Source: Eubacteriales bacterium (GTDB lineage: Bacteria; Bacillota; Clostridia; Oscillospirales; CAG-272). From it: a DNA stretch of 64,000 bases. The notes beneath the pieces were generated by a model. It was given only the letters and a program-made list of their open reading frames with translations, was not told the origin of the DNA and searched no databases. Both the position numbers and the translations under genes were made by a program. Shown piece after piece: positions 1-64,000 of the stretch (position 1 is the stretch's first letter; the number at the start of each line of letters is the position of its first letter). The DNA lies in the NCBI GenBank assembly GCA_045123255.1, contig JBGVIN010000010.1, positions 3,044-67,043 on the forward strand, in the 5' to 3' direction.

Positions 1-266
1 CTTTTTCCTTTGAGATATCCCATAAACCCCGAAACGCTCATTTTGGGCGGGATGCTCACTAGCATATGTATATGGTCGGGACACACTTCTCCCTCTACTA
101 TATCCACACCTTTCCATTGGCATAATTTTCGCATTATCTCTCTTATTTCTAACCGTTTTTCTGCGAAAAACACTTTCCTCCTGTATTTTGGAGCGAACAC
201 GATATGATACTTGCAATTCCATTTCGTATGTGCTAAACTATTTGTGTCTATGGCGTCTTTTTTCAT
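1..266 (-). CDS. tnpA: IS200/IS605-family Y1 (HUH) transposase TnpA, N-terminal 88 codons; remainder lies beyond the window edge
   Basis: Absent from the ORF track because it runs off the window. Manual minus-strand translation from the ATG at 264-266: MKKDAIDTNSLAHTKWNCKYHIVFAPKYRRKVFFAEKRLEIREIMRKLCQWKGVDIVEGEVCPDHIHMLVSIPPKMSVSGFMGYLKGK. The KYHIVFAPKYRR block and the HUH motif (DHIHML) are diagnostic of IS200-type TnpA. GGAGG lies 8 nt upstream of the ATG. Confidence 0.9.
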   Translation of the reverse strand, partial: MKKDAIDTNSLAHTKWNCKYHIVFAPKYRRKVFFAEKRLEIREIMRKLCQWKGVDIVEGEVCPDHIHMLVSIPPKMSVSGFMGYLKGK

Positions 267-395
267 AGATAAATCCTCCGTATGTTTTTTAGATTTGACT
301 GGCAGGTCGCTCTAATTATATCACATACGGAGGATTTTTCCTCACCGGTTAACCTTTTTGGAACCACGCGACTATCGCGTGGTTTTCGTTATACA
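1..395 (-). mobile_element. IS200/IS605-family insertion sequence, left-end portion (partial; continues leftwards out of window)
   Basis: tnpA 5' part plus upstream structured end. A perfect 15-bp inverted repeat (271-285 / 323-337, 37-nt loop) has an arm containing the tnpA Shine-Dalgarno. A 10-bp perfect hairpin sits at 362-384. The outer boundary near 395 is inferred only from the adjacent terminator of the neighbouring gene. Confidence 0.65.
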
Positions 396-398
396 AAA

Positions 399-426
399 AA
401 GAACCCTCATTAAAGAAGGTTCTTTA
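399..426 (-). terminator. rho-independent terminator of the 999-aa surface-protein gene
   Basis: Minus strand reads AAAGAACCTTC-TTTAAT-GAGGGTTC followed by TTTTTTG (A-run 393-400 on plus), directly after the stop at 433. Confidence 0.6.
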
Positions 427-432
427 TTTTTG

Positions 433-3432
433 TTATTCGTCGTCGCCTACGCTAACAGGAAGCGCAATCAAAAGTGATTCGTAGTAATCAGCAAGCTCCT
501 TTACTTCCTTATAAGAAACGCCGCTTGGATTTTCAACGGTTTCTGTATCTTGAACGTAGAAAACCTCACCGCCGTCTATAATATAGAAGCTCATAACAAA
601 GTTAAGCGATTTTTGTGCTTCTCCCAAGCCTGTAAGCTTGATTAAATTAGTGCTGAATTCGTCGATTGCACCGTTGAGCTTAGCTACGCCGCCTCTTGGA
701 TTTCCGCTTTCGTCAAGCGGAGTGTTTTCGCCAAGTGATTTTCTGAGTGCGATAACAGAGCCGTATTCCAAGGTCAATGAATTAGACTCCTCGTAAGCTC
801 TGAGTGCTTCAACGTTTATGCAATACTTAACACTGAGCGCACCCTTGCCGTTTGATTCATTAACGGAATAACCGTAGCAAACAACGAGCGGTGGGAACGT
901 TGCGTTGCCCTCCTTAATACCGTTTCTGCACATTGTGCATCTGTAGGTAAAGTAGCCGGGTCTTGTATATCCGTCGCAGTATTCAATAGTTCCAAAGCTT
1001 TGAAGCGTGTGCGGAAGCAATTCCTTTTCCTTATCTGTGCAATCTATTTCCGTATAGGATGAGCTATTCGTCAGATTAGACACAAACATTTTATATGAGG
1101 TACCCTTTGTTTGACCGCAAGGACAGTCGGTAACGTATCTTATGCTACCTGCCTCGGTACAGGTCGAATCCGTATCTATTCTTTCGTACGCGTGTGTAAT
1201 TCCGTAGTGAATTGTATACGATGGGTATGTAACTCCGTTTTTAGCGGTTGATGAACAGGAATTGAAGCCTTGTGTTATTGACGCGTTTGTATATAACGTA
1301 ACACCGTGGCTCTGATAGAACGTATTAGCTCCGAGTGAAAGTGTGTCCGCGTGGTGATATACAACGCATGGCTTTGCACCCTTATTCATACAGCAGAAGG
1401 TGTAGTCCGTTGATAAATTGGTTACGTCCATCAAAATGATTTTTTGGAGGTAGTAAGCACAGTCAAACGGCTTATTTGCGATAGTTGAAATGCCCTTACC
1501 TACATAGAGGTATTCTACCTTTGAAGCATAGAATGCCTGCTCGCCTGAGAAATTAACGCTGCATCCGTCAACGAAATCAAGCGATTTAACTCCCGACTCC
1601 TTGAACGACTGCTTTCCAAATATATAAACCGAGCCCTTAGAGAAGGTCATTACCTCAAGCGTTGATTGACCGATAAACGCCGCTTCCTTATATTCAACCT
1701 TAGCACCCGTAACGTCGGATCTTATCGACTTAATTGTTTTGGGCGCACATTCCTTTTCAAATACAAGATTTGACGTGTTCTCAATTACTATATTTTCGAG
1801 ATTTGTAAGTCCCTTCAAGCTTGTAACCGTTACGTCAGCTCCCTCACCGAATGTGATGGTTTTAACGCTTGCGTTAGGATTGAGTACCGTAATTTTAACC
1901 TCTGAAATGCCCGCAGGGATATATATTCCGACAATTTGGTCTGCCGTATATGAGCCAAATGCCTTTACTGCCTTTACGGTATATTTTTGAGTTGCCTCAT
2001 CCTGCAAAACGTCAAACACCTCGTTAACCTTTGCGCTAACGCTTTGCTCCGTGCCGCCAACGTTTACAATAATTGTGATTTCATCATTTACCGGATTATA
2101 GTAAATATATTCGTATTTAACACAGGAGCAATCTTCACAGAAATATTTGTCCCAGCCAGGTACAGTTTTCGTAGGGTCCTTGTGTTGGGAAGGAGTGCTT
2201 GGGAAGCTATGCTCGCCTACTGTGCCGTACGAAATGCGAATGTGAGATTCACAGCTTACCTTTGTGCAATAGAAATTATCGTACGTTGCGTGGTTACAGT
2301 TAGCCGCTTGGGTGTTGTTAAGCTCATATTCGTGCTCGCACGGTGTAAATGAAACAACCGTCTTGTACGTAACGCCGTTTGAGCCTGTAAGCTCGATTAC
2401 TTCATAGATAGCTTCATCTATCGTTTGATTAAGCATATCGTAATCCGCCGCGTTTGCAAAGGTAAACGAGCCGCCTGAAATTGTAAAAACCGCGCCGTTT
2501 CTTTCGATATCGTCGAAAAAGCTTTCGGTGGTTGACGTGGTTGTTATGTTACCGCCGTAGATATTTACGTTAATGTTATTACCTGTTACGGTGTGACGAA
2601 GGAACGGACCGCTTATGTTAAGCTGTGCGCCGTCGTAAATTTCAACACGTGGATATCTGTTTGTCGAGTGCGACATTTGAAGCACTGTTTTACAGTTAAC
2701 AATACCGTAAATTTGAATACGTGGGAAGCCTGAAATATTCCAGTCGTTACCGTCCCTACTAAGAACGGAGTTCGGCGCATTTATCGTAACGCCGCTACCT
2801 ACAAACAAACGGCAATGGTCACCGCCCCACGCATGGTTGTAAAGATCTATAAACGTACCCGAGCCAAGATATTCAATTGTACCCGTGCCGTAGAAATGCG
2901 AGCCGTGACGCGAGCCGCCCCAAGCTGTACTAACGCTTGATGCAACGGTTATCTTATGACCGTTAAGAAGGAAGAACGACTCGTATCCCGTTCCGCCACC
3001 GGCAAAGCCAAGCTTCTTCGGTAGCTCCAAATCGTTCATAATTCTTACCTTACATCCGTCCGCACTTACAAGCTTATCTAATTCCTCGTAGGTATAAACG
3101 TCGATGGTGGTGATAGGGAAAAGCTTCGCGCTCTCGTAAAACGTAACGGTAGTGCCGCCCTCCCAAGCGCGTCCGTCCTCGGTGTACCAGTTAAAGGAGC
3201 TACCTGCGGAAACCGCCTTTGACGGAAGCATAACCGTTTCTCCGCGATGGATATCGGCAACGCCCTCGATTATTACGTTGGTATTGATGCTTTTGTCAAT
3301 AGCATTACCCGTAGTATAGAATTCAATAGAAATAATATCACTCGGTGCTGCATAAACCATAGTGGCAAACAAAACGCCCACTATAAGGGTAAGAAGCAAG
3401 GTGAGTATAATTTTCCCTTTCGTTTTCATCAT
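433..3432 (-). CDS. secreted cell-surface protein with BspA-type leucine-rich repeats, Cys-rich modules and a C-terminal domain shared with the 570-aa protein
   Basis: 999-aa ORF. Signal peptide MMKTKGKIILTLLLTLIVGVLFATMVYA. AAGGAG RBS upstream. LRR_5-like stretch (FGKQSFKESGVKSLDFVDGCSVNFSGEQAFYASKVEYLYVGKGISTIANKPFDCAYYLQKIILMD). Cys clusters (TCTEAGSIRYVTDCPCG, YRCTMCRNG). Confidence 0.75.
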   Translation of the reverse strand: MMKTKGKIILTLLLTLIVGVLFATMVYAAPSDIISIEFYTTGNAIDKSINTNVIIEGVADIHRGETVMLPSKAVSAGSSFNWYTEDGRAWEGGTTVTFYESAKLFPITTIDVYTYEELDKLVSADGCKVRIMNDLELPKKLGFAGGGTGYESFFLLNGHKITVASSVSTAWGGSRHGSHFYGTGTIEYLGSGTFIDLYNHAWGGDHCRLFVGSGVTINAPNSVLSRDGNDWNISGFPRIQIYGIVNCKTVLQMSHSTNRYPRVEIYDGAQLNISGPFLRHTVTGNNINVNIYGGNITTTSTTESFFDDIERNGAVFTISGGSFTFANAADYDMLNQTIDEAIYEVIELTGSNGVTYKTVVSFTPCEHEYELNNTQAANCNHATYDNFYCTKVSCESHIRISYGTVGEHSFPSTPSQHKDPTKTVPGWDKYFCEDCSCVKYEYIYYNPVNDEITIIVNVGGTEQSVSAKVNEVFDVLQDEATQKYTVKAVKAFGSYTADQIVGIYIPAGISEVKITVLNPNASVKTITFGEGADVTVTSLKGLTNLENIVIENTSNLVFEKECAPKTIKSIRSDVTGAKVEYKEAAFIGQSTLEVMTFSKGSVYIFGKQSFKESGVKSLDFVDGCSVNFSGEQAFYASKVEYLYVGKGISTIANKPFDCAYYLQKIILMDVTNLSTDYTFCCMNKGAKPCVVYHHADTLSLGANTFYQSHGVTLYTNASITQGFNSCSSTAKNGVTYPSYTIHYGITHAYERIDTDSTCTEAGSIRYVTDCPCGQTKGTSYKMFVSNLTNSSSYTEIDCTDKEKELLPHTLQSFGTIEYCDGYTRPGYFTYRCTMCRNGIKEGNATFPPLVVCYGYSVNESNGKGALSVKYCINVEALRAYEESNSLTLEYGSVIALRKSLGENTPLDESGNPRGGVAKLNGAIDEFSTNLIKLTGLGEAQKSLNFVMSFYIIDGGEVFYVQDTETVENPSGVSYKEVKELADYYESLLIALPVSVGDDE

Positions 3433-3633
3433 TTATAAACTCCTTAAAGCAAAGCCAATCAGGCAAATTACGTATAATAATATACTCATACAGGTTAATT
3501 ATAACATTATAATATAGCTTTGTCAACTTTTTTTGTTTATATTATACAACTTTTTTGCGCGTTTCGGCTTTTTATTGCAATAATGCACAACGATGGTAGA
3601 AATATCAAAGAGCGTTCGACAAAACATGCCTTC

Positions 3634-3666
3634 ATAAAGAAAACGGCTCCCGAAAGGAAGCCGTTT
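3634..3666 (-). terminator. rho-independent terminator after tpiA
   Basis: Minus strand AAACGGCTTCC-TTTC-GGGAGCCGTTT followed by TCTTTAT, about 20 nt after the tpiA stop (3684-3686). Confidence 0.75.
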
Positions 3667-3683
3667 AATGTAAACCATAATGA

Positions 3684-4439
3684 TTATTGAGCTGCGTCAA
3701 CGATTATTGAGAAGTCCTTAGCCTTCAAGGAAGCGCCACCGATAAGACCGCCGTCAACGTTTTCCTTTGCAAGAAGCTCCTTAGCATTAGAAGCGTTCAT
3801 TGATCCGCCGTATTGAATAATAATCTTTTCAGCAGCATCGCTACCGTAAAGTGATTTTACGGTTTCACGGATAACTCCGCAGGTTTCGTCTGCTTGCTCG
3901 GGAGTTGCTGTAAGACCTGTGCCTATCGCCCAAACAGGCTCGTATGCGATGATAACCTGTGCAAGCTCTGCCTCTGTAATATCCTTAAGAGCGAGCTTTG
4001 TTTGCATAGAAACAACCTCGTTTGTAATGCCGTTTAATCTTTCGTCCTTAACCTCGCCAAGGCAAAGAAGAACCTTCATGCCTGCTTTGATTGCAGCTTT
4101 AGTGCGAAGATTTACGGTTGTATCTGTTTCGCCAAAGTATTGACGTCTTTCGCTGTGACCAACTATAACGTACTCAACGCCGCACTCCTTGAGCATGCTT
4201 GCAGAGATTTCGCCTGTGAAAGCACCCTTTTCCTCAAAGTGAACGTTTTCAGCACCGATTTTGATGTTTGAGCCTGCAGCTGCCTCTTGTGCTGCATAGA
4301 TATCTACGAACGGTACGCAGAAAATAATATCGCAATTGTCCTTACCTGCAACGAGTGGCTTTGTTTCCTCAATAAGAGCCTTTGCCTGTGAAGGTGTCAT
4401 ATTCATTTTCCAGTTACCTGCAATTACTTTTCTTCTCAT
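3684..4439 (-). CDS. tpiA: triosephosphate isomerase
   Basis: MRRKVIAGNWKMN..., IVGHSERR, AYEPVWAIGTG and GGASLK motifs. The start is moved from the track ATG (4457) to the ATG at 4439, which has AGGAGA 8 nt upstream. Confidence 0.95.
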   Translation of the reverse strand: MRRKVIAGNWKMNMTPSQAKALIEETKPLVAGKDNCDIIFCVPFVDIYAAQEAAAGSNIKIGAENVHFEEKGAFTGEISASMLKECGVEYVIVGHSERRQYFGETDTTVNLRTKAAIKAGMKVLLCLGEVKDERLNGITNEVVSMQTKLALKDITEAELAQVIIAYEPVWAIGTGLTATPEQADETCGVIRETVKSLYGSDAAEKIIIQYGGSMNASNAKELLAKENVDGGLIGGASLKAKDFSIIVDAAQ

Positions 4440-4467
4440 TGTTTTTTCTCCTATCATATTATATTTC

Positions 4468-4488
4468 GTTCATATGAACATATGTTCA
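4468..4488. promoter_or_regulatory. overlapping palindromes GTTCATATGAAC / GAACATATGTTC; the second matches the Firmicute LexA (Cheo) box core
   Basis: The sequence cGTTCATATGAACATATGTTCa lies 30-50 nt upstream of the tpiA start, next to a TATAAT hexamer (minus strand ...gaacgaaaTATAATatgataggag). TGAACATATGTTCA equals the consensus CGAACATATGTTCG except for the two flanking bases. Confidence 0.3.
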
Positions 4489-4571
4489 AATAAGCATTTA
4501 GAACGCAAAATTCAATTGTAAAAGTGGCGCAAAACCTTGTATTTATTGGGTTTGTCCGCATTTACAGTGGA

Positions 4572-4822
4572 AAGGGGATGTTGCAATAAGCACAGAACAA
4601 AAACAGACGCATTCCTAAATCAAATCAAGTTTATTCGTTAATTTTAGGACGATTTAAGGTTGAGAGCTTGCAATTTGTTGCAAGTTCTCTTCTTTTTTAT
4701 GTCTATTTTTTAGACGCGACCTCGCACTCTACCGTACTAAGTACGCCGACGTGTACGAGTTCACGCCTTCTGCACTCATTTCACTATCCCCTGAAAACGG
4801 GCGTCGCTAACGCGACAGCACC
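4572..4822 (+). repeat. interspersed ~250-bp element, copy 1 (inverted relative to copy 2 at 52108-52442)
   Basis: By-eye alignment of the reverse complement of 4572-4822 with 52108-52442 is collinear end to end. Shared segments include GGGGATAGTGAAATGAGTG, GGTCGCGTCTAAAAAA, GAGAACTTGCAACAAATTGCAAG, TTAGGAATGCGTCTGTTTTTG and CTGTGCTTATTGCAACAT. It carries a 12-bp-stem hairpin plus T-run at 4662-4698 (plus strand) and a hairpin at 4800-4822. Confidence 0.85.
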
Positions 4823-4840
4823 TTATATGCAAAATATTAA

Positions 4841-6142
4841 TTATTCCTTGTCCATAAGGCATGCAATGCCTGGAAGCTCAAGACCCTCAAGGAATTCAAG
4901 TGAAGCGCCGCCACCTGTTGAGATGTGTGTCATCTTATCAGCAAAGCCGAGCTTTTCAACAGCTGCAGCTGAGTCGCCGCCGCCGATGATTGAAATTGCG
5001 CCGCTTTCTGCAACCGCATTAGCAACACACTCAGTACCTGCTGCAAAGTTCTTCCATTCGCTAACACCCATAGGGCCGTTCCAAACAACAGTGCCTGCGC
5101 CCTTAATTGCGTCTGCAAAGAGTGCTTGTGTCTTAGGACCGATGTCAAGACCCATCATATCGTCAGGAATTTCGTTTGAGTTGCAGAACCAAGCCTCTGT
5201 GTTCTCGTCATATTCCTTACCAACCTTGTTGTCAACAGGAATTAAGAACTTAACACCCTTAGCCTCTGCCTTAGCCATCATTTCCTTTGCAAGCTCAACC
5301 TTGTCGTCCTCGCAAAGTGACGTACCAACAGTGTAGCCGAGTGCCTTAAAGAATGTGTAAGCCATACCGCCGCCGATGATAAGTGTGTCAACCTTTTCAA
5401 TGAGGTTGTTAATAACGCCGATCTTGTCAGAAACCTTAGCGCCGCCAAGGATAGCAACGAATGGACGCGCAGGATCAGCAAGAGCCTTACCCATAACGCC
5501 GATTTCCTTTTGAATGAGGTAACCGCAAACTGCAGGGAGGTAGTCAGCAACGCCTGCTGTTGTAGCGTGTGCGCGGTGAGCTGTACCGAATGCATCGTTT
5601 ACGTAAATTTCTGCATATGCAGCGAGTTCCTTTGCAAATTCAGGATTGTTCTTTGTTTCTCTTGCATCGAAACGAACGTTTTCAAGAAGAACTGCCTTGC
5701 CATTTTCAAGAGCTTGAACCTTAGCCTTAGCATCAGCGCCAACGATATCGTTTGCAAATGCAACTGTGCCCTCGCCAAGAAGCTCGTTCAATCTTGCAGC
5801 AACAGGAGCGAGTGTGAACTTTTCCTTGTCGCCAAGAGCCTTCTTAAGAAGCTCAGCTGTTGCAGCTGCTCTTTCGTTTTCAGGAAGCTCCTCAACCTTT
5901 TTCTTTTCCTTCTTGTTAAGACCGAAGCCCTCTGTAAGAATGCTGTGTGGCTTGCCCATGTGTGAGCAAAGGATAACCTTTGCGCCGTTGTCAAGCAAAT
6001 ACTTGATTGTAGGAAGTGCGCCGATAATTCTCTTGTCGCTTGTGATTTTGCCGTCCTTCATAGGAACGTTGAAGTCACATCTAACAAGCACGGTTTTGCC
6101 GCTAACGTTAACGTCTTCAATTGTTTTCTTGTTGTAGGTCAT
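4841..6142 (-). CDS. pgk: phosphoglycerate kinase (with an about 40-aa charged insertion after the N-terminal GKP motif)
   Basis: 433-aa [47 protein letters not shown] and [13 protein letters not shown] motifs. AGGAGA RBS upstream. Confidence 0.95.
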
Positions 6143-6214
6143 TTTTTTATTCTCCTATCTAAATTATTAACTAAATCAGTGGAAAAATTTGGTTTCCCAA
6201 AATTTTTCGCAAAT

Positions 6215-6243
6215 ATTATAACATAAAGTAATTAAATATGCAA
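6215..6243 (-). promoter_or_regulatory. sigma-A-type promoter of pgk
   Basis: Minus strand TTGCAT-17 nt-TATAAT with TGn extended -10 (-10 = 6215-6220, -35 = 6238-6243), about 70 nt upstream of the pgk start. Confidence 0.55.
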
Positions 6244-6266
6244 TAGTTTTTTATTTAATTATAGAT

Positions 6267-7106
6267 TTATCTAAATATGAAATAATATACCAAAAGTATT
6301 ATACCGAGTATTATTCTGTACCAGCCAAAAAGTGCAAAGGTATGCTTTTTGACAAATCGCATAAGTGCCTTTATAGTTGCGAACGAAACAATAAACGAAA
6401 CGAGCGTGCCAACGTAAATAATAAGAAGCTCAAGGGGTGAAATTGTAACGCCGTCAAGTAGGATAACCTTCACGAGCTTAAGCAGCGTCGCGCCCGCCAT
6501 AACGGGTATAGCAAGGAAAAAGGAAAACTCAGCTGCACTAACGCGATTAACCCCAAGCAACGATGCGCCGAGAATTGTCGAGCCTGAGCGCGACGTACCC
6601 GGGATTAAGGCAAGCACCTGAAATACACCCACCTTGAGCGAGGTTTTGTAGTTTAAGGAGTCAACCGTTAGATATTTATATTTTCTTTTTTTGTTTATAG
6701 CTTCTATTACGATAAACAAAACGCCGTAAAACACAAGTGCCACGGAAACGGTAATAAAATTATAAAAATGCTCGTCAAGGAAGTCGTCAAGCAAAACGCC
6801 GATTATTGCCGCAGGCAAAACCGCAACTATTACCTTTTTCCAAAGTGAAACCGTCTCTTTTTTCAAAATGAAGCGACCCTGTGTCTTTTTTACGGGGTTT
6901 AGCTTGTCAAAAAACAGGATTAAAACCGCAAGAATAGAGCCAAGCTGACAAACAACCTCGAAAATCTCCCAAGCTCCGTCACTAATATTCAATTTTACAA
7001 ACTCATTTGCAATAATCATATGCCCCGTGCTTGATACGGGCAACCATTCGGTAACACCTTGAATTATGCCTATAAATATCGCCTTTAGAATTTCAACAAA
7101 AACCAT
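6267..7106 (-). CDS. uppP: undecaprenyl-diphosphate phosphatase
   Basis: GVTEWLPVSSTGHMII and PGTSRSGSTI motifs; polytopic membrane protein. Start chosen at the ATG at 7106 (MVFVEILKA...) with AGGAGA upstream; the track start at 7148 is less likely. Confidence 0.9.
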   Translation of the reverse strand: MVFVEILKAIFIGIIQGVTEWLPVSSTGHMIIANEFVKLNISDGAWEIFEVVCQLGSILAVLILFFDKLNPVKKTQGRFILKKETVSLWKKVIVAVLPAAIIGVLLDDFLDEHFYNFITVSVALVFYGVLFIVIEAINKKRKYKYLTVDSLNYKTSLKVGVFQVLALIPGTSRSGSTILGASLLGVNRVSAAEFSFFLAIPVMAGATLLKLVKVILLDGVTISPLELLIIYVGTLVSFIVSFATIKALMRFVKKHTFALFGWYRIILGIILLVYYFIFR

Positions 7107-7206
7107 AAAATCTCCTATTTTGTGTTGATTTTGCAGGGGAAGTGTCAATTTTTCAGAGCAAAGAAGCAGAGGTCATTCTCCCGTGTGGGTTATTCTCTTA
7201 AGCTGG

Positions 7207-8439
7207 TCATTCTCCCGAGCGGATAATATCTCCTGCCTTAACCTCGTACGGAACCTTCATTCTAAATTCCATATATGGATGAGGTGCGGACTCGATTTTT
7301 TCGCCGTTTGGTAAGGTTAGCTCGCTTGCAATAAAGCGTCTGCCAATTTGACCCGGGGTGATAATTTCGCACACGTCCCCCTCTTTAATTTTGTTTCTTT
7401 GAGTAAAAGTGGCGTACCCTGTGTCGCTATTTTCGGTTGCAACGCACAAATACGCTTTTTCACGCAGGTATCCGTTTTGGGTAACAACCTGTGGATTTTT
7501 CATTGGACTGTCGTAGTAAAAGCCCGTTGCATATTCTCTGTGTGAAACGCTTTCAAGCTCGCGCAGCCAAAGCGGATTGTACTTATAATTTTCAGGCGAG
7601 CTTAGGTATTCATTCATCGCCATTTTATAAGTATTAGCGCAGATAGCGGTGTAGTATGCACTCTTCATTCTTCCCTCGATTTTGAAGCTGTCTATGCCGC
7701 TTCGCATCAAGTCGTCAATATGCTCAATCATACACATATCCTTAGAGGACATAACGAACGAGCCTTCCTTGTATTCCTCAACGTTGAGTGCGTCGTCAAG
7801 GCGTTTTTCCTCGGCAAAAGCAAGAGGGAGTGAGTTTGTGTAGTTCCAACGGCAGGGCTGAGCGCACGCGCCACGATTGGCGTCTCTGCCTGTGTAGAAA
7901 TTAGAAAGAAGGCATCTGCCGCTATAAGAAATGCACATTGAGCCGTGAATAAAGCATTCAAGCTCTAAGTCCTTCGGCGTATTTCTTCTAATCTCGTTAA
8001 TCTCGTCAAGTGAAAGCTCGCGTGCAAGCACAACGCGCTTTGCACCCAACCTATAATAAGCATTCGCCGCATCAGCTGACACAACGCTTGCCTGTGTTGA
8101 GATGTGAATTTCCATATTTGGGATTAGCTCGCGTGCAAGCATAATAACGCCAAGATCGGAGATTATAAGCGCATCGACACCTATTCTATCATATTCAAGT
8201 AAATATTTTTTTAGTCGCGGGTATTCATTTGTATGAGGCATAGTGTTTACGGTAACGTAAATTTTCACACCGCGTGCATGGGCGTATTCGGTTGCCTCTT
8301 TTAGCTCCTCGAGTGAGAAATTATCGGCAGCTGCGCGCATACCGAACATATCGGAGGCGAGATAAACCGCATCAGCGCCATACAAAATAGCCGCCTTCAT
8401 TTTTTCAAAATTTCCCGCAGGACAAAGTAGTTCCTTCAT
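7207..8439 (-). CDS. peptidase U32 family protein (collagenase-like / PrtC-type)
   Basis: 410 aa. N-terminus MKELLCPAGNFEKMKAAILYGADAVYL. The SYSGRCLLSNFYTGRDANRGACAQPCRW block is typical of U32 proteins. Confidence 0.85.
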   Translation of the reverse strand: MKELLCPAGNFEKMKAAILYGADAVYLASDMFGMRAAADNFSLEELKEATEYAHARGVKIYVTVNTMPHTNEYPRLKKYLLEYDRIGVDALIISDLGVIMLARELIPNMEIHISTQASVVSADAANAYYRLGAKRVVLARELSLDEINEIRRNTPKDLELECFIHGSMCISYSGRCLLSNFYTGRDANRGACAQPCRWNYTNSLPLAFAEEKRLDDALNVEEYKEGSFVMSSKDMCMIEHIDDLMRSGIDSFKIEGRMKSAYYTAICANTYKMAMNEYLSSPENYKYNPLWLRELESVSHREYATGFYYDSPMKNPQVVTQNGYLREKAYLCVATENSDTGYATFTQRNKIKEGDVCEIITPGQIGRRFIASELTLPNGEKIESAPHPYMEFRMKVPYEVKAGDIIRSGE

Positions 8440-8582
8440 TTATATCCACCGTTTCATTTTTCTTTATCCTTTTTATTTTATCATATATTATTTTGCGTGT
8501 CAATATTATAATGAAGCGACCTTGACAAGTAGCAAAGCGGAATGATATAATAATTGTAGATTAGAAACCGACGGAGCATAAA

Positions 8583-9353
8583 ATGAACGAACAAAACAAA
8601 AATAACATACCCGAGCGCGAGTCTAACGCCGCGAGGCGAATTCGATTGCTCGGCATAGAAAACGACGATAAAATTCATGATACCTCGCGAGAAATAACCA
8701 AGGGCAATTTTTTCGCCAACCTTTGGTATAAGCACAAGTGGCCGCTTATTATAGGAGCATTTTTCTTGGTTGTAATTATCGCGCTTAGCACAACTATAAT
8801 TTATCAAAGGCTTACAGCGGCAGATATGTCTATTGCCTACAACGGGCCAAAGGAAATTACAAAGGCGGAGCTTGACAAGGCAAATTCAATCTTTTTAGAG
8901 CTTGTCCCGGATTACACGAAAAACGGCAAGGTTGAGATTGATTGGACAAAAAACAGATACTTAACTGACGAGCAGTTTAGATTGGAAAACGGTGGCAAGG
9001 ATATGACACAGCCACAAAAGCAAGCAATGGGTCAGGCATATGACCAAATCAGCAATATGATAGCATATAGCGACTATGACTTTTTGCTCCTCGATACCGC
9101 GATTTATGACGAATTTGCATCAAGCTTTTTCGCACTTACCGACCTATTTCCCGATAAGGATTATAGTGAAATTTCGTACAAGGGGTGCGGCGTTTACCTT
9201 TGGAAAACGGAATTTGCAAAGCAAAATCCCGAGCTGCTTTCAATTTTCCCCAAGGACACCGTCATTTGCATACCAAAGCTGATGAGCAAAAGCCACGATA
9301 AGGAAGCCGCGCTCTTAAAAGCGATTTTAGAGTACGAAAAGGCGTCGGAATAA
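8583..9353 (+). CDS. hypothetical membrane-anchored protein (single N-proximal TM)
   Basis: 256-aa ORF with a GGAG RBS. TM segment WPLIIGAFFLVVIIALSTTIIY. Followed by a terminator at 9372-9396. Confidence 0.6.
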   Translation: MNEQNKNNIPERESNAARRIRLLGIENDDKIHDTSREITKGNFFANLWYKHKWPLIIGAFFLVVIIALSTTIIYQRLTAADMSIAYNGPKEITKAELDKANSIFLELVPDYTKNGKVEIDWTKNRYLTDEQFRLENGGKDMTQPQKQAMGQAYDQISNMIAYSDYDFLLLDTAIYDEFASSFFALTDLFPDKDYSEISYKGCGVYLWKTEFAKQNPELLSIFPKDTVICIPKLMSKSHDKEAALLKAILEYEKASE

Positions 9354-9371
9354 TTCATATTTAACATAAAA

Positions 9372-9396
9372 AGCAGACACAGGGTCTGCTTTTTGT
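9372..9396 (+). terminator. rho-independent terminator
   Basis: AGCAGAC-ACAGG-GTCTGCT followed by TTTTTG. Confidence 0.75.
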
Positions 9397-9404
9397 GTTG
9401 TCAC

Positions 9405-9620
9405 AGATGCATTCGGGGAGAAAATGCACGCAAGCGCGAGGTTATACAATCCTGCGGATTGGTGATATACACACATTCGTGTGATGATATGCAACTCCGT
9501 TGGAATTGATGATATACACCTGCGGTGATGATATGCAACGCCAAGGCGTTGATTGAACCGTAGGTGCAATTCACGAATCTCCCGCGAAAATAGACTCCTC
9601 GACAGGCTCGGAATGACAGG
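9405..9620 (-). repeat. composite hairpin-array element, copy E1 (CATTCCGAGC module + GTAG hairpin + CATATCAT/palindrome array)
   Basis: The reverse complement reads CATTCCGAGCCTGTCGAGGAG...GGGAGATTCGTGAATTGCACCTACGGTTCAAT. This is followed by caacgccttggcgttg CATATCAT caccgcaggtg TATATCAT caattccaacggagttg CATATCAT cacacgaatgtgtg TATATCAC caatccgcaggattg. Collinear with 14108-14262 and 36536-36736. Confidence 0.8.
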
Positions 9621-9638
9621 AAAAACAATGGGCGCATT

Positions 9639-9710
9639 GTAGGGGAGGCAATCTGCCTCCCGCACAAACGGTACGCACCGACAAAACAGGAGGATAATAT
9701 CCTCCCCTAC
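9639..9710. repeat. inverted doublet of GTAG-headed hairpins (REP/REPIN-like)
   Basis: GTAGGGGAGGCAATCTGCCTCCCGC (9639-9663, plus) faces GTAGGGGAGGATATTATCCTCC (9689-9710, minus). The same doublet with the same 28-nt spacer recurs, inverted, at 14310-14382. Confidence 0.8.
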
Positions 9711-9730
9711 AGTTCTGAATGAGGTGTTAA

Positions 9731-9820
9731 GCAGAACACGGCTTAAAACCGCAAAAGAAAACGCCCTGCTTTAGGCAGAGCGTTTCCATATATATTGAAC
9801 TAAGTCTATAAGCTGATGAC
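9731..9820 (-). repeat. degenerate second copy of the rnpB 3' end plus its terminator
   Basis: 9731-9820 aligns with 9935-10027. Shared blocks: GCAGAACACGGC..AAAAGAAAA..GCTTTAGGC..TTTCCATAT..TGAACTAA.TCTATAAGC. About three quarters of positions are identical by eye. Confidence 0.7.
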
Positions 9821-9959
9821 AAGGTGAAAACAATTGAGTATTGTTTTCACCGCAGGAATTCAAACAAAGCAAGAAGTATAAGAAGTCTTTCGCTTGGAAA
9901 GACGACTTAGACGACTATGCGGCTTTGCGTGCTTGCAGAACACGGCAAAGGCATTACAA

Positions 9960-9987
9960 AAGAAAAAACCAAGCTTTAGGCTCGGTT
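9960..9987 (-). terminator. rho-independent terminator of rnpB
   Basis: Minus strand AACCGAGCC-TAAA-GCTTGGTT followed by TTTTTCT, about 13 nt after the predicted rnpB 3' end. Confidence 0.7.
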
Positions 9988-9999
9988 TTTCCATATTAA

Positions 10000-10361
10000 G
10001 TGAACTAAATCTATAAGCCGTGTTCTGTATTCGACGGTCATCTATCTTTGCCTTACGTCACCGTAAGGCTCCGCAAAATTGCGTGCCACCCATGGGAACG
10101 GCTTACGCCTTATCGAGCAAATAAAATTCCCATATGCGGTGTTGCTTCGGATAGGGTTTACACCTACTCTACGTTACCGTAGAATATCGTGAGCTCTTAC
10201 CTCGCGTTTTCATCCTTACCCTTTCGGGCGGTAGTTTTCTGTTGCACTTTCCCGGGAGTCGCCTCCGACTGACGTTATCAGTTACCCTGCTCTGTGAAGC
10301 ACGGACTTTCCTCACGCTAATACCTTTCGGCTCCATAGCGCGCAACCGTCCAACTTAGTTC
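10000..10361 (-). ncRNA. rnpB: RNase P RNA, bacterial class A
   Basis: Minus strand contains the universal blocks GAGGAAAGUCCGUGC (P4 5' strand), CAGGGUAACUGAUAACGUCAG, AGUGCAACAGAAA, GGGUAAGGAUGAAA..GGUAAGAGCUCACG and AGAUAGAUGACCGUCGAAUACAGAACACGGCUUAUAG. P1 pairs GAACUAAGU with AUUUAGUUC. A consensus promoter places the 5' end near 10361. Confidence 0.93.
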
Positions 10362-10367
10362 CCTTGT

Positions 10368-10396
10368 ATTATAATTGATTTTTACCGTTTTGTCAA
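10368..10396 (-). promoter_or_regulatory. consensus sigma-A promoter of rnpB
   Basis: Minus strand TTGACA (10391-10396) - exactly 17 nt - TATAAT (10368-10373). The predicted TSS coincides with the start of helix P1. Confidence 0.75.
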
Positions 10397-10485
10397 GTGT
10401 GAGAAAAAATTGGCACAAATATTTTTCTTATCATAAGATAAAAATAAAGATAAAATCACGAAATTCATACACAGGTGGGGGTAAA

Positions 10486-10668
10486 ATGGAAAACAACGTC
10501 GAATTGCCTATCAAACTCCAAATGGCACTTGCTCACAACGAAAAAGCCTTTTCTACGTTTTTAAGAATGGACGAGGCACATCAAAACGAGGTCGTAAAAA
10601 ACGCAAGCAAGCTCGAAAGCGTGCGCGAAATTAACAATTTTGTCAATTCAATATCACGTATGCATTGA
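10486..10668 (+). CDS. small hypothetical protein (60 aa)
   Basis: Internal ATG of track ORF 10375-10668, preceded by GGTGGGGG RBS-like sequence. Sequence MENNVELPIKLQMALAHNEKAFSTFLRMDEAHQNEVVKNASKLESVREINNFVNSISRMH. No family recognised. Confidence 0.45.
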   Translation: MENNVELPIKLQMALAHNEKAFSTFLRMDEAHQNEVVKNASKLESVREINNFVNSISRMH

Positions 10669-10745
10669 AAACACTCACGTTAGATAAAAAATTGCTCCTA
10701 AGCACGGCAAATTCTCACCGTCATCTTAGGAGCATTCGTTTTAGC

Positions 10746-11438
10746 TTATTTTGTAAGAAGCTCGCGCTCCTTTTCAGCTTCGCTTTTTGTTTCGTCGCTT
10801 TGCTTTGGAATTGGCAAATTCCATTTGAACTTAAAGGCAAGCATTCTTATTGCAATTACTATCGTCATCGTTATTACGGTTGCCCAAACCTCGCCGATAA
10901 ATTTATAGGTTAAAACGAAGAAGCAGGACGCTATTATAACGGGGATTAGATAAATGTGCTTTCTGAATACCGCAGGAATGGTGGCTGAGCAAATATCGCG
11001 CAAAATACCGCCGCCAACGCCTGTAATGCAGCCACAGAACACGAGAATAACAAAGCCTGTTTTGCCGCTTTCAATGGCTATTTCAAGTCCGCTAACAACG
11101 AACGAGGCAAGACCCAACGCGTCGGTAAATTCGATAATAAAGCTATGCTGATGCCTGTCTGCGTAGCGTGCAACGCGCTTTATAAATCCAAGGTGGTAGC
11201 ATATAATGCACACAACCGAGGAAATAACCGCTATTGCGATAAGCGTTTTATCGGCCAAAATACTCGGTGGCACATTGCCTATCGCCAAATCTCTTATAAA
11301 TCCACCGCCAAAGCAGGTGAGTAGCGAAAATATGAGTGCGCCAATAACGTCAGCACGCTTGTGTATAGCGTAGATGGTTGCGGAAACGGTAAACGAAACC
11401 GCGCCGACCGCTTGAATAATAATCAAAAAGATTTCCAA
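10746..11438 (-). CDS. UPF0126 / TRIC-like (YadS/YicG family) membrane channel protein
   Basis: 230 aa, 7 TM. Duplicated UPF0126 signature GGGFIRDLAIG and GVGGGILRDI. Confidence 0.8.
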   Translation of the reverse strand: MEIFLIIIQAVGAVSFTVSATIYAIHKRADVIGALIFSLLTCFGGGFIRDLAIGNVPPSILADKTLIAIAVISSVVCIICYHLGFIKRVARYADRHQHSFIIEFTDALGLASFVVSGLEIAIESGKTGFVILVFCGCITGVGGGILRDICSATIPAVFRKHIYLIPVIIASCFFVLTYKFIGEVWATVITMTIVIAIRMLAFKFKWNLPIPKQSDETKSEAEKERELLTK

Positions 11439-11453
11439 ATCAAATTACCACTC

Positions 11454-12698
11454 TTAAAATTTATGAATTAAAATTCCGCTGCGGAGCTTTGGCTCGAACC
11501 AGGTTGACTTCGGTGGCATAACGTCGCCGCTATCGGCAACCGCCATTAAATCATCAAGGGAGGTTGGATACATTGAAATTGCCATAACCATATCCTCGTC
11601 GCACCTTTTTACAAGGTAGTCAAGACCGCGAATACCGCCTGCAAAGTCAATGCGCTTGCTTGTACGCGGATCATCTATATCAAGAATAGCGGACAAAAGA
11701 TTTTTTTGCAAAATCGCACAGTCAAGGCGTTCGCTTGGTCTTTCGCTTGCGCAAAGCTCGGGGTAAAATTCGAGCTTATACCACTCCTTACCAACGTAGA
11801 TGCCAACCTCGTGCTTCTTCTTCGGGCGGTATGGCTCGCTTCCCTCGCACTTTGTGAGCTTGCCAACCTTTTCCTCTACGATTTTGAGGAAATCATCGAC
11901 CCCGTGTCCGTTCAAGTCCTTCAAAAGGCGGTTGTAGTCAAGAATTTTGAGCGTTTTTGACGGGAAGATAACGGAGAGGAAGTAGTTAAATTCCTCGTCG
12001 CCTGTATAGCATTTATTCTCCTCTCTGCGTTTAAGACCAACCTTGACGGCAGAAGCGCAGCGGTGATGTCCGTCTGCTATATATAATGCGTCAAGTAACG
12101 TAAATGACTCCTCAATTTTTGCATCAATCTCGCGCGAGGAGGTTTGCCAAACGGTATGGCGCACGCCATCCTCACCGACAAAATCGTAGATAGGCGCTTG
12201 CTTCGTTTCGCGCTCGATAATTTCATCTAAGGTGTCGCTGTCCTTATAGCAAAGGAAGATAGGACCTGTGTGAGCTGAGCAGGTGTCAACGTGGTTGATA
12301 CGGTCGATTTCCTTGTCGGCACGTGTAAACTCGTGCTTCTTTATTCTATTTTCTAAATAGTCATCAACAGAGGCACAGCCAACGATACCCGTTTGGCTCT
12401 GTTCTCCCATAATTTGACGGTAGAAATAGAATTTTCTTTCATTATCGTTTATATAAACGCCGTCCCTTTCGTAGCCGTCAAGGGTGTCCTTCGCGGTTTT
12501 ATAAACTATCTCACTGTAAATATCAACACCTTTTTCAAGGTTTATTTCTGCTCTGTCAACGCGCAAAAACGAATACGGGTTGCCCTTTACCATTTCTCTT
12601 GCCTCGCTTGACGACATAACGTCATACGGAAGCGCCGCGCATTTATCAACAAGCGCCTCAGTTGGACGGAGCGCACAGAAGGGTTTTACTTTTATCAT
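11454..12698 (-). CDS. DUF1015 family protein
   Basis: 414 aa. N-terminus MIKVKPFCALRP...LPYDVMSSSEAREMVKGNPYSFLRV and the internal IADGHHR motif are typical of DUF1015. Only 15 nt upstream of the TRIC-like gene, so probably one operon. Confidence 0.8.
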   Translation of the reverse strand: MIKVKPFCALRPTEALVDKCAALPYDVMSSSEAREMVKGNPYSFLRVDRAEINLEKGVDIYSEIVYKTAKDTLDGYERDGVYINDNERKFYFYRQIMGEQSQTGIVGCASVDDYLENRIKKHEFTRADKEIDRINHVDTCSAHTGPIFLCYKDSDTLDEIIERETKQAPIYDFVGEDGVRHTVWQTSSREIDAKIEESFTLLDALYIADGHHRCASAVKVGLKRREENKCYTGDEEFNYFLSVIFPSKTLKILDYNRLLKDLNGHGVDDFLKIVEEKVGKLTKCEGSEPYRPKKKHEVGIYVGKEWYKLEFYPELCASERPSERLDCAILQKNLLSAILDIDDPRTSKRIDFAGGIRGLDYLVKRCDEDMVMAISMYPTSLDDLMAVADSGDVMPPKSTWFEPKLRSGILIHKF

Positions 12699-12747
12699 TT
12701 TATTTCTCCTAATCTATAAAGCAATTGATAATATTTCTATCTATATA

Positions 12748-12776
12748 AGTATATCACGATATTTTTTACTTGTCAA
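12748..12776 (-). promoter_or_regulatory. sigma-A-type promoter of the DUF1015/TRIC operon
   Basis: Minus strand TTGACA (12771-12776) - 17 nt - TATACT (12748-12753). Confidence 0.55.
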
Positions 12777-12835
12777 CAATTCGCGCAAGGACGGATGAAA
12801 AATTTGCTCTTTATTTAAGAATTTTGTATTTTCTA

Positions 12836-12863
12836 TTGAATTATTGAATAAATATGATATAAT
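12836..12863 (+). promoter_or_regulatory. sigma-A-type promoter (extended -10) of the 12910 gene
   Basis: TTGAAT (12836-12841) - 16 nt - TGaTATAAT (-10 = 12858-12863). Implies that the track start at 12844 is not used. Confidence 0.55.
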
Positions 12864-12909
12864 GAATTCGTTAGAAAATCTAACAAATTTAGTTAAAAAG
12901 GAGTTTACT

Positions 12910-13392
12910 ATGGGATTTTTAAGAAAAATTTACCCGGGCGCTTTCAAGGTTGAAAAGAAGGTTACAAAGCCTTTTGTTATTAAGCTTGTTGTTTTTGCAA
13001 TCATCTATTTTGTTGCCTCGGTAATTATTGGAGCTCTTATGGCAACATTCGGACTTATAGGCGCAGCTTCCTCTAAAGCAGTAGTTGGCATTATTTGCTA
13101 CCTCGTTATACTTCTCCTCGGTCTTGTTGACTTAGTGCTATGTGCTTACACAGCTGGCGGAGTTGTAATTTCAATCCTCAAGTTCGTTGGCGTTATCAAG
13201 GACCAAACCTCAGAGGTTGAGAACACAAATCTCAACAATGCTGCAGGCAAGGTTGGCGGCGTATTCGAAAAGGTTGTTGGCGCTACCGAAAACGTAGTTA
13301 ACAAGGTTGTTGACAAGGCAACTGAAAAGAAGGAAGACAAGGCTGAAAATGCTGAGGAAACCGAAAACGCTGAAGAAAACGCAGCTGAATAA
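12910..13392 (+). CDS. hypothetical membrane protein with acidic C-terminal tail
   Basis: The start at 12910 (MGFLRKIYPG...) has AAGGAG 7 nt upstream. Three TM segments. C-terminal KKEDKAENAEETENAEENAAE. Confidence 0.6.
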   Translation: MGFLRKIYPGAFKVEKKVTKPFVIKLVVFAIIYFVASVIIGALMATFGLIGAASSKAVVGIICYLVILLLGLVDLVLCAYTAGGVVISILKFVGVIKDQTSEVENTNLNNAAGKVGGVFEKVVGATENVVNKVVDKATEKKEDKAENAEETENAEENAAE

Positions 13393-13403
13393 TTGACTAC
13401 ATA

Positions 13404-13435
13404 TAGCGTGATACTCCGTTAAGAGTATCACGCTA
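13404..13435 (+). other. 13-bp perfect hairpin directly after the stop codon (no T-run)
   Basis: TAGCGTGATACTC-CGTTAA-GAGTATCACGCTA. Confidence 0.5.
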
Positions 13436-13437
13436 AA

Positions 13438-13590
13438 CTATGATTGCCCTTGCGGGCAAGTTATGAGTTATGATATGCTTCGCATAGTTATGATTGGGCA
13501 ACGCCCAAGTTACAGATTAGATAGGCAATCATATCATAACATTTGCGCAGCAAATTCATAACGGCGAGCATAGCGAGCCTCATAACTCTA
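13438..13590. repeat. hairpin array built on the word GTTATGA (left half) and its complement TCATAAC (right half)
   Basis: GTTATGA at 13460, 13467 and 13487. TCATAAC at 13534, 13556 and 13580. Interleaved with palindromes ttgcccttgcgggcaa, tatgcttcgcata, ttgggcaacgcccaa and atttgcgcagcaaat. Confidence 0.75.
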
Positions 13591-13609
13591 AACTAAAACC
13601 GACAGAAAA

Positions 13610-13660
13610 AGAGCAGACACATAAGGTCTTATACCTTGAGTGTTTGCTCTTGTTTTTCTT
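13610..13660 (+). terminator. rho-independent terminator about 220 nt downstream of the 12910-13392 gene
   Basis: Long hairpin AGAGCAGACAC...GTGTTTGCTCT followed by TGTTTTTCTTT. Places the GTTATGA array inside a probable 3' UTR. Confidence 0.55.
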
Positions 13661-13664
13661 TATG

Positions 13665-13745
13665 TCGATATGTGGGCTTTGCCCACTCGATATGTTATCG
13701 CTTTGCTCGAACTCGATATATTGTCGCTACGCGCTAATTCGATAT
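13665..13745 (+). repeat. hairpin array built on the word TCGATAT
   Basis: TCGATAT at 13665, 13687, 13713 and 13739 (periods 22, 26, 26), separated by GC-rich quasi-palindromes. The first, gtgggctttgcccac, is perfect. Confidence 0.65.
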
Positions 13746-13808
13746 GAGATAAATCCCGCATTGGCGGTGGATAAGGTGTAGTCGTCCGTTGTAAAATAAC
13801 ATTATCTT

Positions 13809-14016
13809 GTAGGGGCGACCATTGGTCGTCCGCATTGTTGGGTGCGTTCCAATTGAAACGGGGCGTTGAGGACGTCGCTATTCGAGACAGAGACGCCGTC
13901 CCCTAAGAATAATCAACGCGCAGCGTTGTATATCATCAATGCAACGCGTTGTATATCATCACGGCGTGCCGTGTATATCACCACGCATTTGCGTGCATAT
14001 CATCAACCGTAGGTTG
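13809..14016 (+). repeat. GTAG hairpin plus CATATCAT/palindrome array (partial composite copy)
   Basis: GTAGGGGCGACCATTGGTCGTCCGC (13809-13833). Then caacgcgcagcgttg TATATCAT caatgcaacgcgttg TATATCAT cacggcgtgccgtg TATATCAC cacgcatttgcgtg CATATCAT caaccgtaggttg (13914-14016). Confidence 0.8.
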
Positions 14017-14107
14017 CATTGGTCTTTTCCAGCGTTGCTGGGTGCGTGCCTGTTCCCCTCATCCACCATAAATGGTTCCCCTCCCATCATAGGGGATGGC
14101 TCATTTC

Positions 14108-14262
14108 CCGTCATTCCGAGCGTAGCCGAGGAATCCCCGCAGACGGGCGATTCGTGAATCGCCCCTACGGTATAATCAACGCCTCGGCGTTGTATATCAT
14201 CACGGTTTACCGTGTATATCATCAACCCGCAGGATTGTATATCACCACGCTTTCGTGCATTT
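14108..14262 (+). repeat. composite hairpin-array element, copy E2
   Basis: CATTCCGAGCGTAGCCGAGGAATCCCCGCAGACGGGCGATTCGTGAATCGCCCCTACGGTATAAT. Then caacgcctcggcgttg TATATCAT cacggtttaccgtg TATATCAT caacccgcaggattg TATATCAC cacgctttcgtg. Confidence 0.8.
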
Positions 14263-14265
14263 TTT

Positions 14266-14440
14266 GCGGACAACCAATGGTTGCCCCTACGGTGAATTTT
14301 GTTTTGTTTGTAGGGGAGGATATTATCCTCCCATTTCGTTCGGTGCGTACCGTTTGTGCGGGAGGCAGATTGCCTCCCCTACAATGCACCCATCGTTTTC
14401 TCTGTCATTCCGAGCGTAGCCGAGGAATCCCCGCGGATTG
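14266..14440. repeat. GTAG hairpins: single unit (14266-14290, minus), inverted doublet (14310-14382) and a CATTCCGAGC module (14405-14435)
   Basis: GCGGACAACCAATGGTTGCCCCTAC. GTAGGGGAGGATATTATCCTCCC ... GGAGGCAGATTGCCTCCCCTAC. TCATTCCGAGCGTAGCCGAGGAATCCCC. Confidence 0.8.
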
Positions 14441-14460
14441 TTCACACTTTCCATTTTTAG

Positions 14461-14517
14461 AAAAAAGAAGGCTACCGCCTCCTCTGCCCGAGGGCAGAGA
14501 GCGGTAGCTTCTTTTTA
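14461..14517. terminator. strong bidirectional rho-independent terminator ending the giant-gene transcription unit
   Basis: AAAAAA-GAAGGCTACCGCCTCCTCTGCCC-GAG-GGCAGAGAGCGGTAGCTTC-TTTTT. On the minus strand it begins right after the stop codon of the 66-aa ORF (14515-14517). Confidence 0.85.
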
Positions 14518-14715
14518 TTTGTTGAAATATGGGTTTAGTGATGTTGGCATCGTTGGGAAAGTAACGTTTCCGCTACCAGGGTTTGACGGTGTTACAGAAG
14601 GAAATCCTCCACCTCCCGTACCTCCAGCGGTTTCGTTTTCTCCAAGAGAAACATCCATAATATCCTCTACTTCAACGTTATCTATTTCTATAATAGGTGA
14701 AACATACTTGTTCAT
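14515..14715 (-). CDS. small hypothetical protein (66 aa), acidic N-half and Gly/Pro/Thr-rich C-half, co-oriented 44 nt downstream of the giant gene
   Basis: MNKYVSPIIEIDNVEVEDIMDVSLGENETAGGTGGGGFPSVTPSNPGSGNVTFPTMPTSLNPYFNK. AAGGAG lies 10 nt upstream of the ATG. The stop abuts the terminator. No signal peptide or TM. Confidence 0.5.
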   Translation of the reverse strand: MNKYVSPIIEIDNVEVEDIMDVSLGENETAGGTGGGGFPSVTPSNPGSGNVTFPTMPTSLNPYFNK

Positions 14716-14759
14716 CGGGTATTAACTCCTTTCGTCTCAGGTATTATTTGAAATAGTTT

Positions 14760-17700
14760 TTACTTAGAGAAATAGTTGTATGCTGATTGACCGTACTTCA
14801 TAATCTTTTCAGCAAGAGCAATTTCAGCCGGTTTCTCGTAATAATAAGCAAGGAAACACCAATAAGCAATATTGGAGTGTACAGTTGAAATTACTTCACC
14901 GTTGTACATAAGCTCGCAAGTAACAACCGTGTTCATGTCAGCTGCTGACAATGTGTTAGCCTTAACCTTTGCAATTCCGGTTTCTGCATTATAACTAATA
15001 TCTTCGCTAGCTACGTCGTATGAAATTTTGTATCCAGCAAAGTCAGTATAGGTTATTTTTGCAGTGAGGTTATCCTTGTTAAAGCCCTCTATTTTATCAA
15101 AGTAGCTGAACCAGAATACCAATTCTACCTTATCAGCAAGTACAAGAGAGATGTCATATGCATGCTCATTTCCTTCTTGAGCAAACCATGCTTTACTTAG
15201 GTCAACGCCTTCTGTTGCATATGATTGATATTCGTCAGTATTTCTGTTTGCAGGCTCGTTTGCGTCGTGCTTAAGGTAAACTTGTGCTGCTGCACCATAG
15301 TTAAGCATATCGATCAAAGTTGTCTTAAGCTTTGCATCGTCTGAGTTTTCAAGCCAGTACAATGCATAGTTGCGAATGCTCATCTCGTTTACGTTGCTTA
15401 TTGCTTCGCCTGTGCCGATTCCGTCTTCATCAATTGTGCCTTCAAAGATTTGAACTTGAATATCACAGTTCATTTCCTTAGCTGCAATTGCTTCAACAAC
15501 AATCTTCATTACGCTTCCTTCTTTAATCCATGCGCTTTGTGGAATGTAGATTTCCACAGAATCAGTGCCGCATGCTTCAGTGTGAACCTTAATTGCCTTA
15601 GCGTAGTAAGACTTGTTTGCATCAAGCTTAGACATATCAACGTAGAAGTTCATATCGAGTGAAGCACCTGCTGTTACGGAGATACCCTTCCAGATAGATT
15701 CTTCAGCCGTTTTCTTAACAAGCTCAACAAGTCCGTCACCTGCATCTATTGCTGAATACTCTGCGCTAAGCTTATCTGCTACGTTTGCAGGAATCTTAAC
15801 TGTGTTATTTGTTACGTCAGATGATGTGATTACGTTACCGTAAATTGCGCCTACAACTGTTACGCTTACGCCTGTAGTTGTCTCTTCGCCTGATACTGCA
15901 CCGCCAAGTGTGATTGCATAGCAGTAATCACCGTTTGCGATAACCGCACTGTCCTTATCAACGTTAACAATTGTGCCGTTTGCACGAACTGCGATTACTG
16001 AGAAGCTGTTGCCCTCAACGTCGTTATCGCCTGTTGTACCTGTAAGAACAGACTTTGTGAAGGTGAATGATGAGCCCTCAGAGCCCGGTTTTACGTAAAG
16101 TGCGCTGTAGCCGCTGATTTCAGAATCGTTAGCGTTAAGCTCTGTCTTTACGAATGTGATAATACCGTAGCCTGTAGTGCCTGCATCGATTGATACGTTG
16201 TTCATATTAACAACAGTACCGTTTTCGCTACCGCCAATGGTGAGTGGTTGTGGGTTGCCGTATGCTGTAGTATACTTGTTAGCAATAAGTTTTACACCGT
16301 CAAGTGTAAGCTCTACTGCTTCTCTTGTATCAACACAACGGTTAGCCGCAACTATTGTACCGTTTTCGATTGTAGCGTCTGCGTAAACCTCAAATGCCTT
16401 CTTAGATGTTGAAGTTACTGTATGACCGCCAAGGTCAAGAGTTACGTTCTTTTCAATCTTGATAAGCTCGTCAATTGTTACGTCACCAAGGAGAAGGATT
16501 GTATCGCCGTCCTTAGCGTATGCAAATGCACCTGCAAGTGTCTCGAATGAATATCCTGTGCCGTTAGCATACTTGATGAAAGCAACTGCCTTATCAGCCT
16601 CAACACCGTCGATTATAATCTTACCGCCGTTTGATGAGTTAGATGCGTTATTTGAGTCGTCCTCGATTGTAAAGTTAACGTTTGTTGCTGTGATAACCGC
16701 GTCTGTAGCGCCATTGTCGAGTGCCAATGCTGCGTATTTTTCAGAACCGCTCTTATCATTACATACAAGCTTACCGCCGTTAACTGTTACGTTTGCATTA
16801 GCTGCTGAAACGTTAACTACGTTAAGACCTGTAAGAGTTGAGTTTTCGATTGTAACAATTGCACCCTTTGCTGAGCTTGCAACGTTAACTGTATAGTTAG
16901 CTGCTGTTGCATCTACGTTGTAGATTACTACGTTTGTAGCACCTTGAATAACGTTGATTGCGCGCTCGCCTGAAGCTTCGATTGTTACGTTCTTAATTGT
17001 TACACCGTTTGCACCGCTTACATTAATTGCTCTGCCTGCTGTTGATGTAATTGTTTTGCCGTTACCGTTCAAGGTAATTGCTTTGTTAATTGTAATAATG
17101 CTAGATGTGTTAACGTCTGCAAGAAGCTCTACCGTGTCACCTACACCTGCTGCTGCGATTGCTGCTTCGAGTGTTGCGTAATAGTTGTTGCCAACCTTAG
17201 CTACTGCCTTGAGTGCAGGGATTTCTACAGGAGCTTTGATGATTGTGCCACATACTGAGCACTTAATTCCAGCTTCATAGCCTACGTTTTCATACGTTGG
17301 AGCTACTGGAGGAATTTCAACCTCAGTGTGAGCTACCTTATCAGTTACTGTAGGAACAACAGTGATTGTCATACATACTTTGCAGTACTTACCTTCTGTA
17401 AGACCTGTAGCTGTGCAAGTTGCGTTAACTGCAGGAATTGTTTTTAAGGTGTGAGGAACCATATCAACGTAGTTGTCTACATATGTGTCGCCACATACTG
17501 AGCATGTGTAAGTTGTATAACCCTTTGCTGTGCAAGTTGGATCTGTTACTTCCGCGTTGTAGCTGTGATCAATTACAGGAACTGTTACGGTTTCGCGTGA
17601 GAGTTCCTCGCCGCAAACTGTACACTTAGTTACGTTGTCGTATGAACCTGTAGCTGTGCATGTAGGAGCATTTTCGTTTTCCTTAACTGCTGTGCCGGCT

Positions 17701-20700
17701 GTGTGTCCTGTTGCAGGAACTACTGTTTGTGCTTCGAGAACTTCGCCACAAACTGAGCAGTGTGAGCCTGCTGTCAAGCCTGTTTCTGTGCATGTTGCGT
17801 CCTTAGCTGCGTCAATTACCGGTGTGCAAGCTTCAACAACTACTGTGCCGCTCTTATCAGTTACGTGGTAACCGCTTGGAACGTTTTCTGTTGTTACTGT
17901 GCTACCGTTCTTGAGCGCGGCTGTTGCTACGCTTACTGTAACAGGCCACTCAGTTGAGCCTTCTGTTACGTCGAGGTAAACAGTGCCGTTAATTGAAGCA
18001 TTTTCACCGATTGTCAATGTACCGGAGTTTGCATTCTTGCTTGGGTCTTGGAAGTAGATTGCTCTCTTTGTACCCTTAACTGTGCCGCCGTTAATTGTCA
18101 AGATGTTTTGTGCTTCTGTTCCGTTCAAGAATTGACGGATTGCGCTGTATGTTGAAATGATTTCACCGCCGTTGATTACTGTTTCAGCATATGTACCCTT
18201 ACCGTTTGTGAGGTTGTCGATAGCGTATGCCATATCAGTACCGCCGAGGTGCTTAATTGTACCGCCGTTAACTACAAGCTTACCGCCTACAGTGTTGGAG
18301 ATTACTGTTGAGTAGCCGTTCCAACCACGGTTGTTGTTAGCAACGAGTGTGATTGCGCCGTCACCTGTAACAGTGAATTCACCGTTGTTTGTGAACAAGC
18401 TGAAGCTACCTGTTGAGTTATCAGTACCTGTAATTGTCTTGCCGTTTAGGTCAAGAGTTACTTTGCCTGTAACCTTAATTGTAGAATTGAGTGTGATGTT
18501 TTCAAGGAGAACTACTGTTCCGCCGTTTGCGTTTGCCGCTGCGATAGCTTCCTCGAATGATTCATACTTGTTGTCGCCAACCTGTGCAACGTATTCGCAA
18601 GGAACTACTACGTAGTAGCCGTCAACATTTGCGAACTTATAATCAGCAGGAGCTGTTCCGTAAACCTCGCCTACACATGTAGCAAGTGCCTTAAGTGTTG
18701 CATTAGCATTTGCTCCTGAGAGACAGATACCGTCAACTGAACCACCTGTTACTGTTGTGTTAGCAACGTTTGCGTTAGCATTCGGGCTTTGCATCCATAC
18801 GTAACCGATATCGCCACCGTTAATTGTGAGGTTATTAGTTCCGCCGTTTGCAAATTGACGAATTGCAAAGTATGTTGAATCGATTGTGCCACCGTTTACT
18901 ACCATTGTAGCAATTGTGTTTTTACCGTTGGTGAGGTTATCAAGAGCATATGCCATTGACGTACCGCCAAGGTGCTTGATTGTACCGCCGTTTACTGTTA
19001 CTGTACCTTGGTTGTTAGCAATAACAACTGATGATGCGTTCCAGTTACGTTCGGTTGTTGCTGTAAGTGTAATTTCACCCTCGCCGCCAACTGTGAAGCT
19101 TGCGCCCTTTGTTACGTTGAAGAGGTAGAAGTTACCCTTTACGTTATTATCAGTACCTGTAATTGTCTTACCGTTGAGGTTAAGAGCAACTGTACCGCTT
19201 ACTGTTACTGATGAATCAAGTGCAATATTCTTAAGAAGAACTACTGTTCCGCCTGCGTTTACTGCGTCTTGAAGTGTTTCGTAGTATTCGTTGCCATTCT
19301 TTGCAACTACTGATTTTGTTTCAGTATGAGCTGCATCGTTTGCACAAGTTCTTACTACTGTGCAGTTTTCTGCATCGAAGATCCATTCGCCAAACGCGTG
19401 ACCTGTTGCAGGAATTGTAATTGTGCCTGTTGAAAGTTTTGTGTCACATGCTGAACAGTAAACTACGAGATCGTACTTACCGTCTTCTGTGCATGTTGCA
19501 TCAGTCTTGTTTGCGATTTCTACATCGCCCGGATTGTGAGCAAGCTTATCAACTGTTACTGTTTCGCTTGAAAGCTTAGCGTCACATTCTGTACAGTAAA
19601 CTACTAAGTCGTATGAACCTGTAGCTGTACATGTAGGAGCATTTTCGTTTTCCTTAACTGCTTCGCCAGCTGTGTGAGCAATTACAGGAATTGTTTCTCG
19701 CTCAACTACTGTTGCATCACAGTGTGCACACTTAGAACCGTCTGTAAGACCTGTCTCTGTGCATGTTGCTTCCTTGCCAAGTACTGTATCTGTTGTGTTG
19801 TGTACACAGTTACCGTCTTTGTCAAAGCGAGCGGATTTTGTAAAGCCGTATCTGATTACGCCAACCTTATCACCTGAAACGAATGTATTTCCGTTGAAGA
19901 TGCTAAAGTTAAGAAGTGCTTCTTGTGCATCAGCCTTTTCTTGTGAACCAAAGTCAGCTACTGTGTAATTGTGTACCCAGAATGCTGCACTGTCACCACT
20001 AAGTGTTGAGTTCTCAATTGTTACGTTATTCTTATCGTAACCGCTATTGAATACGCGAACTGCAACGTATGTTGATTCAAGTGTTGAATCCTTAACGTTA
20101 AGTGTTACCTCACCCCAGTTGTTGAGGTGTGCAACGAATGCCATATCAGAACCGCCAAGGTTCTTAACTGTTGCATTTGCGATGTTAAGAATACCGCCTG
20201 CTGTTACGTTGAATACGTTTGTTGAGCTACCCCAACCCATATTCGTGCCTACATGCTCGAGTGTGATTGTACCGCCCATAACTGTGAGAGTACCTCTTAC
20301 GTCAAATACGTTTCTGTTGCCACTGATTTCATCAGTTACAGCAGAGATTGTACAGCCGTTTAAGTCCAGTGTTACTGACTTCTTAACTACGATAGTGTTG
20401 TCACCGTCAATTGTGATACTACCAAGAAGAACGATTGTGTCACCTGATTCTGCTGCTGCAAATGCTTCAGCAAGAGTATAGAAGTACTCGCTATCAATCT
20501 TAGCCAAGTATCTCTTTGTGTTGTTTACGTTATTGAATTGTGCAACATCGTTGCTATCCTTTGTTGCCTCGCCGATTGCTATTGCATGATCGCCATTGAA
20601 GGTTGTGTTAGAAATTACTACTTCATTTCCTGTTCCCTCGAGGCGTACGCACTGACCATAGTAACCGTTTTGAGGAGCATTGTAAAGTGATGTAAGAGTT

Positions 20701-23700
20701 GCGCCATTAATAACGATTTCGTGGTCGTCGCCCCAAACGTTAATTACGTTAGCACCTTCGTATGTACCGCCGTTAATTGTAAGAATATTAGCGCTACCAC
20801 CTGTAACGTTAACTGCATATGCCCAGTCTGAACCACTTGTTGGATCAAACTCAACTGAGCAGTCATTGAGTGTAAGGTTAACACCTGTAAGATTTGAATC
20901 AATGCTGATGCCGCGAACGTCAGATGTGTATGTGCTGAACGCTGTGCTTACCATATTAACGTCATTGAGTGTAACCTCAACGTCGCCCGTTGTAATACGG
21001 AATACACGATTTGCGCTTGAAGTAACATTATAACCGTTACCGTTGATTGTAATTGACTTATCAATCATAATAACGCTGTTAGCTTCAATGTTGCCAAGAA
21101 TTTCAATTGTATCGCCTGCATTAGCTGCTGCGATTGCTGCTGCGAGTGTTTCGAACTTAGTGTTGCCAATTTGTGCCACCGCTACAAGTGCTGGAATTGT
21201 TTCAGGAGCAACGATGATTTCGCCGCAAACTGAGCACTTAACGCCTGCCTTTGAGCCTGCTGCATCAACTGTTGGAGCAACTGCAGGAATTTCTTCCTCA
21301 GTGTGAGCAACCATATCAACGTAGCTGTCTACGTATGTATCACCGCAAACAGTACATGTATGAGTTGTATAGCCCTTTGCTGTGCAAGTTGGATCTGTTA
21401 CTTCCGCGTTGTAGCTGTGACCCTTAACAGCAATCGGTTCAGGAAGAGTAATGATCACCATACAGTCTTCGCAGTATGTGCCCGGCTTAACGCCTGCTGT
21501 TGTGCAGGTTGCATCTACGCCAGCAGTATATTTGAGATTAATCTCTTCAACTGCGAACGTGCCGTTAGCCTTTGCGTGTGAGTGGTAGCCCTCTTGGCAG
21601 AACTTGTCTGCAACAGGAACTGAGAACGTACCGCCGTTAACTGCAAACGCAAATGCGCTTGAGTCGTCTGCAAGCAATCTACCGTTGATAGTGCCGTTTG
21701 AGATATTCAACTCTGCGTTGTTGTTGTAGCTATTTGGATTTTGTACCCAAACAGATGTGTTGCCACCTGTTACAGTGCCGCCTGTGATATTAACAATGTT
21801 TTTAGCTGTTGTGTTGTTTGCAAATTGACGAATACCGATATATGCAGGGCAGCTTACAACGCCACCGCTGATATTGAGTACTGTATCGCCAAGTGTTGAG
21901 TTGTTATCGATTGCATCGTACATTGAGCCGCTTACGTTTGTAAGGTTTTCAATTGTACCGCCTTCGATATTGAGTGTGCCGCCTTGGTTAACAATTGTGT
22001 AAACACCTACACCGTAACCAAATGATGCACCTGTGTATTTAATTGAAAGCTTACCGTCGCCTACACTGTCCTTAATTGTAAGTGTGCCGTTGTTTCTGAT
22101 CATTGCTACGTTTGCTACACTTGTTTCGTAAACAACTGTTGCACCCTTAAGATCAATAACCGCTTCTTCACCCTTACCAATAACAACTGTGTTGAGAAGG
22201 ACAACTGTTTCACCGTTAGCTGCCTCGATTGCTGCTTCGAGTGTTGTGTAGTACTTGTTGCCAACCTTAGCTTGAACAGGCTTACCTGTTGAGTAAGCAC
22301 CGCCAACCTGTGGCTCGCTTGCATTGTTGCTTGAAACAACGATGCCCTCAGATGCTACTTCACCAATTACGTAACCCCAGTTTGTAGGAGCTGTAACCAC
22401 GGTGTTAGCAACTGTGTTGTTGCTGATTTCGCTACCGCCAAGAGCAAGACCTGCAATACCGCCTGCGCCCTTAGAGGTTGCCTTAATTGTTGCATTATTT
22501 ACTGAGCATCCTGTGATAACTGCATTTGAATAGCTGTAACCTGTGATACCACCAACGAAGCTATAGCCTGTGATGTTTGCACCGTCAACTACGCAGTTTT
22601 CAATTGTGCCCATATCGCGATAGCTGTAACCAACGATAGCACCAACGCCGTATGCGTCTGGAGCATCGATTGTTACGTTCTTAACCGTTACGTTAGAAAC
22701 GTTGAGCTTACCGCCCTTATTGTTTGCAAAGCCAACGAGTGCGCCAACGTTATGGCCTTCGCCCTCAGCTTTTACTGTGATGTTTTCAAGAACGAGGTTC
22801 TTAATTGTAACCGCACCGTATGTGTAGCCAAAGAGACCGCCACAGAGGTAGCCGTCGCTATCTGCCTTAGGAGCGAGATTGAGGTTCTTGATAGCAAAGC
22901 CTTGACCGTTAAACTTACCGTCAAATGTTGCATTGATACCGTCGCCGATACCTCTTTCCCATGTTGCGCCGTTCATATCAATGTCAGCTGTGAGAACGAA
23001 ATATTCAGTTGTGTATGAACCGTCGTTTACACGCTTAGCAAAGATATTCAATTCTTCAACTGAACCAATCTTATATGGATCAGCTTCTGTACCTGAACCG
23101 CTAAGACCCTTAACTTCATCATAAGCAGCTTGTGCAGCTTCGCTAAAGGTGTTGTTTGTAAATACAGACTTAGTTATTGTGCCATCGTTAAATACAAGGT
23201 TGTTGATTGTATTTTCTGCGATAGTTGCTGTTGCGCCGTTATAAACCTTGAATCTGTTGTCGCCAAAGCTGTTGCCTGTAACTGTGCTTGAAGCGCTTGA
23301 TGCTACGTTAACCTTACCTGATACGATAGTGTTGTTTGCGAACACTTCCTTACCACGGAGGATGATTGCATAGCCGTCAACGTCAAATGTGTTACCTGTA
23401 ACAACAAGGTTGTCTCTTGCTGATTCATAGTAAATAGCGTCGCCTGTTGTATCAAACGTACAGCCTGTGATTGTAATTGTGTTTGCGCTTGCTTGTGGGA
23501 ATACACCTATTCCACCAACAAACGTTACATTTTCAATTGAACCGGAGTAAAGACCGATACCACCGTTCTTACCTGACTCGTTTACGATTGTAAGATCCTT
23601 AACTGTGAGGTTTCTTGCATCGTCGAACAAGTGGTCGCCGTTTCCTGCGGACTCGATGCTCTTAACAGTTAATGTATGACCGTTACCGTCAATTGTCAAG

Positions 23701-26700
23701 TCGTCAATTACGAGAGTGATAAGCTGGTTGCTACCGATTGGTTTTTCGGTAATCATTGTCCACTTGTCAACTACTACGTCTGAAAGAAGCTCAACTGTTC
23801 CGTTAGGAGCCGCTGAAATAATAGCCTCTTGGAGTGAGAAGTAGTAATTACCGTTTGCAGTTGCAACAGGAAGTGCGAATCCGCCTTGTGCTGTTACGTT
23901 TGCAGGATTTGCTGTGATGAAGTTCTTGCCGGCTTCAAGTGTGTTGCCTGTTGCTTCAACAACTACGTTAGCAATGTTAGAGTAAGACTTAATGTCTACT
24001 TGACCGTTTACTACTGTGTTGTTTGTGAAGGTTACAGACTCGCTTGCGCCGAGAAGTACCTTTGAATTTTCAAATTCACAGTTATCTACTACAATCGCCT
24101 TAGCATCTTGGTCATTTCTGTTGTCAGAAACGCCACGGCCGAAGTTCTTGAATGTAGAATTTGTAATTGTTACTGTTACGTTAGAAAGTGCTGTGCCTGC
24201 ACCCTCACCGAAGATAATGCCGTAGCCGTCACCCTTGCCGATGAATGTACAGTTATCAAACGTGCCGCCAAGCTTTGCAGAAATAATGCGTTGTACGCCT
24301 GTTGCTTCGCTTACGTCGATTGTAAGATCCTTAACAGTTGCAACCTCTTCAAATCTGAATACTGTGTTCCAGTTGTTGTCGATAATTGCGCCTGTGAACT
24401 TAATTGTCTTACCGTTACCGTCGATTGTTACAGGAACTGTGAACTTAGCACCTGTGGATCTGCAATCCCACTTGTCGTCGATTGTTACATCGTTAAGGAT
24501 TTCAATTACTGCGCCGTTTGTTGCTGCTTGGAATGCTTCTTGGAGTGAAGCAAACTTCTTGTCGCCAACTTGTGCAACGAAGGTTACAGGAGCGAGAACT
24601 GTTTCGCCGTCAACAACAACTGTGATGTCGTTGTTAGCGTCTGTGTAGTTGCCCTTCTTGTTGTTCCAGAGTGAGTTGCCTGAAACGTTACCTGCACCAA
24701 AGCCTGTTGCAGTTGTGTTGTTAACTGTTACGTTAGCACCTGCGCAGTAGCTTGTATCGATTTCGATAGCCGCCTTGCCGTCAACTGCCTTTGATGAAAC
24801 GAATGTAGTATCTGTAAACGTTACGTCAACAGCGTATGTTGAACCTTCGTTATAAACGAGAACAGATCTACCTGCCGCATTGAACGTACAACCGTTGAAC
24901 GCAACTTCCTTAGCTGCGTATGTCCAAACGTTGTAGTTGTTTTCGTCGGTTTGGATAAACGTACAGTTATTAAATGTTTCGCTTGTGCCATAGAGGAATA
25001 CTTGACCGTTGAACGTACAGTTGTTATAAACCATATCGCCTGCATCTTGTAATCCCTTATAGCCGGAAGCCATATCATATGTAAATGTGATATTGTTAAA
25101 TGTTACACTCGATTTAATGCTGTATGCTGTAATTCCCACAAATTCAACGCCGTCAACCGCGCCTGTGATTGTGATGTCCTTACCGCTTACAGTAAGCTTG
25201 TATTCGCCAGCAACAAGAATCTTAACCTCGTCGCCGTTTTGAGCTGCCTTGAATGCATCTTCAAGTGAGAAGTATGACTTGCTGCCTATGGTTGCAACCG
25301 GCTTATTAACTGTAGCATTTACAGTTGCTGTATCTGCCTTAGTATATGTTGCTGTTGCATCTGTCAAGTGGATACCGCCGTCGCGGAGGTCACCTGTGAT
25401 TGTAACTACTGAAGTATCTTCAATAGACAATGTTTGACCTGCTTCAATACGGATACCCGCCTTGGTAATACCTGAAAGTGTGATTTCGGACGCGCCACTA
25501 ATTGTATAGTTACCGCGGAACAATACACGACCGTCAAGGTTTGTTACGTTAATCTTTGAATTGTCGATTACGATATCGTTGCCTGTTGATGCATTTACGC
25601 AAATGATATCAAGATCAAGTGCGGTTTCATTGTTAACAACGATTTCTGAACCGTTTACAAGATTGAGGTCAGAGTTGTTACCGTCAAGACCGATTAAGTA
25701 TGTACCTGATACGCCTGTAGCAACCAACTTAACGCCGTCAAATGTAAGTGTTTGGTCAGCAAACATCCAGAACACTGCTGTGCTTGGTTTTACACTTGGG
25801 TCAACTACGATTGTACCGTTTTGGAATGTTGTTGTGCCAAAGTAGAGGTCGTCCTCTGTGAGTGTAAGTGTATTGCCGTTTAAGTCAATTACACTTGCCT
25901 TTGTAATAGCTCTTTGGCTCTTAAGAGCAGGAGTTGCGTCTGCAAGGAGAACGATTGTGTCGCCCTCATTAGCTGCCGCGAATGCTGCTTCAAGTGAAAT
26001 GTAGTATGTGTTGCCAACCTTAGCAACAACATCATATGGAGCTTCAACTACAACACCGCCAACTATAAGAGTTGAGTTAACAGCGTATGAGTTGCCTGTA
26101 ATAGTACCTGAGCTGATAAGTGCGTTGTAGTCCTCGCCGTATGCGCCCTTAACTATTACGTTTTCAGCTACTACATTTGAAATAATGTCGTTTTCGTTTG
26201 TGTTACCTACGATAGCAGCTGCGCCGTAGTGATTTTCTGCTATGATAGTAACGTTCTTTACAGAACAGTTTGTAACGGTAGCAGAGCTATCGCTTGTGCC
26301 AAGGAAGCCACCGATACCACCAACTGCCCAATAAAGTGCCTTAATTGAGCTTTCTGCATTATTGATGCCATCTACGTGACAGTTATTGATTACTGCGCCA
26401 TTGTATGCATAACCCATGATAGCGCCTGCACGTGCACCTATAACGATAATTTCACCAGTTACGTTTACACTATCAATTGTAGTGTGCATATTGCCACAAC
26501 CAACAACTGCAGCCGCACCAGCGTGCTTTTGTGCATAGTCAGCTACAACCGCACCGTCGATTGTGAAGTTCTTGATTGTTGTATGATAGCCGGTGTTATC
26601 GCCACGGTTTCCTGTGCTTGTGTAACCGAAGAGACCGTTTTGATCATCTGCACACCAGAGGTTAGAAATAGTATGTTTTTGACCGTCGAATGTACCTGTG

Positions 26701-29700
26701 AACGGATGAGCTGAAGTACCGATTGATGTCCAGTCTTCCTGTTCAAGGTCGATGTCAGCTGTAAGAACAACGTAAACGTTTACATATGTGCCATCGTTTA
26801 CACGCTTAGCAAAGAAGAACAAGTCTTCTGCTGTGCTAATCTCGTAAGGATTTGTAGCTGTGCCTTCGCCGCTAAGTGTCTTCGTAACAACGAGACCGTT
26901 TTTGTCCATTGTAATCTTAGCGTTACCACCCTTAATTTCAACTGTACCTGTAAAGCCGCTCATATCAGCGCCGATTACAGTTACAGGCTCAAAGCCAAGA
27001 CCTGTTACGTCAATAACGATCTTACCGTTACCAATGATTGAAGGAGCTGTAAGTGAGCTGTTGATATCAAGCTCGATTGTGCCGTTGTTCTTGAGTTGTG
27101 CACTATATGTCAAGCTTGATCCCTTAAGAATCAATGTGCCTGCGTTATAGTTGCCCTCGTCATTACCGTTTGTTAATGTTGTAGAAAGAAGCTTTGTATT
27201 GATAAGAGTGAATACAGAGTCAGCGTCGTTGGTCATAAATGTGCCAACCTTAACGTCACTGTTCTCGAATGTAAATTCAGTCTTAGAAAGAGCCTCGTAG
27301 AATGTGATTCTTGAAGCATCAACAACAGAGTTAACAAAATAGAATGTGTATTCTCCGCCGTAGTTGCCTGGCTTGTTGCCAAATGAATTGTTAGAACCGA
27401 TTACAACGTATGCATTTTCAACTGTGAAATATGAATCGCAGTTCCAGCCCTTGCTCTCCTGAGCAACAAGACCGTGTGTAAAGAATGCAACGTCGCCGTC
27501 TGTCAAGTTTTCACGCGCTTCAAGAGCGTCAGAAATGCTACCGTAGATAGTTACCTTATCACCGTAGCCAAGACCGTAACGCGCCTTGTCAGTGATTGTG
27601 AGTGAAGCGCCCTCTTCAACTGACCATTCCATATTAGCAGTTGTGCCATAGTAATCAGTAAGAGTACCGTAGTCGTAAATCATACCAACGGTATTGTCAC
27701 CGCGGAAGATAACCTTACCCGCAACGAATACATGACCGTTGATTATTGAATTCTTAACGATAGCACCGTCAAGAAGGTCGATGCTTTCGCCCTCGAATGA
27801 AGCAAGCTTCAATGTGCTTTCGCCTGAAACTTTGATTATGCCGTTGTTTGTAAGCTTAAAGCTACCTGCATCGAGGTTAAAGCCATTGATTGCAATAGTT
27901 TCGCCCTCTGCTACAGTTACGTCAGCAAGAAGAACAACTGTGTCTTTCGCCTTTGCAGCTGCAATAGCTTCAGCAAGTGTAAGGTACTTAACGCCATTGA
28001 TTGAAGCAACACCGTAGTTGCCGTAAATACCCTTAGCGTCTAAGCCTGTATCGTTAAGAGCTACAACAACCTTGCCTGTTGGGGCTGTTGGCATTGTGCC
28101 GTTTGTATCGTACTCGCTAGTTCCGATTGCCATCCACAAGCCGTCTGTGTTTGCAGGAGTCATTGTGTTTGTGCCTTTGAAAATAACGTTGTAATTTTCA
28201 ACCTGTGCCTTACGAACAACTACAGGAATGAATGCGCTAATTTCGCAATCCTTAATTGTGATTGTGTTGTTAGCAATTTCACCGTTCAAGCGGATACCGT
28301 ATTTGTCGTTAGCTGCTGTAATTTTTACGTTTTCAACAGTTGCACCAACAACGGTACCAAGTGAAATACCGCGCTTACCTTCAATCACAGTGTTTGTAAC
28401 TGTGATATTGTAGCCACCTTGGTTTTGCAAGAGTGAAGCTACACCTGTAGCAATACAGTCGCCAATTACAACCTTTGTAGGTTGATGTGTACCAATCGCT
28501 GTAGTGCTATAATCTGTATCTTTAAATGAACAACTAATAATAGTAAGAATACAGTTACTATTCTTATCCATTGAATCGATAAAGTATTCCGGAGAGATTT
28601 CGCTTGTTGCAACGAAGTTAACGTTCTTAATTGTAATGCTCTCGCCGATACCGATTTCGAATTCACCTGTGAAGTTGTTGTTCTTACCGTCGATAGTGAA
28701 TGCTACACCAGATGCCTTTTCGATAGTTACAAGCTCTTCTGTAACGTCATCGAGAAGTACGATGGTTTCACCATTCTCAACTGCGTCGATTGCAGCTTGG
28801 AGAGTGTCATACTTCACGCCGTTAATTGCTGCTGCATAGAATGGAGCAGGAATTTCGGAGAGGTCAGCCGCGATATCGTATACGTCGATTTCAACAGTAT
28901 TTTCCGCGGTTGAGCCAAATGTGTTATTGCCTGCTGCTTGAATAGCTACAACGAGTTCTCTCAACGCGTTGGTTGTTTGATTTACGTTGCTGCCTGAAGC
29001 AGGAGCATACTTTGTATCTGCCCAAATCTTGATAGCCGCACGGTTAGATTTTCCACCAAGACCCCAAGATTTGAAGTTGTTTTCAGTTACAGTAATGCTG
29101 TTTGCAGCTGTAACCGCCTTTCCGTCACCACAACCTTGGATTACAAAAGCGTGGCTGGAAACGTCAACAAATGTATTGTCATTAAGAGTTAAATTATAAG
29201 CTGTTGCGTTAGGAACGATAAACATACCGTAGCCATTTGTTGCTGTACCGATTGAACCGTCAGCAGTGTTGCCGTCGATAGTGATATTCATTCCCTCACG
29301 ATATGTCTTAACAGTAAGTTGAGCAACTGTGTTGTCTGCAATAACAACTTTCGCGTCGTTAGAGCATACAGTAAGTGTACCGTTTACTGTCAAACCTGAA
29401 ACTGTGAATGTGCTTTCGCTTCTGTCAGCTTGGTCAATGTGGCTTGCATGATAACCGATTGAAAGGCTACCGTTAATTACCACACCGTCAGCTGCTGTAA
29501 TTGTGATGTTCTTTTTGCCGTTAAGCTCAATGAACATATTAGCTTCAGCTGTGAAGCCGTCTGTGATAACGAGTGTTTCGCCATCCTTGAGCGCAACAAG
29601 TGCTTCGCTAAGTGTAGCGTACTTAACGTCGCCGATTTGAGCAGCAGGAATTGCTACTGTTACACCGTTAGCTTTAAAGCCGTTCTTGTCAAGGTTAACA

Positions 29701-32700
29701 CCGATACCAAATTCAACTGTTTCAGCTGAATTAAAGAGGAGTGTAACGTTTGAACCGCTTACTGCTACCTCAGCAGCTTGTGCTACTGTTGTGTAAATCT
29801 TACCGTCAACAAGAACGCCGCATGCACCGTTGTCATTTACACATGTCGGTGGAACATCGCTTGTTACAGCTGTTCCGTTTGGAACACCGTCAAGATCAAG
29901 CTCGAATACGCCCTTGGATGAATATGTGTTGTTTTCTAATGTAACACTCTTACCCGATGTAAGAACGATAGCTGGCTTATTATCAGCCGCGCTAAAGTTT
30001 GTGTTCTTTACAATGAGGTCGCCAATTTGGAGCTTGCCCTCTGAGAAGAACTTAATACCGCGGATATCTGCAAATGTACAACCGTCAACAGTTGTCTCCT
30101 CTGCACCGTATACCCACAAGCCATATCTGTCGTGTGAACGATAGAATGTACAGCCTGTGAATGTAACTTCACCGCTTGACGCACATGCACCGTTAAGGAA
30201 TGTGCAGTTAGTGTAATTAACGCTTACAACGTCGTAAACGCCGAATGCAAGGTTCATAAAGCCGGCATTTGTTACGTAGCCGCCCTCTGACTTGCTAAGC
30301 TTCAAGTCCTCGAAAGCAACATTTTTGCCTGTTGCTGTAATATAGCCTTGAACGTCAAGGTAAATTTCAGCGTCTGTGTCCTTACCAACAAAGGTAATGG
30401 AATCAAAGCTGCCTGAAATAGCGCTGTTAAGAGTTGCCTTATCGAAAATCTCGATGGTAACGTCACCAGTCATAACCTTTGCAGCTTCAAGAGCTTCGCT
30501 AAGTGTTGCGTACTTAACGCCGCCGATTTGAGCCACCGCTTGAGTAAGAACGATCTTACCGCCAACGATGTTAACGATAAATGAACCGTTTTTCGCTTCA
30601 ATTGTACCGTTTACGCTGTTTGTAACAGTGCCTGTAATGCCTGCATATTCGCCAGCTTGGGCACCTGTTGCATCAATAACAAGCTTTGCACCAGCGTTTG
30701 TAATGTTGAGATTGCTGTCAACCTTTGCGCCTGGCTTGATAGTCAATACAGCGTTAGCATTGTTCAAGAATACGCTATTGTCGCTATCGAGAACCGCACC
30801 GTCATTCAAGGTTACGTTACCATTGATGTAAAGAACCTCGCCGTTTGCGCCTGTTGTATGAATTGTAGAGTTAACCTCAAATGTACCTTCAAATGAGAGA
30901 TAACCATAAACTGCATCAATGTCAGCATCAATTGTATATGTACCACGTTGGAACATAAAGTAGCTTGCTGTGAGCTTGTCACCTGCAAGAGTTGCAGTGA
31001 GAGTTTCTCCACTCTTACCAACCCAAAGTCCGCCTGTGATTGTAAGAGGACCGTCGAGTGTAAGGTCGCCAAGCATTCTAATAGAACCGTTGATTGTCTT
31101 ACCGTTGCTCTTAATTGTAACGCCTGCAGGAATTTGAGCTGTTCCGTCTACAGTTACGTCAGCAAGGAGAACGATTGTGTCGCCTGCTTGTGCTGCTGCG
31201 AAAGCGTCTGCAAGTGAAGTATATTTAACGTCACCGATTTGAGCAACAGGGCTCTTTACAACTGAGTATGTATTGTCATCATTTTCAGCAACCTCATAGC
31301 CAGCTGCAAGAGTGATAAGATTTCCGAACCAACCGTTATCAGTAGGGTCAGCGCTATACGTACCGCCAGCGAGCTTGAACGTTGGGTTCTTGCTTGCATC
31401 TCCAAGGTTGTTTTGAACGTCTATCACGCCCTTGAGTGCGTTAAACGTACCGCCGTTAATTTCGATAACAGCACCTGTGTCGCCCATCACCAAGCCACGT
31501 GCATACGTAGCGAGGCTATCATCACCAAAGTTGCCGTTAGCAAATGTACCGCCGTTGATAATGAGTGTACCGCCGGAGTTGAGAACACCAACGCACCATG
31601 AACCATGGCTTGTACCTTGGTTATTTGCTTCCTCAGCAGTTAAGCACTCTGTTGTGTATGTACCGCTATTAACAGTAACCTTACCGCCGCCGTTTACAGA
31701 AACAGCCATTGAGTTGTAAGGAGCTGTGTACATACCCTTTTGTTCTACGGTTACGTTTGTAAGCTCGATTGTACCGCCCGCAGCTTCAATACCGCCACCG
31801 TATTGTGAATAAATTTCAGTATTTGAAATTGTTACTGTTGTGCCTGTGCATGCCTTAATGTTAAGACCGTTACCTCTATAGTTATAGAGCTTAAGATCTG
31901 TAAGAGTTACATTTGCTGTACCCTCTGTACGAACTGTACCGTATGCACCCGAGCTATAATCACCCTTAGCAACCATAGTACCGTTCTTGATTGTAACAAC
32001 AGATGAACCGTTAATCTTAATGTTACGGTTATTTGTTGAAGCACCTACAGTTACAGTAAATGTCTTATCATTTAAGTCAATAGTAATGTTCTTATCTGTG
32101 ATAATAACACCGTCTTCTTGCTCAATATCAGCAACGAGAGTGATTACATCACCATTAACTGCTGCGTTGATTGCAGCTTGGAGTGAAGCATAATATGTGC
32201 CGTTTACAGAAGCAACTGCCTTTGTAATTTCGAGACCTGTATCTGTAATTGTATATACAGCTTCGCCTTTTATAACCTCGATTGTACCTGTAAATCCACT
32301 CATATCGCCATTGATTACAGTAACCGCCTCTGTAAAGCCGGTTGCATCAATAACAATCTTACCGCTACCAAGAATTGAAGGAGCAGTAATTGAGCTGTTA
32401 AGATCGAGAGTGATTGTACCTATATTAGTGAATGCTGCATTGTATGTGAGATCTGTACCAACGAGAACCATTGTGCCTGCGTTTTGGTTCTTATCATCAC
32501 TGCCATTTGATGCAGCTTTTGACACGATTACGCAATTTGTGAATTTAAATTCAGAGCTTGCGTCATTTGTCATAAATACGCCATTAACAAGGAGGTCTGT
32601 ATCCTCAAGCACTACAATAGATGTACCTTTATCCTCATAGAACTTGAAGGCATTTGCGGTTACTACGCAGTTATCAAATGTAAATTTATAGTTACCGTAA

Positions 32701-35700
32701 TAGCTACCTGCTTTGTTACCGAATGACTTGTCGCCCTCAATACCAAAGATGAGATATGCATTCTCAGCTGTGAAGGAGTTTTGTGCATTCGAAGCAGCGG
32801 AGTTGGTCATACCAACAAGACCGCCATACATATTTACTGCAATGTCACTGTCTGTAAGAGTTTCACGAGCGTTAAGAGCATCCTCAATATTACCGAATAC
32901 AGTTACCTTATCGCCGTAGCCAAGGCCGTAACGGTCATATTTTGTGAGAGTGAGTGATGCGCCGCTCTCTACAGTCCACTTACTTGGAGTTACTTGTGAA
33001 TAGTAATCACCGTAGTCAGTAAGCATATCGAATGTGTTTTTGCCGCGGAATGTTACATTACCTGCAATATATGCCGCGCCGCCAACTGTAGAATTCTTAA
33101 CAATTGCACCTTCACAAAGGTCAATGCTTGATCCGCTGAGTGTTTCAATGTTAAGTGTGCTTTCGCCGGAAACGTTGATTGTACCATTGTTTGTAAGTGT
33201 GCCTGCAACGTTTACAGAACCACCGTTAACGTTCAATGTACCCTTTGCAGTTACAAGGAATGATTGTGTGGTTTCAAACGTTGAACCGCTGTTAACGGTC
33301 ATAACGCCGATAGCTTCGTAGCCAAGTCCCATACCGTTATGGTTGTTCACTACGAGCTTAGAGCCGTTGTCAAGTGTCATGGTTGCTGTTGCATCCACGC
33401 CACTTTCGGTTTCGGAAGCAGGACGACCGCCTACTGCAAAACCATTCTTAACGGTAAGAGTAGAATTATCAAGAGTAATAGTTCCCTTGTTAATAAGGTA
33501 ATCAAGTTCAATAGTAGAATTCTTGATGGTTAAAGTACCATCATATTTATTAGTAGTATCCTTTTCACGTCCTGAAACGTGGATACCTGTAGAAGCTTGG
33601 TTAGAAGCAGATGTAAGGTTAGCACCGTCAAAGATAACTTCGCCATCACCTTCGCCGCCACGACCAACGAACAAGAAGCCCTCGCCCCAATCAACAGTAG
33701 CTGTGCCTGTGATTGTAACAGTCTTGCCGTAAACCGCACCATTCATAGCAATAGGAGCATCGCCCTTTGCCCAGTTAAGCTTTATTGTCGCACCGTCAGC
33801 TGCAGCTGCAAGAGCGTCAGAGAGTGTTGCATAACCAACTTCGCCAATCTTAGCAACAGGCTTGAATACATTACCTTCAGCATCAAGTTCAAGCTTGTCG
33901 CCCGCTTCGTTTTCAACCTTCAAGCCAGCCGGAGCGTTAGTGATTTTCAATCTGCCGTCTTTAGGAACAACGATTGTGCCCTTGTAGGAAATACCTGACA
34001 TATCGAGCTCGTCAACATAAACAGTTACTTCACCGCTTGCTTTGTTGTTATCAGCAAATGCTTCTTCAACGCTTGTATAGTAAAGACCATTTGTTTTAGC
34101 GCTTGAATATTGGAGAAGTGAGTTTGCTCCACTATAGTTAGCAGAGGAAGCCTCGAATTTTTCACCCGCTTCAGTGATTACAGTGCCGCCAACTACGATA
34201 TAGCCGTTATCGTCAACGTATACGCCAACGTTGCTATTAGCCATAGAGGTACCAAACCAGAACTTGGTGTTGTTGGAGTCAGCTGTCATAAAGCCAAACG
34301 TCTTGAACGTGCCGCCTGAAATTAATCTAAGCGCAGTGCTATCGCCTTGTGAGCCAACACTGTAGTTAAATGTACCGCCTGAAATTATGAGCTTAGATTT
34401 GCCGGAGCCGTTAATTGAGCAGTTAAATGTGCCGCCAGCAATATCAACCGTTGCGCACTTTCTCGCCGCAGTACCTATTGTATAAATACCTGCAGTTCCC
34501 CAGGTTGACGTGGTACCGTTAAATACGCCGCCGTTAATTTTAATAATTGGACGGTCCTCTGTTGAGATGCCGCCATCAGCGTACTTGTAGTAAACCACGC
34601 ACTTTGAGCCGGCGTTAATGCCACCCGGATTTTTAGCATCTGCATTGATAGTAATTGCGGTTCTTTCCGCACTACCGTTGCCGCATGCTTGAATCACAAA
34701 AGCATTCTTGCCGCTTGCCGCAGTCATTGTGTATGTACCGAGATTCAAAATGTGATGCTCGGTTGACTTGAGCGTAACAACGTCAGACAAGGTTACGTCA
34801 GCTAACAAAGTTAGTGTCGCATTGTTTGTCCACGCAGCTATCGCTTCGTCAATTGTTGCGTAGCCTGTACCGTTGATTTCCGCAACATAGCTTACCGCTT
34901 TTTCAACGCCGTATGTACCGTCAGCGTTTTCAACGAGTTCAAAGCCGTCTGCGCAGTATTTCTCGGGAATTGCTGAGCTAAACGTACCGCCGGAAACAGC
35001 AACCTCTGCACCGCCGGTGGTGTCAATGTTAAAAATCTCAAAGCCCTCGCCACACTTAAATGTACCGTTGGTAACAGTAACATCACCGTGATCCGAAATC
35101 TTTACATTTTGAAGCACACAGCTACCTGTACTCTTAACAGTAGCGTCCTCGCTGAAATTCATATCCGAACCTCTACCGTTAGTGCCGCTGGCAAATATAG
35201 CGGTTGCAAAGCTTGCTAAATCGCCCAATTCATCAAGATCGCCTGTAAATTCAATTGTACCTCCCGTAACATTTAATTCCGGGTAGTTCGCGTATGAATC
35301 AGGTTGAAGCACCACTGTTGCGGGAATGCCGCTTACTCCATAACCTGCAGACGTGATTGTACCGCTTTCAAGATTGAGCGTACCGTTTACACAGATTACA
35401 CCAACTATTCTACCGTCAGCATTTTCGCTTGTATCCTTAACCGTCAACATGCCTACACTGCTTGGTCCGTTGCTCTTAACAAAGATATATGCTTCGCCTT
35501 CCAAAACAGCATCATAGCCGTTCAAATCAAGCGTCGCGCTTGTACCCTCAACAACCGTGAGTACTTCCGTAACTTTTATATCGTTAAGGAGTGTCACCGT
35601 GTTGCCGTTTGCATTAGCAAACGCATTAGCAAGTGTTGCATATTCGGTATTACCGACCTTTGCAACGTTACCTGTGGATTTTTCGCCAGCATCCGTAGTT

Positions 35701-35822
35701 TCGACTACAGAGTCGGCAGGAGCAATTTCGTCAGTTGTGTTTGCAAGTGCTTGCAATGGTACAAATGCGAGCAACATGAACACAATGAGAAATAGACCTA
35801 AGAAACGTTTTGTCTTGTTCAT
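14760..35822 (-). CDS. giant secreted modular surface protein (7,020 aa): about 20 beta-helix-type cassettes, 2 GLUG-like modules, 3 Cys-repeat clusters
   Basis: Uninterrupted 21,063-nt ORF with an AAAGGA RBS. Signal peptide MNKTKRFLGLFLIVFMLLAFVPLQALA. At least 20 recurrences of the cassette-start motif VA.(I/V)G...Y.(T/S)L..A(I/F).AA..GDT(I/V).LL.D(V/I). Dozens of GGT(F/I/Y) turn motifs. Two modules G.GT...PY.I....(D/E)L..FAKRVNDG.Y...(V/F)VLTADID are followed by GLFGY/GALVGFA/VGAIVGYS/VGGITGYS/AGGIAGLA repeats. Three clusters of 4-Cys units (TC(T/E)..G......C..C(G/D)). Confidence 0.9.
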   Translation of the reverse strand: MNKTKRFLGLFLIVFMLLAFVPLQALANTTDEIAPADSVVETTDAGEKSTGNVAKVGNTEYATLANAFANANGNTVTLLNDIKVTEVLTVVEGTSATLDLNGYDAVLEGEAYIFVKSNGPSSVGMLTVKDTSENADGRIVGVICVNGTLNLESGTITSAGYGVSGIPATVVLQPDSYANYPELNVTGGTIEFTGDLDELGDLASFATAIFASGTNGRGSDMNFSEDATVKSTGSCVLQNVKISDHGDVTVTNGTFKCGEGFEIFNIDTTGGAEVAVSGGTFSSAIPEKYCADGFELVENADGTYGVEKAVSYVAEINGTGYATIDEAIAAWTNNATLTLLADVTLSDVVTLKSTEHHILNLGTYTMTAASGKNAFVIQACGNGSAERTAITINADAKNPGGINAGSKCVVYYKYADGGISTEDRPIIKINGGVFNGTTSTWGTAGIYTIGTAARKCATVDIAGGTFNCSINGSGKSKLIISGGTFNYSVGSQGDSTALRLISGGTFKTFGFMTADSNNTKFWFGTSMANSNVGVYVDDNGYIVVGGTVITEAGEKFEASSANYSGANSLLQYSSAKTNGLYYTSVEEAFADNNKASGEVTVYVDELDMSGISYKGTIVVPKDGRLKITNAPAGLKVENEAGDKLELDAEGNVFKPVAKIGEVGYATLSDALAAAADGATIKLNWAKGDAPIAMNGAVYGKTVTITGTATVDWGEGFLFVGRGGEGDGEVIFDGANLTSASNQASTGIHVSGREKDTTNKYDGTLTIKNSTIELDYLINKGTITLDNSTLTVKNGFAVGGRPASETESGVDATATMTLDNGSKLVVNNHNGMGLGYEAIGVMTVNSGSTFETTQSFLVTAKGTLNVNGGSVNVAGTLTNNGTINVSGESTLNIETLSGSSIDLCEGAIVKNSTVGGAAYIAGNVTFRGKNTFDMLTDYGDYYSQVTPSKWTVESGASLTLTKYDRYGLGYGDKVTVFGNIEDALNARETLTDSDIAVNMYGGLVGMTNSAASNAQNSFTAENAYLIFGIEGDKSFGNKAGSYYGNYKFTFDNCVVTANAFKFYEDKGTSIVVLEDTDLLVNGVFMTNDASSEFKFTNCVIVSKAASNGSDDKNQNAGTMVLVGTDLTYNAAFTNIGTITLDLNSSITAPSILGSGKIVIDATGFTEAVTVINGDMSGFTGTIEVIKGEAVYTITDTGLEITKAVASVNGTYYASLQAAINAAVNGDVITLVADIEQEDGVIITDKNITIDLNDKTFTVTVGASTNNRNIKINGSSVVTIKNGTMVAKGDYSSGAYGTVRTEGTANVTLTDLKLYNYRGNGLNIKACTGTTVTISNTEIYSQYGGGIEAAGGTIELTNVTVEQKGMYTAPYNSMAVSVNGGGKVTVNSGTYTTECLTAEEANNQGTSHGSWCVGVLNSGGTLIINGGTFANGNFGDDSLATYARGLVMGDTGAVIEINGGTFNALKGVIDVQNNLGDASKNPTFKLAGGTYSADPTDNGWFGNLITLAAGYEVAENDDNTYSVVKSPVAQIGDVKYTSLADAFAAAQAGDTIVLLADVTVDGTAQIPAGVTIKSNGKTINGSIRMLGDLTLDGPLTITGGLWVGKSGETLTATLAGDKLTASYFMFQRGTYTIDADIDAVYGYLSFEGTFEVNSTIHTTGANGEVLYINGNVTLNDGAVLDSDNSVFLNNANAVLTIKPGAKVDSNLNITNAGAKLVIDATGAQAGEYAGITGTVTNSVNGTIEAKNGSFIVNIVGGKIVLTQAVAQIGGVKYATLSEALEAAKVMTGDVTIEIFDKATLNSAISGSFDSITFVGKDTDAEIYLDVQGYITATGKNVAFEDLKLSKSEGGYVTNAGFMNLAFGVYDVVSVNYTNCTFLNGACASSGEVTFTGCTFYRSHDRYGLWVYGAEETTVDGCTFADIRGIKFFSEGKLQIGDLIVKNTNFSAADNKPAIVLTSGKSVTLENNTYSSKGVFELDLDGVPNGTAVTSDVPPTCVNDNGACGVLVDGKIYTTVAQAAEVAVSGSNVTLLFNSAETVEFGIGVNLDKNGFKANGVTVAIPAAQIGDVKYATLSEALVALKDGETLVITDGFTAEANMFIELNGKKNITITAADGVVINGSLSIGYHASHIDQADRSESTFTVSGLTVNGTLTVCSNDAKVVIADNTVAQLTVKTYREGMNITIDGNTADGSIGTATNGYGMFIVPNATAYNLTLNDNTFVDVSSHAFVIQGCGDGKAVTAANSITVTENNFKSWGLGGKSNRAAIKIWADTKYAPASGSNVNQTTNALRELVVAIQAAGNNTFGSTAENTVEIDVYDIAADLSEIPAPFYAAAINGVKYDTLQAAIDAVENGETIVLLDDVTEELVTIEKASGVAFTIDGKNNNFTGEFEIGIGESITIKNVNFVATSEISPEYFIDSMDKNSNCILTIISCSFKDTDYSTTAIGTHQPTKVVIGDCIATGVASLLQNQGGYNITVTNTVIEGKRGISLGTVVGATVENVKITAANDKYGIRLNGEIANNTITIKDCEISAFIPVVVRKAQVENYNVIFKGTNTMTPANTDGLWMAIGTSEYDTNGTMPTAPTGKVVVALNDTGLDAKGIYGNYGVASINGVKYLTLAEAIAAAKAKDTVVLLADVTVAEGETIAINGFNLDAGSFKLTNNGIIKVSGESTLKLASFEGESIDLLDGAIVKNSIINGHVFVAGKVIFRGDNTVGMIYDYGTLTDYYGTTANMEWSVEEGASLTITDKARYGLGYGDKVTIYGSISDALEARENLTDGDVAFFTHGLVAQESKGWNCDSYFTVENAYVVIGSNNSFGNKPGNYGGEYTFYFVNSVVDASRITFYEALSKTEFTFENSDVKVGTFMTNDADSVFTLINTKLLSTTLTNGNDEGNYNAGTLILKGSSLTYSAQLKNNGTIELDINSSLTAPSIIGNGKIVIDVTGLGFEPVTVIGADMSGFTGTVEIKGGNAKITMDKNGLVVTKTLSGEGTATNPYEISTAEDLFFFAKRVNDGTYVNVYVVLTADIDLEQEDWTSIGTSAHPFTGTFDGQKHTISNLWCADDQNGLFGYTSTGNRGDNTGYHTTIKNFTIDGAVVADYAQKHAGAAAVVGCGNMHTTIDSVNVTGEIIVIGARAGAIMGYAYNGAVINNCHVDGINNAESSIKALYWAVGGIGGFLGTSDSSATVTNCSVKNVTIIAENHYGAAAIVGNTNENDIISNVVAENVIVKGAYGEDYNALISSGTITGNSYAVNSTLIVGGVVVEAPYDVVAKVGNTYYISLEAAFAAANEGDTIVLLADATPALKSQRAITKASVIDLNGNTLTLTEDDLYFGTTTFQNGTIVVDPSVKPSTAVFWMFADQTLTFDGVKLVATGVSGTYLIGLDGNNSDLNLVNGSEIVVNNETALDLDIICVNASTGNDIVIDNSKINVTNLDGRVLFRGNYTISGASEITLSGITKAGIRIEAGQTLSIEDTSVVTITGDLRDGGIHLTDATATYTKADTATVNATVNKPVATIGSKSYFSLEDAFKAAQNGDEVKILVAGEYKLTVSGKDITITGAVDGVEFVGITAYSIKSSVTFNNITFTYDMASGYKGLQDAGDMVYNNCTFNGQVFLYGTSETFNNCTFIQTDENNYNVWTYAAKEVAFNGCTFNAAGRSVLVYNEGSTYAVDVTFTDTTFVSSKAVDGKAAIEIDTSYCAGANVTVNNTTATGFGAGNVSGNSLWNNKKGNYTDANNDITVVVDGETVLAPVTFVAQVGDKKFASLQEAFQAATNGAVIEILNDVTIDDKWDCRSTGAKFTVPVTIDGNGKTIKFTGAIIDNNWNTVFRFEEVATVKDLTIDVSEATGVQRIISAKLGGTFDNCTFIGKGDGYGIIFGEGAGTALSNVTVTITNSTFKNFGRGVSDNRNDQDAKAIVVDNCEFENSKVLLGASESVTFTNNTVVNGQVDIKSYSNIANVVVEATGNTLEAGKNFITANPANVTAQGGFALPVATANGNYYFSLQEAIISAAPNGTVELLSDVVVDKWTMITEKPIGSNQLITLVIDDLTIDGNGHTLTVKSIESAGNGDHLFDDARNLTVKDLTIVNESGKNGGIGLYSGSIENVTFVGGIGVFPQASANTITITGCTFDTTGDAIYYESARDNLVVTGNTFDVDGYAIILRGKEVFANNTIVSGKVNVASSASSTVTGNSFGDNRFKVYNGATATIAENTINNLVFNDGTITKSVFTNNTFSEAAQAAYDEVKGLSGSGTEADPYKIGSVEELNIFAKRVNDGSYTTEYFVLTADIDMNGATWERGIGDGINATFDGKFNGQGFAIKNLNLAPKADSDGYLCGGLFGYTYGAVTIKNLVLENITVKAEGEGHNVGALVGFANNKGGKLNVSNVTVKNVTIDAPDAYGVGAIVGYSYRDMGTIENCVVDGANITGYSFVGGITGYSYSNAVITGCSVNNATIKATSKGAGGIAGLALGGSEISNNTVANTVVTAPTNWGYVIGEVASEGIVVSSNNASEPQVGGAYSTGKPVQAKVGNKYYTTLEAAIEAANGETVVLLNTVVIGKGEEAVIDLKGATVVYETSVANVAMIRNNGTLTIKDSVGDGKLSIKYTGASFGYGVGVYTIVNQGGTLNIEGGTIENLTNVSGSMYDAIDNNSTLGDTVLNISGGVVSCPAYIGIRQFANNTTAKNIVNITGGTVTGGNTSVWVQNPNSYNNNAELNISNGTINGRLLADDSSAFAFAVNGGTFSVPVADKFCQEGYHSHAKANGTFAVEEINLKYTAGVDATCTTAGVKPGTYCEDCMVIITLPEPIAVKGHSYNAEVTDPTCTAKGYTTHTCTVCGDTYVDSYVDMVAHTEEEIPAVAPTVDAAGSKAGVKCSVCGEIIVAPETIPALVAVAQIGNTKFETLAAAIAAANAGDTIEILGNIEANSVIMIDKSITINGNGYNVTSSANRVFRITTGDVEVTLNDVNMVSTAFSTYTSDVRGISIDSNLTGVNLTLNDCSVEFDPTSGSDWAYAVNVTGGSANILTINGGTYEGANVINVWGDDHEIVINGATLTSLYNAPQNGYYGQCVRLEGTGNEVVISNTTFNGDHAIAIGEATKDSNDVAQFNNVNNTKRYLAKIDSEYFYTLAEAFAAAESGDTIVLLGSITIDGDNTIVVKKSVTLDLNGCTISAVTDEISGNRNVFDVRGTLTVMGGTITLEHVGTNMGWGSSTNVFNVTAGGILNIANATVKNLGGSDMAFVAHLNNWGEVTLNVKDSTLESTYVAVRVFNSGYDKNNVTIENSTLSGDSAAFWVHNYTVADFGSQEKADAQEALLNFSIFNGNTFVSGDKVGVIRYGFTKSARFDKDGNCVHNTTDTVLGKEATCTETGLTDGSKCAHCDATVVERETIPVIAHTAGEAVKENENAPTCTATGSYDLVVYCTECDAKLSSETVTVDKLAHNPGDVEIANKTDATCTEDGKYDLVVYCSACDTKLSTGTITIPATGHAFGEWIFDAENCTVVRTCANDAAHTETKSVVAKNGNEYYETLQDAVNAGGTVVLLKNIALDSSVTVSGTVALNLNGKTITGTDNNVKGNFYLFNVTKGASFTVGGEGEITLTATTERNWNASSVVIANNQGTVTVNGGTIKHLGGTSMAYALDNLTNGKNTIATMVVNGGTIDSTYFAIRQFANGGTNNLTINGGDIGYVWMQSPNANANVANTTVTGGSVDGICLSGANANATLKALATCVGEVYGTAPADYKFANVDGYYVVVPCEYVAQVGDNKYESFEEAIAAANANGGTVVLLENITLNSTIKVTGKVTLDLNGKTITGTDNSTGSFSLFTNNGEFTVTGDGAITLVANNNRGWNGYSTVISNTVGGKLVVNGGTIKHLGGTDMAYAIDNLTNGKGTYAETVINGGEIISTYSAIRQFLNGTEAQNILTINGGTVKGTKRAIYFQDPSKNANSGTLTIGENASINGTVYLDVTEGSTEWPVTVSVATAALKNGSTVTTENVPSGYHVTDKSGTVVVEACTPVIDAAKDATCTETGLTAGSHCSVCGEVLEAQTVVPATGHTAGTAVKENENAPTCTATGSYDNVTKCTVCGEELSRETVTVPVIDHSYNAEVTDPTCTAKGYTTYTCSVCGDTYVDNYVDMVPHTLKTIPAVNATCTATGLTEGKYCKVCMTITVVPTVTDKVAHTEVEIPPVAPTYENVGYEAGIKCSVCGTIIKAPVEIPALKAVAKVGNNYYATLEAAIAAAGVGDTVELLADVNTSSIITINKAITLNGNGKTITSTAGRAINVSGANGVTIKNVTIEASGERAINVIQGATNVVIYNVDATAANYTVNVASSAKGAIVTIENSTLTGLNVVNVSAANANVTVNGGKLVCNDKSGSEKYAALALDNGATDAVITATNVNFTIEDDSNNASNSSNGGKIIIDGVEADKAVAFIKYANGTGYSFETLAGAFAYAKDGDTILLLGDVTIDELIKIEKNVTLDLGGHTVTSTSKKAFEVYADATIENGTIVAANRCVDTREAVELTLDGVKLIANKYTTAYGNPQPLTIGGSENGTVVNMNNVSIDAGTTGYGIITFVKTELNANDSEISGYSALYVKPGSEGSSFTFTKSVLTGTTGDNDVEGNSFSVIAVRANGTIVNVDKDSAVIANGDYCYAITLGGAVSGEETTTGVSVTVVGAIYGNVITSSDVTNNTVKIPANVADKLSAEYSAIDAGDGLVELVKKTAEESIWKGISVTAGASLDMNFYVDMSKLDANKSYYAKAIKVHTEACGTDSVEIYIPQSAWIKEGSVMKIVVEAIAAKEMNCDIQVQIFEGTIDEDGIGTGEAISNVNEMSIRNYALYWLENSDDAKLKTTLIDMLNYGAAAQVYLKHDANEPANRNTDEYQSYATEGVDLSKAWFAQEGNEHAYDISLVLADKVELVFWFSYFDKIEGFNKDNLTAKITYTDFAGYKISYDVASEDISYNAETGIAKVKANTLSAADMNTVVTCELMYNGEVISTVHSNIAYWCFLAYYYEKPAEIALAEKIMKYGQSAYNYFSK
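17521..17568 (-). repeat. 48-nt exact intragenic direct repeat, copy 2
   Basis: Identical to 21373-21420. The spacing of 3,852 nt equals 1,284 codons, so it is in frame. Confidence 0.95.
21373..21420 (-). repeat. 48-nt exact intragenic direct repeat, copy 1
   Basis: ccctttgctgtgcaagttggatctgttacttccgcgttgtagctgtga is identical to 17521-17568. Encodes HSYNAEVTDPTCTAKG. Flanking about 118 nt are also similar. Confidence 0.95.
26871..27854 (-). repeat. intragenic ~1-kb duplication, copy 2
   Basis: See copy 1. The offset was measured from the shared antisense peptide EFLTIAPS in track ORFs 33034-33321 and 27739-28017 (33091 versus 27748). Confidence 0.8.
32214..33197 (-). repeat. intragenic ~1-kb duplication, copy 1 (aa 876-1203 of the giant protein)
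   Basis: LTNNGTINVSGESTLNIETLSGSSIDLCEGAIVKNSTVGG...GFTGTIEVIKGEAVYTITDTGLEITKAV aligns collinearly with LTNNGIIKVSGESTLKLASFEGESIDLLDGAIVKNSIING...GFTGTVEIKGGNAKITMDKNGLVVTKTL, encoded 5,343 nt downstream. Confidence 0.85.
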
Positions 35823-35896
35823 TTTTACTGTCCTTTCAAAACAAAAATTAGCGTGATGAAATAATTTTCCTTAAAGGAATACCACACACTGACCAA

Positions 35897-35925
35897 ATTA
35901 TACACCAAAATTCGCCAAAAGTCAA
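35897..35925 (-). promoter_or_regulatory. near-consensus sigma-A promoter of the giant gene
   Basis: Minus strand TTGACT (35920-35925) - 17 nt - TATAAT (35897-35902), about 75 nt upstream of the start codon. Confidence 0.6.
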
Positions 35926-36339
35926 GGTTACGGGTACTAATATATAAATAAATTTATAATTTTGTGAATGTGCACAAAAAATTTACCCCGCCCTGCAAAA
36001 ATTTTGTCAAAATTCACATAAAAATTTTTGCAATAAAATGCGTTTTTTCTGTATTATACTGCAAAATTCTCAGCCGTGCTAAACCCATAAAAAGGCGCAA
36101 AACGCCCCGAAAATGCTCGTATTTTTGTTTGATAAGTCAACAATTTAGATGTTTTTGTTAATAGCGGCAAAATAAAAATTCACAAAAAATTCACAAATAA
36201 AAATGCATTTTTTCAATTTCGATGCAATTTTTTGCCCAAAATCGTGATTTCGTACATACGCGCCGCGCGGTATTGATAAATGAAGATTTGCAAAAATACG
36301 CCATTTGCCGCACAAAACGCCACCGCATCCGTTGTTAGA

Positions 36340-36535
36340 TCCTTCGGCAAGCTCAGGATGACGGAAGCCGAGCACCCATAACGTCATTCCAAGCGTGCCA
36401 CCCCCCACATTGGCAACATCTCATCCGCAACCGTAGGGGCGACCATTGGTCGGCTGTTTATTCTCCGTTCATTCGCACACCATTATTCACGGACAGTCGG
36501 GGACGCCTGTCCCTACGGGGGTCACACCATTTTCG
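36340..36535. repeat. cluster of REP-like units upstream of the giant gene
   Basis: CATTCCAAGCGTGCC module near 36385. GTAGGGGCGACCATTGGTCGGCTG (36433-36453, plus). GTCGGGGACGCCTGTCCCTAC (36496-36517, minus orientation). Confidence 0.7.
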
Positions 36536-36736
36536 CCTATCATTCCGAGCGTAGCCGAGAAATCTACGTTTACGGGCGATTCGTGAATCGCCCCTACGGT
36601 ACAATCAACGCCTTGGCGTTGCATATCATCAACCGTAGGTTGCATATCATCAATTCCAACGGAATTGCATATCATCACCACAGGTGTATATCATCAATCC
36701 ACAGGATTGCATATAATCACCGCAGGTGCATATCAG
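36536..36736 (+). repeat. composite hairpin-array element, copy E3
   Basis: CATTCCGAGCGTAGCCGAGAAATC...ACGGGCGATTCGTGAATCGCCCCTACGGTACAAT, followed by six hairpins. They are caacgccttggcgttg (36606-36621), caaccgtaggttg (36630-36642), caattccaacggaattg (36651-36667), caccacaggtg (36676-36686), caatccacaggattg (36695-36709) and caccgcaggtg (36718-36728). Each is separated by CATATCAT, TATATCAT or CATATAAT. Confidence 0.85.
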
Positions 36737-37034
36737 GGGTGGCGGATTGTCTGAATTTTATCAATCGTATTGTTTTGATTAAAAATCATACCAATTTATC
36801 GAATAAATAGTCAAAAAACATTCATTTTAGACACAGGGTCGGGCATTTTTTTGCCCAACGCCACAAGATTTTGTGAATTTATACATGTGCCTACACAACA
36901 TTTTGTGTATTATTCGCGCCAAGAATAGATTATGATATGTGCGCATATCATTGTTTCGTCATTTTTTGACCATTTTTGATACATTTCTTCATTATCAATA
37001 CGCGCAGGTACATACGCGCGAGTTAATTCGCACG

Positions 37035-37222
37035 TGTGACATTCCGAGCGCGTCGAAAGCCCTTGCCTTCCCCGGTGGGGAAGGTGGATGCCATCGGCAG
37101 ACGGATGAGGGGAACCGAAACGTACGGACAATAATCTCCTCATCCACCACTTCGTGGTCCCCCTTCCCCGCTGGGGAAGGCTCACTCTCTTTCATTCCGA
37201 GCCTGTCGAGGAATCTTTTTTG
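37035..37222. repeat. REP-like cluster (CATTCCGAGC modules, CCTTCCCC-n4-GGGGAAGG hairpins, GGTGGATG...GACGGATGAGG / CCTCATCCACC inverted segments)
   Basis: gacattccgagcgcgtcgaaag; gccttccccggtggggaaggtggatgccatcggcagacggatgagg; cctcatccaccacttcgtgg; cccttccccgctggggaagg; ttcattccgagcctgtcgaggaatc. Related module at 63117-63150. Confidence 0.7.
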
Positions 37223-37223
37223 C

Positions 37224-37255
37224 GTAAAAAAAGCCGCCAAACGGCGGCTTTTTGG
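37224..37255 (-). terminator. rho-independent (bidirectional) terminator after the ABC-transporter operon
   Basis: AAAAAAAGCCGCC-AAAC-GGCGGCTTTTT, 10 nt after the ATPase stop. Confidence 0.85.
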
Positions 37256-37264
37256 TGTTTTTCA

Positions 37265-38146
37265 TTATAAAACAGCGTTTAGGAACTGCTTTGTTCTTGG
37301 ATTTTGCGGATTGTCAAAGATTTGGGACGGTGTGCCCTGTTCGGCAATAACGCCCTCATCCATAAAGATAACGCGTGTGCCAACCTCACGGGCAAAGCCC
37401 ATTTCGTGAGTAACAATAACCATCGTCATTCCCTCGTTTGCAACCTCTTTTATAAGGTTCAAAACCTCACCAACCATCTCAGGGTCAAGTGCCGAGGTCG
37501 GCTCGTCAAAGAGCATAACCTTTGGGTTCATAGCAAGGGCGCGAACTATCGCAACTCTCTGCTTTTGTCCGCCCGAAAGCGTTGACGGATATACGTTTGC
37601 CTTGTCCTCAAGTCCGATACGGCGAAGGAGCATAAGTGCCTTTTGTCTGCACTCGGCTTTATAGTCGAATTTAGGTCTTTTTGCTATTTTTTCGGTAATT
37701 TCGGCGATTTTTTCATTATTTCCTGCCAAAACAGCTTCCTTAAGCGCCGCCTTGTCAGCCTTTATCTCAGCTTTATATGCTTTTTTCACCCTTCTTTTAT
37801 ATATCATATAAGGCGCAAGCATAATGTTTTTAAGCACGGTTTTGTTGTTAAACAGATTGAATTGCTGGAACACCATACCCATATTTTGGCGGTGAATATT
37901 GATATTAACCTTACGGTCTGCAATATCAACGTCGTCAAAGATAATTTGACCGCCGTCGGGGTCCTCAAGACAGTTTAAGCATCTTAAAAACGTGCTTTTT
38001 CCGCTACCCGATGCGCCAACCACAACAACCTTTTCGCCCTTATATATATCGGTGGAAATATCCTTCAAAACAACGTTTTCACCGAAAACCTTTTTAAGAT
38101 TTCTCACGGAAAGAATAGGCTTTTCGTTCATATTCATTTCAGCCAT
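37265..38146 (-). CDS. polar amino-acid ABC transporter ATP-binding protein (GlnQ/HisP-like) with an about 45-aa Lys/Ala/Glu-rich insertion
   Basis: Walker [11 protein letters not shown]-loop MVFQQFNLF, signature [11 protein letters not shown], Walker [12 protein letters not shown] and H-loop VTHEMGFA. 293 aa, longer than the shorter size I recall for this family. Confidence 0.9.
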
Positions 38147-38949
38147 TATTTCTTACCTCCGTTTCTGTCGCTCTTTGCAAGCTTTTTTTCGATAAGGCGC
38201 AAAATGAGCGTAAGTATCATTACGACAATAAGATATAGCATTGCGGCTATGATAAGCGGCGGCAAATATTCAAACGTTCTTGACTGAATAAGACCGGGGA
38301 TTTTACCAAGGTCCATAATGCCAACGTAACCAACAATTGCCGTTTCCTTAACAAGCGTGATAAACTCGTTAAATAGCGGTGGGAGTGAGTTTTTAAGCGC
38401 CTGCGGAATTATAATATGGAACATTGTTTGCCAGGTGTTAAGACCAAGGCTTCTGCCTGCTTCTCTTTGACCGTCGTCAACGCTTTCAAAGCCTGCTCTT
38501 ATAATTTCGGCTACGTATGCGCTTGAGTTGATACCGAAGGTAATTGCGCCAATTAAAATTCCGTTATCCCACGTTGCAAACACAACGAAGTATAAAATCA
38601 TAAGCTGCAAAACAACAGGTGTGCCGCGGATTATCGTGATATACGTATTTGCAATCCACGCAAACGGCTTTAATTTGCCTGTTTTCTTGTTAAGAAAGAC
38701 AATCATTGAAAGCGTAACGCCGACAACAACACCGATAAGTGCCGCAACAATTGCAATCATAAGGGTATTTATAATGCCCTCGATATATAAAAACCATCTG
38801 TTTTGCTCGATAGTTGCTTTATATATGCTCTTTAAGACGCCCCAACCGAAAAATGAATCGATTTTCGTCACGATATTCAAAATAAACGCCTTTATTCCCA
38901 AAATTGCATCTATCTCGTTAACGGCATCTAAAATAAAAGTTTTTATCAT
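38146..38949 (-). CDS. polar amino-acid ABC transporter permease (His/Glu/Gln/Arg/opine family)
   Basis: [16 protein letters not shown], the EAA-loop-like [23 protein letters not shown] and [25 protein letters not shown]. 1-nt stop/start overlap with the ATPase gene. Start moved to the ATG at 38949 (RBS AAGGAA). Confidence 0.88.
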
Positions 38950-39052
38950 AGTATTTCCTTTAATTAAAGAATTAGTAACCAATTAAGAAATTAAGAGATT
39001 TTTGGCAAAACAACTGAGGAGCAAAAAGCTCCTCAGTCTATGCCTATTAAAA

Positions 39053-39934
39053 TTAGCCAACGAGGTTGAGCATTGTAAGTGCAGGAAGCTTATCCATTAC
39101 GATAGCATCAATTCTGCCGTTTTTGAGGTCTTGGAATGCAAGTGAATATTGCTTGTATCTCTTAACCTCTGAAATAGCTGACTTTACAGTAACTGTTTCT
39201 CCATCCTCATTTTCGTAGGTGTGGCCGTCGCCCATAGCTGCTGAAACGATAAGGTCACCGCTTGTGCCCTCTTGTACACCAACCTTCAAGCCTGCAAGGT
39301 CAGAAATTGAGTCAAAGCTGTTGTCCTTTGCAGAAACAACAACGAGAGTTGAGCTGAAATATACAGCTGAGAAATCAACTGCTTCTTTTCTCTCATCGTT
39401 GATTGTAAGACCTGCAGCACCAACTGCATCGCCCTCTGCTGTCTTAACGCAGGTAGGAATTGTGTCAAATGCAACGTCTTGAACGTCGATTGACTTGCCA
39501 AGACGCTCAGCAACCTCGCTCATAATAGCGATGTCAACGCCGATAACCTTGTCACCGCTCATAAATTCGAATGGAGCAAAGCCTGATTCTGTGTAAACTG
39601 TGATAACACCCTTGTCACCGAACTGCCAGCTTGTTTGAAGGTCGCCAGCTTCAGGAGCTGTATCCTTCGCACCTGCCTCGTAGTCAGAGAGGTCTGTGTA
39701 GTAGTTTACGTACTTTTCCATTGTGCCGTTTGAAACCCACTCGTTAACAACTGCGTCAACGGCTTCCTTCATTGCTGTATCGCCCTTCTTTACTGCGATA
39801 CCGAAGTCCTCTTGTAAGAGGTCAACCGCGTCAACCGCAACGTACTCTGTCCCAGTCTTGCCGCATGAAGCGAAGCAGAAAACGAGAGAAACGAGCATAA
39901 TTGCAGCTACGCTTAAAGAAATAATCTTTTTCAT
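39053..39934 (-). CDS. amino-acid ABC transporter substrate-binding lipoprotein
   Basis: Lipobox MKKIISLSVAAIMLVSLVFCFASC|G. Family-3 SBP-like blocks (GFAPFEF, GVDIAIMSEVAERLG, DAIVMDKLPA). AAGGAGA RBS. Confidence 0.85.
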   Translation of the reverse strand: MKKIISLSVAAIMLVSLVFCFASCGKTGTEYVAVDAVDLLQEDFGIAVKKGDTAMKEAVDAVVNEWVSNGTMEKYVNYYTDLSDYEAGAKDTAPEAGDLQTSWQFGDKGVITVYTESGFAPFEFMSGDKVIGVDIAIMSEVAERLGKSIDVQDVAFDTIPTCVKTAEGDAVGAAGLTINDERKEAVDFSAVYFSSTLVVVSAKDNSFDSISDLAGLKVGVQEGTSGDLIVSAAMGDGHTYENEDGETVTVKSAISEVKRYKQYSLAFQDLKNGRIDAIVMDKLPALTMLNLVG

Positions 39935-39973
39935 TTTAGTTTTCTCCTTAATTTTTCTAAAATTGGTTTTATA

Positions 39974-40002
39974 ATTATATACTTGTATTAGACAATTGTC
40001 AA
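39974..40002 (-). promoter_or_regulatory. perfect-consensus sigma-A promoter of the ABC-transporter operon
   Basis: Minus strand TTGACA (39997-40002) - exactly 17 nt - TATAAT (39974-39979). Confidence 0.7.
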
Positions 40003-40026
40003 TAGCAAATTTGATTTTTCAATAAA

Positions 40027-40064
40027 ATATTCACAAATATTCACAATTTTATGAATATATTCAC
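40027..40064 (-). promoter_or_regulatory. three helically phased GTGAATAT repeats upstream of the -35 (candidate activator site)
   Basis: atattcac at 40027-40034, 40037-40044 and 40057-40064 (plus strand), spacing 10 and 20 nt. Two copies extend to TTGTGAATAT on the minus strand. The TTGTGAAT 8-mer also recurs upstream of the giant gene. Confidence 0.35.
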
Positions 40065-40093
40065 GCTTTTATGCGATTATTCATCTTTAATGC

Positions 40094-40121
40094 ACAAAAA
40101 AGAGGCGCAAGCTGCGCCCCT
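40094..40121 (-). terminator. rho-independent terminator after the 570-aa gene
   Basis: Minus strand AGGGGCGCA-GCT-TGCGCCTCT followed by TTTTTG. Confidence 0.75.
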
Positions 40122-40136
40122 TAAATTTGTAAATTA

Positions 40137-41849
40137 TTATTCGTCCTCTTTATAAAGACCGTTATAGCTTACGAAAACGTATTTTTCGCCGTCTAATTTT
40201 TCGCCGTCTTGAATAAATTCAACTGCTTTGTTTTCGCCGTCAACTGTGTTTACGTAAACGCCGAGTGCAAGCATAAAGTCCTTTTGTTCGCCCGTCAAGC
40301 CAACTATTTTGAGCTGTAATGAAACGAATTTATCGTTTCCGATTTCGGCGGTAAATGCACCGTCGTTCGTTTTGCCGTTTTCGTCAAAAATATCGTTTGT
40401 ACCAAGCTTTGATTTATAAGCCGCAAACATACCGTAGGTAATTTGCTTACCCGTTGCGTTTTCATATGCGTGAACCGCATTGTAATTCACACCGAAGTCA
40501 GCAACTATTCCGCCGCGCTCGCCCTCCTCGTAGGAGTAGCCGCGGTTTACAAAGAGCGCTTCAAGCGCCTCGTGGGTTTCGTAGTCACAGCCGCTATTTA
40601 AGCAATCCGTATATTTGTCGCCCTCTTTAAGGTAGCTTTCATAAAGGTATTCAACGGAAATATTGTCATTAACGTGTGAAATATCAACGTTTTCACAGAT
40701 TGAGCATGTTGTTACACAAGCGTTCGAGCGTGCAGGGTCGGCTGTGTGAACGCCGTTTTTATACGCCACGCAGTAGCTGAAATCATAAACCACGTACGGT
40801 CCGCTCTTGTCCTCAAGCGCATTATAATCAGCATATGAAATAAGGTTTGCGCGGTTTTCGCCAACAACCGCCCAGAAGGGCGCGTTGCTACCTGTGCCTG
40901 TATTATCAAGAAGCGCGTTAAGCTGTTCAGCTGTGCCGACAAAGAAAATCTTTTCAAGCACGGTATTGTTAAACGCTCTGTCAACTATCGAGGTTGTTGT
41001 GCTATTGATGTAAATAGTTTTAAGTGATTTGCAATCGTTGAACTGTGAGCCTGATATTGATGAAACGTTTTCGGGAAAAGCATAATCAACAAGCTTAGTG
41101 CCCTGAAGCGACCAATTGTTAATGTACGTAAGAGAGGTTGGGAATTTAACGTCAGCAAGGGGAACACCGTTAAACGTACCCTCACCTGAAAGAGTAATGA
41201 GCTTTGTAGCGCTTAAATCAACAGCTTGATTTTCAAAAAGCTTTGATGAGCCGCCAAACGACTGAGAGCCGCCGATTTGTCTTAATTCGGTCAAGCTTTC
41301 AAGGTTTACGTATTTAAGCTTTGTGCAGCCGTTGAATGCCTGCTGCTGAATTGCCGCGGTATCAAGACGAAGATACGCGTATTCAAGCACCTTATTTGCC
41401 CATTGAATAGTTTTTACACAGTTAACGGGCTTATTAAGATATGCATTGTTTGATGCTTCGTTTGTCATAACGTCGTCGTCCATAAGATTGAGAACAACGA
41501 TGCTCGTTTTGCTTATCTTTACGCTTTCGCTGAGTTGAATCCACATATCGGAAACCTCGTAAACGTAAACCGTTCCGACAGAGCTGTTACCAACGTTAAA
41601 GCCGTAGGTTGCCTTATACTTTACTCGTTCGTCATCTGCGCGGATTGACTGAAGCTCGCTACCGTTTTGGAACCAAATGAGCGCGTTGCCGTCATCATCA
41701 AAGAGGTTTACAGTAGTGCCGTTATCAAGAGTAACGGTTGCGTCAAGGTCAACCCTGCCCTCGTGTACGCTATCTGCAAATACAGAAATTGCAAGCGCAA
41801 GCATAATTGCAAGCGCCATAGTAAGCGTTATTAAAATTTTCTTTTTCAT
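40137..41849 (-). CDS. secreted BspA-type leucine-rich-repeat protein, paralogous C-terminal domain with the 999-aa protein
   Basis: Signal peptide MKKKILITLTMALAIMLALAISVFA. LRR_5-like QQAFNGCTKLKYVNLESLTELRQIG and SQFNDCKSLKTIYINSTTTSIVDRAFNNTVLEKIFF. Cys pairs CVTTCSIC and DCLNSGCD. C-terminal GYSYEE...YGMFAAYKSKLG...LKIVGLTGEQK...VEFIQD. Confidence 0.75.
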   Translation of the reverse strand: MKKKILITLTMALAIMLALAISVFADSVHEGRVDLDATVTLDNGTTVNLFDDDGNALIWFQNGSELQSIRADDERVKYKATYGFNVGNSSVGTVYVYEVSDMWIQLSESVKISKTSIVVLNLMDDDVMTNEASNNAYLNKPVNCVKTIQWANKVLEYAYLRLDTAAIQQQAFNGCTKLKYVNLESLTELRQIGGSQSFGGSSKLFENQAVDLSATKLITLSGEGTFNGVPLADVKFPTSLTYINNWSLQGTKLVDYAFPENVSSISGSQFNDCKSLKTIYINSTTTSIVDRAFNNTVLEKIFFVGTAEQLNALLDNTGTGSNAPFWAVVGENRANLISYADYNALEDKSGPYVVYDFSYCVAYKNGVHTADPARSNACVTTCSICENVDISHVNDNISVEYLYESYLKEGDKYTDCLNSGCDYETHEALEALFVNRGYSYEEGERGGIVADFGVNYNAVHAYENATGKQITYGMFAAYKSKLGTNDIFDENGKTNDGAFTAEIGNDKFVSLQLKIVGLTGEQKDFMLALGVYVNTVDGENKAVEFIQDGEKLDGEKYVFVSYNGLYKEDE

Positions 41850-41948
41850 AATTATCTCCTAAATAGAAGTTTGTAAAATAATGATATCATTATCTAAACT
41901 ATTTGTCAAGGAATATATTCATATTAAGAATAAACCAACCATACCTTA

Positions 41949-44537
41949 TCATTCGTACCTACAAAGTGAAATATCGCCCAAAATTCCACTCGGCGGAATT
42001 TGAATGAAGGTGGAAAAGAGGTCGCGCCGCTTGTGTGCAAGATTGCTACGCACGATAACTCTAAGCTCGTTTTCACCGTTTTTGAGTGCACTCTTCATGC
42101 TGAATTTGTACGGCGCACAAATACGCGCACCGAGATACTCGCCGTTTAACCATGCCTCTGCCACCTCGCCAACCTGACCGAGGTCGATTACCGTAAAGCT
42201 GTCAACGCCTGCAAATTTGGCTTCGTAAAGAATTTCGCCGCTGAAATCTGAATAACACTCAGGAGCGGAAATATCGAAAAGAGGTGAATTTTCCGCAATT
42301 TTACGGTAATTTTTCTCACACTCTCCCTTGATTGATATATCAAATGCTAAGGGAAGTGTAATTTTTTCGCGCTCAAAGGTGAATTTTGGCGTGCCGTTTG
42401 GTATTTCAGCACCAAAGATAGCAAAAATCATATTTCCCTTTTCAAGGAGGATTTCAAGCGTGCCGTTTTCTGTGTCTTGGCGGTAAATTTTGTTATCCCA
42501 AGGCTCGTAAATCAGACACTCCCCCTGGTGTTTTAGCTTTATTTGTGCATTTACGTCGTTATAAACGTCCTCATTTGAGAAAAGGTAAATTTCCTTGCCG
42601 TCCCTCGTTGCGTGGTAGAAGCGCAGCCCTTTTAGGTTCTCTCCCTCACCGCTCACGTCCAAATCGATTGTATTCCTTAAAAGGTCGGGCAAGGTGTCAA
42701 TATTTTCAACCTTGAAATGTGAATTTAATTCGCTTATATCTATATTTTCCGCCGCGCGCCTCGGTAGCTCGTCAGTGAAAATAACGGGCAAGCCCGATTT
42801 TGCAAGTGAAGCAAAAAGCTCAAGGCATTTAAGCGGCAACGCCTCGCTTTTGGAAATTACAAGCGCGCCAAAGCTCTCGCCGTTTATGTAGAGTTTGCCG
42901 TCCTTTACCGTCGCGTCCTTTAATATATCGTATGGCACGATATCAAAATCGATTAAATTTTGTGTCAATTTGCGACACAGGGTCGGCAAAAGCTGCTCTC
43001 CCTGCGTTGTCCATTCACACTCGGCGTTATAAAAAACCGCAACGTCCGCGCGGTGAATAGCGCCGTTTAGCGCGTGTGAAACGCGACCCATATATTCCAT
43101 TAAATTCTTAAAAAGTGGGTACTGAATATTCTTTCCGCCGTTATAAAAATGCGGTGGGCAATCCGTGTCCTCCTCCTTTGGGGAGAATGCGTGTGGAACG
43201 AAGTGGTTTATTCCGCTTGCGAGCATAATGTCGCTAAGCCCCTTCATAAAGGGCAAGCCCTCTGCCCAGCCGAACGCACCGAAAATCTCACACATAGCCC
43301 TGCCTTTTTTAAGCGGCTGTAAATGTGAATGAGATGCGGCAAGCTTGGGGAGAGTGTAGCGGAAGAATGCAGGGTCGGCTTTTCCGCCGTCTGCAAGAGG
43401 TGAACGGTGTATTCCGTCACTTATTCCGACGACGTCCTGATGCAAAACTATATCAACGCCTGCCATATCCTGTCCGTCAAGTGCGCGGAAATAGTGTCCG
43501 CTACCGTAGCCAAGATGGGTATGCGCGCCCATATCCTCAATAACGTGTCCGATATACATAGCTCCGCGCTCACGGCACCAATCGCCAAGAAGGCAGGAGA
43601 AATTTTCCCTGTAAAGCTTAGTCACAACATCCATATAATTTGCGCGAATTTGCGCGGTAATTTCGCCAAGGTTTTCCCAAAGTGCAGGCAAGCAAAGACG
43701 CACGTCTTTTACCGTCAAGCCTGCATTTTCGGCGATAAGCTCGCATAAATCGTCGCGCCACGGATATGGTGAGAGCGCGTCACCGAGTTGGTTGTTATAG
43801 GTATAGCAAACGTTCAAAAATCCCGGCTCGTCGGAGAAAAATCCGCGGAAGGTGTTGCCAAAATACTCCTTGAAGTGCTTATAATGCGGCTCGTAGATAG
43901 CATCTATCATCGCGTGGCACGAGTCGCGGTTTAACATATCAATGTAGTAAAACAGACGGTCGTTTTTATATTCGTACATTTCGGTTTTCACCGTCACACA
44001 AACGCGCCAGTTACCCGCGGGCACGTCCCAATATACCATTCCGTCGCTTAATTTATCGGTTAAGTCAATAGCGCTTTTCGGGTCAAGCTCCTCGCCTGTG
44101 CCAATATGCTTATACGCTATTACGCTAAGTATTTTTTCTCCCTCGCAAATCCTTGCACCAACAAAGATTTTTGTAAATTTCGACGGACCGAGCGCCTCAA
44201 CCTGAAATTCGCGTATCAGCTTTTTCCTTAAATGCGCGTTTTCCTCTTTTTCAAGATAGCCGTTTGCGTAGCCTGTCGGAAATTTTTGGTCGTCAAGCAG
44301 CCAAACGCCCATATTAAGCTCGCGTGCGGTGTCTAAAATGAACTTAAAGTCATCCCACCACTCGTCCTGACAGAATTTTTCATACGGGCGGCTCTCGGCG
44401 CAAAGCTCGTTAATTCCGCTATTTTTAATAGCCAAAATTTCCTCTTTTATGCGTTCCTTGTCCTCGCCGTGTAGCCAAAGAAACGGCAGTATATAGCTTC
44501 CGTGCTTGTTTTGTAAGCACTCCTTAATTTTTTTCAT
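41949..44537 (-). CDS. putative cytoplasmic glycoside hydrolase with C-terminal galactose-binding-like jelly-roll domain (family uncertain, possibly GH106-like)
   Basis: 862 aa, no signal peptide. N-terminal ILPFLWLHGED block, FRGFFSDEPGF block and a C-terminal AWLNGEYLGARICAPYKF...NELRVIVRSNL block of the GH2-type sugar-binding fold. Family assignment is from memory only. Confidence 0.5.
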   Translation of the reverse strand: MKKIKECLQNKHGSYILPFLWLHGEDKERIKEEILAIKNSGINELCAESRPYEKFCQDEWWDDFKFILDTARELNMGVWLLDDQKFPTGYANGYLEKEENAHLRKKLIREFQVEALGPSKFTKIFVGARICEGEKILSVIAYKHIGTGEELDPKSAIDLTDKLSDGMVYWDVPAGNWRVCVTVKTEMYEYKNDRLFYYIDMLNRDSCHAMIDAIYEPHYKHFKEYFGNTFRGFFSDEPGFLNVCYTYNNQLGDALSPYPWRDDLCELIAENAGLTVKDVRLCLPALWENLGEITAQIRANYMDVVTKLYRENFSCLLGDWCRERGAMYIGHVIEDMGAHTHLGYGSGHYFRALDGQDMAGVDIVLHQDVVGISDGIHRSPLADGGKADPAFFRYTLPKLAASHSHLQPLKKGRAMCEIFGAFGWAEGLPFMKGLSDIMLASGINHFVPHAFSPKEEDTDCPPHFYNGGKNIQYPLFKNLMEYMGRVSHALNGAIHRADVAVFYNAECEWTTQGEQLLPTLCRKLTQNLIDFDIVPYDILKDATVKDGKLYINGESFGALVISKSEALPLKCLELFASLAKSGLPVIFTDELPRRAAENIDISELNSHFKVENIDTLPDLLRNTIDLDVSGEGENLKGLRFYHATRDGKEIYLFSNEDVYNDVNAQIKLKHQGECLIYEPWDNKIYRQDTENGTLEILLEKGNMIFAIFGAEIPNGTPKFTFEREKITLPLAFDISIKGECEKNYRKIAENSPLFDISAPECYSDFSGEILYEAKFAGVDSFTVIDLGQVGEVAEAWLNGEYLGARICAPYKFSMKSALKNGENELRVIVRSNLAHKRRDLFSTFIQIPPSGILGDISLCRYE

Positions 44538-44686
44538 TGTTATCTCCTAATGGGTATTTATACCACTAATATATCATATTTGCGCGCGCTTAACAATACA
44601 AAAAATCAAAATTTTGCATGTTTAACAGAAAAGGGACACTATTTTTTAGTATCCCTCATTTTTAGTTGTAGTTATGCCTTAACGTG

Positions 44687-46579
44687 TTAGCCTCTATTTA
44701 CAGCAGGGTGCTTCATCTTATGCCTACCCACATATACGGACATAAGGAAATAATAGTTGTCGGCAAGGTAATTATAGCCGCAACGCACGCCCTCCTTTGT
44801 GCGCCAGTCAATGCTTTGGCAATAGCCGGGCATAAGTCCTGAGTGGGTCATATCCTTTTCGTAGGTATTTAGGATTGCAAATAGAATTTCGTCCGCCTCG
44901 CGCCTCATTCCCACGTTATACATAGCGGTTAGGAAGTGGAAGCCTGGCATACCGCAAAGACCGCCGTTTTCGTATCTGCCCCAGTCGGTCATACAAGGCC
45001 AACAAATTGTATCACGCTCGCCAACGGGAATAACGTTACCCGGAATTCCGAAGCGAAGGTCGCCATATCCCTCCTTTTTCATAATAGAAAGGAGCTTCTT
45101 TATCATTTTCTTGCCCTCTGCCTTGGGGATAAGTCCCTCATTTATACCCATTGAAACGGCGAAGGTAAAGCCGTAGTCGTGTACGTTTCCGTCACGGCTA
45201 ATCCATCCTGCCATAAGTCCTGTTTCGGGGTTATAGAAGGTGTCAAAGAAATTAGCATCGAATTTTTTAAGCTGGTCGAGATATTTTTGTGCCTCGCTTT
45301 CCATTCCCGCCTTGATAAGAAGCGCGGAAAGCTCGCGCAAGGCGCGGTGGCAAAGGTAGTTAAAATAAATATCCTTGTGACCGAAGGCGAAGTTGTCCCA
45401 CCAGTTGCCCTGCCAGCCGTATTCACTTGACTGACCGATATAGTCACCTGCAAATTTAACCTCGAAAATTCCGTCGCCGTCGGTATCCTGTGCCAAAATG
45501 AAGTCTGCCGCCTTTATCGCGTACGGAATAAGCTTTTTTGCAAATTTAAGGTTCCAGGTCGAAATACCCGTTAGTGAAATTATCGCACCGGGGGTTGAGT
45601 CAACCGAGCAACCGTAATTTTTCGTTTTTTCTCTGTTATAGAAGCTAACGCTAACCTCGCCGTCGTGCGCTTGACACTCCTTGAAGGTTCTTTCCACCTG
45701 TCTTTCAAACACCCTTCGGATTATTGAAAACTGCTCGTCGTTTTTGTCAACTATTTGAAGCATATCGGATTTCATATGAATTGCCAAGTGTCCCGTGCCG
45801 TGGAAATAAATGTTATCTCCCATATCGAAAAGCTCACGGTTCATAGCAAACGCATTTAACCAGTTTCGTTTAAGCCCGTTAAATCTTTCGTCGTTTTCGG
45901 GAAGCGGCGGATACGCCTCATCCATTACCCTAAAGGTGAGCGTTACCTTTTCGTCATTCTTTCTTGACTTAAAGGTAAGATAGGAGCTGCCGAAGTGAAG
46001 TCCGTGCATTCTGTTATGGCTATATCCGTAGTTTAAGTAGCCGAGGTCAATTCCAATAAAATCCTTCGACTGTTGAAGCTCCTCAACGCAAAATACGTCG
46101 GGTGAGGACGCGGAAATTTCAACTCTGCCAAAGTCGGGAAAATGGACAAAAAGCGGAAGCTTGAATTCCGTTTTATACATAGTCAGGTAGTTTTTGCTCT
46201 TTAATTTCTTCGGTTGCTTTTTCGTCCAAATCGTTGGCGGCGCGGTCTTAATAGCCCATCTGAGTGAGAAAATATCGTTTGGTAATGCGCCGTTCATTTC
46301 AACGCTCATTACTCTCTCGCCGTCAAAGGTATATTTTACGCTTGCACCGTTTTTGTTTTCGTAATAAGCCGAGTTCTCGTTTGCTTCCAGCTTGGTCGGT
46401 AGCGCTTTTTTGAATGCACCGAAAACGCCACCGTAGCCCGGAAGCATAAGATTGTAGCTTGCGTGCTTATCTCTGTCGCGTCCACCCGATTCTATACCGA
46501 AAAACGCCACTCTGCCCTTTTCGTTTTCGAGCGTATATGAAATATAGTCGCTATTAAAAGCTGCGTATTTTGTAGCCAT
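44687..46579 (-). CDS. putative six-hairpin (alpha/alpha)6 glycosidase-like protein
   Basis: 630 aa, no signal peptide. The C-terminal half has the WQGNWWDNFAFGHKDIYFNYLCHRALRELS and GLMAGWISRDG pattern typical of (alpha/alpha)6-barrel glycosidases. Confidence 0.45.
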   Translation of the reverse strand: MATKYAAFNSDYISYTLENEKGRVAFFGIESGGRDRDKHASYNLMLPGYGGVFGAFKKALPTKLEANENSAYYENKNGASVKYTFDGERVMSVEMNGALPNDIFSLRWAIKTAPPTIWTKKQPKKLKSKNYLTMYKTEFKLPLFVHFPDFGRVEISASSPDVFCVEELQQSKDFIGIDLGYLNYGYSHNRMHGLHFGSSYLTFKSRKNDEKVTLTFRVMDEAYPPLPENDERFNGLKRNWLNAFAMNRELFDMGDNIYFHGTGHLAIHMKSDMLQIVDKNDEQFSIIRRVFERQVERTFKECQAHDGEVSVSFYNREKTKNYGCSVDSTPGAIISLTGISTWNLKFAKKLIPYAIKAADFILAQDTDGDGIFEVKFAGDYIGQSSEYGWQGNWWDNFAFGHKDIYFNYLCHRALRELSALLIKAGMESEAQKYLDQLKKFDANFFDTFYNPETGLMAGWISRDGNVHDYGFTFAVSMGINEGLIPKAEGKKMIKKLLSIMKKEGYGDLRFGIPGNVIPVGERDTICWPCMTDWGRYENGGLCGMPGFHFLTAMYNVGMRREADEILFAILNTYEKDMTHSGLMPGYCQSIDWRTKEGVRCGYNYLADNYYFLMSVYVGRHKMKHPAVNRG

Positions 46580-46588
46580 TTTATCTCC

Positions 46589-48220
46589 TTAAAGCACTTG
46601 ATATGCGTTTGCCGCCCAAGAATAGCACTTGCAGCGCAAGCCCTTGCCCGTTATAGCACTTGTGTTTTCGTTAAAGCCGTATTTACAAACCGAGCTCTTG
46701 TAGTTTTCGGCAATTTCATCGGCAAGCTCGGTATAGCCGAGGTTTCTCAGTGCATAAACGAACATAATTACGTCGGGTGCCCAAACCGCACCGCGCCAAT
46801 AGCCGTCCTCAACGAACCATGGGCTATCAATTGCCTCACTTGCAATACCGCCGCGGCAAAGGTGATGCTCCTTTATCGTTTTTACGATATATTCCTGCAT
46901 TTCTTTTGGAAGTGCATCCTCAAGCACTATTACGCGAAGGGGCATAAGTGCCTGACAATAGTATTTCTCGCCTGTTTCGGCTAAGCGCACGAAGATTTTT
47001 TCGCCGTCCCAATAGTCCTTAATTGCCTTTTCAGCAAGCTCAGCTGCAAGCTGCTTGTAAATACGCTTGTCGGTTGGGAAATTAAGAATTTCTGCCGCCT
47101 CGGCAAGGAATGAGCATTGAGCGGAAAGGAAAGCAATAAGCTCACCCGTTTCAATATGCTCGCTCTTATCGTAGCAGGTGGAGTTGTCCTGTCCTGAGTC
47201 GTTACCGTGATAATATGAGGGAACGTCACCGCGAAGGTTAAGCCACCAGTCGGTGTTGCGCTTCATATCGAAATAAACCTCTTCAAGCGCGTGTGGGGTT
47301 GCAAATTCGGGATTTCTCTTAATCATTTGCTTGTACATCCAACCCTGCACGGGTGGCTTAACGAAGTTCCAAACCTTATATTTCTCCGAAATAGCGTCGG
47401 GCACTCTGCCAACGCGGTTGATATGCTTATACATAATGGTAAATTGGTCCATAGCAATACGGTAATCAATATCTGCAAGCCCGAGAGCGTTAAATGCGTT
47501 GTCCCAGCTCCAAACGTTGCTCATGCCCGCCTTGCCCATTACAATTGCCTCAGTTGAGAAGTTGCCAAGCGGAGCAATGGTGTTTGACCACATTATGTAG
47601 GCGCATTCCTTTTCGTATTTGTTCTTTGGATTATATTTCTTTTCCCAAGCCTTGTAGTCGGCCTCCGCAATATCTGCATAATGGTCGTAATTCATTCCCT
47701 TAGCTTGAACCGCGCCCGTGTCAAGGAAGCTTTCCTCAATTGAAAATTCATATTCGCCGTTTTCATTTGGCAAAACGCGAATATTTGCAAACTCCGATGT
47801 AATTTCGCCCGGCTTGCGAAGCTTTTCAAGCTTCAATTCACCCTTTAACGGAACGAACATAAGACTGCAGTTATTCTTAAAATCGCAAAGCTCGATAACT
47901 CCGTTTTGGATAACCTGATAATCGAATTTTGCGTGTGTCTTTGCAATTTCAACAAGGAAGTCCTTGCCCTTGCCCTTAATGTAAGTGCCGTCTGTGCCGA
48001 ACATAGTTATGTTTTGCTCACCGCCGCTATATTTTATTGTTATCTCGCGTGGCACGAAGGACATTTTTGCATCCTTGCCGTAGTCAATTGACAAAATGCC
48101 GTTAAAGATATCCTGTCCGTGACTGTGAATCATATCGAGCTTCAAAACGCCCTTTTTGCGGCTGTCCCATACAAGATACGAGCCTCTTATACTGTAATGT
48201 AATCTTTCAAAGCTATACAT
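46589..48220 (-). CDS. putative GH63 / mannosylglycerate-hydrolase-like (alpha/alpha)6 glycoside hydrolase
   Basis: The WSWDNAFNALGLA motif and C-terminal GYWRGAVWAP motif resemble GH63/GH37-type enzymes. Start moved to the ATG at 48220 (MYSFERL...) with AGGAGA 4 nt upstream. Confidence 0.55.
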   Translation of the reverse strand: MYSFERLHYSIRGSYLVWDSRKKGVLKLDMIHSHGQDIFNGILSIDYGKDAKMSFVPREITIKYSGGEQNITMFGTDGTYIKGKGKDFLVEIAKTHAKFDYQVIQNGVIELCDFKNNCSLMFVPLKGELKLEKLRKPGEITSEFANIRVLPNENGEYEFSIEESFLDTGAVQAKGMNYDHYADIAEADYKAWEKKYNPKNKYEKECAYIMWSNTIAPLGNFSTEAIVMGKAGMSNVWSWDNAFNALGLADIDYRIAMDQFTIMYKHINRVGRVPDAISEKYKVWNFVKPPVQGWMYKQMIKRNPEFATPHALEEVYFDMKRNTDWWLNLRGDVPSYYHGNDSGQDNSTCYDKSEHIETGELIAFLSAQCSFLAEAAEILNFPTDKRIYKQLAAELAEKAIKDYWDGEKIFVRLAETGEKYYCQALMPLRVIVLEDALPKEMQEYIVKTIKEHHLCRGGIASEAIDSPWFVEDGYWRGAVWAPDVIMFVYALRNLGYTELADEIAENYKSSVCKYGFNENTSAITGKGLRCKCYSWAANAYQVL

Positions 48221-48584
48221 ATTTTCTCCTAACTCAGCCACACGGGTACGCCCGTGATGTCAGCTGCTTTTTTCGTTAATTACATTTTAATATACTAAAG
48301 CGAAAAAGTCAACACAAATAACCGTCTAAGGCATAAAATTTTGTTTTTGCCCATCAAAAGACGATAAAAGCTTAAAAACCGCAAATTATATTACGCCGCG
48401 GTGTGAAAAAATTCGTAATTTTCAGTTCTTTTCAAAGCAAAATCAGACACTCCCCGAGGTATTTTCACATTTTTTGCACGTTTTATCTGTTTTTTTGCTC
48501 GATAAAATTTTCTTTGACAGCGCATTTTGACAAAAAACGCACGCGCACTCGGTGTAGAATAAAGCAAAAACGAAAGGATTTTTT

Positions 48585-50876
48585 ATGGTAAAGCAAATTT
48601 TCAAAAGAAAAATTACGCTCTCAAGCGAAGCTAAAAAGGTAATTTCAGAATGTGTCCTTTTCTTCCTTGCACTGCTTTTAACGCCCGTTAAATTCATTTT
48701 CGGAACGCTCCCCTTCGGCTTTGTGCTTTGCGCGAGTGCGAAAAAGGACGCTCCCTTTGCATTTGTCGGCGCAATTTTTTCCTGTATTTTCTTTCTTGAC
48801 GACAAGGGTGTTTACATAATAGCCTTTATTTCTCTCTTTATTCTTCGCGTTCTCGTTTCCTTCCTTAAAAAGCCCGAGGGCGAAGCAAAGGAGCGCTTCG
48901 GCGTGCGCCTGCCTCATATTTTGAGGGAGCTTTTTTGTGAAAACATCTTTTTAAGAGTTTTAATTTCCCTTGCGTGCGCGTTTGGCGTGGGAATTTACTA
49001 CACCGTGCTTGGCGGCTATATGCTATACGATATTTTCGCGCTTGTGTTTTTCGTTTGCATCTGTCCGCTTCTTACCTATCTTGCAAGCGGACTTTGGGAG
49101 GGCGGGAATTCAAAGAGCTTTTTTATCGGACTTGCTATTATTACCTTTATGGTAGTCTTCTTTTTGCGTGGGCGAGCGGTTGGTGGCTTTGACTTTTCCG
49201 TTTTCCTTTCGTTTTCCCTCGTCTTTTTCGTTTCAAAATCGTCAGGCGTATGGGGTTTGGTTTTCAGTGCACTTATGTCGCTATGCTTTGAGCCACGCTT
49301 TGCCCTTACACTTATAATTTGCGCCCTTGTTTTCAGTATTCTTTCACACCTATCAACGCTCCTTGCAATTTTAGGCGCGGCTATTTTGGGAGTAAGCTAT
49401 TCCATTTGGGCAGGCGGCTACGACGCGTTTTCCTACGTTGTGCCTGAGCTTATCGGCGCCTGTGTGCTTATTTTCCCAATTTTGCAGCTAAATCTTATGC
49501 CTAATATAAAGCTTCGCGAGGGTGCGCACAAGCACGCGCTGAGTTACAGCACCTCATCCGAGCTTAGCGAGATAAAACGCGCCTCAAGCGACACCTCGCG
49601 CGCATTCTTAGATGCTTCAAAAACGCTTCATAACGCGCAAGCAGAATCAAAGGACGTCACAATCGAAGCCTTTTGCAGGGACGCAGAAAGATGCATCTTA
49701 AAATCGTGTGCATCGTGCCCAAAGGAGGAAATTTGTTGGTCACGCGATACGGAAACGACGGAGCGCGCACTCCGTTCAATTTCTGAAAGTGCCTACTACC
49801 TCGGCTCGCATGATAAAAGCGCACTTGACGAAAAATTCATACACAGATGCCCAAGCTTAGACAAAATCAGCGACGAGGTCTTGGAGCTTTCTCGCAAAAA
49901 CTTGGAAAACGGTATTAAAAACGATAAGCTTGAAATCAGTGCGTACGCATTTGAGCTTGCCGCTAAAATCGTTGGTGAGCTAAGGACGAAAAGCACAACG
50001 TATGAAAAGAACGAGCCGCTTTCCAAAAGGGCGGAAAATGCGCTCGCAAAAAGCGGACTGTGCTTTGAAAGTGCCGAGATTTTAGGCACGAAATCAATTC
50101 GCGCTTGCATACTTGATATAGATACGGTGAGGAGCAAAATTCCGATTTCAAAAATCCCCTTCGTGCTGAGCGACGCACTCGCAGTTCAATTTGACGAGCC
50201 AACCGTTATATCAAGCGGTGAGCTTTCAAGCGCAGAGCTTTTTTCTCTCCCACCTCACAAAACCTCATATTCAAAAAGAAGCGTGTCGCTCGGGGACGGA
50301 CCTTGTGGAGATACGCTCTGTGCATTCGGCGGTGGTGGGCGCTCGTTTTACTTAATTTGCGACGGAATGGGCACAGGCCACGGCGCACACCTAACCTCAA
50401 ATATGTGCGCTTCTTTTCTTTCCTCGATGCTCCCTATCACGAGCGAAACGGAAGCGTGCCTTGGCGTAATAAACTCATTTGTACGTGCAAAAAACGGCGA
50501 GCATTCATCAACCGTTGACCTTTTGGAAATCGATAACGTAACGAGGGAGGCGTCGTTTTACAAAAGCGGTGCTTGCGTTTCGCTTATCAAGCGAGGCGAG
50601 CGCGTATTTTCGCTTGCTTCTAAAACCGCGCCGATAGGTATTATGAAAAGGCTCGACTGTGAGCGTCTTTCCTTCACCTTTGAAAGCGGCGACGTTTGCG
50701 TTATGGTGAGTGACGGTGCTCTTTCAAAAAAGGGCGATTACTCGTACATTCAAAATCTGCTCGAAAATACAAAAGCAACCGAACCAAGCGATTTGAGCGA
50801 GGAAATCATAAACGAATTTTTAGCAAATAACGAGCAAACGGACGATTTAAGCGTTTTGGTTATTTATTTTGAATAA
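48585..50876 (+). CDS. spoIIE: stage II sporulation protein E (membrane-bound PP2C phosphatase)
   Basis: 763 aa. About 10 N-terminal TM helices, a central regulatory region and a C-terminal PP2C-like domain (CGDTLCAF, FYLICDGMGTGHGAHLTS, DDLSVLVIYFE). Confidence 0.85.
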   Translation: MVKQIFKRKITLSSEAKKVISECVLFFLALLLTPVKFIFGTLPFGFVLCASAKKDAPFAFVGAIFSCIFFLDDKGVYIIAFISLFILRVLVSFLKKPEGEAKERFGVRLPHILRELFCENIFLRVLISLACAFGVGIYYTVLGGYMLYDIFALVFFVCICPLLTYLASGLWEGGNSKSFFIGLAIITFMVVFFLRGRAVGGFDFSVFLSFSLVFFVSKSSGVWGLVFSALMSLCFEPRFALTLIICALVFSILSHLSTLLAILGAAILGVSYSIWAGGYDAFSYVVPELIGACVLIFPILQLNLMPNIKLREGAHKHALSYSTSSELSEIKRASSDTSRAFLDASKTLHNAQAESKDVTIEAFCRDAERCILKSCASCPKEEICWSRDTETTERALRSISESAYYLGSHDKSALDEKFIHRCPSLDKISDEVLELSRKNLENGIKNDKLEISAYAFELAAKIVGELRTKSTTYEKNEPLSKRAENALAKSGLCFESAEILGTKSIRACILDIDTVRSKIPISKIPFVLSDALAVQFDEPTVISSGELSSAELFSLPPHKTSYSKRSVSLGDGPCGDTLCAFGGGGRSFYLICDGMGTGHGAHLTSNMCASFLSSMLPITSETEACLGVINSFVRAKNGEHSSTVDLLEIDNVTREASFYKSGACVSLIKRGERVFSLASKTAPIGIMKRLDCERLSFTFESGDVCVMVSDGALSKKGDYSYIQNLLENTKATEPSDLSEEIINEFLANNEQTDDLSVLVIYFE

Positions 50877-50952
50877 AACGCCAGAAAGCTTCATATATTT
50901 AACTAAATTCACCACCCTGTGTCTGTTTTCGGTGGAAATTTAGAGGTGATTT

Positions 50953-51447
50953 ATGAAAAAGCTGCTCTTATCCTTTATAGCTTGCCTTACAATTTTTTTG
51001 CTTTGCTCGTGCCAAAGCCAAGGCTACGGCATACTGAAATATCAGGACAAAAAAATAAGTGCCGAATGCACTCTGAACGGCGAATATAAAATTCTAATAG
51101 AAAAAAGCGGGGAGAAAAGAAAAATCTCCTTTCTTTCCCCACCTGCCCTTACGCATATTTCATTTGAAATTGACAAAGAAGGCGTGGTTGGGCAAGCAGG
51201 TGAGCTTGAAATCCCACTTGAAAACGAAAGCGTGCGCGGAATTTTCGCTCTTAGCAATATTTTTTCGCTCAGCGAGGAGTGTCTAACCACCGTAGCGAGC
51301 AAGGGCGGCGGTGCTTATATGGAGTTTTCAACCGACTACGGCACGTATCGGCTAACTCTTGGCAAAAACGAGCTACCGAGTGCGGTACAAATTTACAGCA
51401 CCGAATACCGCTACGATATCACCGTTGATGCCATAACGCTTAATTAA
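50953..51447 (+). CDS. hypothetical lipoprotein
   Basis: MKKLLLSFIACLTIFLLCSC|Q lipobox; GAGGTG RBS. Confidence 0.65.
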   Translation: MKKLLLSFIACLTIFLLCSCQSQGYGILKYQDKKISAECTLNGEYKILIEKSGEKRKISFLSPPALTHISFEIDKEGVVGQAGELEIPLENESVRGIFALSNIFSLSEECLTTVASKGGGAYMEFSTDYGTYRLTLGKNELPSAVQIYSTEYRYDITVDAITLN

Positions 51448-51561
51448 ACAGGATTTCGTTTTAATCTAACTTTTTCCCTATATTTTGCGGTTCGGCTTGA
51501 CTTTTTGCTTAGAATGTGGTATAACGATATTGCAAATATTTATATTTTAAGGAGAGATTTT

Positions 51562-52071
51562 ATGAAAAAATTTGCAAAAATCGCTATTCTTGCAGTTTTA
51601 CTTGTAGGAATTGTTCTTTCATTCGCTTCATGCTCGTTCTTCACTCCTTCATTTGAGGAAATGTGCGAGAACCTTGCAGACGAAAACTACCTTTGCGTAT
51701 ATTCAATGGGTAAGGATGAAACAAAGGACTACGACGAAACACTTGAAGAAAAGTACGACTTAAGCCTCAAGGGTGAGGTTACAGCACGCGCTGAGTACAC
51801 AAGCGGCACAAGCTTCATTCGTCTTTACGAGTTCCAAAAGAAAAACGATGCTATGACCGTTCAACAAGCACTTTACGATGAATTTATGAACGGCACACAC
51901 TACGGTAGCGGCTACGTATATAGATACTACTACATAGTTGATAGCATCTTGATCGAAACAAGCGCACAAAGCGCGGCTAAGGCAGCACTTGACGAGGCTT
52001 ACGTTCTTGTTGACCTTCCAAACGCAAAGACCGAGGACGTAATGGATTATTTTACAAGTCTTTTCGACTAA
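51562..52071 (+). CDS. hypothetical lipoprotein
   Basis: The internal start MKKFAKIAILAVLLVGIVLSFASC|S has AAGGAGAG upstream. The track start at 51505 lacks an RBS. Confidence 0.65.
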   Translation: MKKFAKIAILAVLLVGIVLSFASCSFFTPSFEEMCENLADENYLCVYSMGKDETKDYDETLEEKYDLSLKGEVTARAEYTSGTSFIRLYEFQKKNDAMTVQQALYDEFMNGTHYGSGYVYRYYYIVDSILIETSAQSAAKAALDEAYVLVDLPNAKTEDVMDYFTSLFD

Positions 52072-52105
52072 TACAGAGCGGTCACATTAAGGCACAAAAC
52101 ATAAA

Positions 52106-52137
52106 AGAGGCTGTCGCATTAGCGACGCCTCTTTTTA
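52106..52137 (+). terminator. rho-independent terminator (also the first module of repeat copy 2)
   Basis: AGAGGCTGTCGC-ATTA-GCGACGCCTCT followed by TTTTT. Confidence 0.75.
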
Positions 52138-52442
52138 GTAGGGGATAGTGAAATGAGTGTTGACCCACTCCTTGAAATTGCACTCAATTTCAAGGAACCC
52201 TCGGGGAGGCGTGAACACGGGAACGTCGGCGTACTGGCGTACGGTAGAGCCCGTGGTCGCGTCTAAAAAACAGACATAAAAAGAAGAGAACTTGCAACAA
52301 ATTGCAAGTTCTCAACATTAAATCGTTCTAAAATAAACAAATAAACTTGATTTTATTTAGGAATGCGTCTGTTTTTGATCTGTGCTTATTACGCGAGTAA
52401 CAAGGTTCTGCGTAGCAGGTTCTTATTGCAACATTCCCTTTG
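52108..52442 (-). repeat. interspersed element, copy 2 (~330 bp; two extra segments relative to copy 1)
   Basis: Collinear with the reverse complement of 4572-4822. One extra segment of about 45 nt lies near 52161-52207. A 31-nt segment at 52392-52422 is flanked by the direct repeat CTTATT (52386-52391 / 52423-52428). Confidence 0.85.
52275..52313 (-). terminator. rho-independent terminator of the tkt operon, carried inside the repeat element
   Basis: Perfect 12-bp stem GAGAACTTGCAA-TTTG-TTGCAAGTTCTC followed by TTCTTTTTAT on the minus strand, 133 nt after the tkt stop. Confidence 0.8.
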
Positions 52443-52445
52443 TTT

Positions 52446-53387
52446 TTATTTTTTAAGCGAAATTGCCATCTTTACCTTTTCAACTATGCCCTTAGCGTTA
52501 AGTGAATAGTATTCGATAAGCTCCTTTGCAGGGCCGCTCTTGCCGTAAACGTCGTTTACACCGTGGCGAACAACGGGAACGGGGTAATTCTCGCCGATAG
52601 CCTCAGCAACCGCCGAGCCAAGACCGCCTATTATATTATGCTCCTCGCTTACAACTATTGCGCCTGTGATTTTTGCATCATTAACAATTGTATCTACGTC
52701 AAGCGGCTTAATTGTATGAACGTTGATAACGGATGCCGAAATGCCCTCGGTGGCTAAGATTTCTCTTGCCTCAAGCGCCTCTGCAACCATCATACCGCTT
52801 GCAACTATCGTTACGTCGAAGCCGTCCTTTAATTTAACCGCCTTGCCGATTTCAAGCTTATAGCTTTCGTCGTTGATGATAGGAAGTGCCAAGCGTCCGA
52901 AGCGGATATATACAGGTCCCTCGTAGTTAATTGCTGCCTCAACCGCTGCTCTTGCCTCAACTCCGTCACTCGGGTTCATAACAACCATACCGGGGATTGT
53001 ACGCATAAGCGCGAGGTCCTCGTTACATTGGTGCGTTGCGCCGTCCTCACCAACACTGATGCCTGCGTGAGTTGCGCAAATTTTTACGTTTAAGTGTGGG
53101 TAGCCTATTGAGTTTCTAATCTGCTCAAAGCTTCTGCCTGCCGCAAACATAGCGAAGGTAGAAACGAACGGAATTTTGCCCGTTGTGGAAATACCCGCCG
53201 CAACTGAAAGCATATTGTTTTCAGCAATACCGCAGTCAAAAAATCTTTCGGGAAATTCCTTCTTAAAAAGACAGGTCTTTGTCGCTTCGGCAAGGTCGGC
53301 ATCGAAAACAACGATATTTTCGTTCTTTGCGCCGAATTCAAGAAGTGCCTTACCGTATGCTTCTCTTGTTGCAATCTTATCTGCCAT
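52446..53387 (-). CDS. tktB: transketolase, C-terminal (pyrimidine-binding) subunit
   Basis: 313 aa. MADKIATREAYGKALLEFG..., FDCGIAENNM, HAGISVGEDGATHQ. Confidence 0.92.
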   Translation of the reverse strand: MADKIATREAYGKALLEFGAKNENIVVFDADLAEATKTCLFKKEFPERFFDCGIAENNMLSVAAGISTTGKIPFVSTFAMFAAGRSFEQIRNSIGYPHLNVKICATHAGISVGEDGATHQCNEDLALMRTIPGMVVMNPSDGVEARAAVEAAINYEGPVYIRFGRLALPIINDESYKLEIGKAVKLKDGFDVTIVASGMMVAEALEAREILATEGISASVINVHTIKPLDVDTIVNDAKITGAIVVSEEHNIIGGLGSAVAEAIGENYPVPVVRHGVNDVYGKSGPAKELIEYYSLNAKGIVEKVKMAISLKK

Positions 53388-54235
53388 TAGTTGTTACCTC
53401 CCAAAGAGTTTCTAAATTCCGTAAGCTCGCTCACAGCCGTGTTATATTGCTCCTCATTAGGTGCTTTGCCGTGCCATGACGCTTGATTTTCCATAAAGGA
53501 AACGCCCTTACCCTTAACTGTTTTTGCAATAATTGCGGTTGGCTTACCCTTAACCGCCTTAGCCGCCTCAAATGCGCCTAAGATTTCTTCGATATTATGA
53601 CCGTCAACGGTTATAACGTTCCAGCCAAACGCCTCAAGCTTTGGCTCGTATGGCATAACGTTCATAACGTCCTCAACACGTCCGTCAATTTGCAAGCCGT
53701 TTGAGTCGATAATCATACAAAGATTATCAAGCTTGTAGTGTGCGGCAAACATAATTGCCTCCCAAACCTGACCCTCTTGGCTTTCGCCGTCACCAACGAG
53801 TGCGTATGTGCGGTAGCTCTTTTGGCTAATCTTTGCGCCAAGCGCCATACCGCAAGCGCAGGAAAATCCCTGACCGAGTGAGCCTGCCGACATATCAACG
53901 CCGTTTATCGCCTTCATGTCGGGGTGACCCTGCAAAAGCGCGCCTGTGTGTCTGAATGAATCAAGCTCGCTCTTATCAAAGAAGCCCTTTTCCGCAAGCG
54001 CGGCGTAAAGACCTGGGCATGAGTGTCCCTTTGAAAGAACAAAGCGGTCGCGCTCGTCCCATTTCGGATTATTTACGTCAATATTAAGCTCCGAAAAATA
54101 GAGGCAAGCCAAAATATCAGCACTTGAAAGTGCGCCTCCGGGATGTCCGCTTTTTGCGTTGAACACCGCGCGAAGTGCTCCAAGACGAATATCGGTTGCA
54201 ATTTTTTGAAGCTCTAAAATTCTTTCCTTTTCCAT
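53387..54235 (-). CDS. tktA: transketolase, N-terminal (thiamine-diphosphate-binding) subunit
   Basis: 282 aa. SGHPGGALSSADIL, FVLSKGHSCPGLYA, GSLGQG and GDGESQEGQVWEA motifs. 1-nt overlap with the C-terminal subunit gene. Confidence 0.92.
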   Translation of the reverse strand: MEKERILELQKIATDIRLGALRAVFNAKSGHPGGALSSADILACLYFSELNIDVNNPKWDERDRFVLSKGHSCPGLYAALAEKGFFDKSELDSFRHTGALLQGHPDMKAINGVDMSAGSLGQGFSCACGMALGAKISQKSYRTYALVGDGESQEGQVWEAIMFAAHYKLDNLCMIIDSNGLQIDGRVEDVMNVMPYEPKLEAFGWNVITVDGHNIEEILGAFEAAKAVKGKPTAIIAKTVKGKGVSFMENQASWHGKAPNEEQYNTAVSELTEFRNSLGGNN

Positions 54236-54275
54236 TATTAATCTCCTTAAAGCAAAATGAATACTTTTACACCCT

Positions 54276-54304
54276 ATTTTATCATTTATTTGTCAAGATG
54301 TCAA
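54276..54304 (-). promoter_or_regulatory. sigma-A-type promoter (extended -10) of the tkt operon
   Basis: Minus strand TTGACA (54299-54304) - 17 nt - TGaTAAAAT (-10 = 54276-54281). Confidence 0.55.
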
Positions 54305-54377
54305 TATAAGTAAGATATAAATTGCAAGCTAATATTTGGCTAAATCCGTCTTTTTTGATATTTATTCCCGTATAAGC

Positions 54378-55253
54378 CTAACGCGTGGCAAGAGCGTATG
54401 CTTTGAATTTTTGAAGGTAGTCGATTTTTTTAATTATTCCCGCGCGATGCTCGTCAACCACCCAAAAATAGCTTGAATACATTTGAAGCACGCCTGAGGC
54501 AACGTACATTACTATTTGAAGGGTATTCCAAATAAGCACCGCGGGATTCACCTCGCTAACGAGCGTTACGCCGAAGTAGCCGAAGATTATCGCCATAACG
54601 ACGCGCCCGATAGCATCAGTTAGGTTCTTTTGCGAGCTATACTCGCGCTTGCTTTTTCCAAAATCGAAGGGGTTGTTTTCCTTTACCCCCTCGCAGGTTA
54701 AGGTGCTTGGCGTTAGCTGCTTGATTTTAATTTTAAGCGCACGGTTAAACGCCTTTTTTCTTTTATGGTTTGCATATCTCATAGCAAGCCTGCGCCTAAA
54801 TTGTGCGCCCTTAATTTCCTCGTCGGAATAAAGGGAAAAATCGTAGGATGACACAATGCCGTCCTCACCGTAAAGCTCGCTGTATCTCAGCCCCTCTGCG
54901 GCAAGGATTTGCTGACGCACTCTTTTCGTTTCGCGCTTGTTTTCGCTCTCGCAAAACTCCTCTAAGCGGTCAAGGTGCGGCGAAATTTCGTCTATGCTTT
55001 GCGAATAGAGCCTTGCGGTTTGGAGCGTTTTTTCGTCAAGCTCACCGCGGCTCACTCCCATTGAGCGAAAAACACCGTTAATTAAAAGTCCAACGGTCAT
55101 GCTGATTACGCCCGAGGCTATTATTTCAAGTGCGCTCTTGCCCGTTTTTGAAATTATTATAAAGCTACTGCCTATATATGCCAGGGAAACGAGCAAAACC
55201 GCAAAATATCCCGCATTTTTATAAAACGCATCAAAAAGTGTGGTTTTCTTCAT
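54378..55253 (-). CDS. hypothetical membrane protein (2 N-terminal + 2-3 C-terminal TM, basic cytoplasmic middle); last gene of the phage-like operon
   Basis: 291-aa ORF. TM stretches YFAVLLVSLAYIGSSFIII, IIASGVISMTVGLLINGVF, VVMAIIFGYFGVTLV and IVMYVASGVLQMY. Start abuts the upstream gene (1-nt gap). Confidence 0.6.
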   Translation of the reverse strand: MKKTTLFDAFYKNAGYFAVLLVSLAYIGSSFIIISKTGKSALEIIASGVISMTVGLLINGVFRSMGVSRGELDEKTLQTARLYSQSIDEISPHLDRLEEFCESENKRETKRVRQQILAAEGLRYSELYGEDGIVSSYDFSLYSDEEIKGAQFRRRLAMRYANHKRKKAFNRALKIKIKQLTPSTLTCEGVKENNPFDFGKSKREYSSQKNLTDAIGRVVMAIIFGYFGVTLVSEVNPAVLIWNTLQIVMYVASGVLQMYSSYFWVVDEHRAGIIKKIDYLQKFKAYALATR

Positions 55254-55254
55254 A

Positions 55255-55662
55255 TTACACCCGTCCGCTTAAATCAAAAACTGTTTCCTTTATTATCTCT
55301 CTCGTCCTTTGCGCTCCGCTCTTATCCTTTTCGCGCTTTATAAAGAAGCGCACCGCCGTGGCGGCAAGCTCACCAACCAAGGCAAGGAACGAGAAAATAA
55401 GAAGGTCTGAAATTATGCTTTCGAGCAGGAAGGAAAAAAGAAACGCCAGGCTAAAGAAAATAAGCGTTGACTTGATTTTTAAGTAGCCGAGCGCTTTTAT
55501 CACTAAAACGGCAATAAGAAGCACTCCGCCAAATGCAAGGCGCACCGACGCCCCCTTGGTTCCTATATATCTTTCGTGGTTAACGGCAAAATAAATAAGT
55601 GCAGGTGCAACCGAGCAAGCAAACGAAAGGACGTAAAGAAGCGGAAGCTTAATTTTCTTCAT
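55255..55662 (-). CDS. small 4-TM membrane protein
   Basis: 135 aa with four hydrophobic helices. 14-nt overlap with the upstream gene. Confidence 0.6.
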   Translation of the reverse strand: MKKIKLPLLYVLSFACSVAPALIYFAVNHERYIGTKGASVRLAFGGVLLIAVLVIKALGYLKIKSTLIFFSLAFLFSFLLESIISDLLIFSFLALVGELAATAVRFFIKREKDKSGAQRTREIIKETVFDLSGRV

Positions 55663-56515
55663 TTTTCGCCGTCACCTCCGCCGTCTTGCATGTTCTTTTT
55701 TTAGCGCGGATGCTTGATTTTTCACCGTTTCCTGTGCTTGATTTCTCAGCTGACGGTTGCGGTGCGATAAAAGAAATATCCGTCGTATCGGTTAAATCAC
55801 ACTCGCCCTTGTCCTCGCCGTTTTTGCCTGAAAGTGCGCGGCATTCGCTAAGGAGCGCGGAAATTTTTCTGCCGTTTCCGCTTCTTATTACGGTTTGACT
55901 GCCCGAAAATCCGAGAGATATCATTTTTCCGATGTTGTAAGCCTCCGCACTTAGCTTGTCCTGTGCGTTTTTAAGCTCTGTCAGCTCCCTTTCAAGCTGA
56001 GGAATTAAGCTTGCAAGTGTGGAAAGCTCCTGTGCCTTGCTTTCAAGCAGGGCGCTTTGGCGTGCAAACTCGCTTTTTCTTTCACTTGCCTCATTTTTGA
56101 AGTCATCCCTTGCGCCCGAGAGGCGAACGAGGGATTTTTTAATTGCACCAAGAGATGCAAGCACGGCGGAAAGTGAGGTTAACACACCAACCACCACGGG
56201 AATTACCCTCTCCTTTATGTACTCCTTTATTTCCTCTGCACGCAAATCAACATCGCTTTGACCGTTTTCCTTGTTGTTCGCTCCATCAAGGTCAGCCTTC
56301 AGGGAATCATTTTCCCCTTGAATATCGTCTACTTCATCGCCCGGGTTAGTGTCCTCTCCTCCTTGCGCGCCCGCCGCCTCGCTCTCTATGCTCCCCGCTA
56401 TATATTCCAATTCGTCTAAGCTCTTTTCCTCGGCACCGCTGATGGCGCGGAAGCAAAAAAGCAAAACCACAGTGGCAATAGCAACGAGTGATACGGTAAT
56501 TAAAGCCTTTTTCAT
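55649..56515 (-). CDS. membrane-anchored coiled-coil protein
   Basis: 288 aa. N-terminal anchor MKKALITVSLVAIATVVLLFCF, an acidic region, a second TM (VIPVVVGVLTSLSAVLASLGAI), then a heptad-rich segment (SALLESKAQELSTLASLIPQLERELTELKNAQDKLSAEA). Confidence 0.6.
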   Translation of the reverse strand: MKKALITVSLVAIATVVLLFCFRAISGAEEKSLDELEYIAGSIESEAAGAQGGEDTNPGDEVDDIQGENDSLKADLDGANNKENGQSDVDLRAEEIKEYIKERVIPVVVGVLTSLSAVLASLGAIKKSLVRLSGARDDFKNEASERKSEFARQSALLESKAQELSTLASLIPQLERELTELKNAQDKLSAEAYNIGKMISLGFSGSQTVIRSGNGRKISALLSECRALSGKNGEDKGECDLTDTTDISFIAPQPSAEKSSTGNGEKSSIRAKKRTCKTAEVTAKNEEN

Positions 56516-56763
56516 TTTGTCACCTCACAGTCAATTGGATAAATTTCGTCGTTTCTGACGATGAATTTTACGTCTCTTCCGCTCTCGATGGCTTCCTTTG
56601 CCTCATTTGACAGCGGAAATTTGCCGACCGCCTTAAAGTCGCTTAATTTCGGGTTGGTCTTAATACGGCGCTTACCGTTTTTATCCGTATATTCAATTTT
56701 ATTTTCCGTGTTTTCTATAAGCGAGCCGTTTTCTACTTTATATACGCTTTCGTATGCTTTCAT
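56512..56763 (-). CDS. small hypothetical protein (83 aa)
   Basis: ATGA-type 4-nt overlaps at both ends indicate translational coupling. No family recognised. Confidence 0.55.
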   Translation of the reverse strand: MKAYESVYKVENGSLIENTENKIEYTDKNGKRRIKTNPKLSDFKAVGKFPLSNEAKEAIESGRDVKFIVRNDEIYPIDCEVTK

Positions 56764-58169
56764 TTTATCTCCTCATATTCAATTATTACCGTTTTGTTTT
56801 CCTTTGCCGCACCCCAAAGCTCGGATGATTTTGGCGTATAGCCGTCAATTTCGGGCGCGTTTATCTTATAAGCACTTCCCATTCTAAGCTCATAGCAAGA
56901 CGCGGTGGCTATTTCCGTTCCGCTTTCATTTTGATACTTAACGGTAAGGTATACTTTTGCACCCTCGTTTGATGAATAATATCTCGCCTCAACATGCGGT
57001 AAAAGCTTAGCTCCCCTGACGACAATTTTTCCGTCGCCCTTTGTTTTCAGGTGCGACAATAGTGCGCCTGCAAGGGTAGTGGATGTAATATCGTGCTCTA
57101 TTGTCTCTGCTCGCTTTGCAATTATTTGAACGGTCGCGGCGTTTTGGTGCTTTTCCTTTAGAAAATTAGTAATTTCGCTAAGCGCAACCTTATAATAAGC
57201 CATTCCCGTTTCGTTTCTTTCAAACTTTATGGCAAGACCCTTTGCGGACATCATAGTGAAAATGTTTTTCTGTGACGGCAAAATCGGCCAAGGTGTGAAG
57301 GTTAGATACGGACAGTAGCCGCGTAAAACCGAAACAGGCGCGTAATAATACGCCATAAGTCCTCTTCCCGTCGGCGCAACAGAGGTGTTTATCTGCCAAG
57401 GCTCATCACCTGTCAAGCTCAGACGCACCGAGCCCTCTCGATAAATAACACGATTTTCAAGAACCCTTATTTCAAGCTCGTCGTATTCCGACATAAGAAG
57501 CGGCACCTTAGAATCTTGATGCTGTATTTCCTTTGGAAGATTTAGCCTTTTGATTTTGGAATTAAACTCAATCGTTAAAAGCACACCGGTATCTCCCACA
57601 CAAATGACAGGAGTTTCGTAACCGGGAGATATTTCACCCTCTACTATCAAGTCGCACACGCTCCAAAAATCGATAAGCCCATCACGCGAAATTGATACCG
57701 AGCCGTCGTCCTCCTCTCTTTCACTTGTATATACGTTAGTAAAAATAAGATGTGTAAAGCCGTCACCGCTCACCCTAAAGGTCTGTCCATTTGAATTACA
57801 AAGAGGTGTTAAATTTGAAAAAAGAGGATTGTCGCCATCCGACAAATAAAGCAAAACTCCGCCGAGCGAGCCACTACTCTTCAACTCGTACGTCAGCTTT
57901 TTTCCAACAAATTCAGTCGGCAGAGCCAAAGTATACGTCCCCACTATTCCTGCATCAACGTAGCTGCCTGCATCCTTGATTTGCGAGAAATATTCCTCGG
58001 TGCGGTTTGGGAGCGGTTGTTTTGTCACGCCCTTTATTTTCAGATATTCAAACGGAACTCCTGCGTTTGCATCAAACGTAACCTCACCATCGCCACTTAC
58101 CGTTCTTAATTCTCCAACCTTGAAATACCGAGAGGTAATTCTGCGCTCGAATCGTTTAGTCCCTCTCAC
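56760..58169 (-). CDS. phage-like receptor-binding / adhesin protein with C-terminal MucBP-like domain
   Basis: 469 aa, no signal peptide. The C-terminal KVYLTVKYQNESGTEIATASCYELRMGSAYKINAPEIDGYTPKSSELWGAAKENKTVIIEYEE fits the MucBP pattern (V.Y.d..G..i......G..G..Y......I.GY.......G......v.Y). Confidence 0.55.
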   Translation of the reverse strand: MRGTKRFERRITSRYFKVGELRTVSGDGEVTFDANAGVPFEYLKIKGVTKQPLPNRTEEYFSQIKDAGSYVDAGIVGTYTLALPTEFVGKKLTYELKSSGSLGGVLLYLSDGDNPLFSNLTPLCNSNGQTFRVSGDGFTHLIFTNVYTSEREEDDGSVSISRDGLIDFWSVCDLIVEGEISPGYETPVICVGDTGVLLTIEFNSKIKRLNLPKEIQHQDSKVPLLMSEYDELEIRVLENRVIYREGSVRLSLTGDEPWQINTSVAPTGRGLMAYYYAPVSVLRGYCPYLTFTPWPILPSQKNIFTMMSAKGLAIKFERNETGMAYYKVALSEITNFLKEKHQNAATVQIIAKRAETIEHDITSTTLAGALLSHLKTKGDGKIVVRGAKLLPHVEARYYSSNEGAKVYLTVKYQNESGTEIATASCYELRMGSAYKINAPEIDGYTPKSSELWGAAKENKTVIIEYEEIK

Positions 58170-59293
58170 ATAATCACCTCGTAATCGACAGAGCCGACAC
58201 GCGCAAGCATAACGCCCGATACGCGCTTAACGCTTATCTCGTAAAGGCGCTTAGGCATTGGGTAAAAGCGACCCTCAAGCGTGTCATCTCCCGTAAACAA
58301 AAGCTCCTCGGGCGCATCAAGCGTAATTTCCGCGCTCGACGTTTTGAAGCATAAAATCGCCTCAAAAAATTCGTCCTCGGCTATATCCACCGTGAGCGCA
58401 CTTACCGTGCCGAGGTGGTATTCGTTCATGCTTTCAAGCAATACGCTCTCGCCAGTTACCGTATGCTTTGTCAGTGCTTGCTCCTTTCTTGAAAGTGAAT
58501 TCTCGGCAGATGCAAGGCGCTCATCAAGCGCTTCTATAAGAGATAAAAGGTGCGTCCTCTGCTCGTTAAGCTCCTCTTTTTTGGCAAGCATTGAGGTTTC
58601 AAAGCGACCCTCGCTTGAAACGAGACGAACGCCGCCTACAAAATATTTTTTGTTTGGCAAAAGCTCATAGCCTGCGGCAATATCGCTAATTTCAAGTGCA
58701 ATATCGCCCTCCTTTTCATCCACTTCTACGCCAAAGACCGTAAAATCAGGCTTTTCGGGGTCCTCTAAAAGAAGGATATCACCAACCACTCCCTCTCTCT
58801 GCGCGTATTCAAAAAGCTCTACCTCGTCATCAAAGCTGACTACACTGTTCTTGCCGCTTGCAATTAGAAGCGCCACCTCAGCCTCCTCTCTTAAAACGTC
58901 AAGCTCCTCTCTTATATCCGCGTGTGCGCTTGCACTTTGGTTGTGACGGTTATTCTCGTCGGTAATTTTTGCTCTGATATCACTATGCGATAGCTCGCTT
59001 TCATTATGTTCTATAAGCATAGCGGCGATATTTTCGCCAAGCTCGCTTATTCTTTCGTGCGCCTCGGCAGTATCAATTTCACCCTCACTAACTGCCGTAT
59101 CAATTTCACTAAGATGTAAATTGATTTTTTCGGCAAGGGTATTTATAAACTGATAAAAATATCTCTTTGTTTGAGATGATTTTTGACCGAGCGACGCAGG
59201 GGAATCAGCCAAGGAAAAGGGTGAATTTAATATAACCTCGTTTACCTCGCTGCCCTTTATCTTAAATCTATCACTCAATTGTTTTTCCTCCAT
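58166..59293 (-). CDS. phage tail-fibre-like protein
   Basis: 375 aa. Tandem HNESELSHSDIR / HNQSASAHADIR motifs of the kind seen in Firmicute prophage tail fibres (from memory). Predicted coiled-coil segments. No signal peptide. Confidence 0.5.
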   Translation of the reverse strand: MEEKQLSDRFKIKGSEVNEVILNSPFSLADSPASLGQKSSQTKRYFYQFINTLAEKINLHLSEIDTAVSEGEIDTAEAHERISELGENIAAMLIEHNESELSHSDIRAKITDENNRHNQSASAHADIREELDVLREEAEVALLIASGKNSVVSFDDEVELFEYAQREGVVGDILLLEDPEKPDFTVFGVEVDEKEGDIALEISDIAAGYELLPNKKYFVGGVRLVSSEGRFETSMLAKKEELNEQRTHLLSLIEALDERLASAENSLSRKEQALTKHTVTGESVLLESMNEYHLGTVSALTVDIAEDEFFEAILCFKTSSAEITLDAPEELLFTGDDTLEGRFYPMPKRLYEISVKRVSGVMLARVGSVDYEVIM

Positions 59294-59299
59294 ATATTT

Positions 59300-61780
59300 T
59301 TAACTTACGTAATACTCAATCATCAAAAAGCCGATATAGACAGGCTTTTCGTCGTTTGAAGTAATTTTTACGTCAAGATAGTCAAAGCCGCGCACAAAAA
59401 ACGGTATTGCAATATGCGCGTCCAAGCCGTAGGTCATATCAAGACGGTTGAAGTCAAGTGCTTCAAAATCAAGCGGCTGTGCGGTTGTAATTTTCTTTGA
59501 ATACGAGGACGAGCGCGTTGATATTTCCGCCTCTATTTCGCCCGCGGTTCCGCTGTAAACGTTTAGGTAAAGCCTTGTTACCGTGGCATTTTTTAAGTGC
59601 GTGCCTATCGGTAGCGGCGGAGTTTTGTATTCGCATGAAATCTTCACTCTCGTCTCTAAAATAACGCTTGAAAGCCCGTCGATTTTAACCGCTTCACCGC
59701 ACGATTTTAAGTATATCGCGCCGTTTTCCCACTCTGCCTCGTATACGCCCGAGTCCTTTTTTAAGTAAACCGAATACTCGTCCGCGCTCTCTGTGTCTAC
59801 TCCTTCGTCGACGTCAAGATAAACCGTGTCCTCTCCCTCGAAAAGCACTCTGTTTCCGAGTACACCAAGCACCGTTTTTTCGGTTTTCTCCGTACCGTTT
59901 TCAAGAATTAGCGTGTCGCCGTAAAACAGCTTAACCGAGCCGCCAGGGTACGTTGGTGAGCCATCATAAAATATAGTTGCACCGTTTGATTTCCTTGCCT
60001 TGCCGATATAAAGCCTGTGTGCGCCAACTCTTATAACGGTGTTATCCTCAAGGCTTGTTTTGTCGGTAATTAAGCGCGTTTTCTCACCCTCGTTGTCCAC
60101 AATTAAGCTAAGCGTACTTGTGGAATATTCGCGCAAGGTTATATCGCTATAACCCGAATGCATTTTTCTTATTTCGCCGCTTTGCGTGCCGAAATAAAGC
60201 TCACCGCCAAGCGTGCAAGCCACCCTTGCGCCAAAGCCGTACCACGGATACCAGCTATATTCTTTTTTACTACCCGAACCGGTTACGCCCACGTAGCAAT
60301 TATTTCCTATAAATAGGTAGTATTTACCGTTGTGAACAAGCGAGCAGGCTTCTCTTTTTTCTTCCAGCGTGTAACCTGATAGTGCCTTGTCGATATCAAG
60401 TGAGCGCGGACTCAAAAGGCAGACCTCACGCACGCTCGATTTGTAATCATCTACGCCAAAAACGCCCTGACCGTTCAAAACAAGGCAATCGCTACCGCAA
60501 ATAGAGACGGAATAAGCGCTCAAAGCACCAAGGGAGTCAGCTGAGGAGATCACCTCGCAAAAATCCTTTGCAAAGCTTATTCTGTAAAAGCCGTTTTCCT
60601 TAAATACACCTACTAAATTGTCCCAAAGCTGAAGGACAGCCGTGATTTTGTCCTGTCCGCCGAGCATTATTCTGTTATCCCTCGGCAAATACGCAAAGCC
60701 CTCGGCTGGGTCGCTGTAATAAAGCTCGTTTCCGCCTCTTGTAAAGGCAAGAAGCTCCTCGCCGCCCGCGTGTGTGGCAAGCGCGCCAAGCTCCACGTCG
60801 TAAAGCAAGGAACGGTAATTTTCGCTCGACTCATACTCAATAACGATATTTTCCTCGCTCGGATACGGCGCGCAAATCTCAAAGCCGAAGCAAAGCTCGC
60901 GGTGGTTTTTAAGCCTTACACCAAACGGAAGTGTGTCAAAGGTGTGAATTTTATCACCTATTTTAATTTTGATTTCCTCGCCTCGGTCGTTTCGTATCGG
61001 CTCGGTTAAGAAAAATCTCACCGTATCGTCAACGCTTTCCTTTACGTAACGCAAATTTACAACCGTGCTTACCTCCTCGCCTGCACTGTTTATGCCAATA
61101 TACGAGGTTGTGTAGTCGTTGTCGGGGTCGGTTGAAGCCTTCGTTCTGATTTTAACGTCAATTGTGAGCGGCTTTTTATAAGCTATCTCGCCGTCAAGCA
61201 CGAAAACGTTCTCCTCGCCGTGAACCTTAAACGTGTTACCGCCGAAGAGCTTATTTTTGCGGCGCGGATTTAATATATTCGGGCTTTGGTGCGCTTGGCA
61301 TTTCATTCCGTTTTTGCGGTCGGTTATTCCCGTCGCGGTAGTCGGAACGAACGTGCCGTCTAAAAAATACGCGCTCTTTACCGTTTCACCGTCGAAAATT
61401 AAAATATCTCCCGCACCGATAATATAGAGCTTGCCGTTTCTTAAAAATCCGCGCGAGCGCTTGTCCTTGATTGTAATGCCGCTCTCGGCTTTAACCTCGC
61501 GAACGTAGTTAAATTCTCGGTCAAGCTCGAAAATGTGCGCTCCCGCATGCACTATCTTACACTCAACCGCTTCCCCGTTTTTAAGGTAGGTATATTCAAA
61601 AATACCGTTTATTCTAAGCGGATTTCCGTTTTTGTCCCTTATCTCCGTCACCGTTTTGTGTCCGTTTCTTTTAACAAGACCCTCGCCTGCGAAAACAAGA
61701 TTTTTAAGTGCGCCGTAGCTTCTTGAATCAAAGATTTTTGCTCCCGTATTTACGTTTTCAATATGTAATTTCTTTTTCAT
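59300..61780 (-). CDS. large beta-rich phage-like structural protein (826 aa), function unknown
   Basis: Long ORF with no signal peptide or TM. Gly/Asn/Tyr-rich beta-strand-like composition. Tightly packed between the 202-aa gene and the fibre-like gene. Confidence 0.6.
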   Translation of the reverse strand: MKKKLHIENVNTGAKIFDSRSYGALKNLVFAGEGLVKRNGHKTVTEIRDKNGNPLRINGIFEYTYLKNGEAVECKIVHAGAHIFELDREFNYVREVKAESGITIKDKRSRGFLRNGKLYIIGAGDILIFDGETVKSAYFLDGTFVPTTATGITDRKNGMKCQAHQSPNILNPRRKNKLFGGNTFKVHGEENVFVLDGEIAYKKPLTIDVKIRTKASTDPDNDYTTSYIGINSAGEEVSTVVNLRYVKESVDDTVRFFLTEPIRNDRGEEIKIKIGDKIHTFDTLPFGVRLKNHRELCFGFEICAPYPSEENIVIEYESSENYRSLLYDVELGALATHAGGEELLAFTRGGNELYYSDPAEGFAYLPRDNRIMLGGQDKITAVLQLWDNLVGVFKENGFYRISFAKDFCEVISSADSLGALSAYSVSICGSDCLVLNGQGVFGVDDYKSSVREVCLLSPRSLDIDKALSGYTLEEKREACSLVHNGKYYLFIGNNCYVGVTGSGSKKEYSWYPWYGFGARVACTLGGELYFGTQSGEIRKMHSGYSDITLREYSTSTLSLIVDNEGEKTRLITDKTSLEDNTVIRVGAHRLYIGKARKSNGATIFYDGSPTYPGGSVKLFYGDTLILENGTEKTEKTVLGVLGNRVLFEGEDTVYLDVDEGVDTESADEYSVYLKKDSGVYEAEWENGAIYLKSCGEAVKIDGLSSVILETRVKISCEYKTPPLPIGTHLKNATVTRLYLNVYSGTAGEIEAEISTRSSSYSKKITTAQPLDFEALDFNRLDMTYGLDAHIAIPFFVRGFDYLDVKITSNDEKPVYIGFLMIEYYVS

Positions 61781-61784
61781 CTTT

Positions 61785-62393
61785 TCACCAGCTATATACC
61801 GCTTCTACCTCACCCTGTGTCGCACTTTTGCCACGATACACGCCAAGACCGTCGTAAAATCTTTGGCGAAGCTCGCGCGCTCTTTCGCTGTCCTCGTGCA
61901 TACAAAGCTCGGAGGCGACAAAGTACGGAATTAACGAGGCAACGCCGAAATCAAGCTCAGGCTCATAGCTCTCCTCGGTAACATATCTCACCTTTTCAAC
62001 GCTTGATTTATAAACGACCTCTATCTCGCCGCAGTCAGCTCCCAAAAGAAGAACGTACGAGTCAACCTCGCTATACTTAATCTCCCTGCCGTCTTGGCGT
62101 ATGGAAAGCACGCTTAATAGGTCAGGGATTTTCTCCTTTAGGTTGGTTGCGTTTTTCGTGTTCTTTACCGTCACGGCGGCGCGCTTGGTTTTTGTCGCTC
62201 CTGCGTTTTCAATTTCGCAAAGCGCACGGTTGATAGCGGGCACGGCACTGTCAAGATACGAGCGAATGCTCGGGTCGCACTTTAATGCGTTCATTGCCTC
62301 GTTTATGCTATTGTCGTTTTGTGCGTCGAAGCGCACCTCGATTTCGGGGAAAATTAAAAGAAGCGCTTCCTTTTTGATTTCTCCAATTTTCAT
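61785..62393 (-). CDS. hypothetical protein (202 aa), possibly a virion connector/adaptor-like protein
   Basis: Start set at the ATG at 62393 (MKIGEIKKEALLLIF...) with AAGGAG 6 nt upstream. The longer track ORF would overlap the upstream gene. The function guess rests on position only. Confidence 0.5.
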   Translation of the reverse strand: MKIGEIKKEALLLIFPEIEVRFDAQNDNSINEAMNALKCDPSIRSYLDSAVPAINRALCEIENAGATKTKRAAVTVKNTKNATNLKEKIPDLLSVLSIRQDGREIKYSEVDSYVLLLGADCGEIEVVYKSSVEKVRYVTEESYEPELDFGVASLIPYFVASELCMHEDSERARELRQRFYDGLGVYRGKSATQGEVEAVYSW

Positions 62394-62445
62394 TTTTTCT
62401 CCTTTACAACAAACGGACATCTTAATTTTAAGTGTCCGTTCAATG

Positions 62446-62754
62446 TTAAAAATCCTCAAATTTTAAGTTTTGTGTCTGTTGCTTTTCAGCATCCTTTAAT
62501 TTGTTGCCCGAGGTGTCACGCAGAAACACCGCCGCCTGCGTATCTCCCCCCGATGCCTTCAAAATTTGCATAAGGAGTATAACCTCCCTATAATTCAAGC
62601 GACCGCCAACAGGCGAATTTTGTATCGCCTGCGGCAAAAATTCGCTTGGCAGCTCCAAGGCAAGCAAAGTGTCAAGCGTTTCCTTAAACGAAACCTCGCG
62701 CCTTGCCTGCCTTTTGGTTTTCTTCACGTTTTTTTGTACCTTATCCTTTATCAT
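62446..62754 (-). CDS. small basic protein (102 aa); C-terminal half resembles phage small-terminase/DNA-binding proteins
   Basis: MIKDKVQKNVKKTKRQARRE... then NYREVILLMQILKASGGDTQAAVFLRDTSGNK, which resembles the ...A..G(D/N)..A..F(I/L)RDT.G.K block I recall from small terminase subunits of Firmicute phages. GAGAGGA RBS. Confidence 0.45.
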   Translation of the reverse strand: MIKDKVQKNVKKTKRQARREVSFKETLDTLLALELPSEFLPQAIQNSPVGGRLNYREVILLMQILKASGGDTQAAVFLRDTSGNKLKDAEKQQTQNLKFEDF

Positions 62755-63009
62755 ATTCCTCTCTTTCCTTTAACCGCGACCGCTTAAATTTATTTGCCGC
62801 GGCTTTAACCCTTCGCACCTTCATTATTGCATAAAAAAACCGGTACCAAACGGTACAGTTTCACGAATTTTGATAGACTTTCTTTCCAGTAGTCATACGC
62901 ATTCTCCCTCCGTCGCGCCAAATTCTCATTTTACAAAGCCAACGCCTCATCGGCGCGCCACCTCCCTCCCAGAAGGAGGCTTGATGGGTACCAAACGGTA
63001 CAATTTCAT

Positions 63010-63150
63010 ACAATCTTTGATTGATGCCATTCAAGCCAAGGCTTGATTCCATTCCGCGCAAGCACGGATTCCATACACGCTTCGCGTGATTGCATACAAC
63101 CTGCGGTTGATTTTATGCCTTCCCTAGCAGGGAAGGTGGCACGAAGTGAC
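63010..63150 (+). repeat. hairpin array built on the word ATT(C/G)CAT plus a CCTTCCC-n5-GGGAAGG / GACGGATGAG module
   Basis: tcaagccaaggcttga TTCCATT ccgcgcaagcacgg ATTCCAT a cacgcttcgcgtg ATTGCAT a caacctgcggttg ATTTTAT gccttccctagcagggaaggtggcacgaagtgacggatgag. Confidence 0.7.
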
Positions 63151-63329
63151 GGATGAGTAGTAGAGAAACATATCAGGTGCGAAATGACAGAAAAGATAAG
63201 CATCGGCAATTCGCAATCGTGCGCCATTTGACAAAAAAGAACAGGCTCTTGCCTGTTCCTTGAGTTTTTTTATTTTGTATGCGGTTGACGCCAAAATTGC
63301 AGAGCGGTAAAGCGCTTGTCTTACAAAAG

Positions 63330-64000: not shown

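Follow-up and report, generated by a model that had tools for sequence, protein, structure and literature searches.

In Escherichia coli, REPs carry GTAG at the foot of a hairpin and are served by an HUH/Y1 enzyme, TnpA_REP (YafM; PDB 4ER8), whose GTAG-contact residues are W94, Q95, E100, H101 and R104 (listed in PMC6006769); the palindromes are imperfect and bulged, occur in hundreds of copies, and two types (Y and Z) are combined in inverted orientation with defined linkers as BIMEs (Ton-Hoang 2012; Messing 2012). In the REPs of Stenotrophomonas maltophilia, which are 23 nt long, GTAG is followed by a perfect 8-bp stem with a 3-nt loop; cleavage requires GTAG and the top strand alone is active (Corneloup et al. 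2021, PMC8266576). The TnpA_REP of that species belongs to another subclass (2.5, group 3) of Proteobacteria and is without in-gene REPs. In the REPIN-RAYT system of Pseudomonas, a low-copy RAYT accompanies inverted doublets with a short spacer that persist at fixed sites, and the two like arms of a REPIN form one long hairpin (Bertels and Rainey 2011, PMC3116915). A further kind is TnpA_Y1 subclass 2.4 (Quentin et al. 2018, PMC6006769), which corresponds to RAYT group 4 (Bertels et al. 2017, PMC5581495). Its REPs have three G-C pairs at the bottom of the stem, double-foot REPs occur, and a trait unique to this subclass is the insertion of REPs, in frame and as a rule between HUH and Y, into tnpA_REP itself (PMC6006769). 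The hosts given for group 4 are Cyanobacteria, Chlorobia and Caldilineae, with Clostridia mentioned for group 1 only (PMC5581495); Firmicutes are not mentioned in the work that defined HH, TT and HT dimers (Di Nocera et al. 2013), and Clostridia are not named in the available part of the supplements to PMC6006769. A literature search for RAYTs in Firmicutes or Clostridia returned microbiome papers only.

Here we describe GTAG-headed hairpins in a 64,000-nucleotide stretch (the window) of a clostridial genome of the CAG-272 lineage, corresponding to contig C10:3044-67043 of a 1.996-Mb draft assembly in 125 contigs with 42.5% GC. We propose that the hairpins are, in all likelihood, REP elements arranged in the BIME-like mosaics and doublets of a REP/RAYT system, their mobilisation being argued from analogy with the enzymes above. 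As in E. coli, GTAG lies at the hairpin foot, the predicted HUH/Y1 enzymes have the same contact and catalytic residues, and two REP types are inverted around defined linkers; unlike in E. coli, the palindromes are perfect (the stem sets having been selected for perfect pairing), number about 69 and are accompanied by three RAYT-like genes that themselves contain REPs. Several classes are identical in geometry to the S. maltophilia REPs. The inverted doublets, short spacers, low-copy RAYT-like genes and persistence at fixed sites recall Pseudomonas, although here the arms are unlike and form separate hairpins. A likeness to IS200/IS605 elements lies in the use of a Y1 HUH enzyme on subterminal ssDNA hairpins, an action that would apply here by analogy, whereas the RAYT-like genes are not identical multi-copy elements.

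Results

Hairpin units of the window

The window contains ten intact units of GTAG plus hairpin and two decayed ones, spread over three intergenic mosaics. They share a layout in which YY-GTAG is followed by a perfect stem, opening with GGG and closing with CCC around a loop of 2-4 nt, and then by G. When folded as ssDNA, all ten intact units began their stem directly after GTAG (dG -5.5 to -9.2 kcal/mol, z -2.65 to -4.5). GTAGGGG occurs ten times against 2.07 expected, a count reached in none of 100 shuffles, and nine of the ten occurrences head a hairpin. The exception, at 52138, belongs to a multi-copy sequence TTTTAGTAGGGGATAGTGAAATGAGTG... that is also found at C23:34223, C47:55, C111:3814, C116:74 and C118:8117, often at contig ends; it is probably the end of an insertion sequence or another repeat unrelated to the REPs.

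The first mosaic (9395-9730, about 300 nt) occupies the spacer between the terminator of a gene and the gene for RNase P RNA. Its inverted doublet (9637-9712) consists of an R-type arm of class GGGAGGCA-atc-TGCCTCCC (9639-9663, + strand; dG -9.2, z -4.5), a conserved linker ACAAACGGTACGCACCGACAAAAC (9664-9685), in which alignment and folding place a small central hairpin CGGT-acgc-ACCG, and an L-type arm of class GGGAGGAT-att-ATCCTCC(t) (9686-9710, - strand), a class that also occurs within the RAYT-like gene of contig C2. A decayed class-1 REP, GTAGGTGCAATTCACGAATCTCCCG, lies at 9560-9584 (+) with no fold left (z -0.1). In the second mosaic, folding supports a REP of class GGGCGACC-att-GGTCG(t)CC at 13809-13833 (+) and one of class GGGCAACC-att-GGTTG(t)CC at 14266-14290 (-); between them stands a class-1 REP, GGGCGATTC-ac-GAATCGCCC (14144-14168, -), identical to the REPs in and around the RAYT-like gene on contig C9. 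The second doublet (14308-14384) is inverted relative to the first, with an L-type arm of class GGGAGGAT-att-ATCCTCCC at 14310-14334 (+), a second copy of the linker at 14335-14357 and an R-type arm of class GGGAGGCA-atc-TGCCTCCC at 14358-14382 (-). The third mosaic holds a REP of class GGGCGACC-att-GGTCG with a decayed 3' foot (36433-36457, +), a REP with a 6-bp stem and a 10-nt loop (GGACAG-gcgtccccga-CTGTCC; 36489-36516, -) of the class found inside the RAYT-like gene on contig C106, and another class-1 REP (36573-36597, -).

A first-pass annotation of this DNA had listed these units, and each was found again on reading the three regions, including the decayed one, which it had placed near 9563-9590. 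Its unit ACAGGCGTCC is indeed present as the tenth well-formed unit, although the head is GTAGGGA and the coordinates are 36489-36516 rather than 36496-36517; an additional degenerate unit, with TTAG for GTAG, lies at 13860-13907 (-), where it terminates a hairpin/linker array. The inverted pair of doublets also stood up to inspection, with the exception of the identical 28-nt spacer claimed for it. The two doublets match exactly over their first 44 nt (one arm plus 19 nt of linker), and the last 9 linker bases contain one indel and three substitutions; with four differences between the copies, the spacer is therefore not an identical 28-mer. No T-run was seen 3' of the stems in the three regions, and an Rfam search of the window gave only RNase P at gathering scores, with nothing meaningful on 9350-9800 at E<=5. 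The RNase P RNA itself (bacterial class A, 235.5 bits) occupies 9998-10361 (-), the REP mosaic lying just past its 3' end.

Other repeats and neighbouring features

Arrays of tiny hairpins with varied stems, joined by the linker TGATGATATRC, accompany the REPs at 9437-9559 (+), 13905-14012 (-), 14169-14262 (-) and 36598-36730 (-). The last unit of the first array meets the decayed REP through a junction of GCGTTGATTGAACC with GTAG, and the third and fourth arrays end in the class-1 REPs at 14144-14168 and 36573-36597 respectively. Genome-wide there are 49 arrays with at least two such linkers; the array at 9437-9559 is part of its mosaic, yet such arrays are a separate repeat family, and the match to Rfam Gut-1 is weak (16.8 bits against a cut-off of 50). 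More hairpin/linker arrays, with linkers GTTATGA and TCGATAT, were noted at 13393-13760 within a 1.37-kb non-coding stretch downstream of a giant ORF. This ORF (14760-35822, -) encodes 7,020 amino acids rich in T, G, A, V and N with an N-terminal signal peptide, has REP mosaics on both sides, and gave no Pfam match in its first or last 2,500 residues.

A 26-nt unit, GATTCCTCGGCTACGCTCGGAATGAC, lies 3' of class-1 REPs at 14110-14135 (-), with copies at 14404-14429 (-) and 36539-36564 (-) and a diverged one at 9593-9617 (+). The genome holds 11 copies, with compensatory variants in a 5-bp stem (ATTCC/GGAAT, ATCCC/GGGAT, ATCCT/AGGAT); the unit is often found after a class-1 REP and ahead of a doublet, so that array, REP, unit and doublet together make up a super-unit.

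Genome-wide census, classes and doublets

The strict pattern GTAGGGG-N11-17-CCCG matched 47 times in the genome against 1-2 times in first-order Markov genomes, so that here, as in the window, the units are far above shuffled or random expectation, the comparison by which the first-pass annotation had meant its reading to be judged. A folding-based census, in which a REP was defined as a GGG-clamped hairpin after GTAG, gave about 69 units with the stem directly after GTAG. A looser rule accepting any 6-bp stem after GTAG was dropped, as it yielded 184 matches against about 89 at random and control tags gave similar counts. At about 69 per 2 Mb the copy number is modest, and low compared with Proteobacteria. 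By their lower stems, in sets selected for perfect pairing, the 69 REPs fall into groups of GGGAGG (n=27), GGGCGA/GGGTCA/GGGCAA (n=24) and a 6-bp stem with a 10-nt loop (n=12), with six others that include one double-foot palindrome (C45:6938-6967). The flank consensus is (A/C)YY directly before GTAG and G-Y directly after the hairpin: a pyrimidine pair precedes GTAG in about 94% of the 69 units and the base 3' of the stem is G in 63. This direct contact of tag and stem, seen in the ten intact window units and in the 69 genome units, agrees with the definition of REPs by GT[AG]G 0-2 nt 5' of a hairpin, and most classes, with stems of 8-9 bp and loops of 2-4 nt, agree with the stem rule of PMC6006769 (at least 7 paired basal bases, loop of 2-5 nt); the 12-copy group falls outside this rule. 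All units are intergenic except six, and these six lie inside the three RAYT-like genes. Eleven of the 69 are within 600 nt of a contig end; in practical terms, these repeats break metagenome assemblies.

Another REP lies within 500 nt of 43 of the 69 units, and neighbours within 200 nt were oriented HH in 15 cases, TT in six and HT in five. Eleven HH doublets recur with gaps of 26-35 nt. Ten of them were aligned; these share the linker GTTTTGTCGGTGCGTNCCGTTTGCGC and their two arms are always of different classes (2+3 in five, 7+4 in two, 6+4 in two and 6+1 in one). On folding, a doublet forms three separate hairpins. The first-pass annotation had called the repeats REP/REPIN-like, and the REP part of that reading is supported by the excess of units and by the RAYT-like genes. 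REPINs in the strict sense, with self-complementary like arms, were not found: because the arms differ in class, the linker is conserved and the hairpins fold separately, the doublets are better described as BIME-like, and the alternating REPs, defined linkers and mosaics that characterize BIMEs are all present.

Three RAYT-like genes

A Pfam Y1_Tnp search of the genome identified six genes: two classical IS200 genes, one encoding a 253-aa helix-turn-helix protein, and three RAYT-like genes of about 170 aa (C2:9522-10025, C9:674-138 and C106:15061-15585). The three RAYT-like proteins are 37-55% identical to each other, and tblastn of the genome found no further copies or fragments beyond these genes. 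The possibility that they are IS200/IS605 elements was rejected, as no near-identical multi-copy element exists at this level of identity. With the NCBIfam model REP_Tyr_transpos they score 57.9-69.4 bits, short of its equivalog cut-off (NF047646, 80 bits), and on the IS200 model a much lower 17-19 bits. The best PDB match by sequence, and the sole significant one, is E. coli TnpA_REP (4ER8; E=1.2e-6). An AlphaFold2 model (pLDDT 85.8) likewise has 4er8_A as its top fold match (TM 0.63, rmsd 3.1 A), while comparison of the model with IS200, IS608 and ISDra2 gave TM 0.46-0.50 and rmsd 6-13 A. H89/H91, W128, Q129, D134, H135, R138, Y149 and N153 align with H59/H61, W94, Q95, E100, H101, R104, Y115 and N119 of the E. 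coli enzyme. Among 42 homologues, H89, H91, Y149 and N153 are invariant; the GTAG-contact positions show no variation at Q, H and R, D is kept in at least 90% of the homologues, and F replaces W in some. The change from E to D at a contact position also occurs in subclasses 2.5 and 2.7 (PMC6006769). Sequence and model together thus support the identification of the three genes as RAYT-like HUH/Y1 transposases of predicted activity.

The gene fragment at the start of the window (3-266, -; 1-266 in the first-pass annotation) is the 3' part of a classical IS200 tnpA and not a RAYT, as had been suspected (NCBIfam transpos_IS200, 148.7 bits). It lies outside the system: no REP is nearby, so a link of the REPs to it was rejected, and neither this copy nor the second classical IS200 copy, on contig C104, is associated with GTAG-REPs. 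The 253-aa Y1 protein (C45:13657-14418), with a C-terminal helix-turn-helix, scores 54 bits with Y1_Tnp and 75.8 bits with REP_Tyr_transpos and is similar to the class of RAYTs that have an HTH tail.

REPs inside the genes

Each RAYT-like gene contains two in-frame REPs of one class, a forward copy about 110 nt upstream of the HUH codons and a reverse copy about 70 nt downstream. The association with Y1/RAYT genes on which the first-pass annotation had staked its reading therefore exists, on other contigs than that of the window, and takes a partly different form from the flanked genes it had envisaged: all three genes carry in-frame REPs, but only the C9 gene, situated at a contig start, has its class (class 1) on both sides as well. 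In the C2 gene (class GGGAGGAT, that of the window doublets) and the C106 gene (the class at window 36489-36516) REPs are found only within the ORF. The in-gene classes match the three lower-stem groups of the dispersed REPs, and the REP-coded segments, residues 44-52 and 99-107, are lower-confidence loops in the AlphaFold2 model.

A homologue scan of species-representative genomes returned more than 557 relatives; the best 80 were nearly all from gut MAGs of Oscillospiraceae, Acutalibacteraceae and other Clostridia. In all, 77 genes could be delimited. A REP pair on both sides of HUH was present in 60 of these 77 genes from other species. The two copies within a gene were identical in 36 of the 60 paired genes and at most two edits apart in 52, while REPs of different genes differed by a mean of 7 edits and comprised 41 distinct stems. 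The forward GTAG was in codon frame 0 (Val-Gly) in 66 of 66 cases. The same position of the pair across genes, together with the near identity of its two copies, indicates that the pair is ancestral in position and evolves in concert. We note a different in-gene layout in a 42% identical homologue from a CPR bacterium (Candidatus Roizmanbacteria, LBST01000006.1), where two abutting opposed copies of GTAG-GGACAATTCATGAATTGTCC follow HUH (3256-3305) and none precedes it.

Association across genomes and turnover at orthologous sites

When 151 genomes of the order were compared, 23 were REP-rich by the strict pattern and 33 had a RAYT-like gene. Both features coincided in 17 (Fisher odds ratio 19.8, p=4.7e-9), so that the repeats co-occur with the gene across the order. 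In six REP-rich genomes, all draft assemblies, the RAYT-like gene was not found even with the NCBIfam model, which reflects either gene loss or an assembly gap; REP-bearing genes tend toward contig ends. The gene is chromosomal: among 72,556 plasmid records only 5 had a match, and among 50,697 phage records only 1. Published RAYTs are near-absent from plasmids and phages (PMC5581495).

REP sites are polymorphic among congeners. Four congeners lack the mosaic of window 9395-9730, their spacer at the orthologous position measuring only about 40-100 nt. The genes on either side of a site on contig C22 are 82-92% identical among congeners; nine of these have a CTAC-tagged REP in the same place with different stems or loops, one stem being wholly different; two others have decayed copies and one is empty. 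A site on contig C61 is occupied by one class in two species and by another class with a decayed tag in one, and is empty in two. As the stems diverge far more than their flanks, replacement fits these data better than slow mutation. A flank word had no match in metagenome contigs, and for the neighbouring protein no record was found elsewhere.

Discussion

In-frame REPs have already been described for subclass 2.4, so the clostridial system is a member of a described kind. Its assignment to the subclass 2.4 or RAYT group 4 type is probable, being made from shared traits and not from a tree. These traits are the GT[AG]G tag, the three G-C pairs at the stem bottom, in-frame in-gene REPs, a double-foot REP (C45:6938-6967), several distantly related gene copies per genome, the lack of a long C-terminal extension, and distant relatives of the gene in Chloroflexota and Bacteroidota. 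A Leptolinea relative (31% identity) is without in-gene REPs and has GTAG-GGG REPs on its flanks, most of them forward on the upstream side and reverse on the downstream side, and a Spirosoma relative has a double-foot REP at the 3' end of the gene. There are also differences: the host belongs to the Clostridia, whereas the papers on subclass 2.4 name Cyanobacteria, Bacteroidetes, Chlorobia and Caldilineae, and the REPs here stand before and after HUH at fixed codons as a concerted inverted pair. Systems of this kind are thus known from other phyla and apparently have not yet been described for Clostridia. The host group, the fixed pair around HUH, its concerted change and the replacement of stems at fixed sites are not stated in the papers cited above.

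If the enzymes act like those of E. coli and S. maltophilia, a REP would fold from its top strand wherever the DNA becomes single-stranded, the lagging-strand template being one example. The RAYT would recognize GTAG at the stem foot through the conserved W-Q...D-H..R residues, together with the hairpin, and its tyrosine would make a cut close by, for which the conserved pyrimidine pair 5' of GTAG is a possible site. Rejoining of the strands could then copy REPs or doublets to new intergenic sites or swap them between existing ones. To our knowledge, direct proof of REP transposition by a RAYT is absent even for E. coli. The shared lower stems suggest that the three stem groups may correspond to the three RAYT genes. 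The inverted pair within the gene most likely keeps the enzyme physically linked to its substrate sequence, and it may let the enzyme bind its own gene. We raise more tentatively, as a possibility we would not favour at present, that gene and substrate have been fused into one unit in this clade, with the in-frame pair as the master copy of a REP class, as an operator at which the enzyme binds or cuts the gene that encodes it, or in both roles; linked in this way, enzyme and REP could branch into dozens of classes, and the linkage would be a driver of stem replacement at fixed chromosomal sites.

One alternative explanation for the data is that the GTAG hairpins share a system with the hairpin/linker arrays, as Gut-1-type tagged mini-hairpins with another protein partner, and that the RAYT-like genes are passengers. 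Thirteen of the 49 TGATGATATRC arrays do end in a GTAG-REP through a fixed junction of GCGTTGATTRTACC with GTAG, and the common REP 5' flank, TATACC, is similar to the array linker; with a quarter of the arrays ending in a REP, a second protein partner is possible. However, the remaining 36 arrays lack a REP, just as most REPs lack an array. A GTAG tag, a GGG/CCC clamp and conservation of the residues that contact GTAG suit recognition by a RAYT, the abundance of pattern-defined REPs tracks the RAYT-like gene over the 151 genomes, and the RAYT gene itself contains the REP pair in 60 of 77 species, all of which makes the passenger role improbable. Could the hairpins instead be RNA-level elements (terminators, mRNA stabilizers or small RNAs) kept at gene 3' ends and unconnected to a transposase? 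Most units are intergenic, some closely follow a stop codon or precede a Rho-independent terminator (C41:20379 is one example), and REPs elsewhere in bacteria affect mRNA stability (PMC3733652), so the hairpins may have a secondary RNA role. As the whole explanation this is very unlikely, since the stems lack a T-run, occur in both orientations and in HH doublets and match no Rfam family, and an RNA function leaves the GTAG tag, the presence within the genes and the order-wide link to the gene unexplained.

Another possibility is that the dispersed units are no elements in their own right but remnants of RAYT genes that have decayed, or REP-HUH-REP segments with an internal deletion, given that the same hairpin sequences occur in the genes and dispersed and that the in-gene pair shares the HH orientation of the doublets. 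We find this scarcely credible: tblastn revealed the three genes and no fragments, and doublets combine different classes while one gene holds one class. An origin of the doublets by internal deletion was rejected because their linkers and the REP flanks have no similarity to the sequence beside the in-gene REPs.

The reading of the hairpins as REPs of a RAYT system places a full system of this kind, studied almost only in Proteobacteria, in uncultured gut Clostridia, and the gene family is present in hundreds of Oscillospiraceae-type genomes. These genomes amount to a natural experiment, with dozens of stem variants, each paired with an enzyme gene in which that variant occurs twice, and RAYT-REP co-evolution is thereby open to direct testing with short oligonucleotides and small proteins.

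What the first reader, a model, noticed from the sequence alone, without database searches (positions are those of the whole stretch)
13438..13752. The same word-plus-palindrome grammar appears with different words (GTTATGA/TCATAAC, TCGATAT), probably inside a 3' UTR
Between the stop of the 12910-13392 gene and the first T-run terminator (13610-13660) lies an array. Its left half uses the word GTTATGA (13460, 13467, 13487). Its right half uses the reverse complement TCATAAC (13534, 13556, 13580). Each word adjoins a short perfect palindrome: ttgcccttgcgggcaa, tatgcttcgcata, ttgggcaacgcccaa or atttgcgcagcaaat. These are two head-to-head sub-arrays.

A second array just after the terminator uses TCGATAT four times (13665, 13687, 13713, 13739; periods 22, 26, 26).

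A fourth word, ATT(C/G)CAT, is used at 63047-63116.

Several unrelated words share one architecture. This argues for a common generating mechanism, such as serial insertion of tiny hairpin elements next to a fixed target word, rather than simple tandem duplication. Serial insertion is what IS200/IS605-derived elements, which insert 3' of a specific tetra- or pentanucleotide, would produce.
Basis: partly seen in the sequence, partly recalled or inferred. Interest (0 to 1): 0.6.

Follow-up and report, generated by a model that had tools for sequence, protein, structure and literature searches.

The report
Hybrid hairpin-array mobile element after a gene
The "word plus palindrome" arrays are real, but they were not built on the spot: they are one copy of a small gene-less mobile element, common in this group of uncultured gut Clostridia, that usually sits in the hairpins that end genes and whose 7-letter words match particular subfamilies of a small protein of unknown function.

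Summary
Observation confirmed: GTTATGA x3, TCATAAC x3 and TCGATAT x4 sit at the stated places beside short hairpins, far beyond chance.

Window 13404-13662 is one copy of a roughly 250-nt module: end hairpin, GTTATGA arm, conserved centre, TCATAAC arm, then a two-way terminator-like hairpin. This module recurs at 81-89% identity, with the same order of units, in at least 14 of 49 other genomes of the genus (up to about 20 matching places per genome). Full copies (350-410 nt) have about 20-nt terminal inverted repeats. They lie between the two halves of host terminator hairpins. One clean empty/filled pair shows insertion into a terminator loop.

Window 13600-13790 is a partial, inverted copy of a sister element that uses TCGATAT. 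The two are joined at the shared palindromic terminator hairpin. The sister species has a plain 30-nt terminator at this site.

Across 21 copies the hairpins keep pairing through changes on both sides. Loops read G..A on the TCATAAC strand.

Words follow clades of the PF05635 four-helix-bundle protein. A GTTATGA-clade gene exists in this genome (contig C42). No TCGATAT-clade gene does.

I found no support for serial insertion by IS200/IS605. No RNA data could be obtained, and the mobilising enzyme is unknown.

The parts
13404..13435 (+). End hairpin of the element, holding the left terminal inverted repeat: 13-bp perfect stem TAGCGTGATACTC / GAGTATCACGCTA, loop CGTTAA
   Evidence: inverted repeat I4. 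The same hairpin begins 20 of 20 fetched copies in the genus. The loop here is flipped relative to TTAACG in 16 of 21 copies. It is the only copy in this genome.
13437..13508 (+). Left arm: ACTATGA, GTTATGA x3, and hairpins at 13444-13459, 13474-13486 and 13494-13508. Loops are TTGC, TTC and AAC, which read GCAA, GAA and GTT on the minus strand.
13509..13533 (+). Conserved centre, gttacagattagataggcaatcata. This is the position that a PF05635 gene occupies in one TCGATAT-word relative (G042, L124).
   Evidence: Centre conserved across copies and genera. Gene-bearing relatives.
13534..13586 (+). Right arm: TCATAAC x3, perfect hairpin at 13541-13555 (loop GCA), and a conserved imperfect unit at 13563-13579
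13587..13605 (+). Conserved spacer, tctaaactaaaaccgacag
   Evidence: Present in all 21 aligned copies
13606..13662 (.). Long terminator-like hairpin flanked by an A-run and a T-run, so it reads as a terminator in both directions. It is shared by the two half-elements.
   Evidence: I1; fold. Homologous module in GTTATGA-type copies and in TCGATAT-type copies. Not listed by the simple terminator scan.
13665..13745 (+). TCGATAT arm (arm A of the sister element, here in inverted orientation): 4 words and 3 units. The same three units recur in the same order in G022 (same genus); G186 and G057 (other genera) share the block with units 2-3 in recognisable, partly diverged form and a different first hairpin.
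13746..13790 (+). Remnant of the sister element's centre (gagataaatccc...) and a possible degenerate end. The second arm and the end hairpin are missing.
   Evidence: Comparison with G022 loci L147/L148. Homology with the sister species G014 resumes at about 13790. Assignment is tentative.

Best explanation
Window 13404 to about 13790 is a gene-less, MITE-like mobile DNA element. More precisely, it is a hybrid of two sister elements joined at a shared palindromic, two-way terminator-like hairpin.

Each half is built as: end hairpin (terminal inverted repeat), then a mirror-image pair of arrays of tiny hairpins separated by a fixed 7-nt word, then the terminator hairpin. The arrays are inherited as whole blocks. 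Their hairpins then drift by paired (compensatory) changes.

Full-length copies sit in the loops of host terminator hairpins and bring their own terminator (shown). The 7-nt word is most likely the recognition tag of a cognate small four-helix-bundle protein of Pfam family PF05635 (23S-rRNA-intervening-sequence protein, Avd-like). I infer that the protein docks on the array with the hairpins extruded or single-stranded, reading the strand that carries TCATAAC and C-GNA-G / GNRA loops (about 0.55).

GTTATGA matches the PF05635 gene on contig C42 of this genome. TCGATAT matches a protein clade that this genome lacks, so that half is an orphan remnant. What cuts and joins the DNA is unknown.
For: Element identity:
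- Query positions 9-256 (window 13404-13651) match at 81-89% in at least 14 of 49 other genomes of the genus. Some part of the 405-nt query matches in 45 of 50 genomes, counting this one, with up to about 20 matching places per genome.
- Twenty fetched copies show the same unit order and the same centre.
- The TCGATAT block recurs in 15 of 151 family genomes with 0 control hits. It lies inside a 365-376-nt element that is 97% identical within G186 and 88% identical between genera.

Insertion:
- The G014 copy L190 lies exactly in the loop of the hairpin AAGCACCGA-ttgc-TCGGTGCTT. That hairpin is intact in this genome at C67, and TTG stands on both sides of the insert.
- Nine of 20 copies are bracketed by copy-specific inverted repeats of 8-20 nt, mostly with an A-run and a T-run.
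- The ends are inverted repeats, about 15 of 20 positions alike (read by eye).

This locus: the sister species (neighbouring gene 98% identical) has a 30-nt terminator in place of 13406 to about 13790.

Structure:
- 97.2% of pair cells are paired.
- Seven pairs change on both sides. 0 of 500 shuffles reach this, and slid controls give at most 2.
- Loops read G..A versus T..C at 99:1 in the TCATAAC-type orientation. The count is approximate, because two pairs of overlapping word families are tallied separately.

Protein link:
- All 4 PF05635 genes of this genome abut an array. The one on C42 uses TCATAAC/GTTATGA.
- 37 of 54 PF05635 genes examined have an array within 450 nt.
- Words cluster on the protein tree: 20 changes against 35.1 when shuffled, 0 of 200 shuffles as low. 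The GTTATGA clade has support 100/99 and the TCGATAT clade 100/94.
- Arrays and the cognate clade co-occur across genomes, with Fisher p = 8e-6, 7e-4 and 0.02. In G158 and G119 every array hit lies on a contig other than the gene's.
Against: - No binding or transcription data.
- Array and gene belong to one cassette, so the match between word and clade could reflect shared descent only.
- Seven of 14 genus genomes with the GTTATGA element, and 11 of 14 other family genomes with TCGATAT arrays, lack the cognate clade. G004 and G009 have many copies but only a broken gene.
- One protein clade of 10 genes has no arrays.
- No transposase or recombinase was found in 8 loci that carry the end hairpin.
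- At this locus the flanks show no terminator halves, so the event was a replacement, not a clean insertion.
- The hybrid history and the degenerate right end are read by eye.
Confidence: 0.7

Rival explanations
1. One reading: each tiny hairpin is a separate insertion placed 3' of a fixed target word by an IS200/IS605 or RAYT (Y1) transposase, so the arrays grew in place.
For: - The genome has 6 Y1_Tnp matches, one of them at the very start of the window.
- Single-strand transposases do use hairpins together with short target words (established knowledge of IS608 and REP/RAYT).
- GTAGGGG-headed REP-like hairpins flank two RAYT-like genes.
Against: - Units recur only as ordered blocks. The same five hairpin positions, the same centre and the same flanks appear in 21 copies.
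- Array length differs between copies by loss or gain of whole units.
- The observed target is the loop of a terminator hairpin.
- Words track PF05635 clades.
- The REPs beside the RAYT-like genes carry GTAG, not these words.
- The two IS200-like genes are single, diverged copies.
Confidence: 0.03
2. The arrays act as RNA. They would be a Gut-1-type structured RNA or 3' UTR module, transcribed from the upstream gene and ended by the element's terminator. The RNA would stabilise the message or soak up an RNA-binding protein, possibly the PF05635 protein.
For: - The Rfam Gut-1 model (RF01706) matches 45 arrays in this genome, 3 of them above its cut-off.
- GNRA loops are stable in RNA.
- The array lies between a stop codon and a hairpin followed by a T-run.
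- In C42 and C40 the array reaches to within 24 nt or less of the PF05635 start codon, so it is probably in that gene's leader.
Against: - This locus gives no Gut-1 match even at E <= 1.
- The mirror-image arms give each strand one 'good' arm, as expected for a DNA site with two-fold symmetry.
- Stems are almost purely Watson-Crick. G-T pairs are rare outside one unit.
- Arrays occur in all classes of intergenic gap.
- In C106 the array lies upstream of the promoter-like site.
- Triloops closed C-GNA-G are the classic hyperstable DNA mini-hairpin (established knowledge).
Confidence: 0.2
3. A selfish or host-tamed REP/BIME-like repeat with no dedicated protein partner. On this view the PF05635 gene is just cargo that travels in some copies, and the words are kept by copying, not by recognition.
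For: - Many genomes keep arrays without the cognate gene.
- Some of the cognate genes are broken.
- Arrays lie mostly outside open reading frames (64 of 72), as REPs do.
Against: - Within an array the 7-nt word stays identical while neighbouring stems differ completely, so something must read the word.
- Words differ between arrays in step with protein clades.
- Arrays without a gene co-occur with the cognate gene located elsewhere in the same genome.
Confidence: 0.12

Closest known systems
Gut-1 RNA motif (Rfam RF01706; Weinberg et al. 2010, PMC2864571)
   Same: Tandem small hairpins with variable stems joined by a conserved linker, known only from gut metagenomes. The model matches 45 arrays in this genome, 3 above its cut-off.
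   Different: This locus gives no match even at E <= 1, because its words (GTTATGA, TCGATAT) lie outside the model. Gut-1 was proposed as a free-standing non-coding RNA. Here the arrays are cargo of a mobile DNA element, with mirror-image arms and a protein family that varies with them.
Bacterial MITEs (for example Correia, RUP, ERIC)
   Same: Small (250-410 nt), gene-less, terminal inverted repeats, many dispersed copies, presence/absence differences between close species.
   Different: No parent insertion sequence or transposase was found. The target is the loop of terminator hairpins. The interior is a swappable two-armed hairpin array, and the element carries its own two-way terminator.
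REP / BIME elements with RAYT (Y1) transposases
   Same: Dispersed hairpin repeats lying mostly outside open reading frames and arranged in mosaics. Each has a short fixed tag beside a palindrome.
   Different: In REPs the palindrome is conserved and the tag is GTAG. Here the stems vary and the words differ from array to array. True GTAG-headed REP-like units with RAYT-like genes exist separately in this genome.
DGR target hairpin/cruciform with the Avd accessory protein (Guo et al. 2011, PMC3240598; PF05635 resembles Avd, PMC10053308)
   Same: A DNA hairpin whose stem sequence is free but must pair, with a strand-specific 5'-GRNA loop. It occurs in a system that includes a four-helix-bundle protein of the same superfamily.
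   Different: There is no reverse transcriptase in this genome and no template or variable repeats. Here there are arrays of many hairpins with a word between them. It has not been shown that Avd reads the DGR hairpin.
ORF-bearing intervening sequences of 23S rRNA (Leptospira, Coxiella)
   Same: A small PF05635 gene lodged at the tip of a stable hairpin and flanked by inverted repeats.
   Different: The host hairpins here are transcription terminators, not rRNA helices. Most copies, including this one, have no gene.

Membership tests
Gut-1 RNA (RF01706) | Match to the Rfam covariance model at or above 50 bits | tested here: not met
   No match at this locus at E <= 1 or at the gathering score. 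Three other arrays of this genome pass.
Gut-1 RNA (RF01706) | Expressed as a discrete RNA | not testable with these tools
MITE | Short, gene-less, many dispersed copies | tested here: met
   About 250-410 nt with no ORF. Some part of the query matches in 45 of 50 genus genomes, up to about 20 places per genome.
MITE | Terminal inverted repeats | tested here: met
   Left end GCGTGATACTCTTAACGGAG against right end CTCCGCTAAGAACATCACCC, about 15 of 20 positions alike, in full-length copies (read by eye). In the window the right end is degenerate.
MITE | Target-site duplication | tested here: inconclusive
   TTG stands on both sides in the one clean empty/filled pair. It cannot be judged in the other copies.
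MITE | Parent element with a transposase that shares the ends | tested here: not met
   Eight loci with the end hairpin hold only gene-less elements. No plasmid or phage match.
IS200/IS605-derived or RAYT/REP repeats | Repeat unit is a conserved hairpin with a fixed 4-5-nt tag that matches a resident Y1 transposase; units insert singly | tested here: not met
   Stems vary and units move as blocks. RAYT-like genes are flanked by GTAGGGG hairpins instead. The ends of the IS200-like copies could not be delimited.
Hairpin-array cassettes paired with PF05635 (a working class of this scan, not a published family) | The word of the array matches the clade of a PF05635 protein | tested here: met
   GTTATGA clade 100/99 and TCGATAT clade 100/94. 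20 label changes against 35.1 when shuffled, 0 of 200 shuffles as low.
Hairpin-array cassettes paired with PF05635 (a working class of this scan, not a published family) | Physical binding of the protein to the array | not testable with these tools
   Needs a bench assay.
Diversity-generating retroelement | Reverse transcriptase with template and variable repeats | tested here: not met
   No RVT_1 match in the genome.

The most novel reading that the evidence does not exclude
PF05635 (23S-rRNA-intervening-sequence / Avd-like) four-helix-bundle proteins would be sequence-tag-specific readers of arrays of extruded DNA mini-hairpins. Together with those arrays they would form a so-far undescribed class of mobile cassette that homes to the tips of stable hairpins (terminators here, rRNA helices in the classic intervening sequences) without a canonical transposase. 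The many word 'dialects' would be separate specificity groups. Gene-less copies such as this one would be mobilised in trans by the resident protein of the same dialect.
Probability: 0.3. Interest if true: 0.85.

Novelty: new variant of a known kind. Interest (0 to 1): 0.6.

Why it matters
- It gives a concrete, testable partner and context to two orphans: the Gut-1 RNA motif and the very widespread PF05635 'four helix bundle' proteins, relatives of the DGR protein Avd.
- It shows a small mobile element that lands inside transcription terminators yet carries its own two-way terminator. That may explain how it can be tolerated just after genes.
- For annotation, these arrays should not be read as CRISPR-like arrays, as iterons, or as the neighbouring gene's own terminator or 3' UTR signals.
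- This locus adds two word dialects that the Rfam model misses.
- It also shows that half-elements can recombine at the palindromic terminator hairpin.

Tried and rejected
- Rfam scans of the locus and the window: only RNase P and a weak FourU match, and no Gut-1 here.
- Exact-protein look-up of the upstream gene gave one 1.9-kb contig that breaks inside the end hairpin.
- IS200/IS605 target sites: the two tnpA copies share only 165 nt at 74% identity, so their ends could not be delimited.
- Search for an autonomous parent element around 8 solo end hairpins: none found.
- Reverse transcriptase in the genome: none.
- Plasmid and phage collections: no match.
- Literature: no paper links PF05635 to hairpin arrays. 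PF05635 genes had been noted inside cas loci (PMC3936711).
- G-T versus A-C mismatch asymmetry as a test of RNA versus DNA: too few mismatches to decide, and the 12 'CA' cases came from the word flanks.
- Simple tandem duplication: rejected, because neighbouring units have unrelated stems.
- Chance: rejected.
- The 7-bp match GACTACA/TGTAGTC flanking the window copy: about one such hit is expected by chance, so I ignored it.

Full report
**1. The observation**

- GTTATGA lies at 13460, 13467 and 13487, with a degenerate ACTATGA at 13437.
- TCATAAC lies at 13534, 13556 and 13580.
- TCGATAT lies at 13665, 13687, 13713 and 13739.
- Perfect palindromes lie at 13444-13459, 13474-13486, 13494-13508 and 13541-13555.

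The unit at 13563-13579 is a direct repeat of GCGAGC, not a palindrome. In the TCGATAT array only the first spacer is a perfect palindrome.

The clustering is far beyond chance. Six of the window's 13 GTTATGA/TCATAAC sites lie within 127 nt, and four TCGATAT within 81 nt. Poisson estimates give about 1e-11 and 1e-7. Genome-wide, a blind search for chains of at least 3 hairpins whose linkers share a 6-mer found 72 arrays, against 3 in shuffled sequence. Of the 72, 64 lie outside open reading frames in a genome that is about 87% coding. The array at 63047-63116 is also real.

**2. The organism**

The genome is a 2.0-Mb assembly of 125 contigs (GC 42.5%) from an uncultured Clostridia lineage. Its nearest named records are metagenome-assembled genomes from deer, goat and sheep gut.

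**3. The left half is a copy of a dispersed element**

I searched window 13396-13800 against 50 genomes of the genus, counting this one.
- Some part of the query matches in 45 of the 50, with up to about 20 matching places per genome.
- The best matches cover query positions 9-256 (window 13404-13651) at 81-89% identity, in at least 14 of the 49 other genomes.

Twenty fetched copies all read in the same order:
1. End hairpin TAGCGTGATACTC...GAGTATCACGCTA.
2. aactatga and hairpin 1.
3. GTTATGA GTTATGA and hairpin 2.
4. GTTATGA and hairpin 3.
5. A conserved centre ending ggcaatcata.
6. TCATAAC and hairpin 4.
7. TCATAAC and the imperfect unit ggYgagc..gcgagcc.
8. TCATAAC, tctaaact..., and a long hairpin between an A-run and a T-run.

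So the units that look unrelated inside one array are fixed positions of one inherited block. This contradicts growth in place by serial insertion.

Gene-less GTTATGA/TCATAAC arrays with two arms and a related centre also occur in other genera.

**4. Full-length copies sit in terminator loops**

Nine of the 20 copies are bracketed, 190-480 nt apart, by copy-specific inverted repeats of 8-20 nt, mostly with an A-run outside the left one and a T-run outside the right one. These are the two halves of a host terminator.

Those full-length copies end in inverted repeats. GCGTGATACTCTTAACGGAG stands at one end and CTCCGCTAAGAACATCACCC at the other, about 15 of 20 positions alike (read by eye).

One pair is clean. 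This genome has AAGCACCGA-ttgc-TCGGTGCTT followed by a T-rich tail on contig C67. The sister species G014 has 190 nt of element inside that loop, with TTG on both sides.

Two other G014/G000 pairs show replacement of a terminator rather than a clean insertion.

**5. The right half is a piece of a sister element**

TCGATAT arrays occur in 15 of 151 genomes of the family, with 0 control hits.
- My three units recur in the same order in G022 (same genus).
- G186 and G057, from two other genera, share the block. Units 2-3 are recognisable but partly diverged, and the first hairpin is different.
- In G186 and G057 the block is present in many copies, often at contig ends.
- Unit 2 (gttctcgctttgctcgaac) and unit 3 keep the same internal mismatches, so these are conserved features rather than decay.

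The block lies in a 365-376-nt element. That element is 97% identical within G186 and 88% identical between genera. It has the same kind of end hairpin, two arms, the same terminator-like hairpin and a further tail.

In the window only the terminator hairpin, arm A and a stub of the centre (gagataaatccc) remain. They are inverted relative to the GTTATGA half. The stem of the terminator hairpin matches the GTTATGA-type copies. Its right tail (ttgtttttctttatg TCGATAT) matches the TCGATAT type.

The simplest reading is two half-elements joined at this near-palindrome. The same junction occurs in G021, G197 and G195, so the hybrid itself has spread. My copy has two extra pairing-weakening substitutions compared with G022.

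**6. This site in the sister species**

G014 has the neighbouring gene at 98% amino-acid identity. After "...taattgactacatat" it reads aaaaaacacgcgagaaatcgcgtgtttttt, a plain terminator. It rejoins the window at about 13790.
- The whole 380-nt composite, 'first terminator' included, is therefore lineage-specific.
- The window's flanks show no halves of that terminator. I call the event a replacement.
- The same comparison shows the ATATCATCA array at 13912-14016 with 5 units against 3.
- The block 14100-14440 is absent from G014.

**7. Structure is maintained**

I counted pairs on the alignment of 21 copies.
- 97.2% of pair cells are standard pairs.
- Seven pairs show changes on both sides. 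For example, one pair reads UA 9, GC 7 and AU 5.
- 0 of 500 shuffles reach the observed values.
- Slid controls give at most 2 such pairs.

The copies are related, so the cell counts overstate the number of events.

Loops are strongly one-sided. In the orientation where the word reads TCATAAC, ATATCAC or CAATTCA, loops that begin with G and end with A outnumber T..C loops 99 to 1. This count is approximate, because two pairs of overlapping word families are tallied separately. Most are C-GNA-G triloops or GNRA. At this locus they are GCAA, GAA and GTT on the minus strand for the left arm, and GCA and ATA on the plus strand for the right arm.

The two arms are thus related by a two-fold axis, as in DNA sites or transposon ends. 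Stems are almost purely Watson-Crick. As single-stranded DNA the region folds with z = -8.4.

**8. The protein link**

This genome has four PF05635 genes, one of them broken. Each lies within a few hundred nt of a two-armed array.
- C40 uses GTGATAT.
- C106 and C47 use ATATCATCA.
- C42 uses TCATAAC/GTTATGA, the word of my locus.

Of 54 family members examined in the family sample, 37 have an array within 450 nt.

On the protein tree the words cluster, with 20 changes against 35.1 when shuffled and 0 of 200 shuffles as low.
- The GTTATGA clade has support 100/99.
- The TCGATAT clade has support 100/94.

In G042 the TCGATAT-clade gene sits exactly between the two arms.

Across genomes, arrays and the cognate clade go together.

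| Comparison | With arrays or element | Without | Fisher p |
|---|---|---|---|
| GTTATGA arrays vs GTTATGA-clade gene, family | 4 of 7 | 1 of 143 | 8e-6 |
| TCGATAT arrays vs TCGATAT-clade gene, family | 3 of 14 | 0 of 136 | 7e-4 |
| GTTATGA element vs similar gene (59% identity or more), genus | 7 of 14 | 5 of 35 | 0.02 |

In G158 and G119 all array hits are on contigs other than the gene's, so this is not mere adjacency.

The link is imperfect.
- Many genomes keep arrays without the gene.
- G004 and G009 have many copies and only a broken gene.
- One clade of 10 genes has no arrays.

This genome has no TCGATAT-clade gene, the best match being 52% identical.

The C42 protein matches PDB 2RLD at E 6e-27. 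PF05635 resembles the DGR protein Avd (PMC10053308). There is no reverse transcriptase here.

**9. How it most likely works**

Shown:
- The locus is a block-inherited copy of a mobile, terminally repeated, gene-less element.
- Relatives of this element lie in terminator loops.
- The hairpins are kept by paired changes.
- Words track protein clades.

Inferred:
- The invariant 7-nt word between freely varying stems must be read by something sequence-specific.
- The only factor seen to vary with it is the PF05635 protein.
- I therefore propose that this protein docks on the array, with the hairpins folded out of the duplex or on single-stranded DNA, and reads the word and the G..A loop on one strand (about 0.55).
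- The element's own two-way terminator would replace the function of the host terminator it splits. That would explain why it is tolerated directly after genes.

A precedent for the grammar exists. DGR targets need a DNA hairpin whose stem sequence is free and whose loop must read 5'-GRNA on one strand (PMC3240598). No one has shown that Avd reads that hairpin.

What cuts and joins the DNA is unknown.

**10. Comparison with known things**

- Gut-1 (RF01706) is the nearest catalogued item. It matches 45 arrays here, 3 above its cut-off, but not this locus.
- The element meets the structural marks of a MITE, but I found no parent transposase.
- True GTAG-headed REP-like hairpins with RAYT-like genes exist in this genome as a separate system. 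Several of them share this intergenic region.
- I found no paper that links PF05635 to such arrays.

Earlier notes of this scan on other genomes reached the same picture: terminator-loop insertion and the PF05635 link. I treated them as leads and re-derived the points here.

**11. Verdict**

- The thing is a new variant of known kinds (MITE-like repeat, Gut-1-type array), with an unpublished protein association and an unusual target.
- This locus adds two dialects missed by Rfam, an orphan half, and a hybrid junction.

Noticed in passing
window 13811-13833, 14145-14168, 14266-14290, 14310-14332, 14361-14382; genome-wide: GTAGGGG-headed REP-like hairpins occur at least 39 times in the genome, in about five discrete stem classes. 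They flank two weak Y1-transposase (RAYT-like) matches at C9:180-476 and C2:9750-9974. This repeat system is separate from the word-plus-hairpin arrays, although one such hairpin often heads an ATATCATCA array (CCCCTACGGTATAATCAACGC...).
   Followed up: partly
window 14110-14140 and 14405-14435: A 31-nt stretch, gtcattccgagcgtagccgaggaatccccgc, occurs twice inside a block (14100-14440) that is absent from the sister species G014.
   Followed up: no
window 13912-14016, 14170-14250, 36574-36735: ATATCATCA-word hairpin arrays lie on both sides of the 7020-aa gene (14760-35822, minus strand). The 13912-14016 array has 5 units here and 3 in G014.
   Followed up: partly
window 13417-13422: The loop of the end hairpin reads CGTTAA here but TTAACG in 16 of 21 copies. 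The hairpin is flipped relative to the rest of the element, or it came from the inverted sister element.
   Followed up: partly
G000 C106:34255 onward (locus L003): The PF05635 gene on C106 is followed, with overlapping stop and start codons, by an ORF beginning MKIISWNCNGKFREKF. I did not identify it.
   Followed up: no
G000 C47:19445-19726; G004:C7:93618-93965; G009:C11:29229-29579: PF05635 genes with an in-frame stop codon. The two in G004 and G009 are the GTTATGA-type genes of genomes that carry many gene-less GTTATGA elements.
   Followed up: partly
L146 (G186:C56:25608-25688): One unit of the TCGATAT block is a half-swapped hairpin, gcgggcgaagttgac: one arm of one stem type and the other arm of another. 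It looks like an exchange at the loop between two hairpins.
   Followed up: no
window 1-224 (G000 C10:2911-3267, minus strand): An IS200-like tnpA gene (137 bits to Y1_Tnp) runs off the start of the window. Its only close relative in the genome, on C104, shares just 165 nt at 74% identity.
   Followed up: partly
protein tree (loci L072-L078, L119-L122): A well-supported clade of 10 PF05635 genes has no hairpin array within 450 nt, so not all members of the family are array-linked.
   Followed up: no
G000 C73:15916-16001 compared with L179 (G014:C32): The long terminator-like hairpin module (aaaagagcaagaat...cttgctc) exists on its own in this genome at a site where G014 has the full GTTATGA element next to it. 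It may be a separate module or a preferred landing place.
   Followed up: no

Follow-up and report, generated by a model that had tools for sequence, protein, structure and literature searches.

A 7,020-residue beta-helix array protein of gut Clostridia and its C-terminal module, a candidate for retention at the cell surface

Introduction

Among the abundant inhabitants of human and ruminant guts are Oscillospiraceae and related uncultured Clostridia, whose surface display of adhesins and enzymes is little understood. Many of the proteins that they secrete carry no recognisable anchor. The window analysed here, a stretch of 64,000 nucleotides, holds a single 21-kb gene that codes for a secreted modular protein of this kind, designated below the giant protein. 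How does such a polypeptide leave the cell and what holds it at the surface? An earlier note made from the sequence had left both questions without explanation. The Sec signal peptide of the giant protein is an ordinary one and suffices to account for its export. As for retention, that note had overlooked a conserved module of about 310 amino acids at the carboxyl terminus (CT module), which is the prime retention candidate.

The giant gene and its signals

The giant open reading frame (ORF) is real and intact. It runs over 21 kb on the reverse strand without any internal stop codon and starts with the Sec signal peptide MNKTKRFLGLFLIVFMLLAFVPLQALA, followed by N at the cleavage point, in agreement with the single uninterrupted ORF described previously. 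Homologue HSPs with E<1e-10 cover 96% of the residues of its product. In favour of an artefact, such as a chimera or a repeat array collapsed or expanded during assembly, one could cite the modular nature of the protein and the metagenome-type assembly from which the sequence stems. Such an origin is highly improbable given the coverage by homologues and the length without a stop codon. The best internal DNA repeat of the gene has 84% identity over 155 nt, so that repeats are resolvable by short reads and their collapse, which the earlier note had named as a danger, is unlikely. A contig from a separate assembly (Logan) matches window positions 14405-16715 at 100%, which corresponds to the 3' 2.3 kb of the region. 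Syntenic orthologues are also found in two other MAGs (loci L002 and L003); the one in L002 ends at the contig end, and more than 3,665 amino acids are visible in L003.

The start of the gene is preceded by a ribosome-binding site and by a sigma-70-type site, both as first noticed by eye (Table 1). The latter outranks the other promoter-like sites across positions 35700-37300 and is a candidate promoter by its match to the consensus. The search for riboswitches and leader RNAs in the 1.4-kb spacer upstream of the giant gene was negative; its sub-threshold matches correspond to the terminator of the ABC operon that lies upstream. The strong terminator downstream was found as anticipated, but it does not belong to the giant gene alone since a 66-codon ORF intervenes. 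GH106-like and GH-like genes are located near the giant gene.

Table 1. Features of the giant gene and its flanks in the 64,000-nucleotide window
Feature	Position	Strand	Description
Giant ORF	14760..35822	(-)	7,020 codons and a stop codon; product of 732.7 kDa, pI 4.45
Promoter-like site, sigma-70-type	35897..35925	(-)	TTGACT-17 nt-TATAAT; consensus match at 11/12 positions
Ribosome-binding site	35831..35837	(-)	GAAAGGA, 8 nt upstream of ATG, read from sequence
Sec signal peptide (aa 1-27)	35742..35822	(-)	Cleavage motif A-L-A before N; lipobox absent
Body (aa 53-6639)	15906..35666	(-)	20 strong cassettes and up to 3 weak ones, several subtypes
GLUG-like solenoid module 1 (aa ~2981-3265)	26028..26882	(-)	GLUG HMM 16.6 bits, below cut-off
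GLUG-like solenoid module 2 (aa 4238-4517)	22272..23111	(-)	GLUG HMM 21.2 bits, cut-off 20.5
Cys3-His cluster 1 (aa 4773-4880)	21183..21506	(-)	2 complete units, 1 degenerate
Cys3-His cluster 2 (aa 5354-5475)	19398..19763	(-)	3 complete units
Cys3-His cluster 3 (aa 6011-6200)	17223..17792	(-)	4 complete units, 1 degenerate
CT module (aa ~6711-7020)	14763..15692	(-)	~145-aa unit in tandem duplication, each a beta-sandwich plus helical hairpin
66-aa ORF	14515..14715	(-)	Own RBS, signal peptide absent; between giant gene and terminator
Intrinsic terminator	14456..14516	(-)	Hairpin at ~14462-14516 with z = -8.0 and dG -37.1 kcal/mol, then a U-run

Beta-helix cassettes of the body

The body of the giant protein is a series of short cassettes of ~220-260 amino acids. 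An HMM of the cassette opener recognizes 20 copies at E <= 3e-9 and up to three weak ones, bearing out the previous count of at least 20. An all-versus-all comparison of the cassettes uncovered also a solenoid-like module of ~340 amino acids present in duplicate (aa 863-1201 and aa 2648-2981, 52% identity). Homology searches of the giant protein were carried out with three shorter queries. Scans of 2,400-residue pieces against Pfam and NCBIfam were almost uninformative, while scans of individual cassettes detected more. Pfam Beta_helix (PF13229) matches aa 1763-2004 (2.8e-10, 40.5 bits, gathering cut-off 25.9) and Pectate_lyase_5 (PF20585) matches aa 3749-3985 (25.1 bits, cut-off 24.3). Three other cassettes score slightly under the cut-off of the latter family and most cassettes give no Pfam match. 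The AF2 model of aa 4230-4881, in which a single cassette was modelled, has pLDDT >90 over its first 530 residues and displays an all-beta organization with a capping helix. The Foldseek matches of this model comprise Ag43, pertactin, AlgE epimerases, PL6 lyases, GH87, GH55, tailspike depolymerases and the serine-rich repeat proteins (SRRP). The model, the structural matches and the two Pfam families above cut-off support the assignment of the cassettes as capped right-handed parallel beta-helices, a pattern that had been recognized by eye.

This fold is shared by binding modules and by enzymes. The binding region of the Lactobacillus reuteri SRRP (PDB access codes 5nxk and 5ny0) is a right-handed parallel beta-helix, and both SRRP and the "pectate lyase-like adhesive domain" PF20585 illustrate the use of the beta-helix as an extracellular non-catalytic binding module. 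The giant protein has about 20 beta-helix modules in series where SRRP-type proteins have one, and the TM-scores are low. Unlike SRRP, it lacks serine-rich repeats, the LPXTG motif and a SecA2/Y2 context. The cassettes might alternatively be active polysaccharide lyases, hydrolases or epimerases, making of the giant protein a secreted poly-enzyme that acts on plant or host glycans. The presence of GH87, GH55, PL6, AlgE epimerases and tailspike depolymerases among the Foldseek matches is compatible with this idea, as are the GH106-like and GH-like genes nearby, but it is rather improbable. No catalytic beta-helix family of Pfam (PL1/PL6/PL9, GH28, GH55, GH87 etc.) matches any cassette at E<=1, the only hits being generic Beta_helix/NosD and the "adhesive" Pectate_lyase_5. 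The phmmer searches with both halves of the protein found no sequence relatives in the PDB, the TM-scores to enzyme structures amount to 0.1-0.2 and the cassettes are short.

GLUG-like modules and Cys3-His clusters

Two GLUG-like modules interrupt the cassettes at the positions where they had been noted, the second scoring above the GLUG cut-off and the first below it. They are 36% identical to each other. Module 2 has 76 database homologues, many of which carry PF07581 or PF05342, and its AF2 model has pLDDT >90. The top Foldseek match of module 2 is 3n6z (E 1.9e-6, target TM 0.57, 21% identity), the structure of Bacteroides ovatus BACOVA_03286, a putative IgA1 protease whose solenoid fold is shared by the GLUG-like modules. 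The giant protein differs from proteins of the GLUG/Peptidase_M26_N type, such as the streptococcal IgA1 protease and the Zmp family, in that neither the M26 catalytic domain nor any other peptidase HMM is found across its 7,020 residues.

Three clusters of small cysteine-containing units are present in the number and at the positions reported before, although the units are not of the 4-Cys type. They are Cys3-His mini-units of the form C-T-x-x-G-x5-7-C-x2-C-x12-16-H (C-x9-11-C-x2-C-x12-16-H), nine complete and two degenerate as found by regular expression and reading. The region of cluster 1 has pLDDT 30-45 in the AF2 model. Matches of the clusters to zinc-ribbon-type families (Zn_ribbon_3, A24_N_bact and C1_1) are all sub-threshold. 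The mini-domains may bind zinc.

Absence of classical anchors

The giant protein is devoid of a classical anchor. Desvaux et al. 2018 (PMC5817068) list wall-attachment domains in their Table 1; each of these has a Pfam model and none of the models matches. SLH, CWB1, CWB2, LysM, WxL, the SH3b types, SPOR, PGB and ChW give no match anywhere along the giant protein at E<=0.01, no Pfam wall-binding domain is found at E<=1 in scans of each cassette and none in the CT module. The LPXTG motif occurs nowhere in the protein, no sorting-like motif is found in the last 400 amino acids and the W-x-L motif is absent from the last 320. Dockerin_1 (PF00404) has no match in the giant protein. The signal peptide is its only strongly hydrophobic segment; beyond it there is a marginal stretch within a linker (aa 4865-4883) and no transmembrane-like segment at the carboxyl terminus. 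The Pfam scans and the hydrophobicity analysis thus concur with the inspection by eye, which had seen no LPXTG, SLH, cell-wall-binding repeat or C-terminal transmembrane segment, and the HMM scans of the carboxyl-terminal region detected no standard anchor domain, a finding that by the earlier note would have refuted its view. Elsewhere the homologues of the body have SLH, dockerin or Por_Secre_tail at the end that the CT module takes in the giant protein; dockerin is present in some of them (P0049 and P0125).

The CT module and its family

HHalign aligns the two units of the CT module with each other (99.3%, E 7e-21), which identifies them as an internal duplication, and the AF2 model of the module has pLDDT 90. 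Its invariant residues, the motif LNYGAAAQ and the terminal YG..A..YF, sit on the helical hairpins; the giant protein ends in ...YNYFSK. No relatives of the module were found in Pfam and NCBIfam, nor in the PDB sequences searched with its profile. Its fold was also considered as a clue to function, but the Foldseek matches were all of a generic kind (tandem Ig/FnIII, TM ~0.2), from which no function could be transferred.

The CT family counts 11,960 cluster representatives. Among 232 members analysed, the module includes the last residue in 178 and lies within four residues of the end in 224; a single copy in this extreme position is the rule in ~97%. It is acidic, with a median pI of 4.5 in the same set. 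A Sec signal peptide is encoded by 48 of 51 complete CT genes from genomes, and at least nine paralogous CT loci are found in one MAG among the best 80 of 333 genome matches, all of them from gut Clostridia. A Lawsonibacter strain is an example of a culturable carrier of the module. The module of the giant protein has the traits of the family: the twin units, the LNYGAAAQ motif, the extreme carboxyl-terminal position and a Sec signal on its carrier.

The cargos have no relation to one another and are of kinds typical of surface display. Out of 55 CT proteins 24 carry LRR_5, nine a transglutaminase-like domain and three a cohesin, while amylase with CBM26, subtilase, nucleases and pectate lyase are found as further cargos. 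SLH, LPXTG, CWB, LysM, WxL, ChW and dockerin are absent from all 55. The module is found also in proteins of 5,792 and 5,076 amino acids and, at the other end, in stand-alone proteins made of signal peptide and CT module (e.g. P0010 and L050). The cohesin proteins L077, P0014 and P0018 have the layout signal peptide-cohesin-CT. In locus L077, from a rumen MAG, a gene for an LRR_5 protein with a terminal dockerin, at positions 2992-9054 of the locus, is directly followed by the signal peptide-cohesin-CT gene at 9335-10744. No conserved partner or receptor gene accompanies the CT genes in 78 loci. A minority have a PqqD/S24-like set (~8 loci) or a small membrane protein (4 loci) as neighbours, none of which occurs in the 64-kb window. 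The scan of viral contigs found no copy of the module.

Proposed retention at the surface and alternative roles of the CT module

The CT module is the prime retention candidate because it occupies a conserved carboxyl-terminal position on unrelated secreted cargos and stands in the SLH/LPXTG slot of the cohesin partner in L077. The latter follows from the layout of the L077 gene pair, which is that of an anchoring scaffoldin. Anchoring scaffoldins carry SLH or a sortase signal at the position that corresponds to the CT module (PMC4081043), as in Clostridium thermocellum OlpA/OlpB/SdbA (SLH) and Ruminococcus flavefaciens ScaE (sortase signal). L077, P0014 and P0018 resemble them, except that a CT module forms the anchoring end where the scaffoldins have SLH or LPXTG. 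Neither cohesin nor dockerin is part of the giant protein. In the same way as WxL (PF13731), SLH, CWB2 and CBM37, the module is lineage-restricted, carboxyl-terminal and fused to unrelated cargos in many paralogous Sec-secreted proteins (PMC5817068, PMC4081043). In comparable architectures it takes the place of dockerin, SLH or LPXTG. It differs from the Pfam-modelled anchors WxL, SLH and CWB2 by having no sequence or HMM similarity to them and no WxL motif, by being acidic and by its own fold, a beta-sandwich with a helical hairpin repeated twice. A precedent is CBM37 of Ruminococcus albus (PMC4081043), a C-terminal module specific to its lineage that takes the place of dockerins and by which enzymes are attached to the cell surface; the likeness is functional and architectural only, binding of the CT module to cells being inferred.

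By these analogies the CT module is a probable surface-retention module. That it represents an unrecognised and widespread class of surface-anchoring (or docking) domains of gut Clostridia/Oscillospirales, a counterpart of SLH, CWB2, WxL or CBM37, is a proposal that we regard as evenly poised. Several observations speak against an anchor. The CT module is acidic, unlike classical wall binders, which are as a rule basic, and the electrostatic test for a binder of that kind was negative. There is neither a partner or receptor gene beside the CT genes nor a phage-encoded copy, the generic Ig/FnIII matches give the fold no functional hint, and one CT protein already has SH3_3, a peptidoglycan binder. 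The combination of cohesin and binding module, moreover, fits a substrate-targeting CBM as well, since primary scaffoldins join cohesins and a CBM (PMC4081043).

The module could accordingly be a CBM-type ligand binder that targets its cargos to dietary or host polymers, the giant protein being released or retained by other means. Its fold is based on a beta-sandwich, like that of many CBMs, pectate lyase, amylase and nucleases are among its cargos, and an acidic pI does not suggest binding to teichoic acids. We consider this unlikely. CBMs vary in position and copy number. The CT module, in contrast, occurs as a single copy at the extreme carboxyl terminus in ~97% of members, it is borne by non-enzymatic cargos (LRR_5, cohesin and transglutaminase-like proteins) and by an amylase already equipped with CBM26, and the pairing of a dockerin protein with a cohesin-CT protein is the layout of anchoring scaffoldins. 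CBM37 shows besides that both roles can coexist. A role in protein-protein docking or in oligomerisation, in which the module would plug the cargo into the S-layer or another surface complex, or bundle chains, and would not itself bind the wall, is somewhat less probable still. The acidity recalls that of dockerins and cohesins, the invariant residues are positioned on helical hairpins and stand-alone CT proteins exist, but a conserved partner gene is absent from the 78 loci. Docking of this type would in any case be a variant of surface retention rather than a true alternative to it.

Retention by the CT module leads to a picture of the whole polypeptide: the giant protein is, with a likelihood placed slightly above even, a Sec-exported surface protein of the fibrillar adhesin type that its CT module retains non-covalently, its adhesive function being presumed. 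The carrier is an uncultured spore-forming gut Clostridia bacterium, which would export the protein by Sec and remove the signal peptide. In the mature chain some 20 capped right-handed beta-helix modules, all of them short and of the "pectate-lyase-like adhesive" kind, would follow one another, with the two GLUG-type solenoids and the three Cys3-His clusters as spacers. Taking ~0.48 nm as the rise of each beta-helix rung, the extended chain might measure of the order of 100 nm. The CT module would hold the chain on the surface of the producer by binding to a component of the cell envelope, protein or glycan, and the beta-helix array would point away from the cell and bind ligands or glycans.

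With ~12,000 protein clusters and an anchor-like position and context, the module offers a testable candidate for the missing retention mechanism. If correct, this would explain the surface retention of thousands of anchorless secreted proteins, including the giant protein of 733 kDa and the cohesin-bearing scaffolds, and would clarify cohesin-dockerin systems that have neither SLH nor sortase anchors. It would also improve the prediction of surface proteomes from genomes of gut Clostridia and supply a tool for displaying proteins on the surface of these bacteria.

Divergence and size of the giant protein

The giant gene diverges much faster than its neighbours. The proteins encoded around it are 80-93% identical to their L002/L003 orthologues, while the giant protein has 46-62% identity in the body and 49-51% in the CT module. 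Cassettes shared with the orthologues reach 82% identity and stand in another order. Both the fast divergence and the shuffling of cassettes are in keeping with exposure of the protein at the surface.

The earlier note overstated the rarity of proteins of this size in Firmicutes. Genes coding for 10,000-30,000 amino acids are reported in gut Clostridia/Oscillospiraceae (West-Roberts et al. 2023, bioRxiv 10.1101/2023.11.21.568195), and two further CT proteins exceed 5,000 residues. The giants of West-Roberts et al. share with the present one the habitat and lineage, a great length, a wholly modular organization, an extracellular location and adhesion-type domains. They feature RCC1, Listeria-Bacteroides repeat, YG-repeat, dockerin and LRR, whereas the protein described here strings beta-helix cassettes over 7,020 amino acids and has a different C-terminal module. 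Such a fast-evolving, cassette-shuffling array adds to the known giant surface proteins of gut bacteria.

The 66-residue ORF downstream

The short ORF that follows the giant gene is kept directly downstream of its counterpart in the syntenic loci L002 and L003. From their order and the position of the terminator, the two genes probably form a bicistronic transcription unit. Homologues of the 66-residue product (n=13) have 53-76 amino acids and none of the Pfam families matches it. Its amino terminus is invariant (MNKYVSPIIEIE.VEVEDIM), the middle is rich in Gly and Pro and the end reads ...YFNK. The YF(N/S)K ending common to the 66-residue peptide and the giant protein is probably due to chance, as distant loci do not share it. 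With less certainty, the conserved, leader-like product is a possible RiPP-type or signalling peptide whose function would be coupled to the giant gene.

The giant gene and its predicted transcription unit

The giant gene is a single unbroken ORF of 7,020 codons with the Sec signal peptide described in the earlier note. Its 732.7-kDa product is acidic (pI 4.45) and has a high content of T, G, A, V and N. The signal peptide is its only strongly hydrophobic segment, a marginal one being found in a linker at aa 4865-4883. An assembly artefact is unlikely because the DNA contains only weak repeats, alignments with homologues at E<1e-10 extend over 96% of the residues, and an independent Logan contig is 100% identical across the last 2.3 kb. 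Collapse of repeats, raised earlier as a ground for doubting the ORF, is unlikely since the best internal repeat reaches only 84% identity over 155 nt. The setting is chromosomal, with TIM, PGK, BacA, transketolase, SpoIIE and RNase P RNA present in the window.

The promoter assigned to the gene is a consensus match (11 of 12 positions), the best within the 1.4-kb upstream spacer, and the proposed RBS does precede the ATG. The strong terminator is a real hairpin (dG -37.1 kcal/mol, z = -8) with a U-run behind it, but it does not directly follow the giant gene. A 66-aa ORF with its own RBS, the small ORF, lies in between, and the unit is therefore probably bicistronic.

Positions of features in the window and, where a locus is named, in other genomes
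Feature	Position	Strand	Remarks
Giant gene	14760-35822	-	
Sec signal peptide of the giant	N-terminus, MNKTKRFLGLFLIVFMLLAFVPLQALA/N	-	standard type, no lipobox
Promoter-like site TTGACT-17-TATAAT	35925-35897	-	
RBS GAAAGGA	5' of giant ATG	-	by sequence
Small ORF	14515-14715	-	
Duplicated ~340-aa module of the giant	aa 863-1201 and 2648-2981 (nt 32220-33236 and 26880-27881)	-	52% identity
Bacterial RNase P class A RNA	9998-10361	-	235.5 bits, E 2.6e-75
Composite intergenic element	13900-14430, 36540-36700, 9480-9583		GATGATATRCAAC hairpin units + CCGTAGGGGCGATTCACGAATCGCCC + CTCGGCTACGCTCGGAATGA
Signal-peptide proteins with BspA-type LRR_5 repeats	433-3432 (999 aa), 40137-41849 (570 aa)	-	
Same-strand genes without Pfam match	54378-62754	-	291, 135, 288, 375, 826, 224 aa
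Gene with C-terminal MucBP domain	56760-58169	-	within the 54378-62754 run
LRR_5/Flg_new-dockerin gene	L077:2992-9054		
Signal peptide-cohesin-CT gene	L077:9335-10744		
~190-aa membrane protein	L004:8696-9271, L038:11116-11673, L043:11100-11720, L045:11113-11679		directly downstream of CT-module gene
Recurrent RRE/S24-like set	L073:10860-11117, L078:4608-4865, L076:11687-12828, L032:2024-3506, L033:3924-4899, L028:11212-13453		

Architecture of the giant protein

The body of the giant is built from repeated cassettes. With a profile of their opener motif (VA.IG...Y.TL..A..AA..GDT..LL.D), 20 copies are detected at E <= 3e-9, together with up to three further weak ones. The cassettes form several subtypes with mutual identities of 25-54%. 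The AlphaFold2 model of aa 4230-4881 has pLDDT >90 over a GLUG-like module and the next cassette. The GLUG-like part resembles the solenoid of a Bacteroides ovatus 'putative IgA1 protease' (3n6z, the best Foldseek match; E 1.9e-6, target TM 0.57, 21% identity), while the other matches are right-handed parallel beta-helix proteins (Ag43, pertactin, AlgE, PL6 lyases, phage tailspikes, L. reuteri SRRP). Per-cassette Pfam scans detect Beta_helix at aa 1763-2004 (2.8e-10) and Pectate_lyase_5 ('pectate lyase-like adhesive domain') over cut-off in aa 3749-3985 and slightly under it in three other cassettes; they reveal neither a catalytic beta-helix family nor a peptidase domain. The GLUG HMM scores 21.2 bits (cut-off 20.5) in the second GLUG-like module. 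Both the count of at least 20 beta-helix-type cassettes and the GLUG-like modules of the earlier note are thus borne out. A duplicated ~340-aa module differs from the standard cassettes and has no Pfam match.

The three linker clusters of 4-Cys units were correctly placed, but their units have three Cys and one His (C-T-x-x-G-x5-7-C-x2-C-x12-16-H), nine complete and two degenerate. This ligand pattern suggests zinc binding. AlphaFold gave no model of the clusters and zinc-ribbon profiles match them only below threshold.

A large family of C-terminal modules

The giant lacks an LPXTG motif, a TM segment at the C-terminus and all of the known wall-binding domains listed by Desvaux et al. 2018 (PMC5817068, Table 1), and HMMs detect no standard anchor domain in its C-terminus. 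The view that it has no recognisable anchor holds for classical anchors but overlooks its last ~310 aa (aa ~6711-7020), a discrete conserved module (CT module) that belongs to a very large, previously undescribed family. Its AlphaFold model (pLDDT 90) features a beta-sandwich followed by a helical hairpin, twice, and HHalign shows that one half is homologous to the other (99.3%, E 7e-21). It is in the hairpins that the invariant residues sit, namely LNYGAAAQ and, at the end, YG..A..YF. The module has no relatives among PDB sequences, Pfam or NCBIfam, and only generic Ig/FnIII matches (TM ~0.2) among PDB folds.

An exhaustive profile search retrieves 11,960 cluster representatives at E <= 1e-3 (3,049 at E <= 1e-30), with carriers of up to 5,792 aa. 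The 333 matches in species-representative genomes are all from uncultured gut Clostridia (Oscillospiraceae, Faecousia, Lawsonibacter, Flemingiibacterium and others); a single MAG supplies at least nine of the best 80 loci. Database matches always reach the C-terminus behind unrelated N-terminal parts (LRR_5, SH3_3, cohesin, Big_2). Of 232 members, 178 carry the module right up to the last residue and 224 to within 4 residues of it, and a Sec signal peptide is encoded at the start of 48 of 51 complete genes. Cargos in 55 full-length representatives are LRR_5 (24), transglutaminase-like (9) and cohesin (3) domains, further amylase with CBM26, subtilase, nucleases, phosphatases and GLUG; none of the 55 carries SLH, LPXTG, CWB, LysM, WxL, ChW or dockerin.

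A probable role in surface retention

Occurrence in single copy and strictly at the C-terminus, on many secreted paralogues whose cargos are unrelated, marks a module as one for localisation. The strongest contextual clue comes from a rumen Clostridiales MAG (locus L077), in which the gene of a 2,021-aa LRR_5/Flg_new protein with a type I dockerin at its end directly precedes that of a 470-aa protein with signal peptide, cohesin and CT module. The pair resembles a minimal display system based on cohesin and dockerin, with a BspA-type protein on display instead of an enzyme. In known systems the single-cohesin partner is the anchoring scaffoldin, whose other end carries SLH in C. thermocellum and a sortase signal in R. 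flavefaciens ScaE (PMC4081043); in L077 the CT module occupies that position. The same LRR_5 cargo bears the CT module directly in other genomes, and giant-body homologues of other lineages end in SLH, dockerin or Por_Secre_tail. A precedent is CBM37 of R. albus, a lineage-specific C-terminal module that replaces dockerins and attaches proteins to the producer's surface (PMC4081043). Position and cargo pattern, L077, the ends of the giant-body homologues and the CBM37 precedent together make surface retention the most likely role of the CT module.

Several findings weigh against this role or limit it. The module is acidic (median pI 4.5 over 232 members), which typical wall binders are not, and this would favour a protein or a neutral glycan over teichoic acids as its ligand. 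No conserved partner gene occurs beside CT-module genes across 78 loci, and a scan of the viral collection finds no phage-encoded CT module. A CBM-type module is a less likely alternative to surface retention. If its function is confirmed, the CT module joins the known class of C-terminal surface-retention modules as a new variant.

At four loci a ~190-aa predicted multi-pass membrane protein without Pfam match is encoded directly 3' of the CT-module gene; at three of them the cargo of the CT-module protein is of the beta-helix opener type and related to the giant. The membrane protein may be a partner of CT-module proteins; its gene is absent from the window.

Divergence of the giant gene

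Two loci, L002 (Eubacteriales MAG) and L003 (Clostridia MAG, water deer caecum), show synteny with the window in the order giant gene, small ORF, ~180-aa ORF on the opposite strand, DUF1015 and Gly transporter. Products of the neighbouring genes match those of the window at 80-93% identity, whereas the CT module reaches 49-51% and the body 46-62% where alignable. Individual cassettes are shared by L003 and L074, another CT-module locus, with identities of 63-82% but a different order. Divergence and reshuffling of the giant gene are therefore much more rapid than change around it, which is what a protein exposed at the surface would be expected to show. Its size, earlier regarded as rare, is not exceptional beside the genes for 10,000-30,000 aa reported in gut Clostridia and Oscillospiraceae (bioRxiv 10.1101/2023.11.21.568195). 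The giant adds a new member to a class already known, that of giant modular surface proteins.

The small ORF and a possible RiPP-type gene set

The small-ORF product has no signal peptide. Together with its 13 homologues (53-76 aa) it features 20 invariant residues at the N-terminus (MNKYVSPIIEIE.VEVEDIM), followed by a Gly/Pro-rich middle that varies and by a conserved end, ...YFN(K/V), which reads ...YFNK in the window. Related 'MKKFETPEIEI..F..EDV.TTS' peptides are encoded 3' of more distant CT genes (L017, L033, L076).

A recurrent gene set lies downstream of the CT-module gene at about 8 of 78 loci and in different MAG lineages. It codes for an unknown 185-324-aa protein, an 86-aa PqqD-type RRE (PF05402, E ~1e-19) and a weak S24-like peptidase, and looks like a RiPP-type cluster. 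The 'MKKFETPEIEI' peptide ORF lies close to and upstream of this set in L033 and L076, which suggests that the small-ORF-type peptide may be RiPP-like. None of these accessory genes is found in the window.

Other elements of the window

The giant gene pair is flanked by a composite repeated intergenic element in the same orientation, with a third copy near 9.5 kb; no match to its three parts is expected by chance. It is partly conserved in L003 and may represent a REP/MITE-like element or serve as a substrate for recombination.

The two LRR_5 proteins of the window lack a CT module, a C-terminal LPXTG-type sorting signal and a Pfam anchor domain. The run of same-strand genes at 54378-62754, which includes the MucBP gene, may be another surface or adhesion locus.

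Follow-up and report, generated by a model that had tools for sequence, protein, structure and literature searches.

Tagged-hairpin arrays in gut Clostridia: a dispersed repeat family related to the Gut-1 motif

E3 is an array of short hairpins joined by a constant tag, one of several such arrays in the 64-kb stretch of DNA analysed here (the window). The arrays are real and lie far beyond what chance would produce, and their hairpins are kept as a single-strand structure, in a strand-specific manner. They belong to a family, the TATATCAT family, that is a widespread and previously undescribed sister of the orphan motif Gut-1. We tentatively favour, with somewhat less than even confidence, the reading that E3 is a copy of a REP/BIME-like DNA repeat that is dispersed and non-coding, acts as single-stranded DNA and is not a conventional RNA gene.

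The unit of the arrays is the 8-nt tag YATATCAY plus a short palindrome that starts with CA, ends with TG and has GNA or GNNA as its loop. Hairpin units are 11-17 nt long and follow each other head-to-tail with a period of 19-25 bp. The window contains the following arrays of this kind:

36603..36735, plus strand: E3 array, an AATCA head followed by six perfect CA…TG palindromes with YATATCAY between them
14174..14257, plus strand: E2 array, an AATCA head and four units, three perfect and one with a C.A mismatch
13911..14016, plus strand: E2p array, an AATCA head and five units, without the CATTCCGAGC module
9427..9554, minus strand: E1 array, an AATCA head and six units, collinear with E3
62990..63140, minus strand: a degenerate fifth array of the same or a sister family, with TATGNAAT tags, CA…TG hairpins and GNA loops

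A sequence-only reading of this DNA had described constant tags alternating with variable palindromes at four places, and all four arrays were located. The window has 16 matches to the pattern YATATCAYCA where 0.32 would be expected; none of 100 shuffles reached this number, and 15 of the 16 matches fall within the E1, E2, E2p and E3 arrays. What that reading took for a partial copy at 13914-14016 is a complete five-unit array, E2p, that lacks only the CATTCCGAGC module. Its description of perfect CA…TG palindromes holds for most units: parsing of the E1, E2, E2p and E3 arrays gives 21 inter-tag segments, of which 17 are perfect palindromes and four have one mismatch each (G.T in three, C.A in one), and every segment of the window arrays except one starts with CA and ends with TG. 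Tandem Repeats Finder reports periods of 19, 21 and 42 for E3, including a two-unit block present in ~2.7 copies (period 42, 84% matches). The units of E1 and E3 agree at slots 1, 3 and 5 and are completely different at slots 2, 4 and 6. Thus, the proposed equivalence of slots between copies can be demonstrated at those three positions of E1 and E3 only, and the differing slots look like replaced units rather than the product of point-by-point compensatory change.

Other repeats lie at the heads of the arrays and beside them:

36541..36564, plus strand: E3 head module CATTCCGAGCGTAGCCGAGAAATC, with one mismatch to the copies at 14112 and 14406
36574..36597, plus strand: E3 GTAG-type (REP-like) hairpin GGGCGATTCGTGAATCGCCCCTAC, which reads GTAGGGG… on the minus strand
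14112..14168, plus strand: E2 head, with the CATTCCGAGC module at 14112-14135 and a GTAG-type hairpin at 14145-14168
13860-13905, plus strand: E2p head, a different GTAG-like hairpin
9560..9615, minus strand: E1 head, with the CATTCCGAGC module at 9593-9615 and a decayed GTAG-type hairpin at 9560-9583
13436..13510, plus strand: sister array with the tag (GTT)ATGA and TT…AA hairpins, of a kind also found at L069 and L104
13660..13750, plus strand: sister array with the tag TCGATATG, a tag family also found at L018, L065, L069, L093 and L096

E1, E2 and E3 have a common, collinear head that runs from the CATTCCGAGC module through the GTAG hairpin and AATCA to the first hairpin. Allowing a gap of four to six nucleotides, the CATTCCGAGC…CGAGGAATC module has four copies in the window, at 9593, 14112, 14406 and 37193. 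The copy in E3 is GAGAAATC. The gap had been described as six nucleotides, a pattern that finds no copy; its true length is 4-5 nt. GTAGGGG occurs 10 times in the window against 2.1 expected, and nine of the 10 occurrences lie within three repeat clusters. A GTAG hairpin often heads arrays in other genomes as well as in the window (L069, L067 and L001), and arrays nest with GTAG hairpins and at least five other tag families.

All of the window arrays lie in long intergenic stretches that are dense with other repeats. They have mixed orientations relative to genes and do not adjoin promoters. E2 and E3 flank an ORF of 7020 codons at 14760-35822 on the minus strand. E1 lies ~440 nt downstream of rnpB, the gene for RNase P RNA, on the same strand, and is the only array near a stable-RNA gene; there is no tRNA gene within the window. 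Pfam searches of window ORFs found no transposase, HUH enzyme, integrase or recombinase. The presence of SpoIIE and a class-A RNase P RNA fits a sporulating Clostridia host.

How widespread are arrays of this kind? We scanned one genome per species for pairs of tags with a CA…TG segment between them and identified at least 119 TATATCAT array loci in more than 100 genome bins, with several copies per genome. The hosts of the listed loci are nearly all gut or rumen bins labelled Clostridia, Oscillospiraceae, Acutalibacteraceae or Eubacteriales. Among the matches listed, stems reach at least 4 bp in 366 of 401 inter-tag segments, the segment starts with CA in 360 of the 401 and ends with TG in 364, a C-G pair closes 319 of 366 loops, and the commonest loops are GAA, GCA, GCAA, GTA and GTCA. 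One architecture is shared by 66 loci among these matches. This canonical composite is a ~190-bp pair of convergent arrays, A and B. The A array is composed of AATCA-A1-tag-A2-tag-A3-tag and leads into a half hairpin, X5ʹ. The B array follows in the opposite orientation, and its end consists of a full hairpin, C-X-G, then AT and a terminator T-run. From one species to the next the slots retain their identity, with CAATTCC-GNA-GGAATTG at A2 and CAAAAC-GAA-GTTTTG, or one of its paired variants, at A3. By a generic search for consecutive perfect hairpins we found further tag families in these genomes and the window, namely TCGATAT(G), TATGNAAT, ATGATG and ATTCA; the TATGNAAT tag of the array near 63000 is also found at loci L009, L025 and L061.

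We built a covariance model, R1, from 39 A modules taken only from other genomes, with no window sequence, and searched it with filters off. R1 matched E2p with 69.9 bits (13904-13981), E3 with 65.3 bits (36596-36675), E2 with 61.7 bits (14167-14245) and E1 with 58.7 bits (9462-9537). The E-values range from 2e-9 to 1e-11, the last being that of E2p, the best match in the window, and all four matches are on the correct strand and in register with the AATCA head. Hence, the window arrays are A-type members of the family. R1 also gave 34.4 bits on the rest of E3 (36676-36735) and 26.4 bits (E 0.005) on the degenerate array (63024-63098). The AATCA head, the CA…TG feet, the YATATCAY tags and the GNA/GNNA loops on the tag strand are common to window arrays and family. 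Neither the model search nor reading of the window revealed a B partner or a convergent composite with a covarying X helix. The window arrays represent a unidirectional, expanded form, nested among GTAG-type REP hairpins; unidirectional expanded arrays also occur at L061, L067, L069, L071, L100, L117 and L121. Metagenome scans with window-specific junction patterns found no further copies of the window composite. We ruled out that the element belongs to phages or plasmids: blastn searches of plasmid and phage sequences found no match, and a scan of viral contigs gave 19 loci, of which about eight are real arrays and the rest are chance matches in coding sequence.

That stems are kept while their sequence changes had been proposed from the window copies, and the family supports this. 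We aligned the 39 A modules from other genomes with MAFFT, in an alignment not fitted to structure, and compared pairing with that in column shuffles. Pairing was observed in 94.2% of cells versus 75.8% in shuffles, with 0 of 500 shuffles as high, and double-sided changes were found in 124 cells versus 34 in shuffles, again a value that no shuffle attained. Both sides change in 13 of the 19 pairs, and one-sided stem changes are almost absent. When partner columns were slid by 1-3 positions, pairing fell to 28-45%. X5ʹ is complementary to the 5ʹ arm and loop of the terminal X hairpin in 74 of 86 B modules. The resulting long-range helix closes the B module, with partners 60-90 nt apart, and has at least eight variants that covary, loop bases included. 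Most distinct hairpins are perfect (187 of 249, 75%), and arms change by symmetric one-base indels, as in CAATTCC/GGAATTG versus CAATCC/GGATTG.

Which strand folds? On the tag strand, GN(N)A loops outnumber TN(N)C loops by 59:2 (A modules) and 39:2 (B modules), and the prevailing loops are triloops and GNNA loops that do not fit GNRA. Internal mismatches are G.T rather than A.C by 31:7 overall, by 14:1 in B arrays and by 6:5 in A arrays, and G.T accounts for 31 of 1581 stem cells (~2%). These asymmetries of loops and mismatches indicate a constraint on one strand and therefore rule out a purely duplex role. Nearest-neighbour folding of E3 as DNA gives the same energy for either strand, with a z-score of -3.9 for both, so that folding does not discriminate between strands. 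Classic extra-stable loops of DNA mini-hairpins include C-GNA-G triloops, GNNA and TTTA, whereas stable RNA hairpins favour GNRA and UUCG. By these general stabilities, the loop types of the arrays would point to single-stranded DNA.

The family has a sharply defined genomic address. Among the matches listed, 43 of 86 B-array starts lie 32-46 nt past the 3ʹ end of a tRNA gene (twelve amino-acid classes) or a tmRNA gene, with an A-run/hairpin/T-run terminator between gene and array; window arrays do not have this placement. Most other B-array starts also have “…CCA AAAAA-hairpin-TTTTTTT” upstream, and the terminator hairpins before B arrays belong to a few shared types. B arrays start at the terminator T-run and invariably point the same way as the tRNA or tmRNA gene before them. 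A arrays face the opposite way, abut an outward promoter, and are antisense to all local transcription. Read backwards, the array head is TTGATT, a -35 hexamer, and a perfect TTGATT-16/17-TATAAT promoter is found at 15 of 58 A-array starts compared with 7 of 2000 random sites. From the positions of terminator and promoter, we infer that the canonical element takes up the interval from a stable-RNA gene's terminator to the promoter that follows.

Nearly identical composites lie behind different tRNA genes. Arrays are also found elsewhere, in either orientation relative to genes, and at least two are in probable 5ʹ leaders: at L017, between a T-box terminator and leuS, and at L069, just upstream of prfA. 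Among the at least 119 loci, no gene for a transposase, HUH enzyme or integrase is enriched beside arrays. The sole enriched neighbour, at 13-16 loci among the matches listed, encodes a 23S_rRNA_IVP four-helix-bundle protein. We do not take this protein to be a partner of the arrays, since unrelated genes follow its gene, no array lies on the far side, and there is no homologue in the window. A GAGTTCGAA… flank near some A ends, considered as a tRNA fragment, appears to be ordinary synteny of tmRNA and tRNA-Ser loci. At L087, a 21-nt direct repeat of the tRNA-Gln 3ʹ end brackets the terminator and composite, which is an insertion signature. Such att-like duplication of a tRNA 3ʹ end was seen around only this one of 46 composites, and hence is not a general signature.

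Arrays change by duplication of units or blocks and by replacement of units, even between near-identical strains. We compared the window with a metagenome contig that encodes the identical ABC ATPase beside E3 and aligns in three blocks with 95.6-97.2% identity. Units 1-4 of E3 are the same in that strain, whereas units 5-6 (CAATCCACAGGATTG and CACCGCAGGTG) are replaced by the perfect palindrome CAAGGCGCACGCCTTG, an inserted module and TACGCTTGCGTG. Thus, the array is polymorphic between strains despite flanks that are ~97% identical. The REP stretch upstream of E3 has also been rebuilt in that strain. Block duplications are evident in E3 (period 42) and at L069, L117, L067 and L100. Within one genome, copies can have similar A arrays and different B arrays (L078 and L081), indicating that array modules recombine. 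Short-read contigs end right before the E1 and E2 repeat clusters. The earlier suggestion of selection for structure therefore captures only part of what happens: covariation in the family supports it, but the differences between window copies and between strains are mostly wholesale replacement of units or duplication of blocks.

The view that E3 is a REP-like element acting as single-stranded DNA is supported by its family membership, by covariation, loop bias, the scarcity of wobbles and symmetric indels in the arms, by turnover and dispersal, by the lack of an obvious transcription unit, and by the nesting with GTAG hairpins and other tag families. The hairpins would matter while the tag-bearing strand is single-stranded, for instance in a transcription bubble or as the template of the lagging strand. 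In analogy to REPs and the HUH/Y1-type enzymes that act on them, the tag and hairpin foot may be the recognition unit of a putative trans-acting protein. Perfect complementarity might be kept partly by the requirement for single-stranded folding and partly by palindrome-templated correction during replication, and the constant tags could supply microhomology for exchange between arrays. Several observations argue against this view. No transposase, HUH enzyme or integrase was found in the window or is enriched beside arrays, the 14:1 preference of B modules for G.T over A.C is what an RNA transcribed in the tRNA direction would show, and the folding energies do not separate the strands, whatever the special stability of d(GNA), d(GNNA) and d(TTTA) loops. 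In addition, at least two arrays are in probable 5ʹ leaders, and Gut-1 was rated as a certain RNA (PMC2864571). Slot identity across species, together with the fixed orientation of B arrays after tRNA genes, looks like purifying selection for a host function and not like pure selfishness.

Could the arrays instead function as structured RNA? They would then be transcribed as read-through 3ʹ trailers of stable-RNA genes, as leaders, or as small RNAs like Gut-1, and their hairpins and AU-rich tags could act, for example, as nuclease entry or blocking sites, as a protein sponge, or as a fail-safe terminator domain. Strong covariation is consistent with this explanation, as are the at least eight covarying variants of the long-range helix closing 74 of 86 B modules, the shared direction of B arrays and their upstream tRNA or tmRNA genes combined with a 14:1 tolerance of wobbles, the arrays in probable leaders, and the filing of the sister motif Gut-1 as an sRNA. 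Nonetheless, we consider it rather unlikely. B arrays begin past a terminator that is strong and bidirectional, and neither array is preceded by a promoter; A arrays, although antisense to local transcription, have a GNA bias of 59:2, with wobbles at 6:5; the dominant loops are triloops and non-GNRA GNNA; and wobbles make up only ~2% of stem cells. Wholesale swaps of units between near-identical strains and the mixed orientation of arrays relative to window genes also argue against an RNA. An alternative explanation that dispenses with any recognition factor or function is that the arrays are a neutral by-product of slippage expansion and intrastrand template switching (quasi-palindrome correction), with palindromes persisting in transcriptionally silent spacers since they are harmless there. 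The high proportion of perfect hairpins (75% of distinct ones), symmetric indels in the arms, block duplications, fast turnover at the strain level, and the accumulation of arrays in long, repeat-filled intergenic regions would all fit. We regard this as distinctly unlikely, because more than 100 species-level genomes have retained the tag, the foot (CA…TG) and the edges of the loop (G…A), the slots keep their identity, the covarying helix formed by X is conserved, placement 32-46 nt past tRNA and tmRNA genes is precise, and several independent tag families have one architecture. Least probable, to our mind very improbable, is a duplex regulatory or insulating region in which the tags bind a DNA-binding protein, or the arrays absorb supercoiling that arises between a strongly transcribed stable-RNA gene and the promoter after it, as has been proposed for BIME-gyrase sites. 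The position between terminator and promoter, with the end of the A array supplying the -35 hexamer TTGATT, is consistent with this idea, and stable-RNA genes are among the most strongly transcribed genes. However, the period varies from 19 to 25 bp, so that tag sites are not phased; asymmetries of loops and mismatches are meaningless in duplex DNA; cruciform extrusion would need stems longer than 4-7 bp; and window arrays do not adjoin promoters.

What is the broader significance of these arrays? The set of tag-plus-hairpin elements now has hosts, Oscillospiraceae, Acutalibacteraceae and their relatives, and a sharp address, 32-46 nt after tRNA and tmRNA genes, from terminator to promoter. 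New features described here are the convergent two-array architecture, the covarying closing helix and the evidence for turnover at the strain level. Together, these points make the nature of the elements, RNA or single-stranded DNA, and the acting factor testable. In practical terms, the arrays break short-read assemblies of gut Clostridia and could serve as strain markers. A bolder proposal, possible though we would sooner doubt it, is that the TATATCAT family, Gut-1 and at least four further tag families (TCGATAT, TATGNAAT, ATGATG and ATTCA) form one superfamily, a dedicated 3ʹ-flank module of stable-RNA genes (tRNA, tmRNA and RNase P RNA) in gut Clostridia, each tag family having its own single-strand-specific protein. 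If so, the superfamily would represent either a new class of hairpin-guided mobile DNA that targets the terminators of stable-RNA genes, or a host system that insulates or processes the output of these very active genes.

The arrays are not described in the literature that we searched, and comparison with known systems is instructive. The sequence-only reading called the layout an inverse CRISPR array. This is fair for the layout, since constant and variable short segments alternate regularly and palindromic elements are involved, but nothing suggests a CRISPR-like mechanism. In the arrays, the constant part is an 8-nt linker and the variable part is a palindrome, with a period of 19-25 bp, whereas CRISPR repeats are 24-48 nt long and come with unique spacers and cas genes. 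The variable parts of the arrays are self-complementary and not foreign-derived, there is no leader-cas context, and Pfam searches of the main ORFs of the window found no Cas domains. Integron attC sites resemble the arrays in being serial sites defined by a folded single strand rather than by sequence. attC sites are imperfect palindromes of 57-141 nt whose cores are RYYYAAC/GTTRRRY; gene cassettes lie between the sites, and an integrase is encoded nearby. By sequence and Pfam annotation, cores, cassettes and integrase are all absent from the window arrays.

REP, BIME and REPIN elements are closer, and closer than the BOX repeats to which the arrays had been likened, an analogy that proved weak. 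REPs and BIMEs consist of tagged palindromes with stem sequence types, tandem head-tail clusters and inverted doublets (PMC3733652, PMC2817692, PMC3116915). They and REPINs act as folded single-stranded DNA. Like the arrays, these elements are short palindromes outside genes, carry a conserved tag at the foot and have stem types that differ by paired changes; they too form arrays with defined linkers and inverted doublets, and lie after genes and terminators. The likeness extends to high-copy clustering of palindromes, the window having five arrays plus sister arrays. REP-like GTAG-tagged hairpins head the window arrays as separate elements beside the array units. In contrast to REPs, the units carry the 8-nt YATATCAY, and not GTAG or CGTC, at the foot, and they are smaller (11-17 nt), far more variable per array and mostly head-to-tail. 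No RAYT (Y1 transposase) was found among the window ORFs searched against Pfam, and the REP surveys consulted do not mention Firmicutes. HMP2_2419 (PMC8040213), an unnamed palindromic candidate that lies close to aminoacyl-tRNA-synthetase genes, may be a relative.

The closest relative is Gut-1, which is known from human-gut sequence and was rated a certain RNA by its discoverers (Weinberg et al. 2010, PMC2864571). No published function was found for it beyond “human gut only” (PMC2864571). The window element as such is absent from Rfam, as had been thought: scans of the whole window at gathering scores found RNase P RNA only and no Gut-1 (gathering score 50 bits), and permissive scans, which covered 9000-14800 of the window (E ≤ 5) and 1600-2500 of L104 (E ≤ 1), found nothing meaningful on arrays there. 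Its grammar, which had not been recognised, is nonetheless that of Rfam RF01706, Gut-1, which has the same plan, with a consensus of three variable hairpins and a constant GUGAAAU between them, and the same genomic position in related genomes. RF01706 was found at L104 (63.7 bits, with a reverse copy at 34 bits) and at L001. At L104, Gut-1 begins directly after the terminator of a tRNA-Ala gene as a convergent pair, and a TATATCAT composite follows; at L018, an ATGAAAT array continues directly into a TCGATAT array. Gut-1 arrays are directly concatenated with TATATCAT and TCGATAT arrays (L001, L104 and L018). The tag differs, being GUGAAAU in Gut-1 and YAUAUCAY in the arrays, the hairpin feet of Gut-1 are not CA…UG, and the Gut-1 model gives no score on window arrays or TATATCAT arrays; the window has 17 occurrences of GTGAAAT where 12 would be expected, and these do not form arrays. 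Gut-1 loops are UUC or UGC in the Rfam orientation, which implies a GNA reading on the other strand. Like TATATCAT arrays, Gut-1 has three or more variable hairpins with a constant 7-8-nt tag between them, and occurs in gut Clostridia bins at the same position with the same convergent-pair layout. Gut-1 has been in Rfam since 2010 without an organism, context or function, and can now be placed in a larger set of tag-plus-hairpin elements.

The tagged-hairpin arrays of the window, whose palindromes are strung on the constant tag YATATCAY, have sister arrays with other tags. These are listed here together with further modules and duplications of the window.

13436-13510 (+), hairpin array with the tag (GTT)ATGA
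13660-13750 (+), hairpin array with the tag TCGATATG
9593, 14112, 14406 and 37193, recurrent copies of the module CATTCCGAGC-n4-5-CGAGGARTC
36386 and 36541, degenerate copies of that module
about 36330, the related module GATCCTTCGGCAAGCTCAGGATGAC
9752-9817 and 9957-10020 (-), the RNase P RNA gene's 3' end and terminator, in two copies

Both sister tag families are also present in L018, L065, L069, L096 and L104, loci from other genomes, where their arrays are often joined end to end. In the other strain (L140), the module GATCCTTCGGCAAGCTCAGGATGAC is inserted within the E3 array.

The RNase P RNA 3' end and terminator are found again about 200 nt downstream, in what looks like an att-type duplication from insertion of about 140 nt. 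At the L087 composite (2290-2590, -), the terminator and the composite lie between direct repeats of 21 nt that match the tRNA-Gln 3' end (CGAATCCCTCATCCCCAGCCA), and the second repeat copy is followed by a further terminator. The bidirectional terminators between different tRNA genes and the B arrays are of about six common hairpin types, such as TTCGACAAGTTTCGACTTGTCGAA and TCCAAGTCTTCGGACTTGGA, found repeatedly over loci and genomes (L013, L016, L042, L045, L097 and others), as if the terminator were a repeated module in its own right.

What lies at the other end of the arrays? Directly behind the composite A end in 13–16 of 119 loci among the matches listed is a gene for a 23S_rRNA_IVP four-helix bundle of 111–118 aa (PF05635, E 2e-18; L094 3624-3968, also L078, L023, L027, L079, L076, L085, L047, L060 and others). 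Its promoter is TTGATT-17-TATAAT, and the array head supplies the -35 hexamer. No homologue was found in the window. Some arrays probably lie within mRNA leaders: that at L017 4325-4400 (-) separates a T-box terminator from the ribosome-binding site of leuS, and that at L069 3740-4030 (+) is immediately 5' of the prfA start codon.

The E2 and E3 arrays stand on the two sides of a single 7020-codon ORF (14760-35822, -), which has numerous internal repeats spaced about 700–2000 nt apart and probably encodes a giant surface protein. Short-read contigs from Logan SRR25030061 (L141, L142) appear to come from the same strain as the window or a near-identical one. One stops 41 nt past the ORF adjoining the E2p/E2 cluster. 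Towards E1, a contig stops within the neighbouring ORF; the repeat clusters probably break assemblies.

GTAGGGG-tagged REP-like hairpins number 10 in the window, with 2.1 expected, and nine of the 10 are held by three repeat clusters (9639-9710, 13809-14382 and 36433-36597). Firmicutes go unmentioned in the REP survey consulted. The window hairpin GTAGGGGCGACCATTGGTCG… is close in sequence to the GTAGGGGCGAGCATTGCTCG… of L069.
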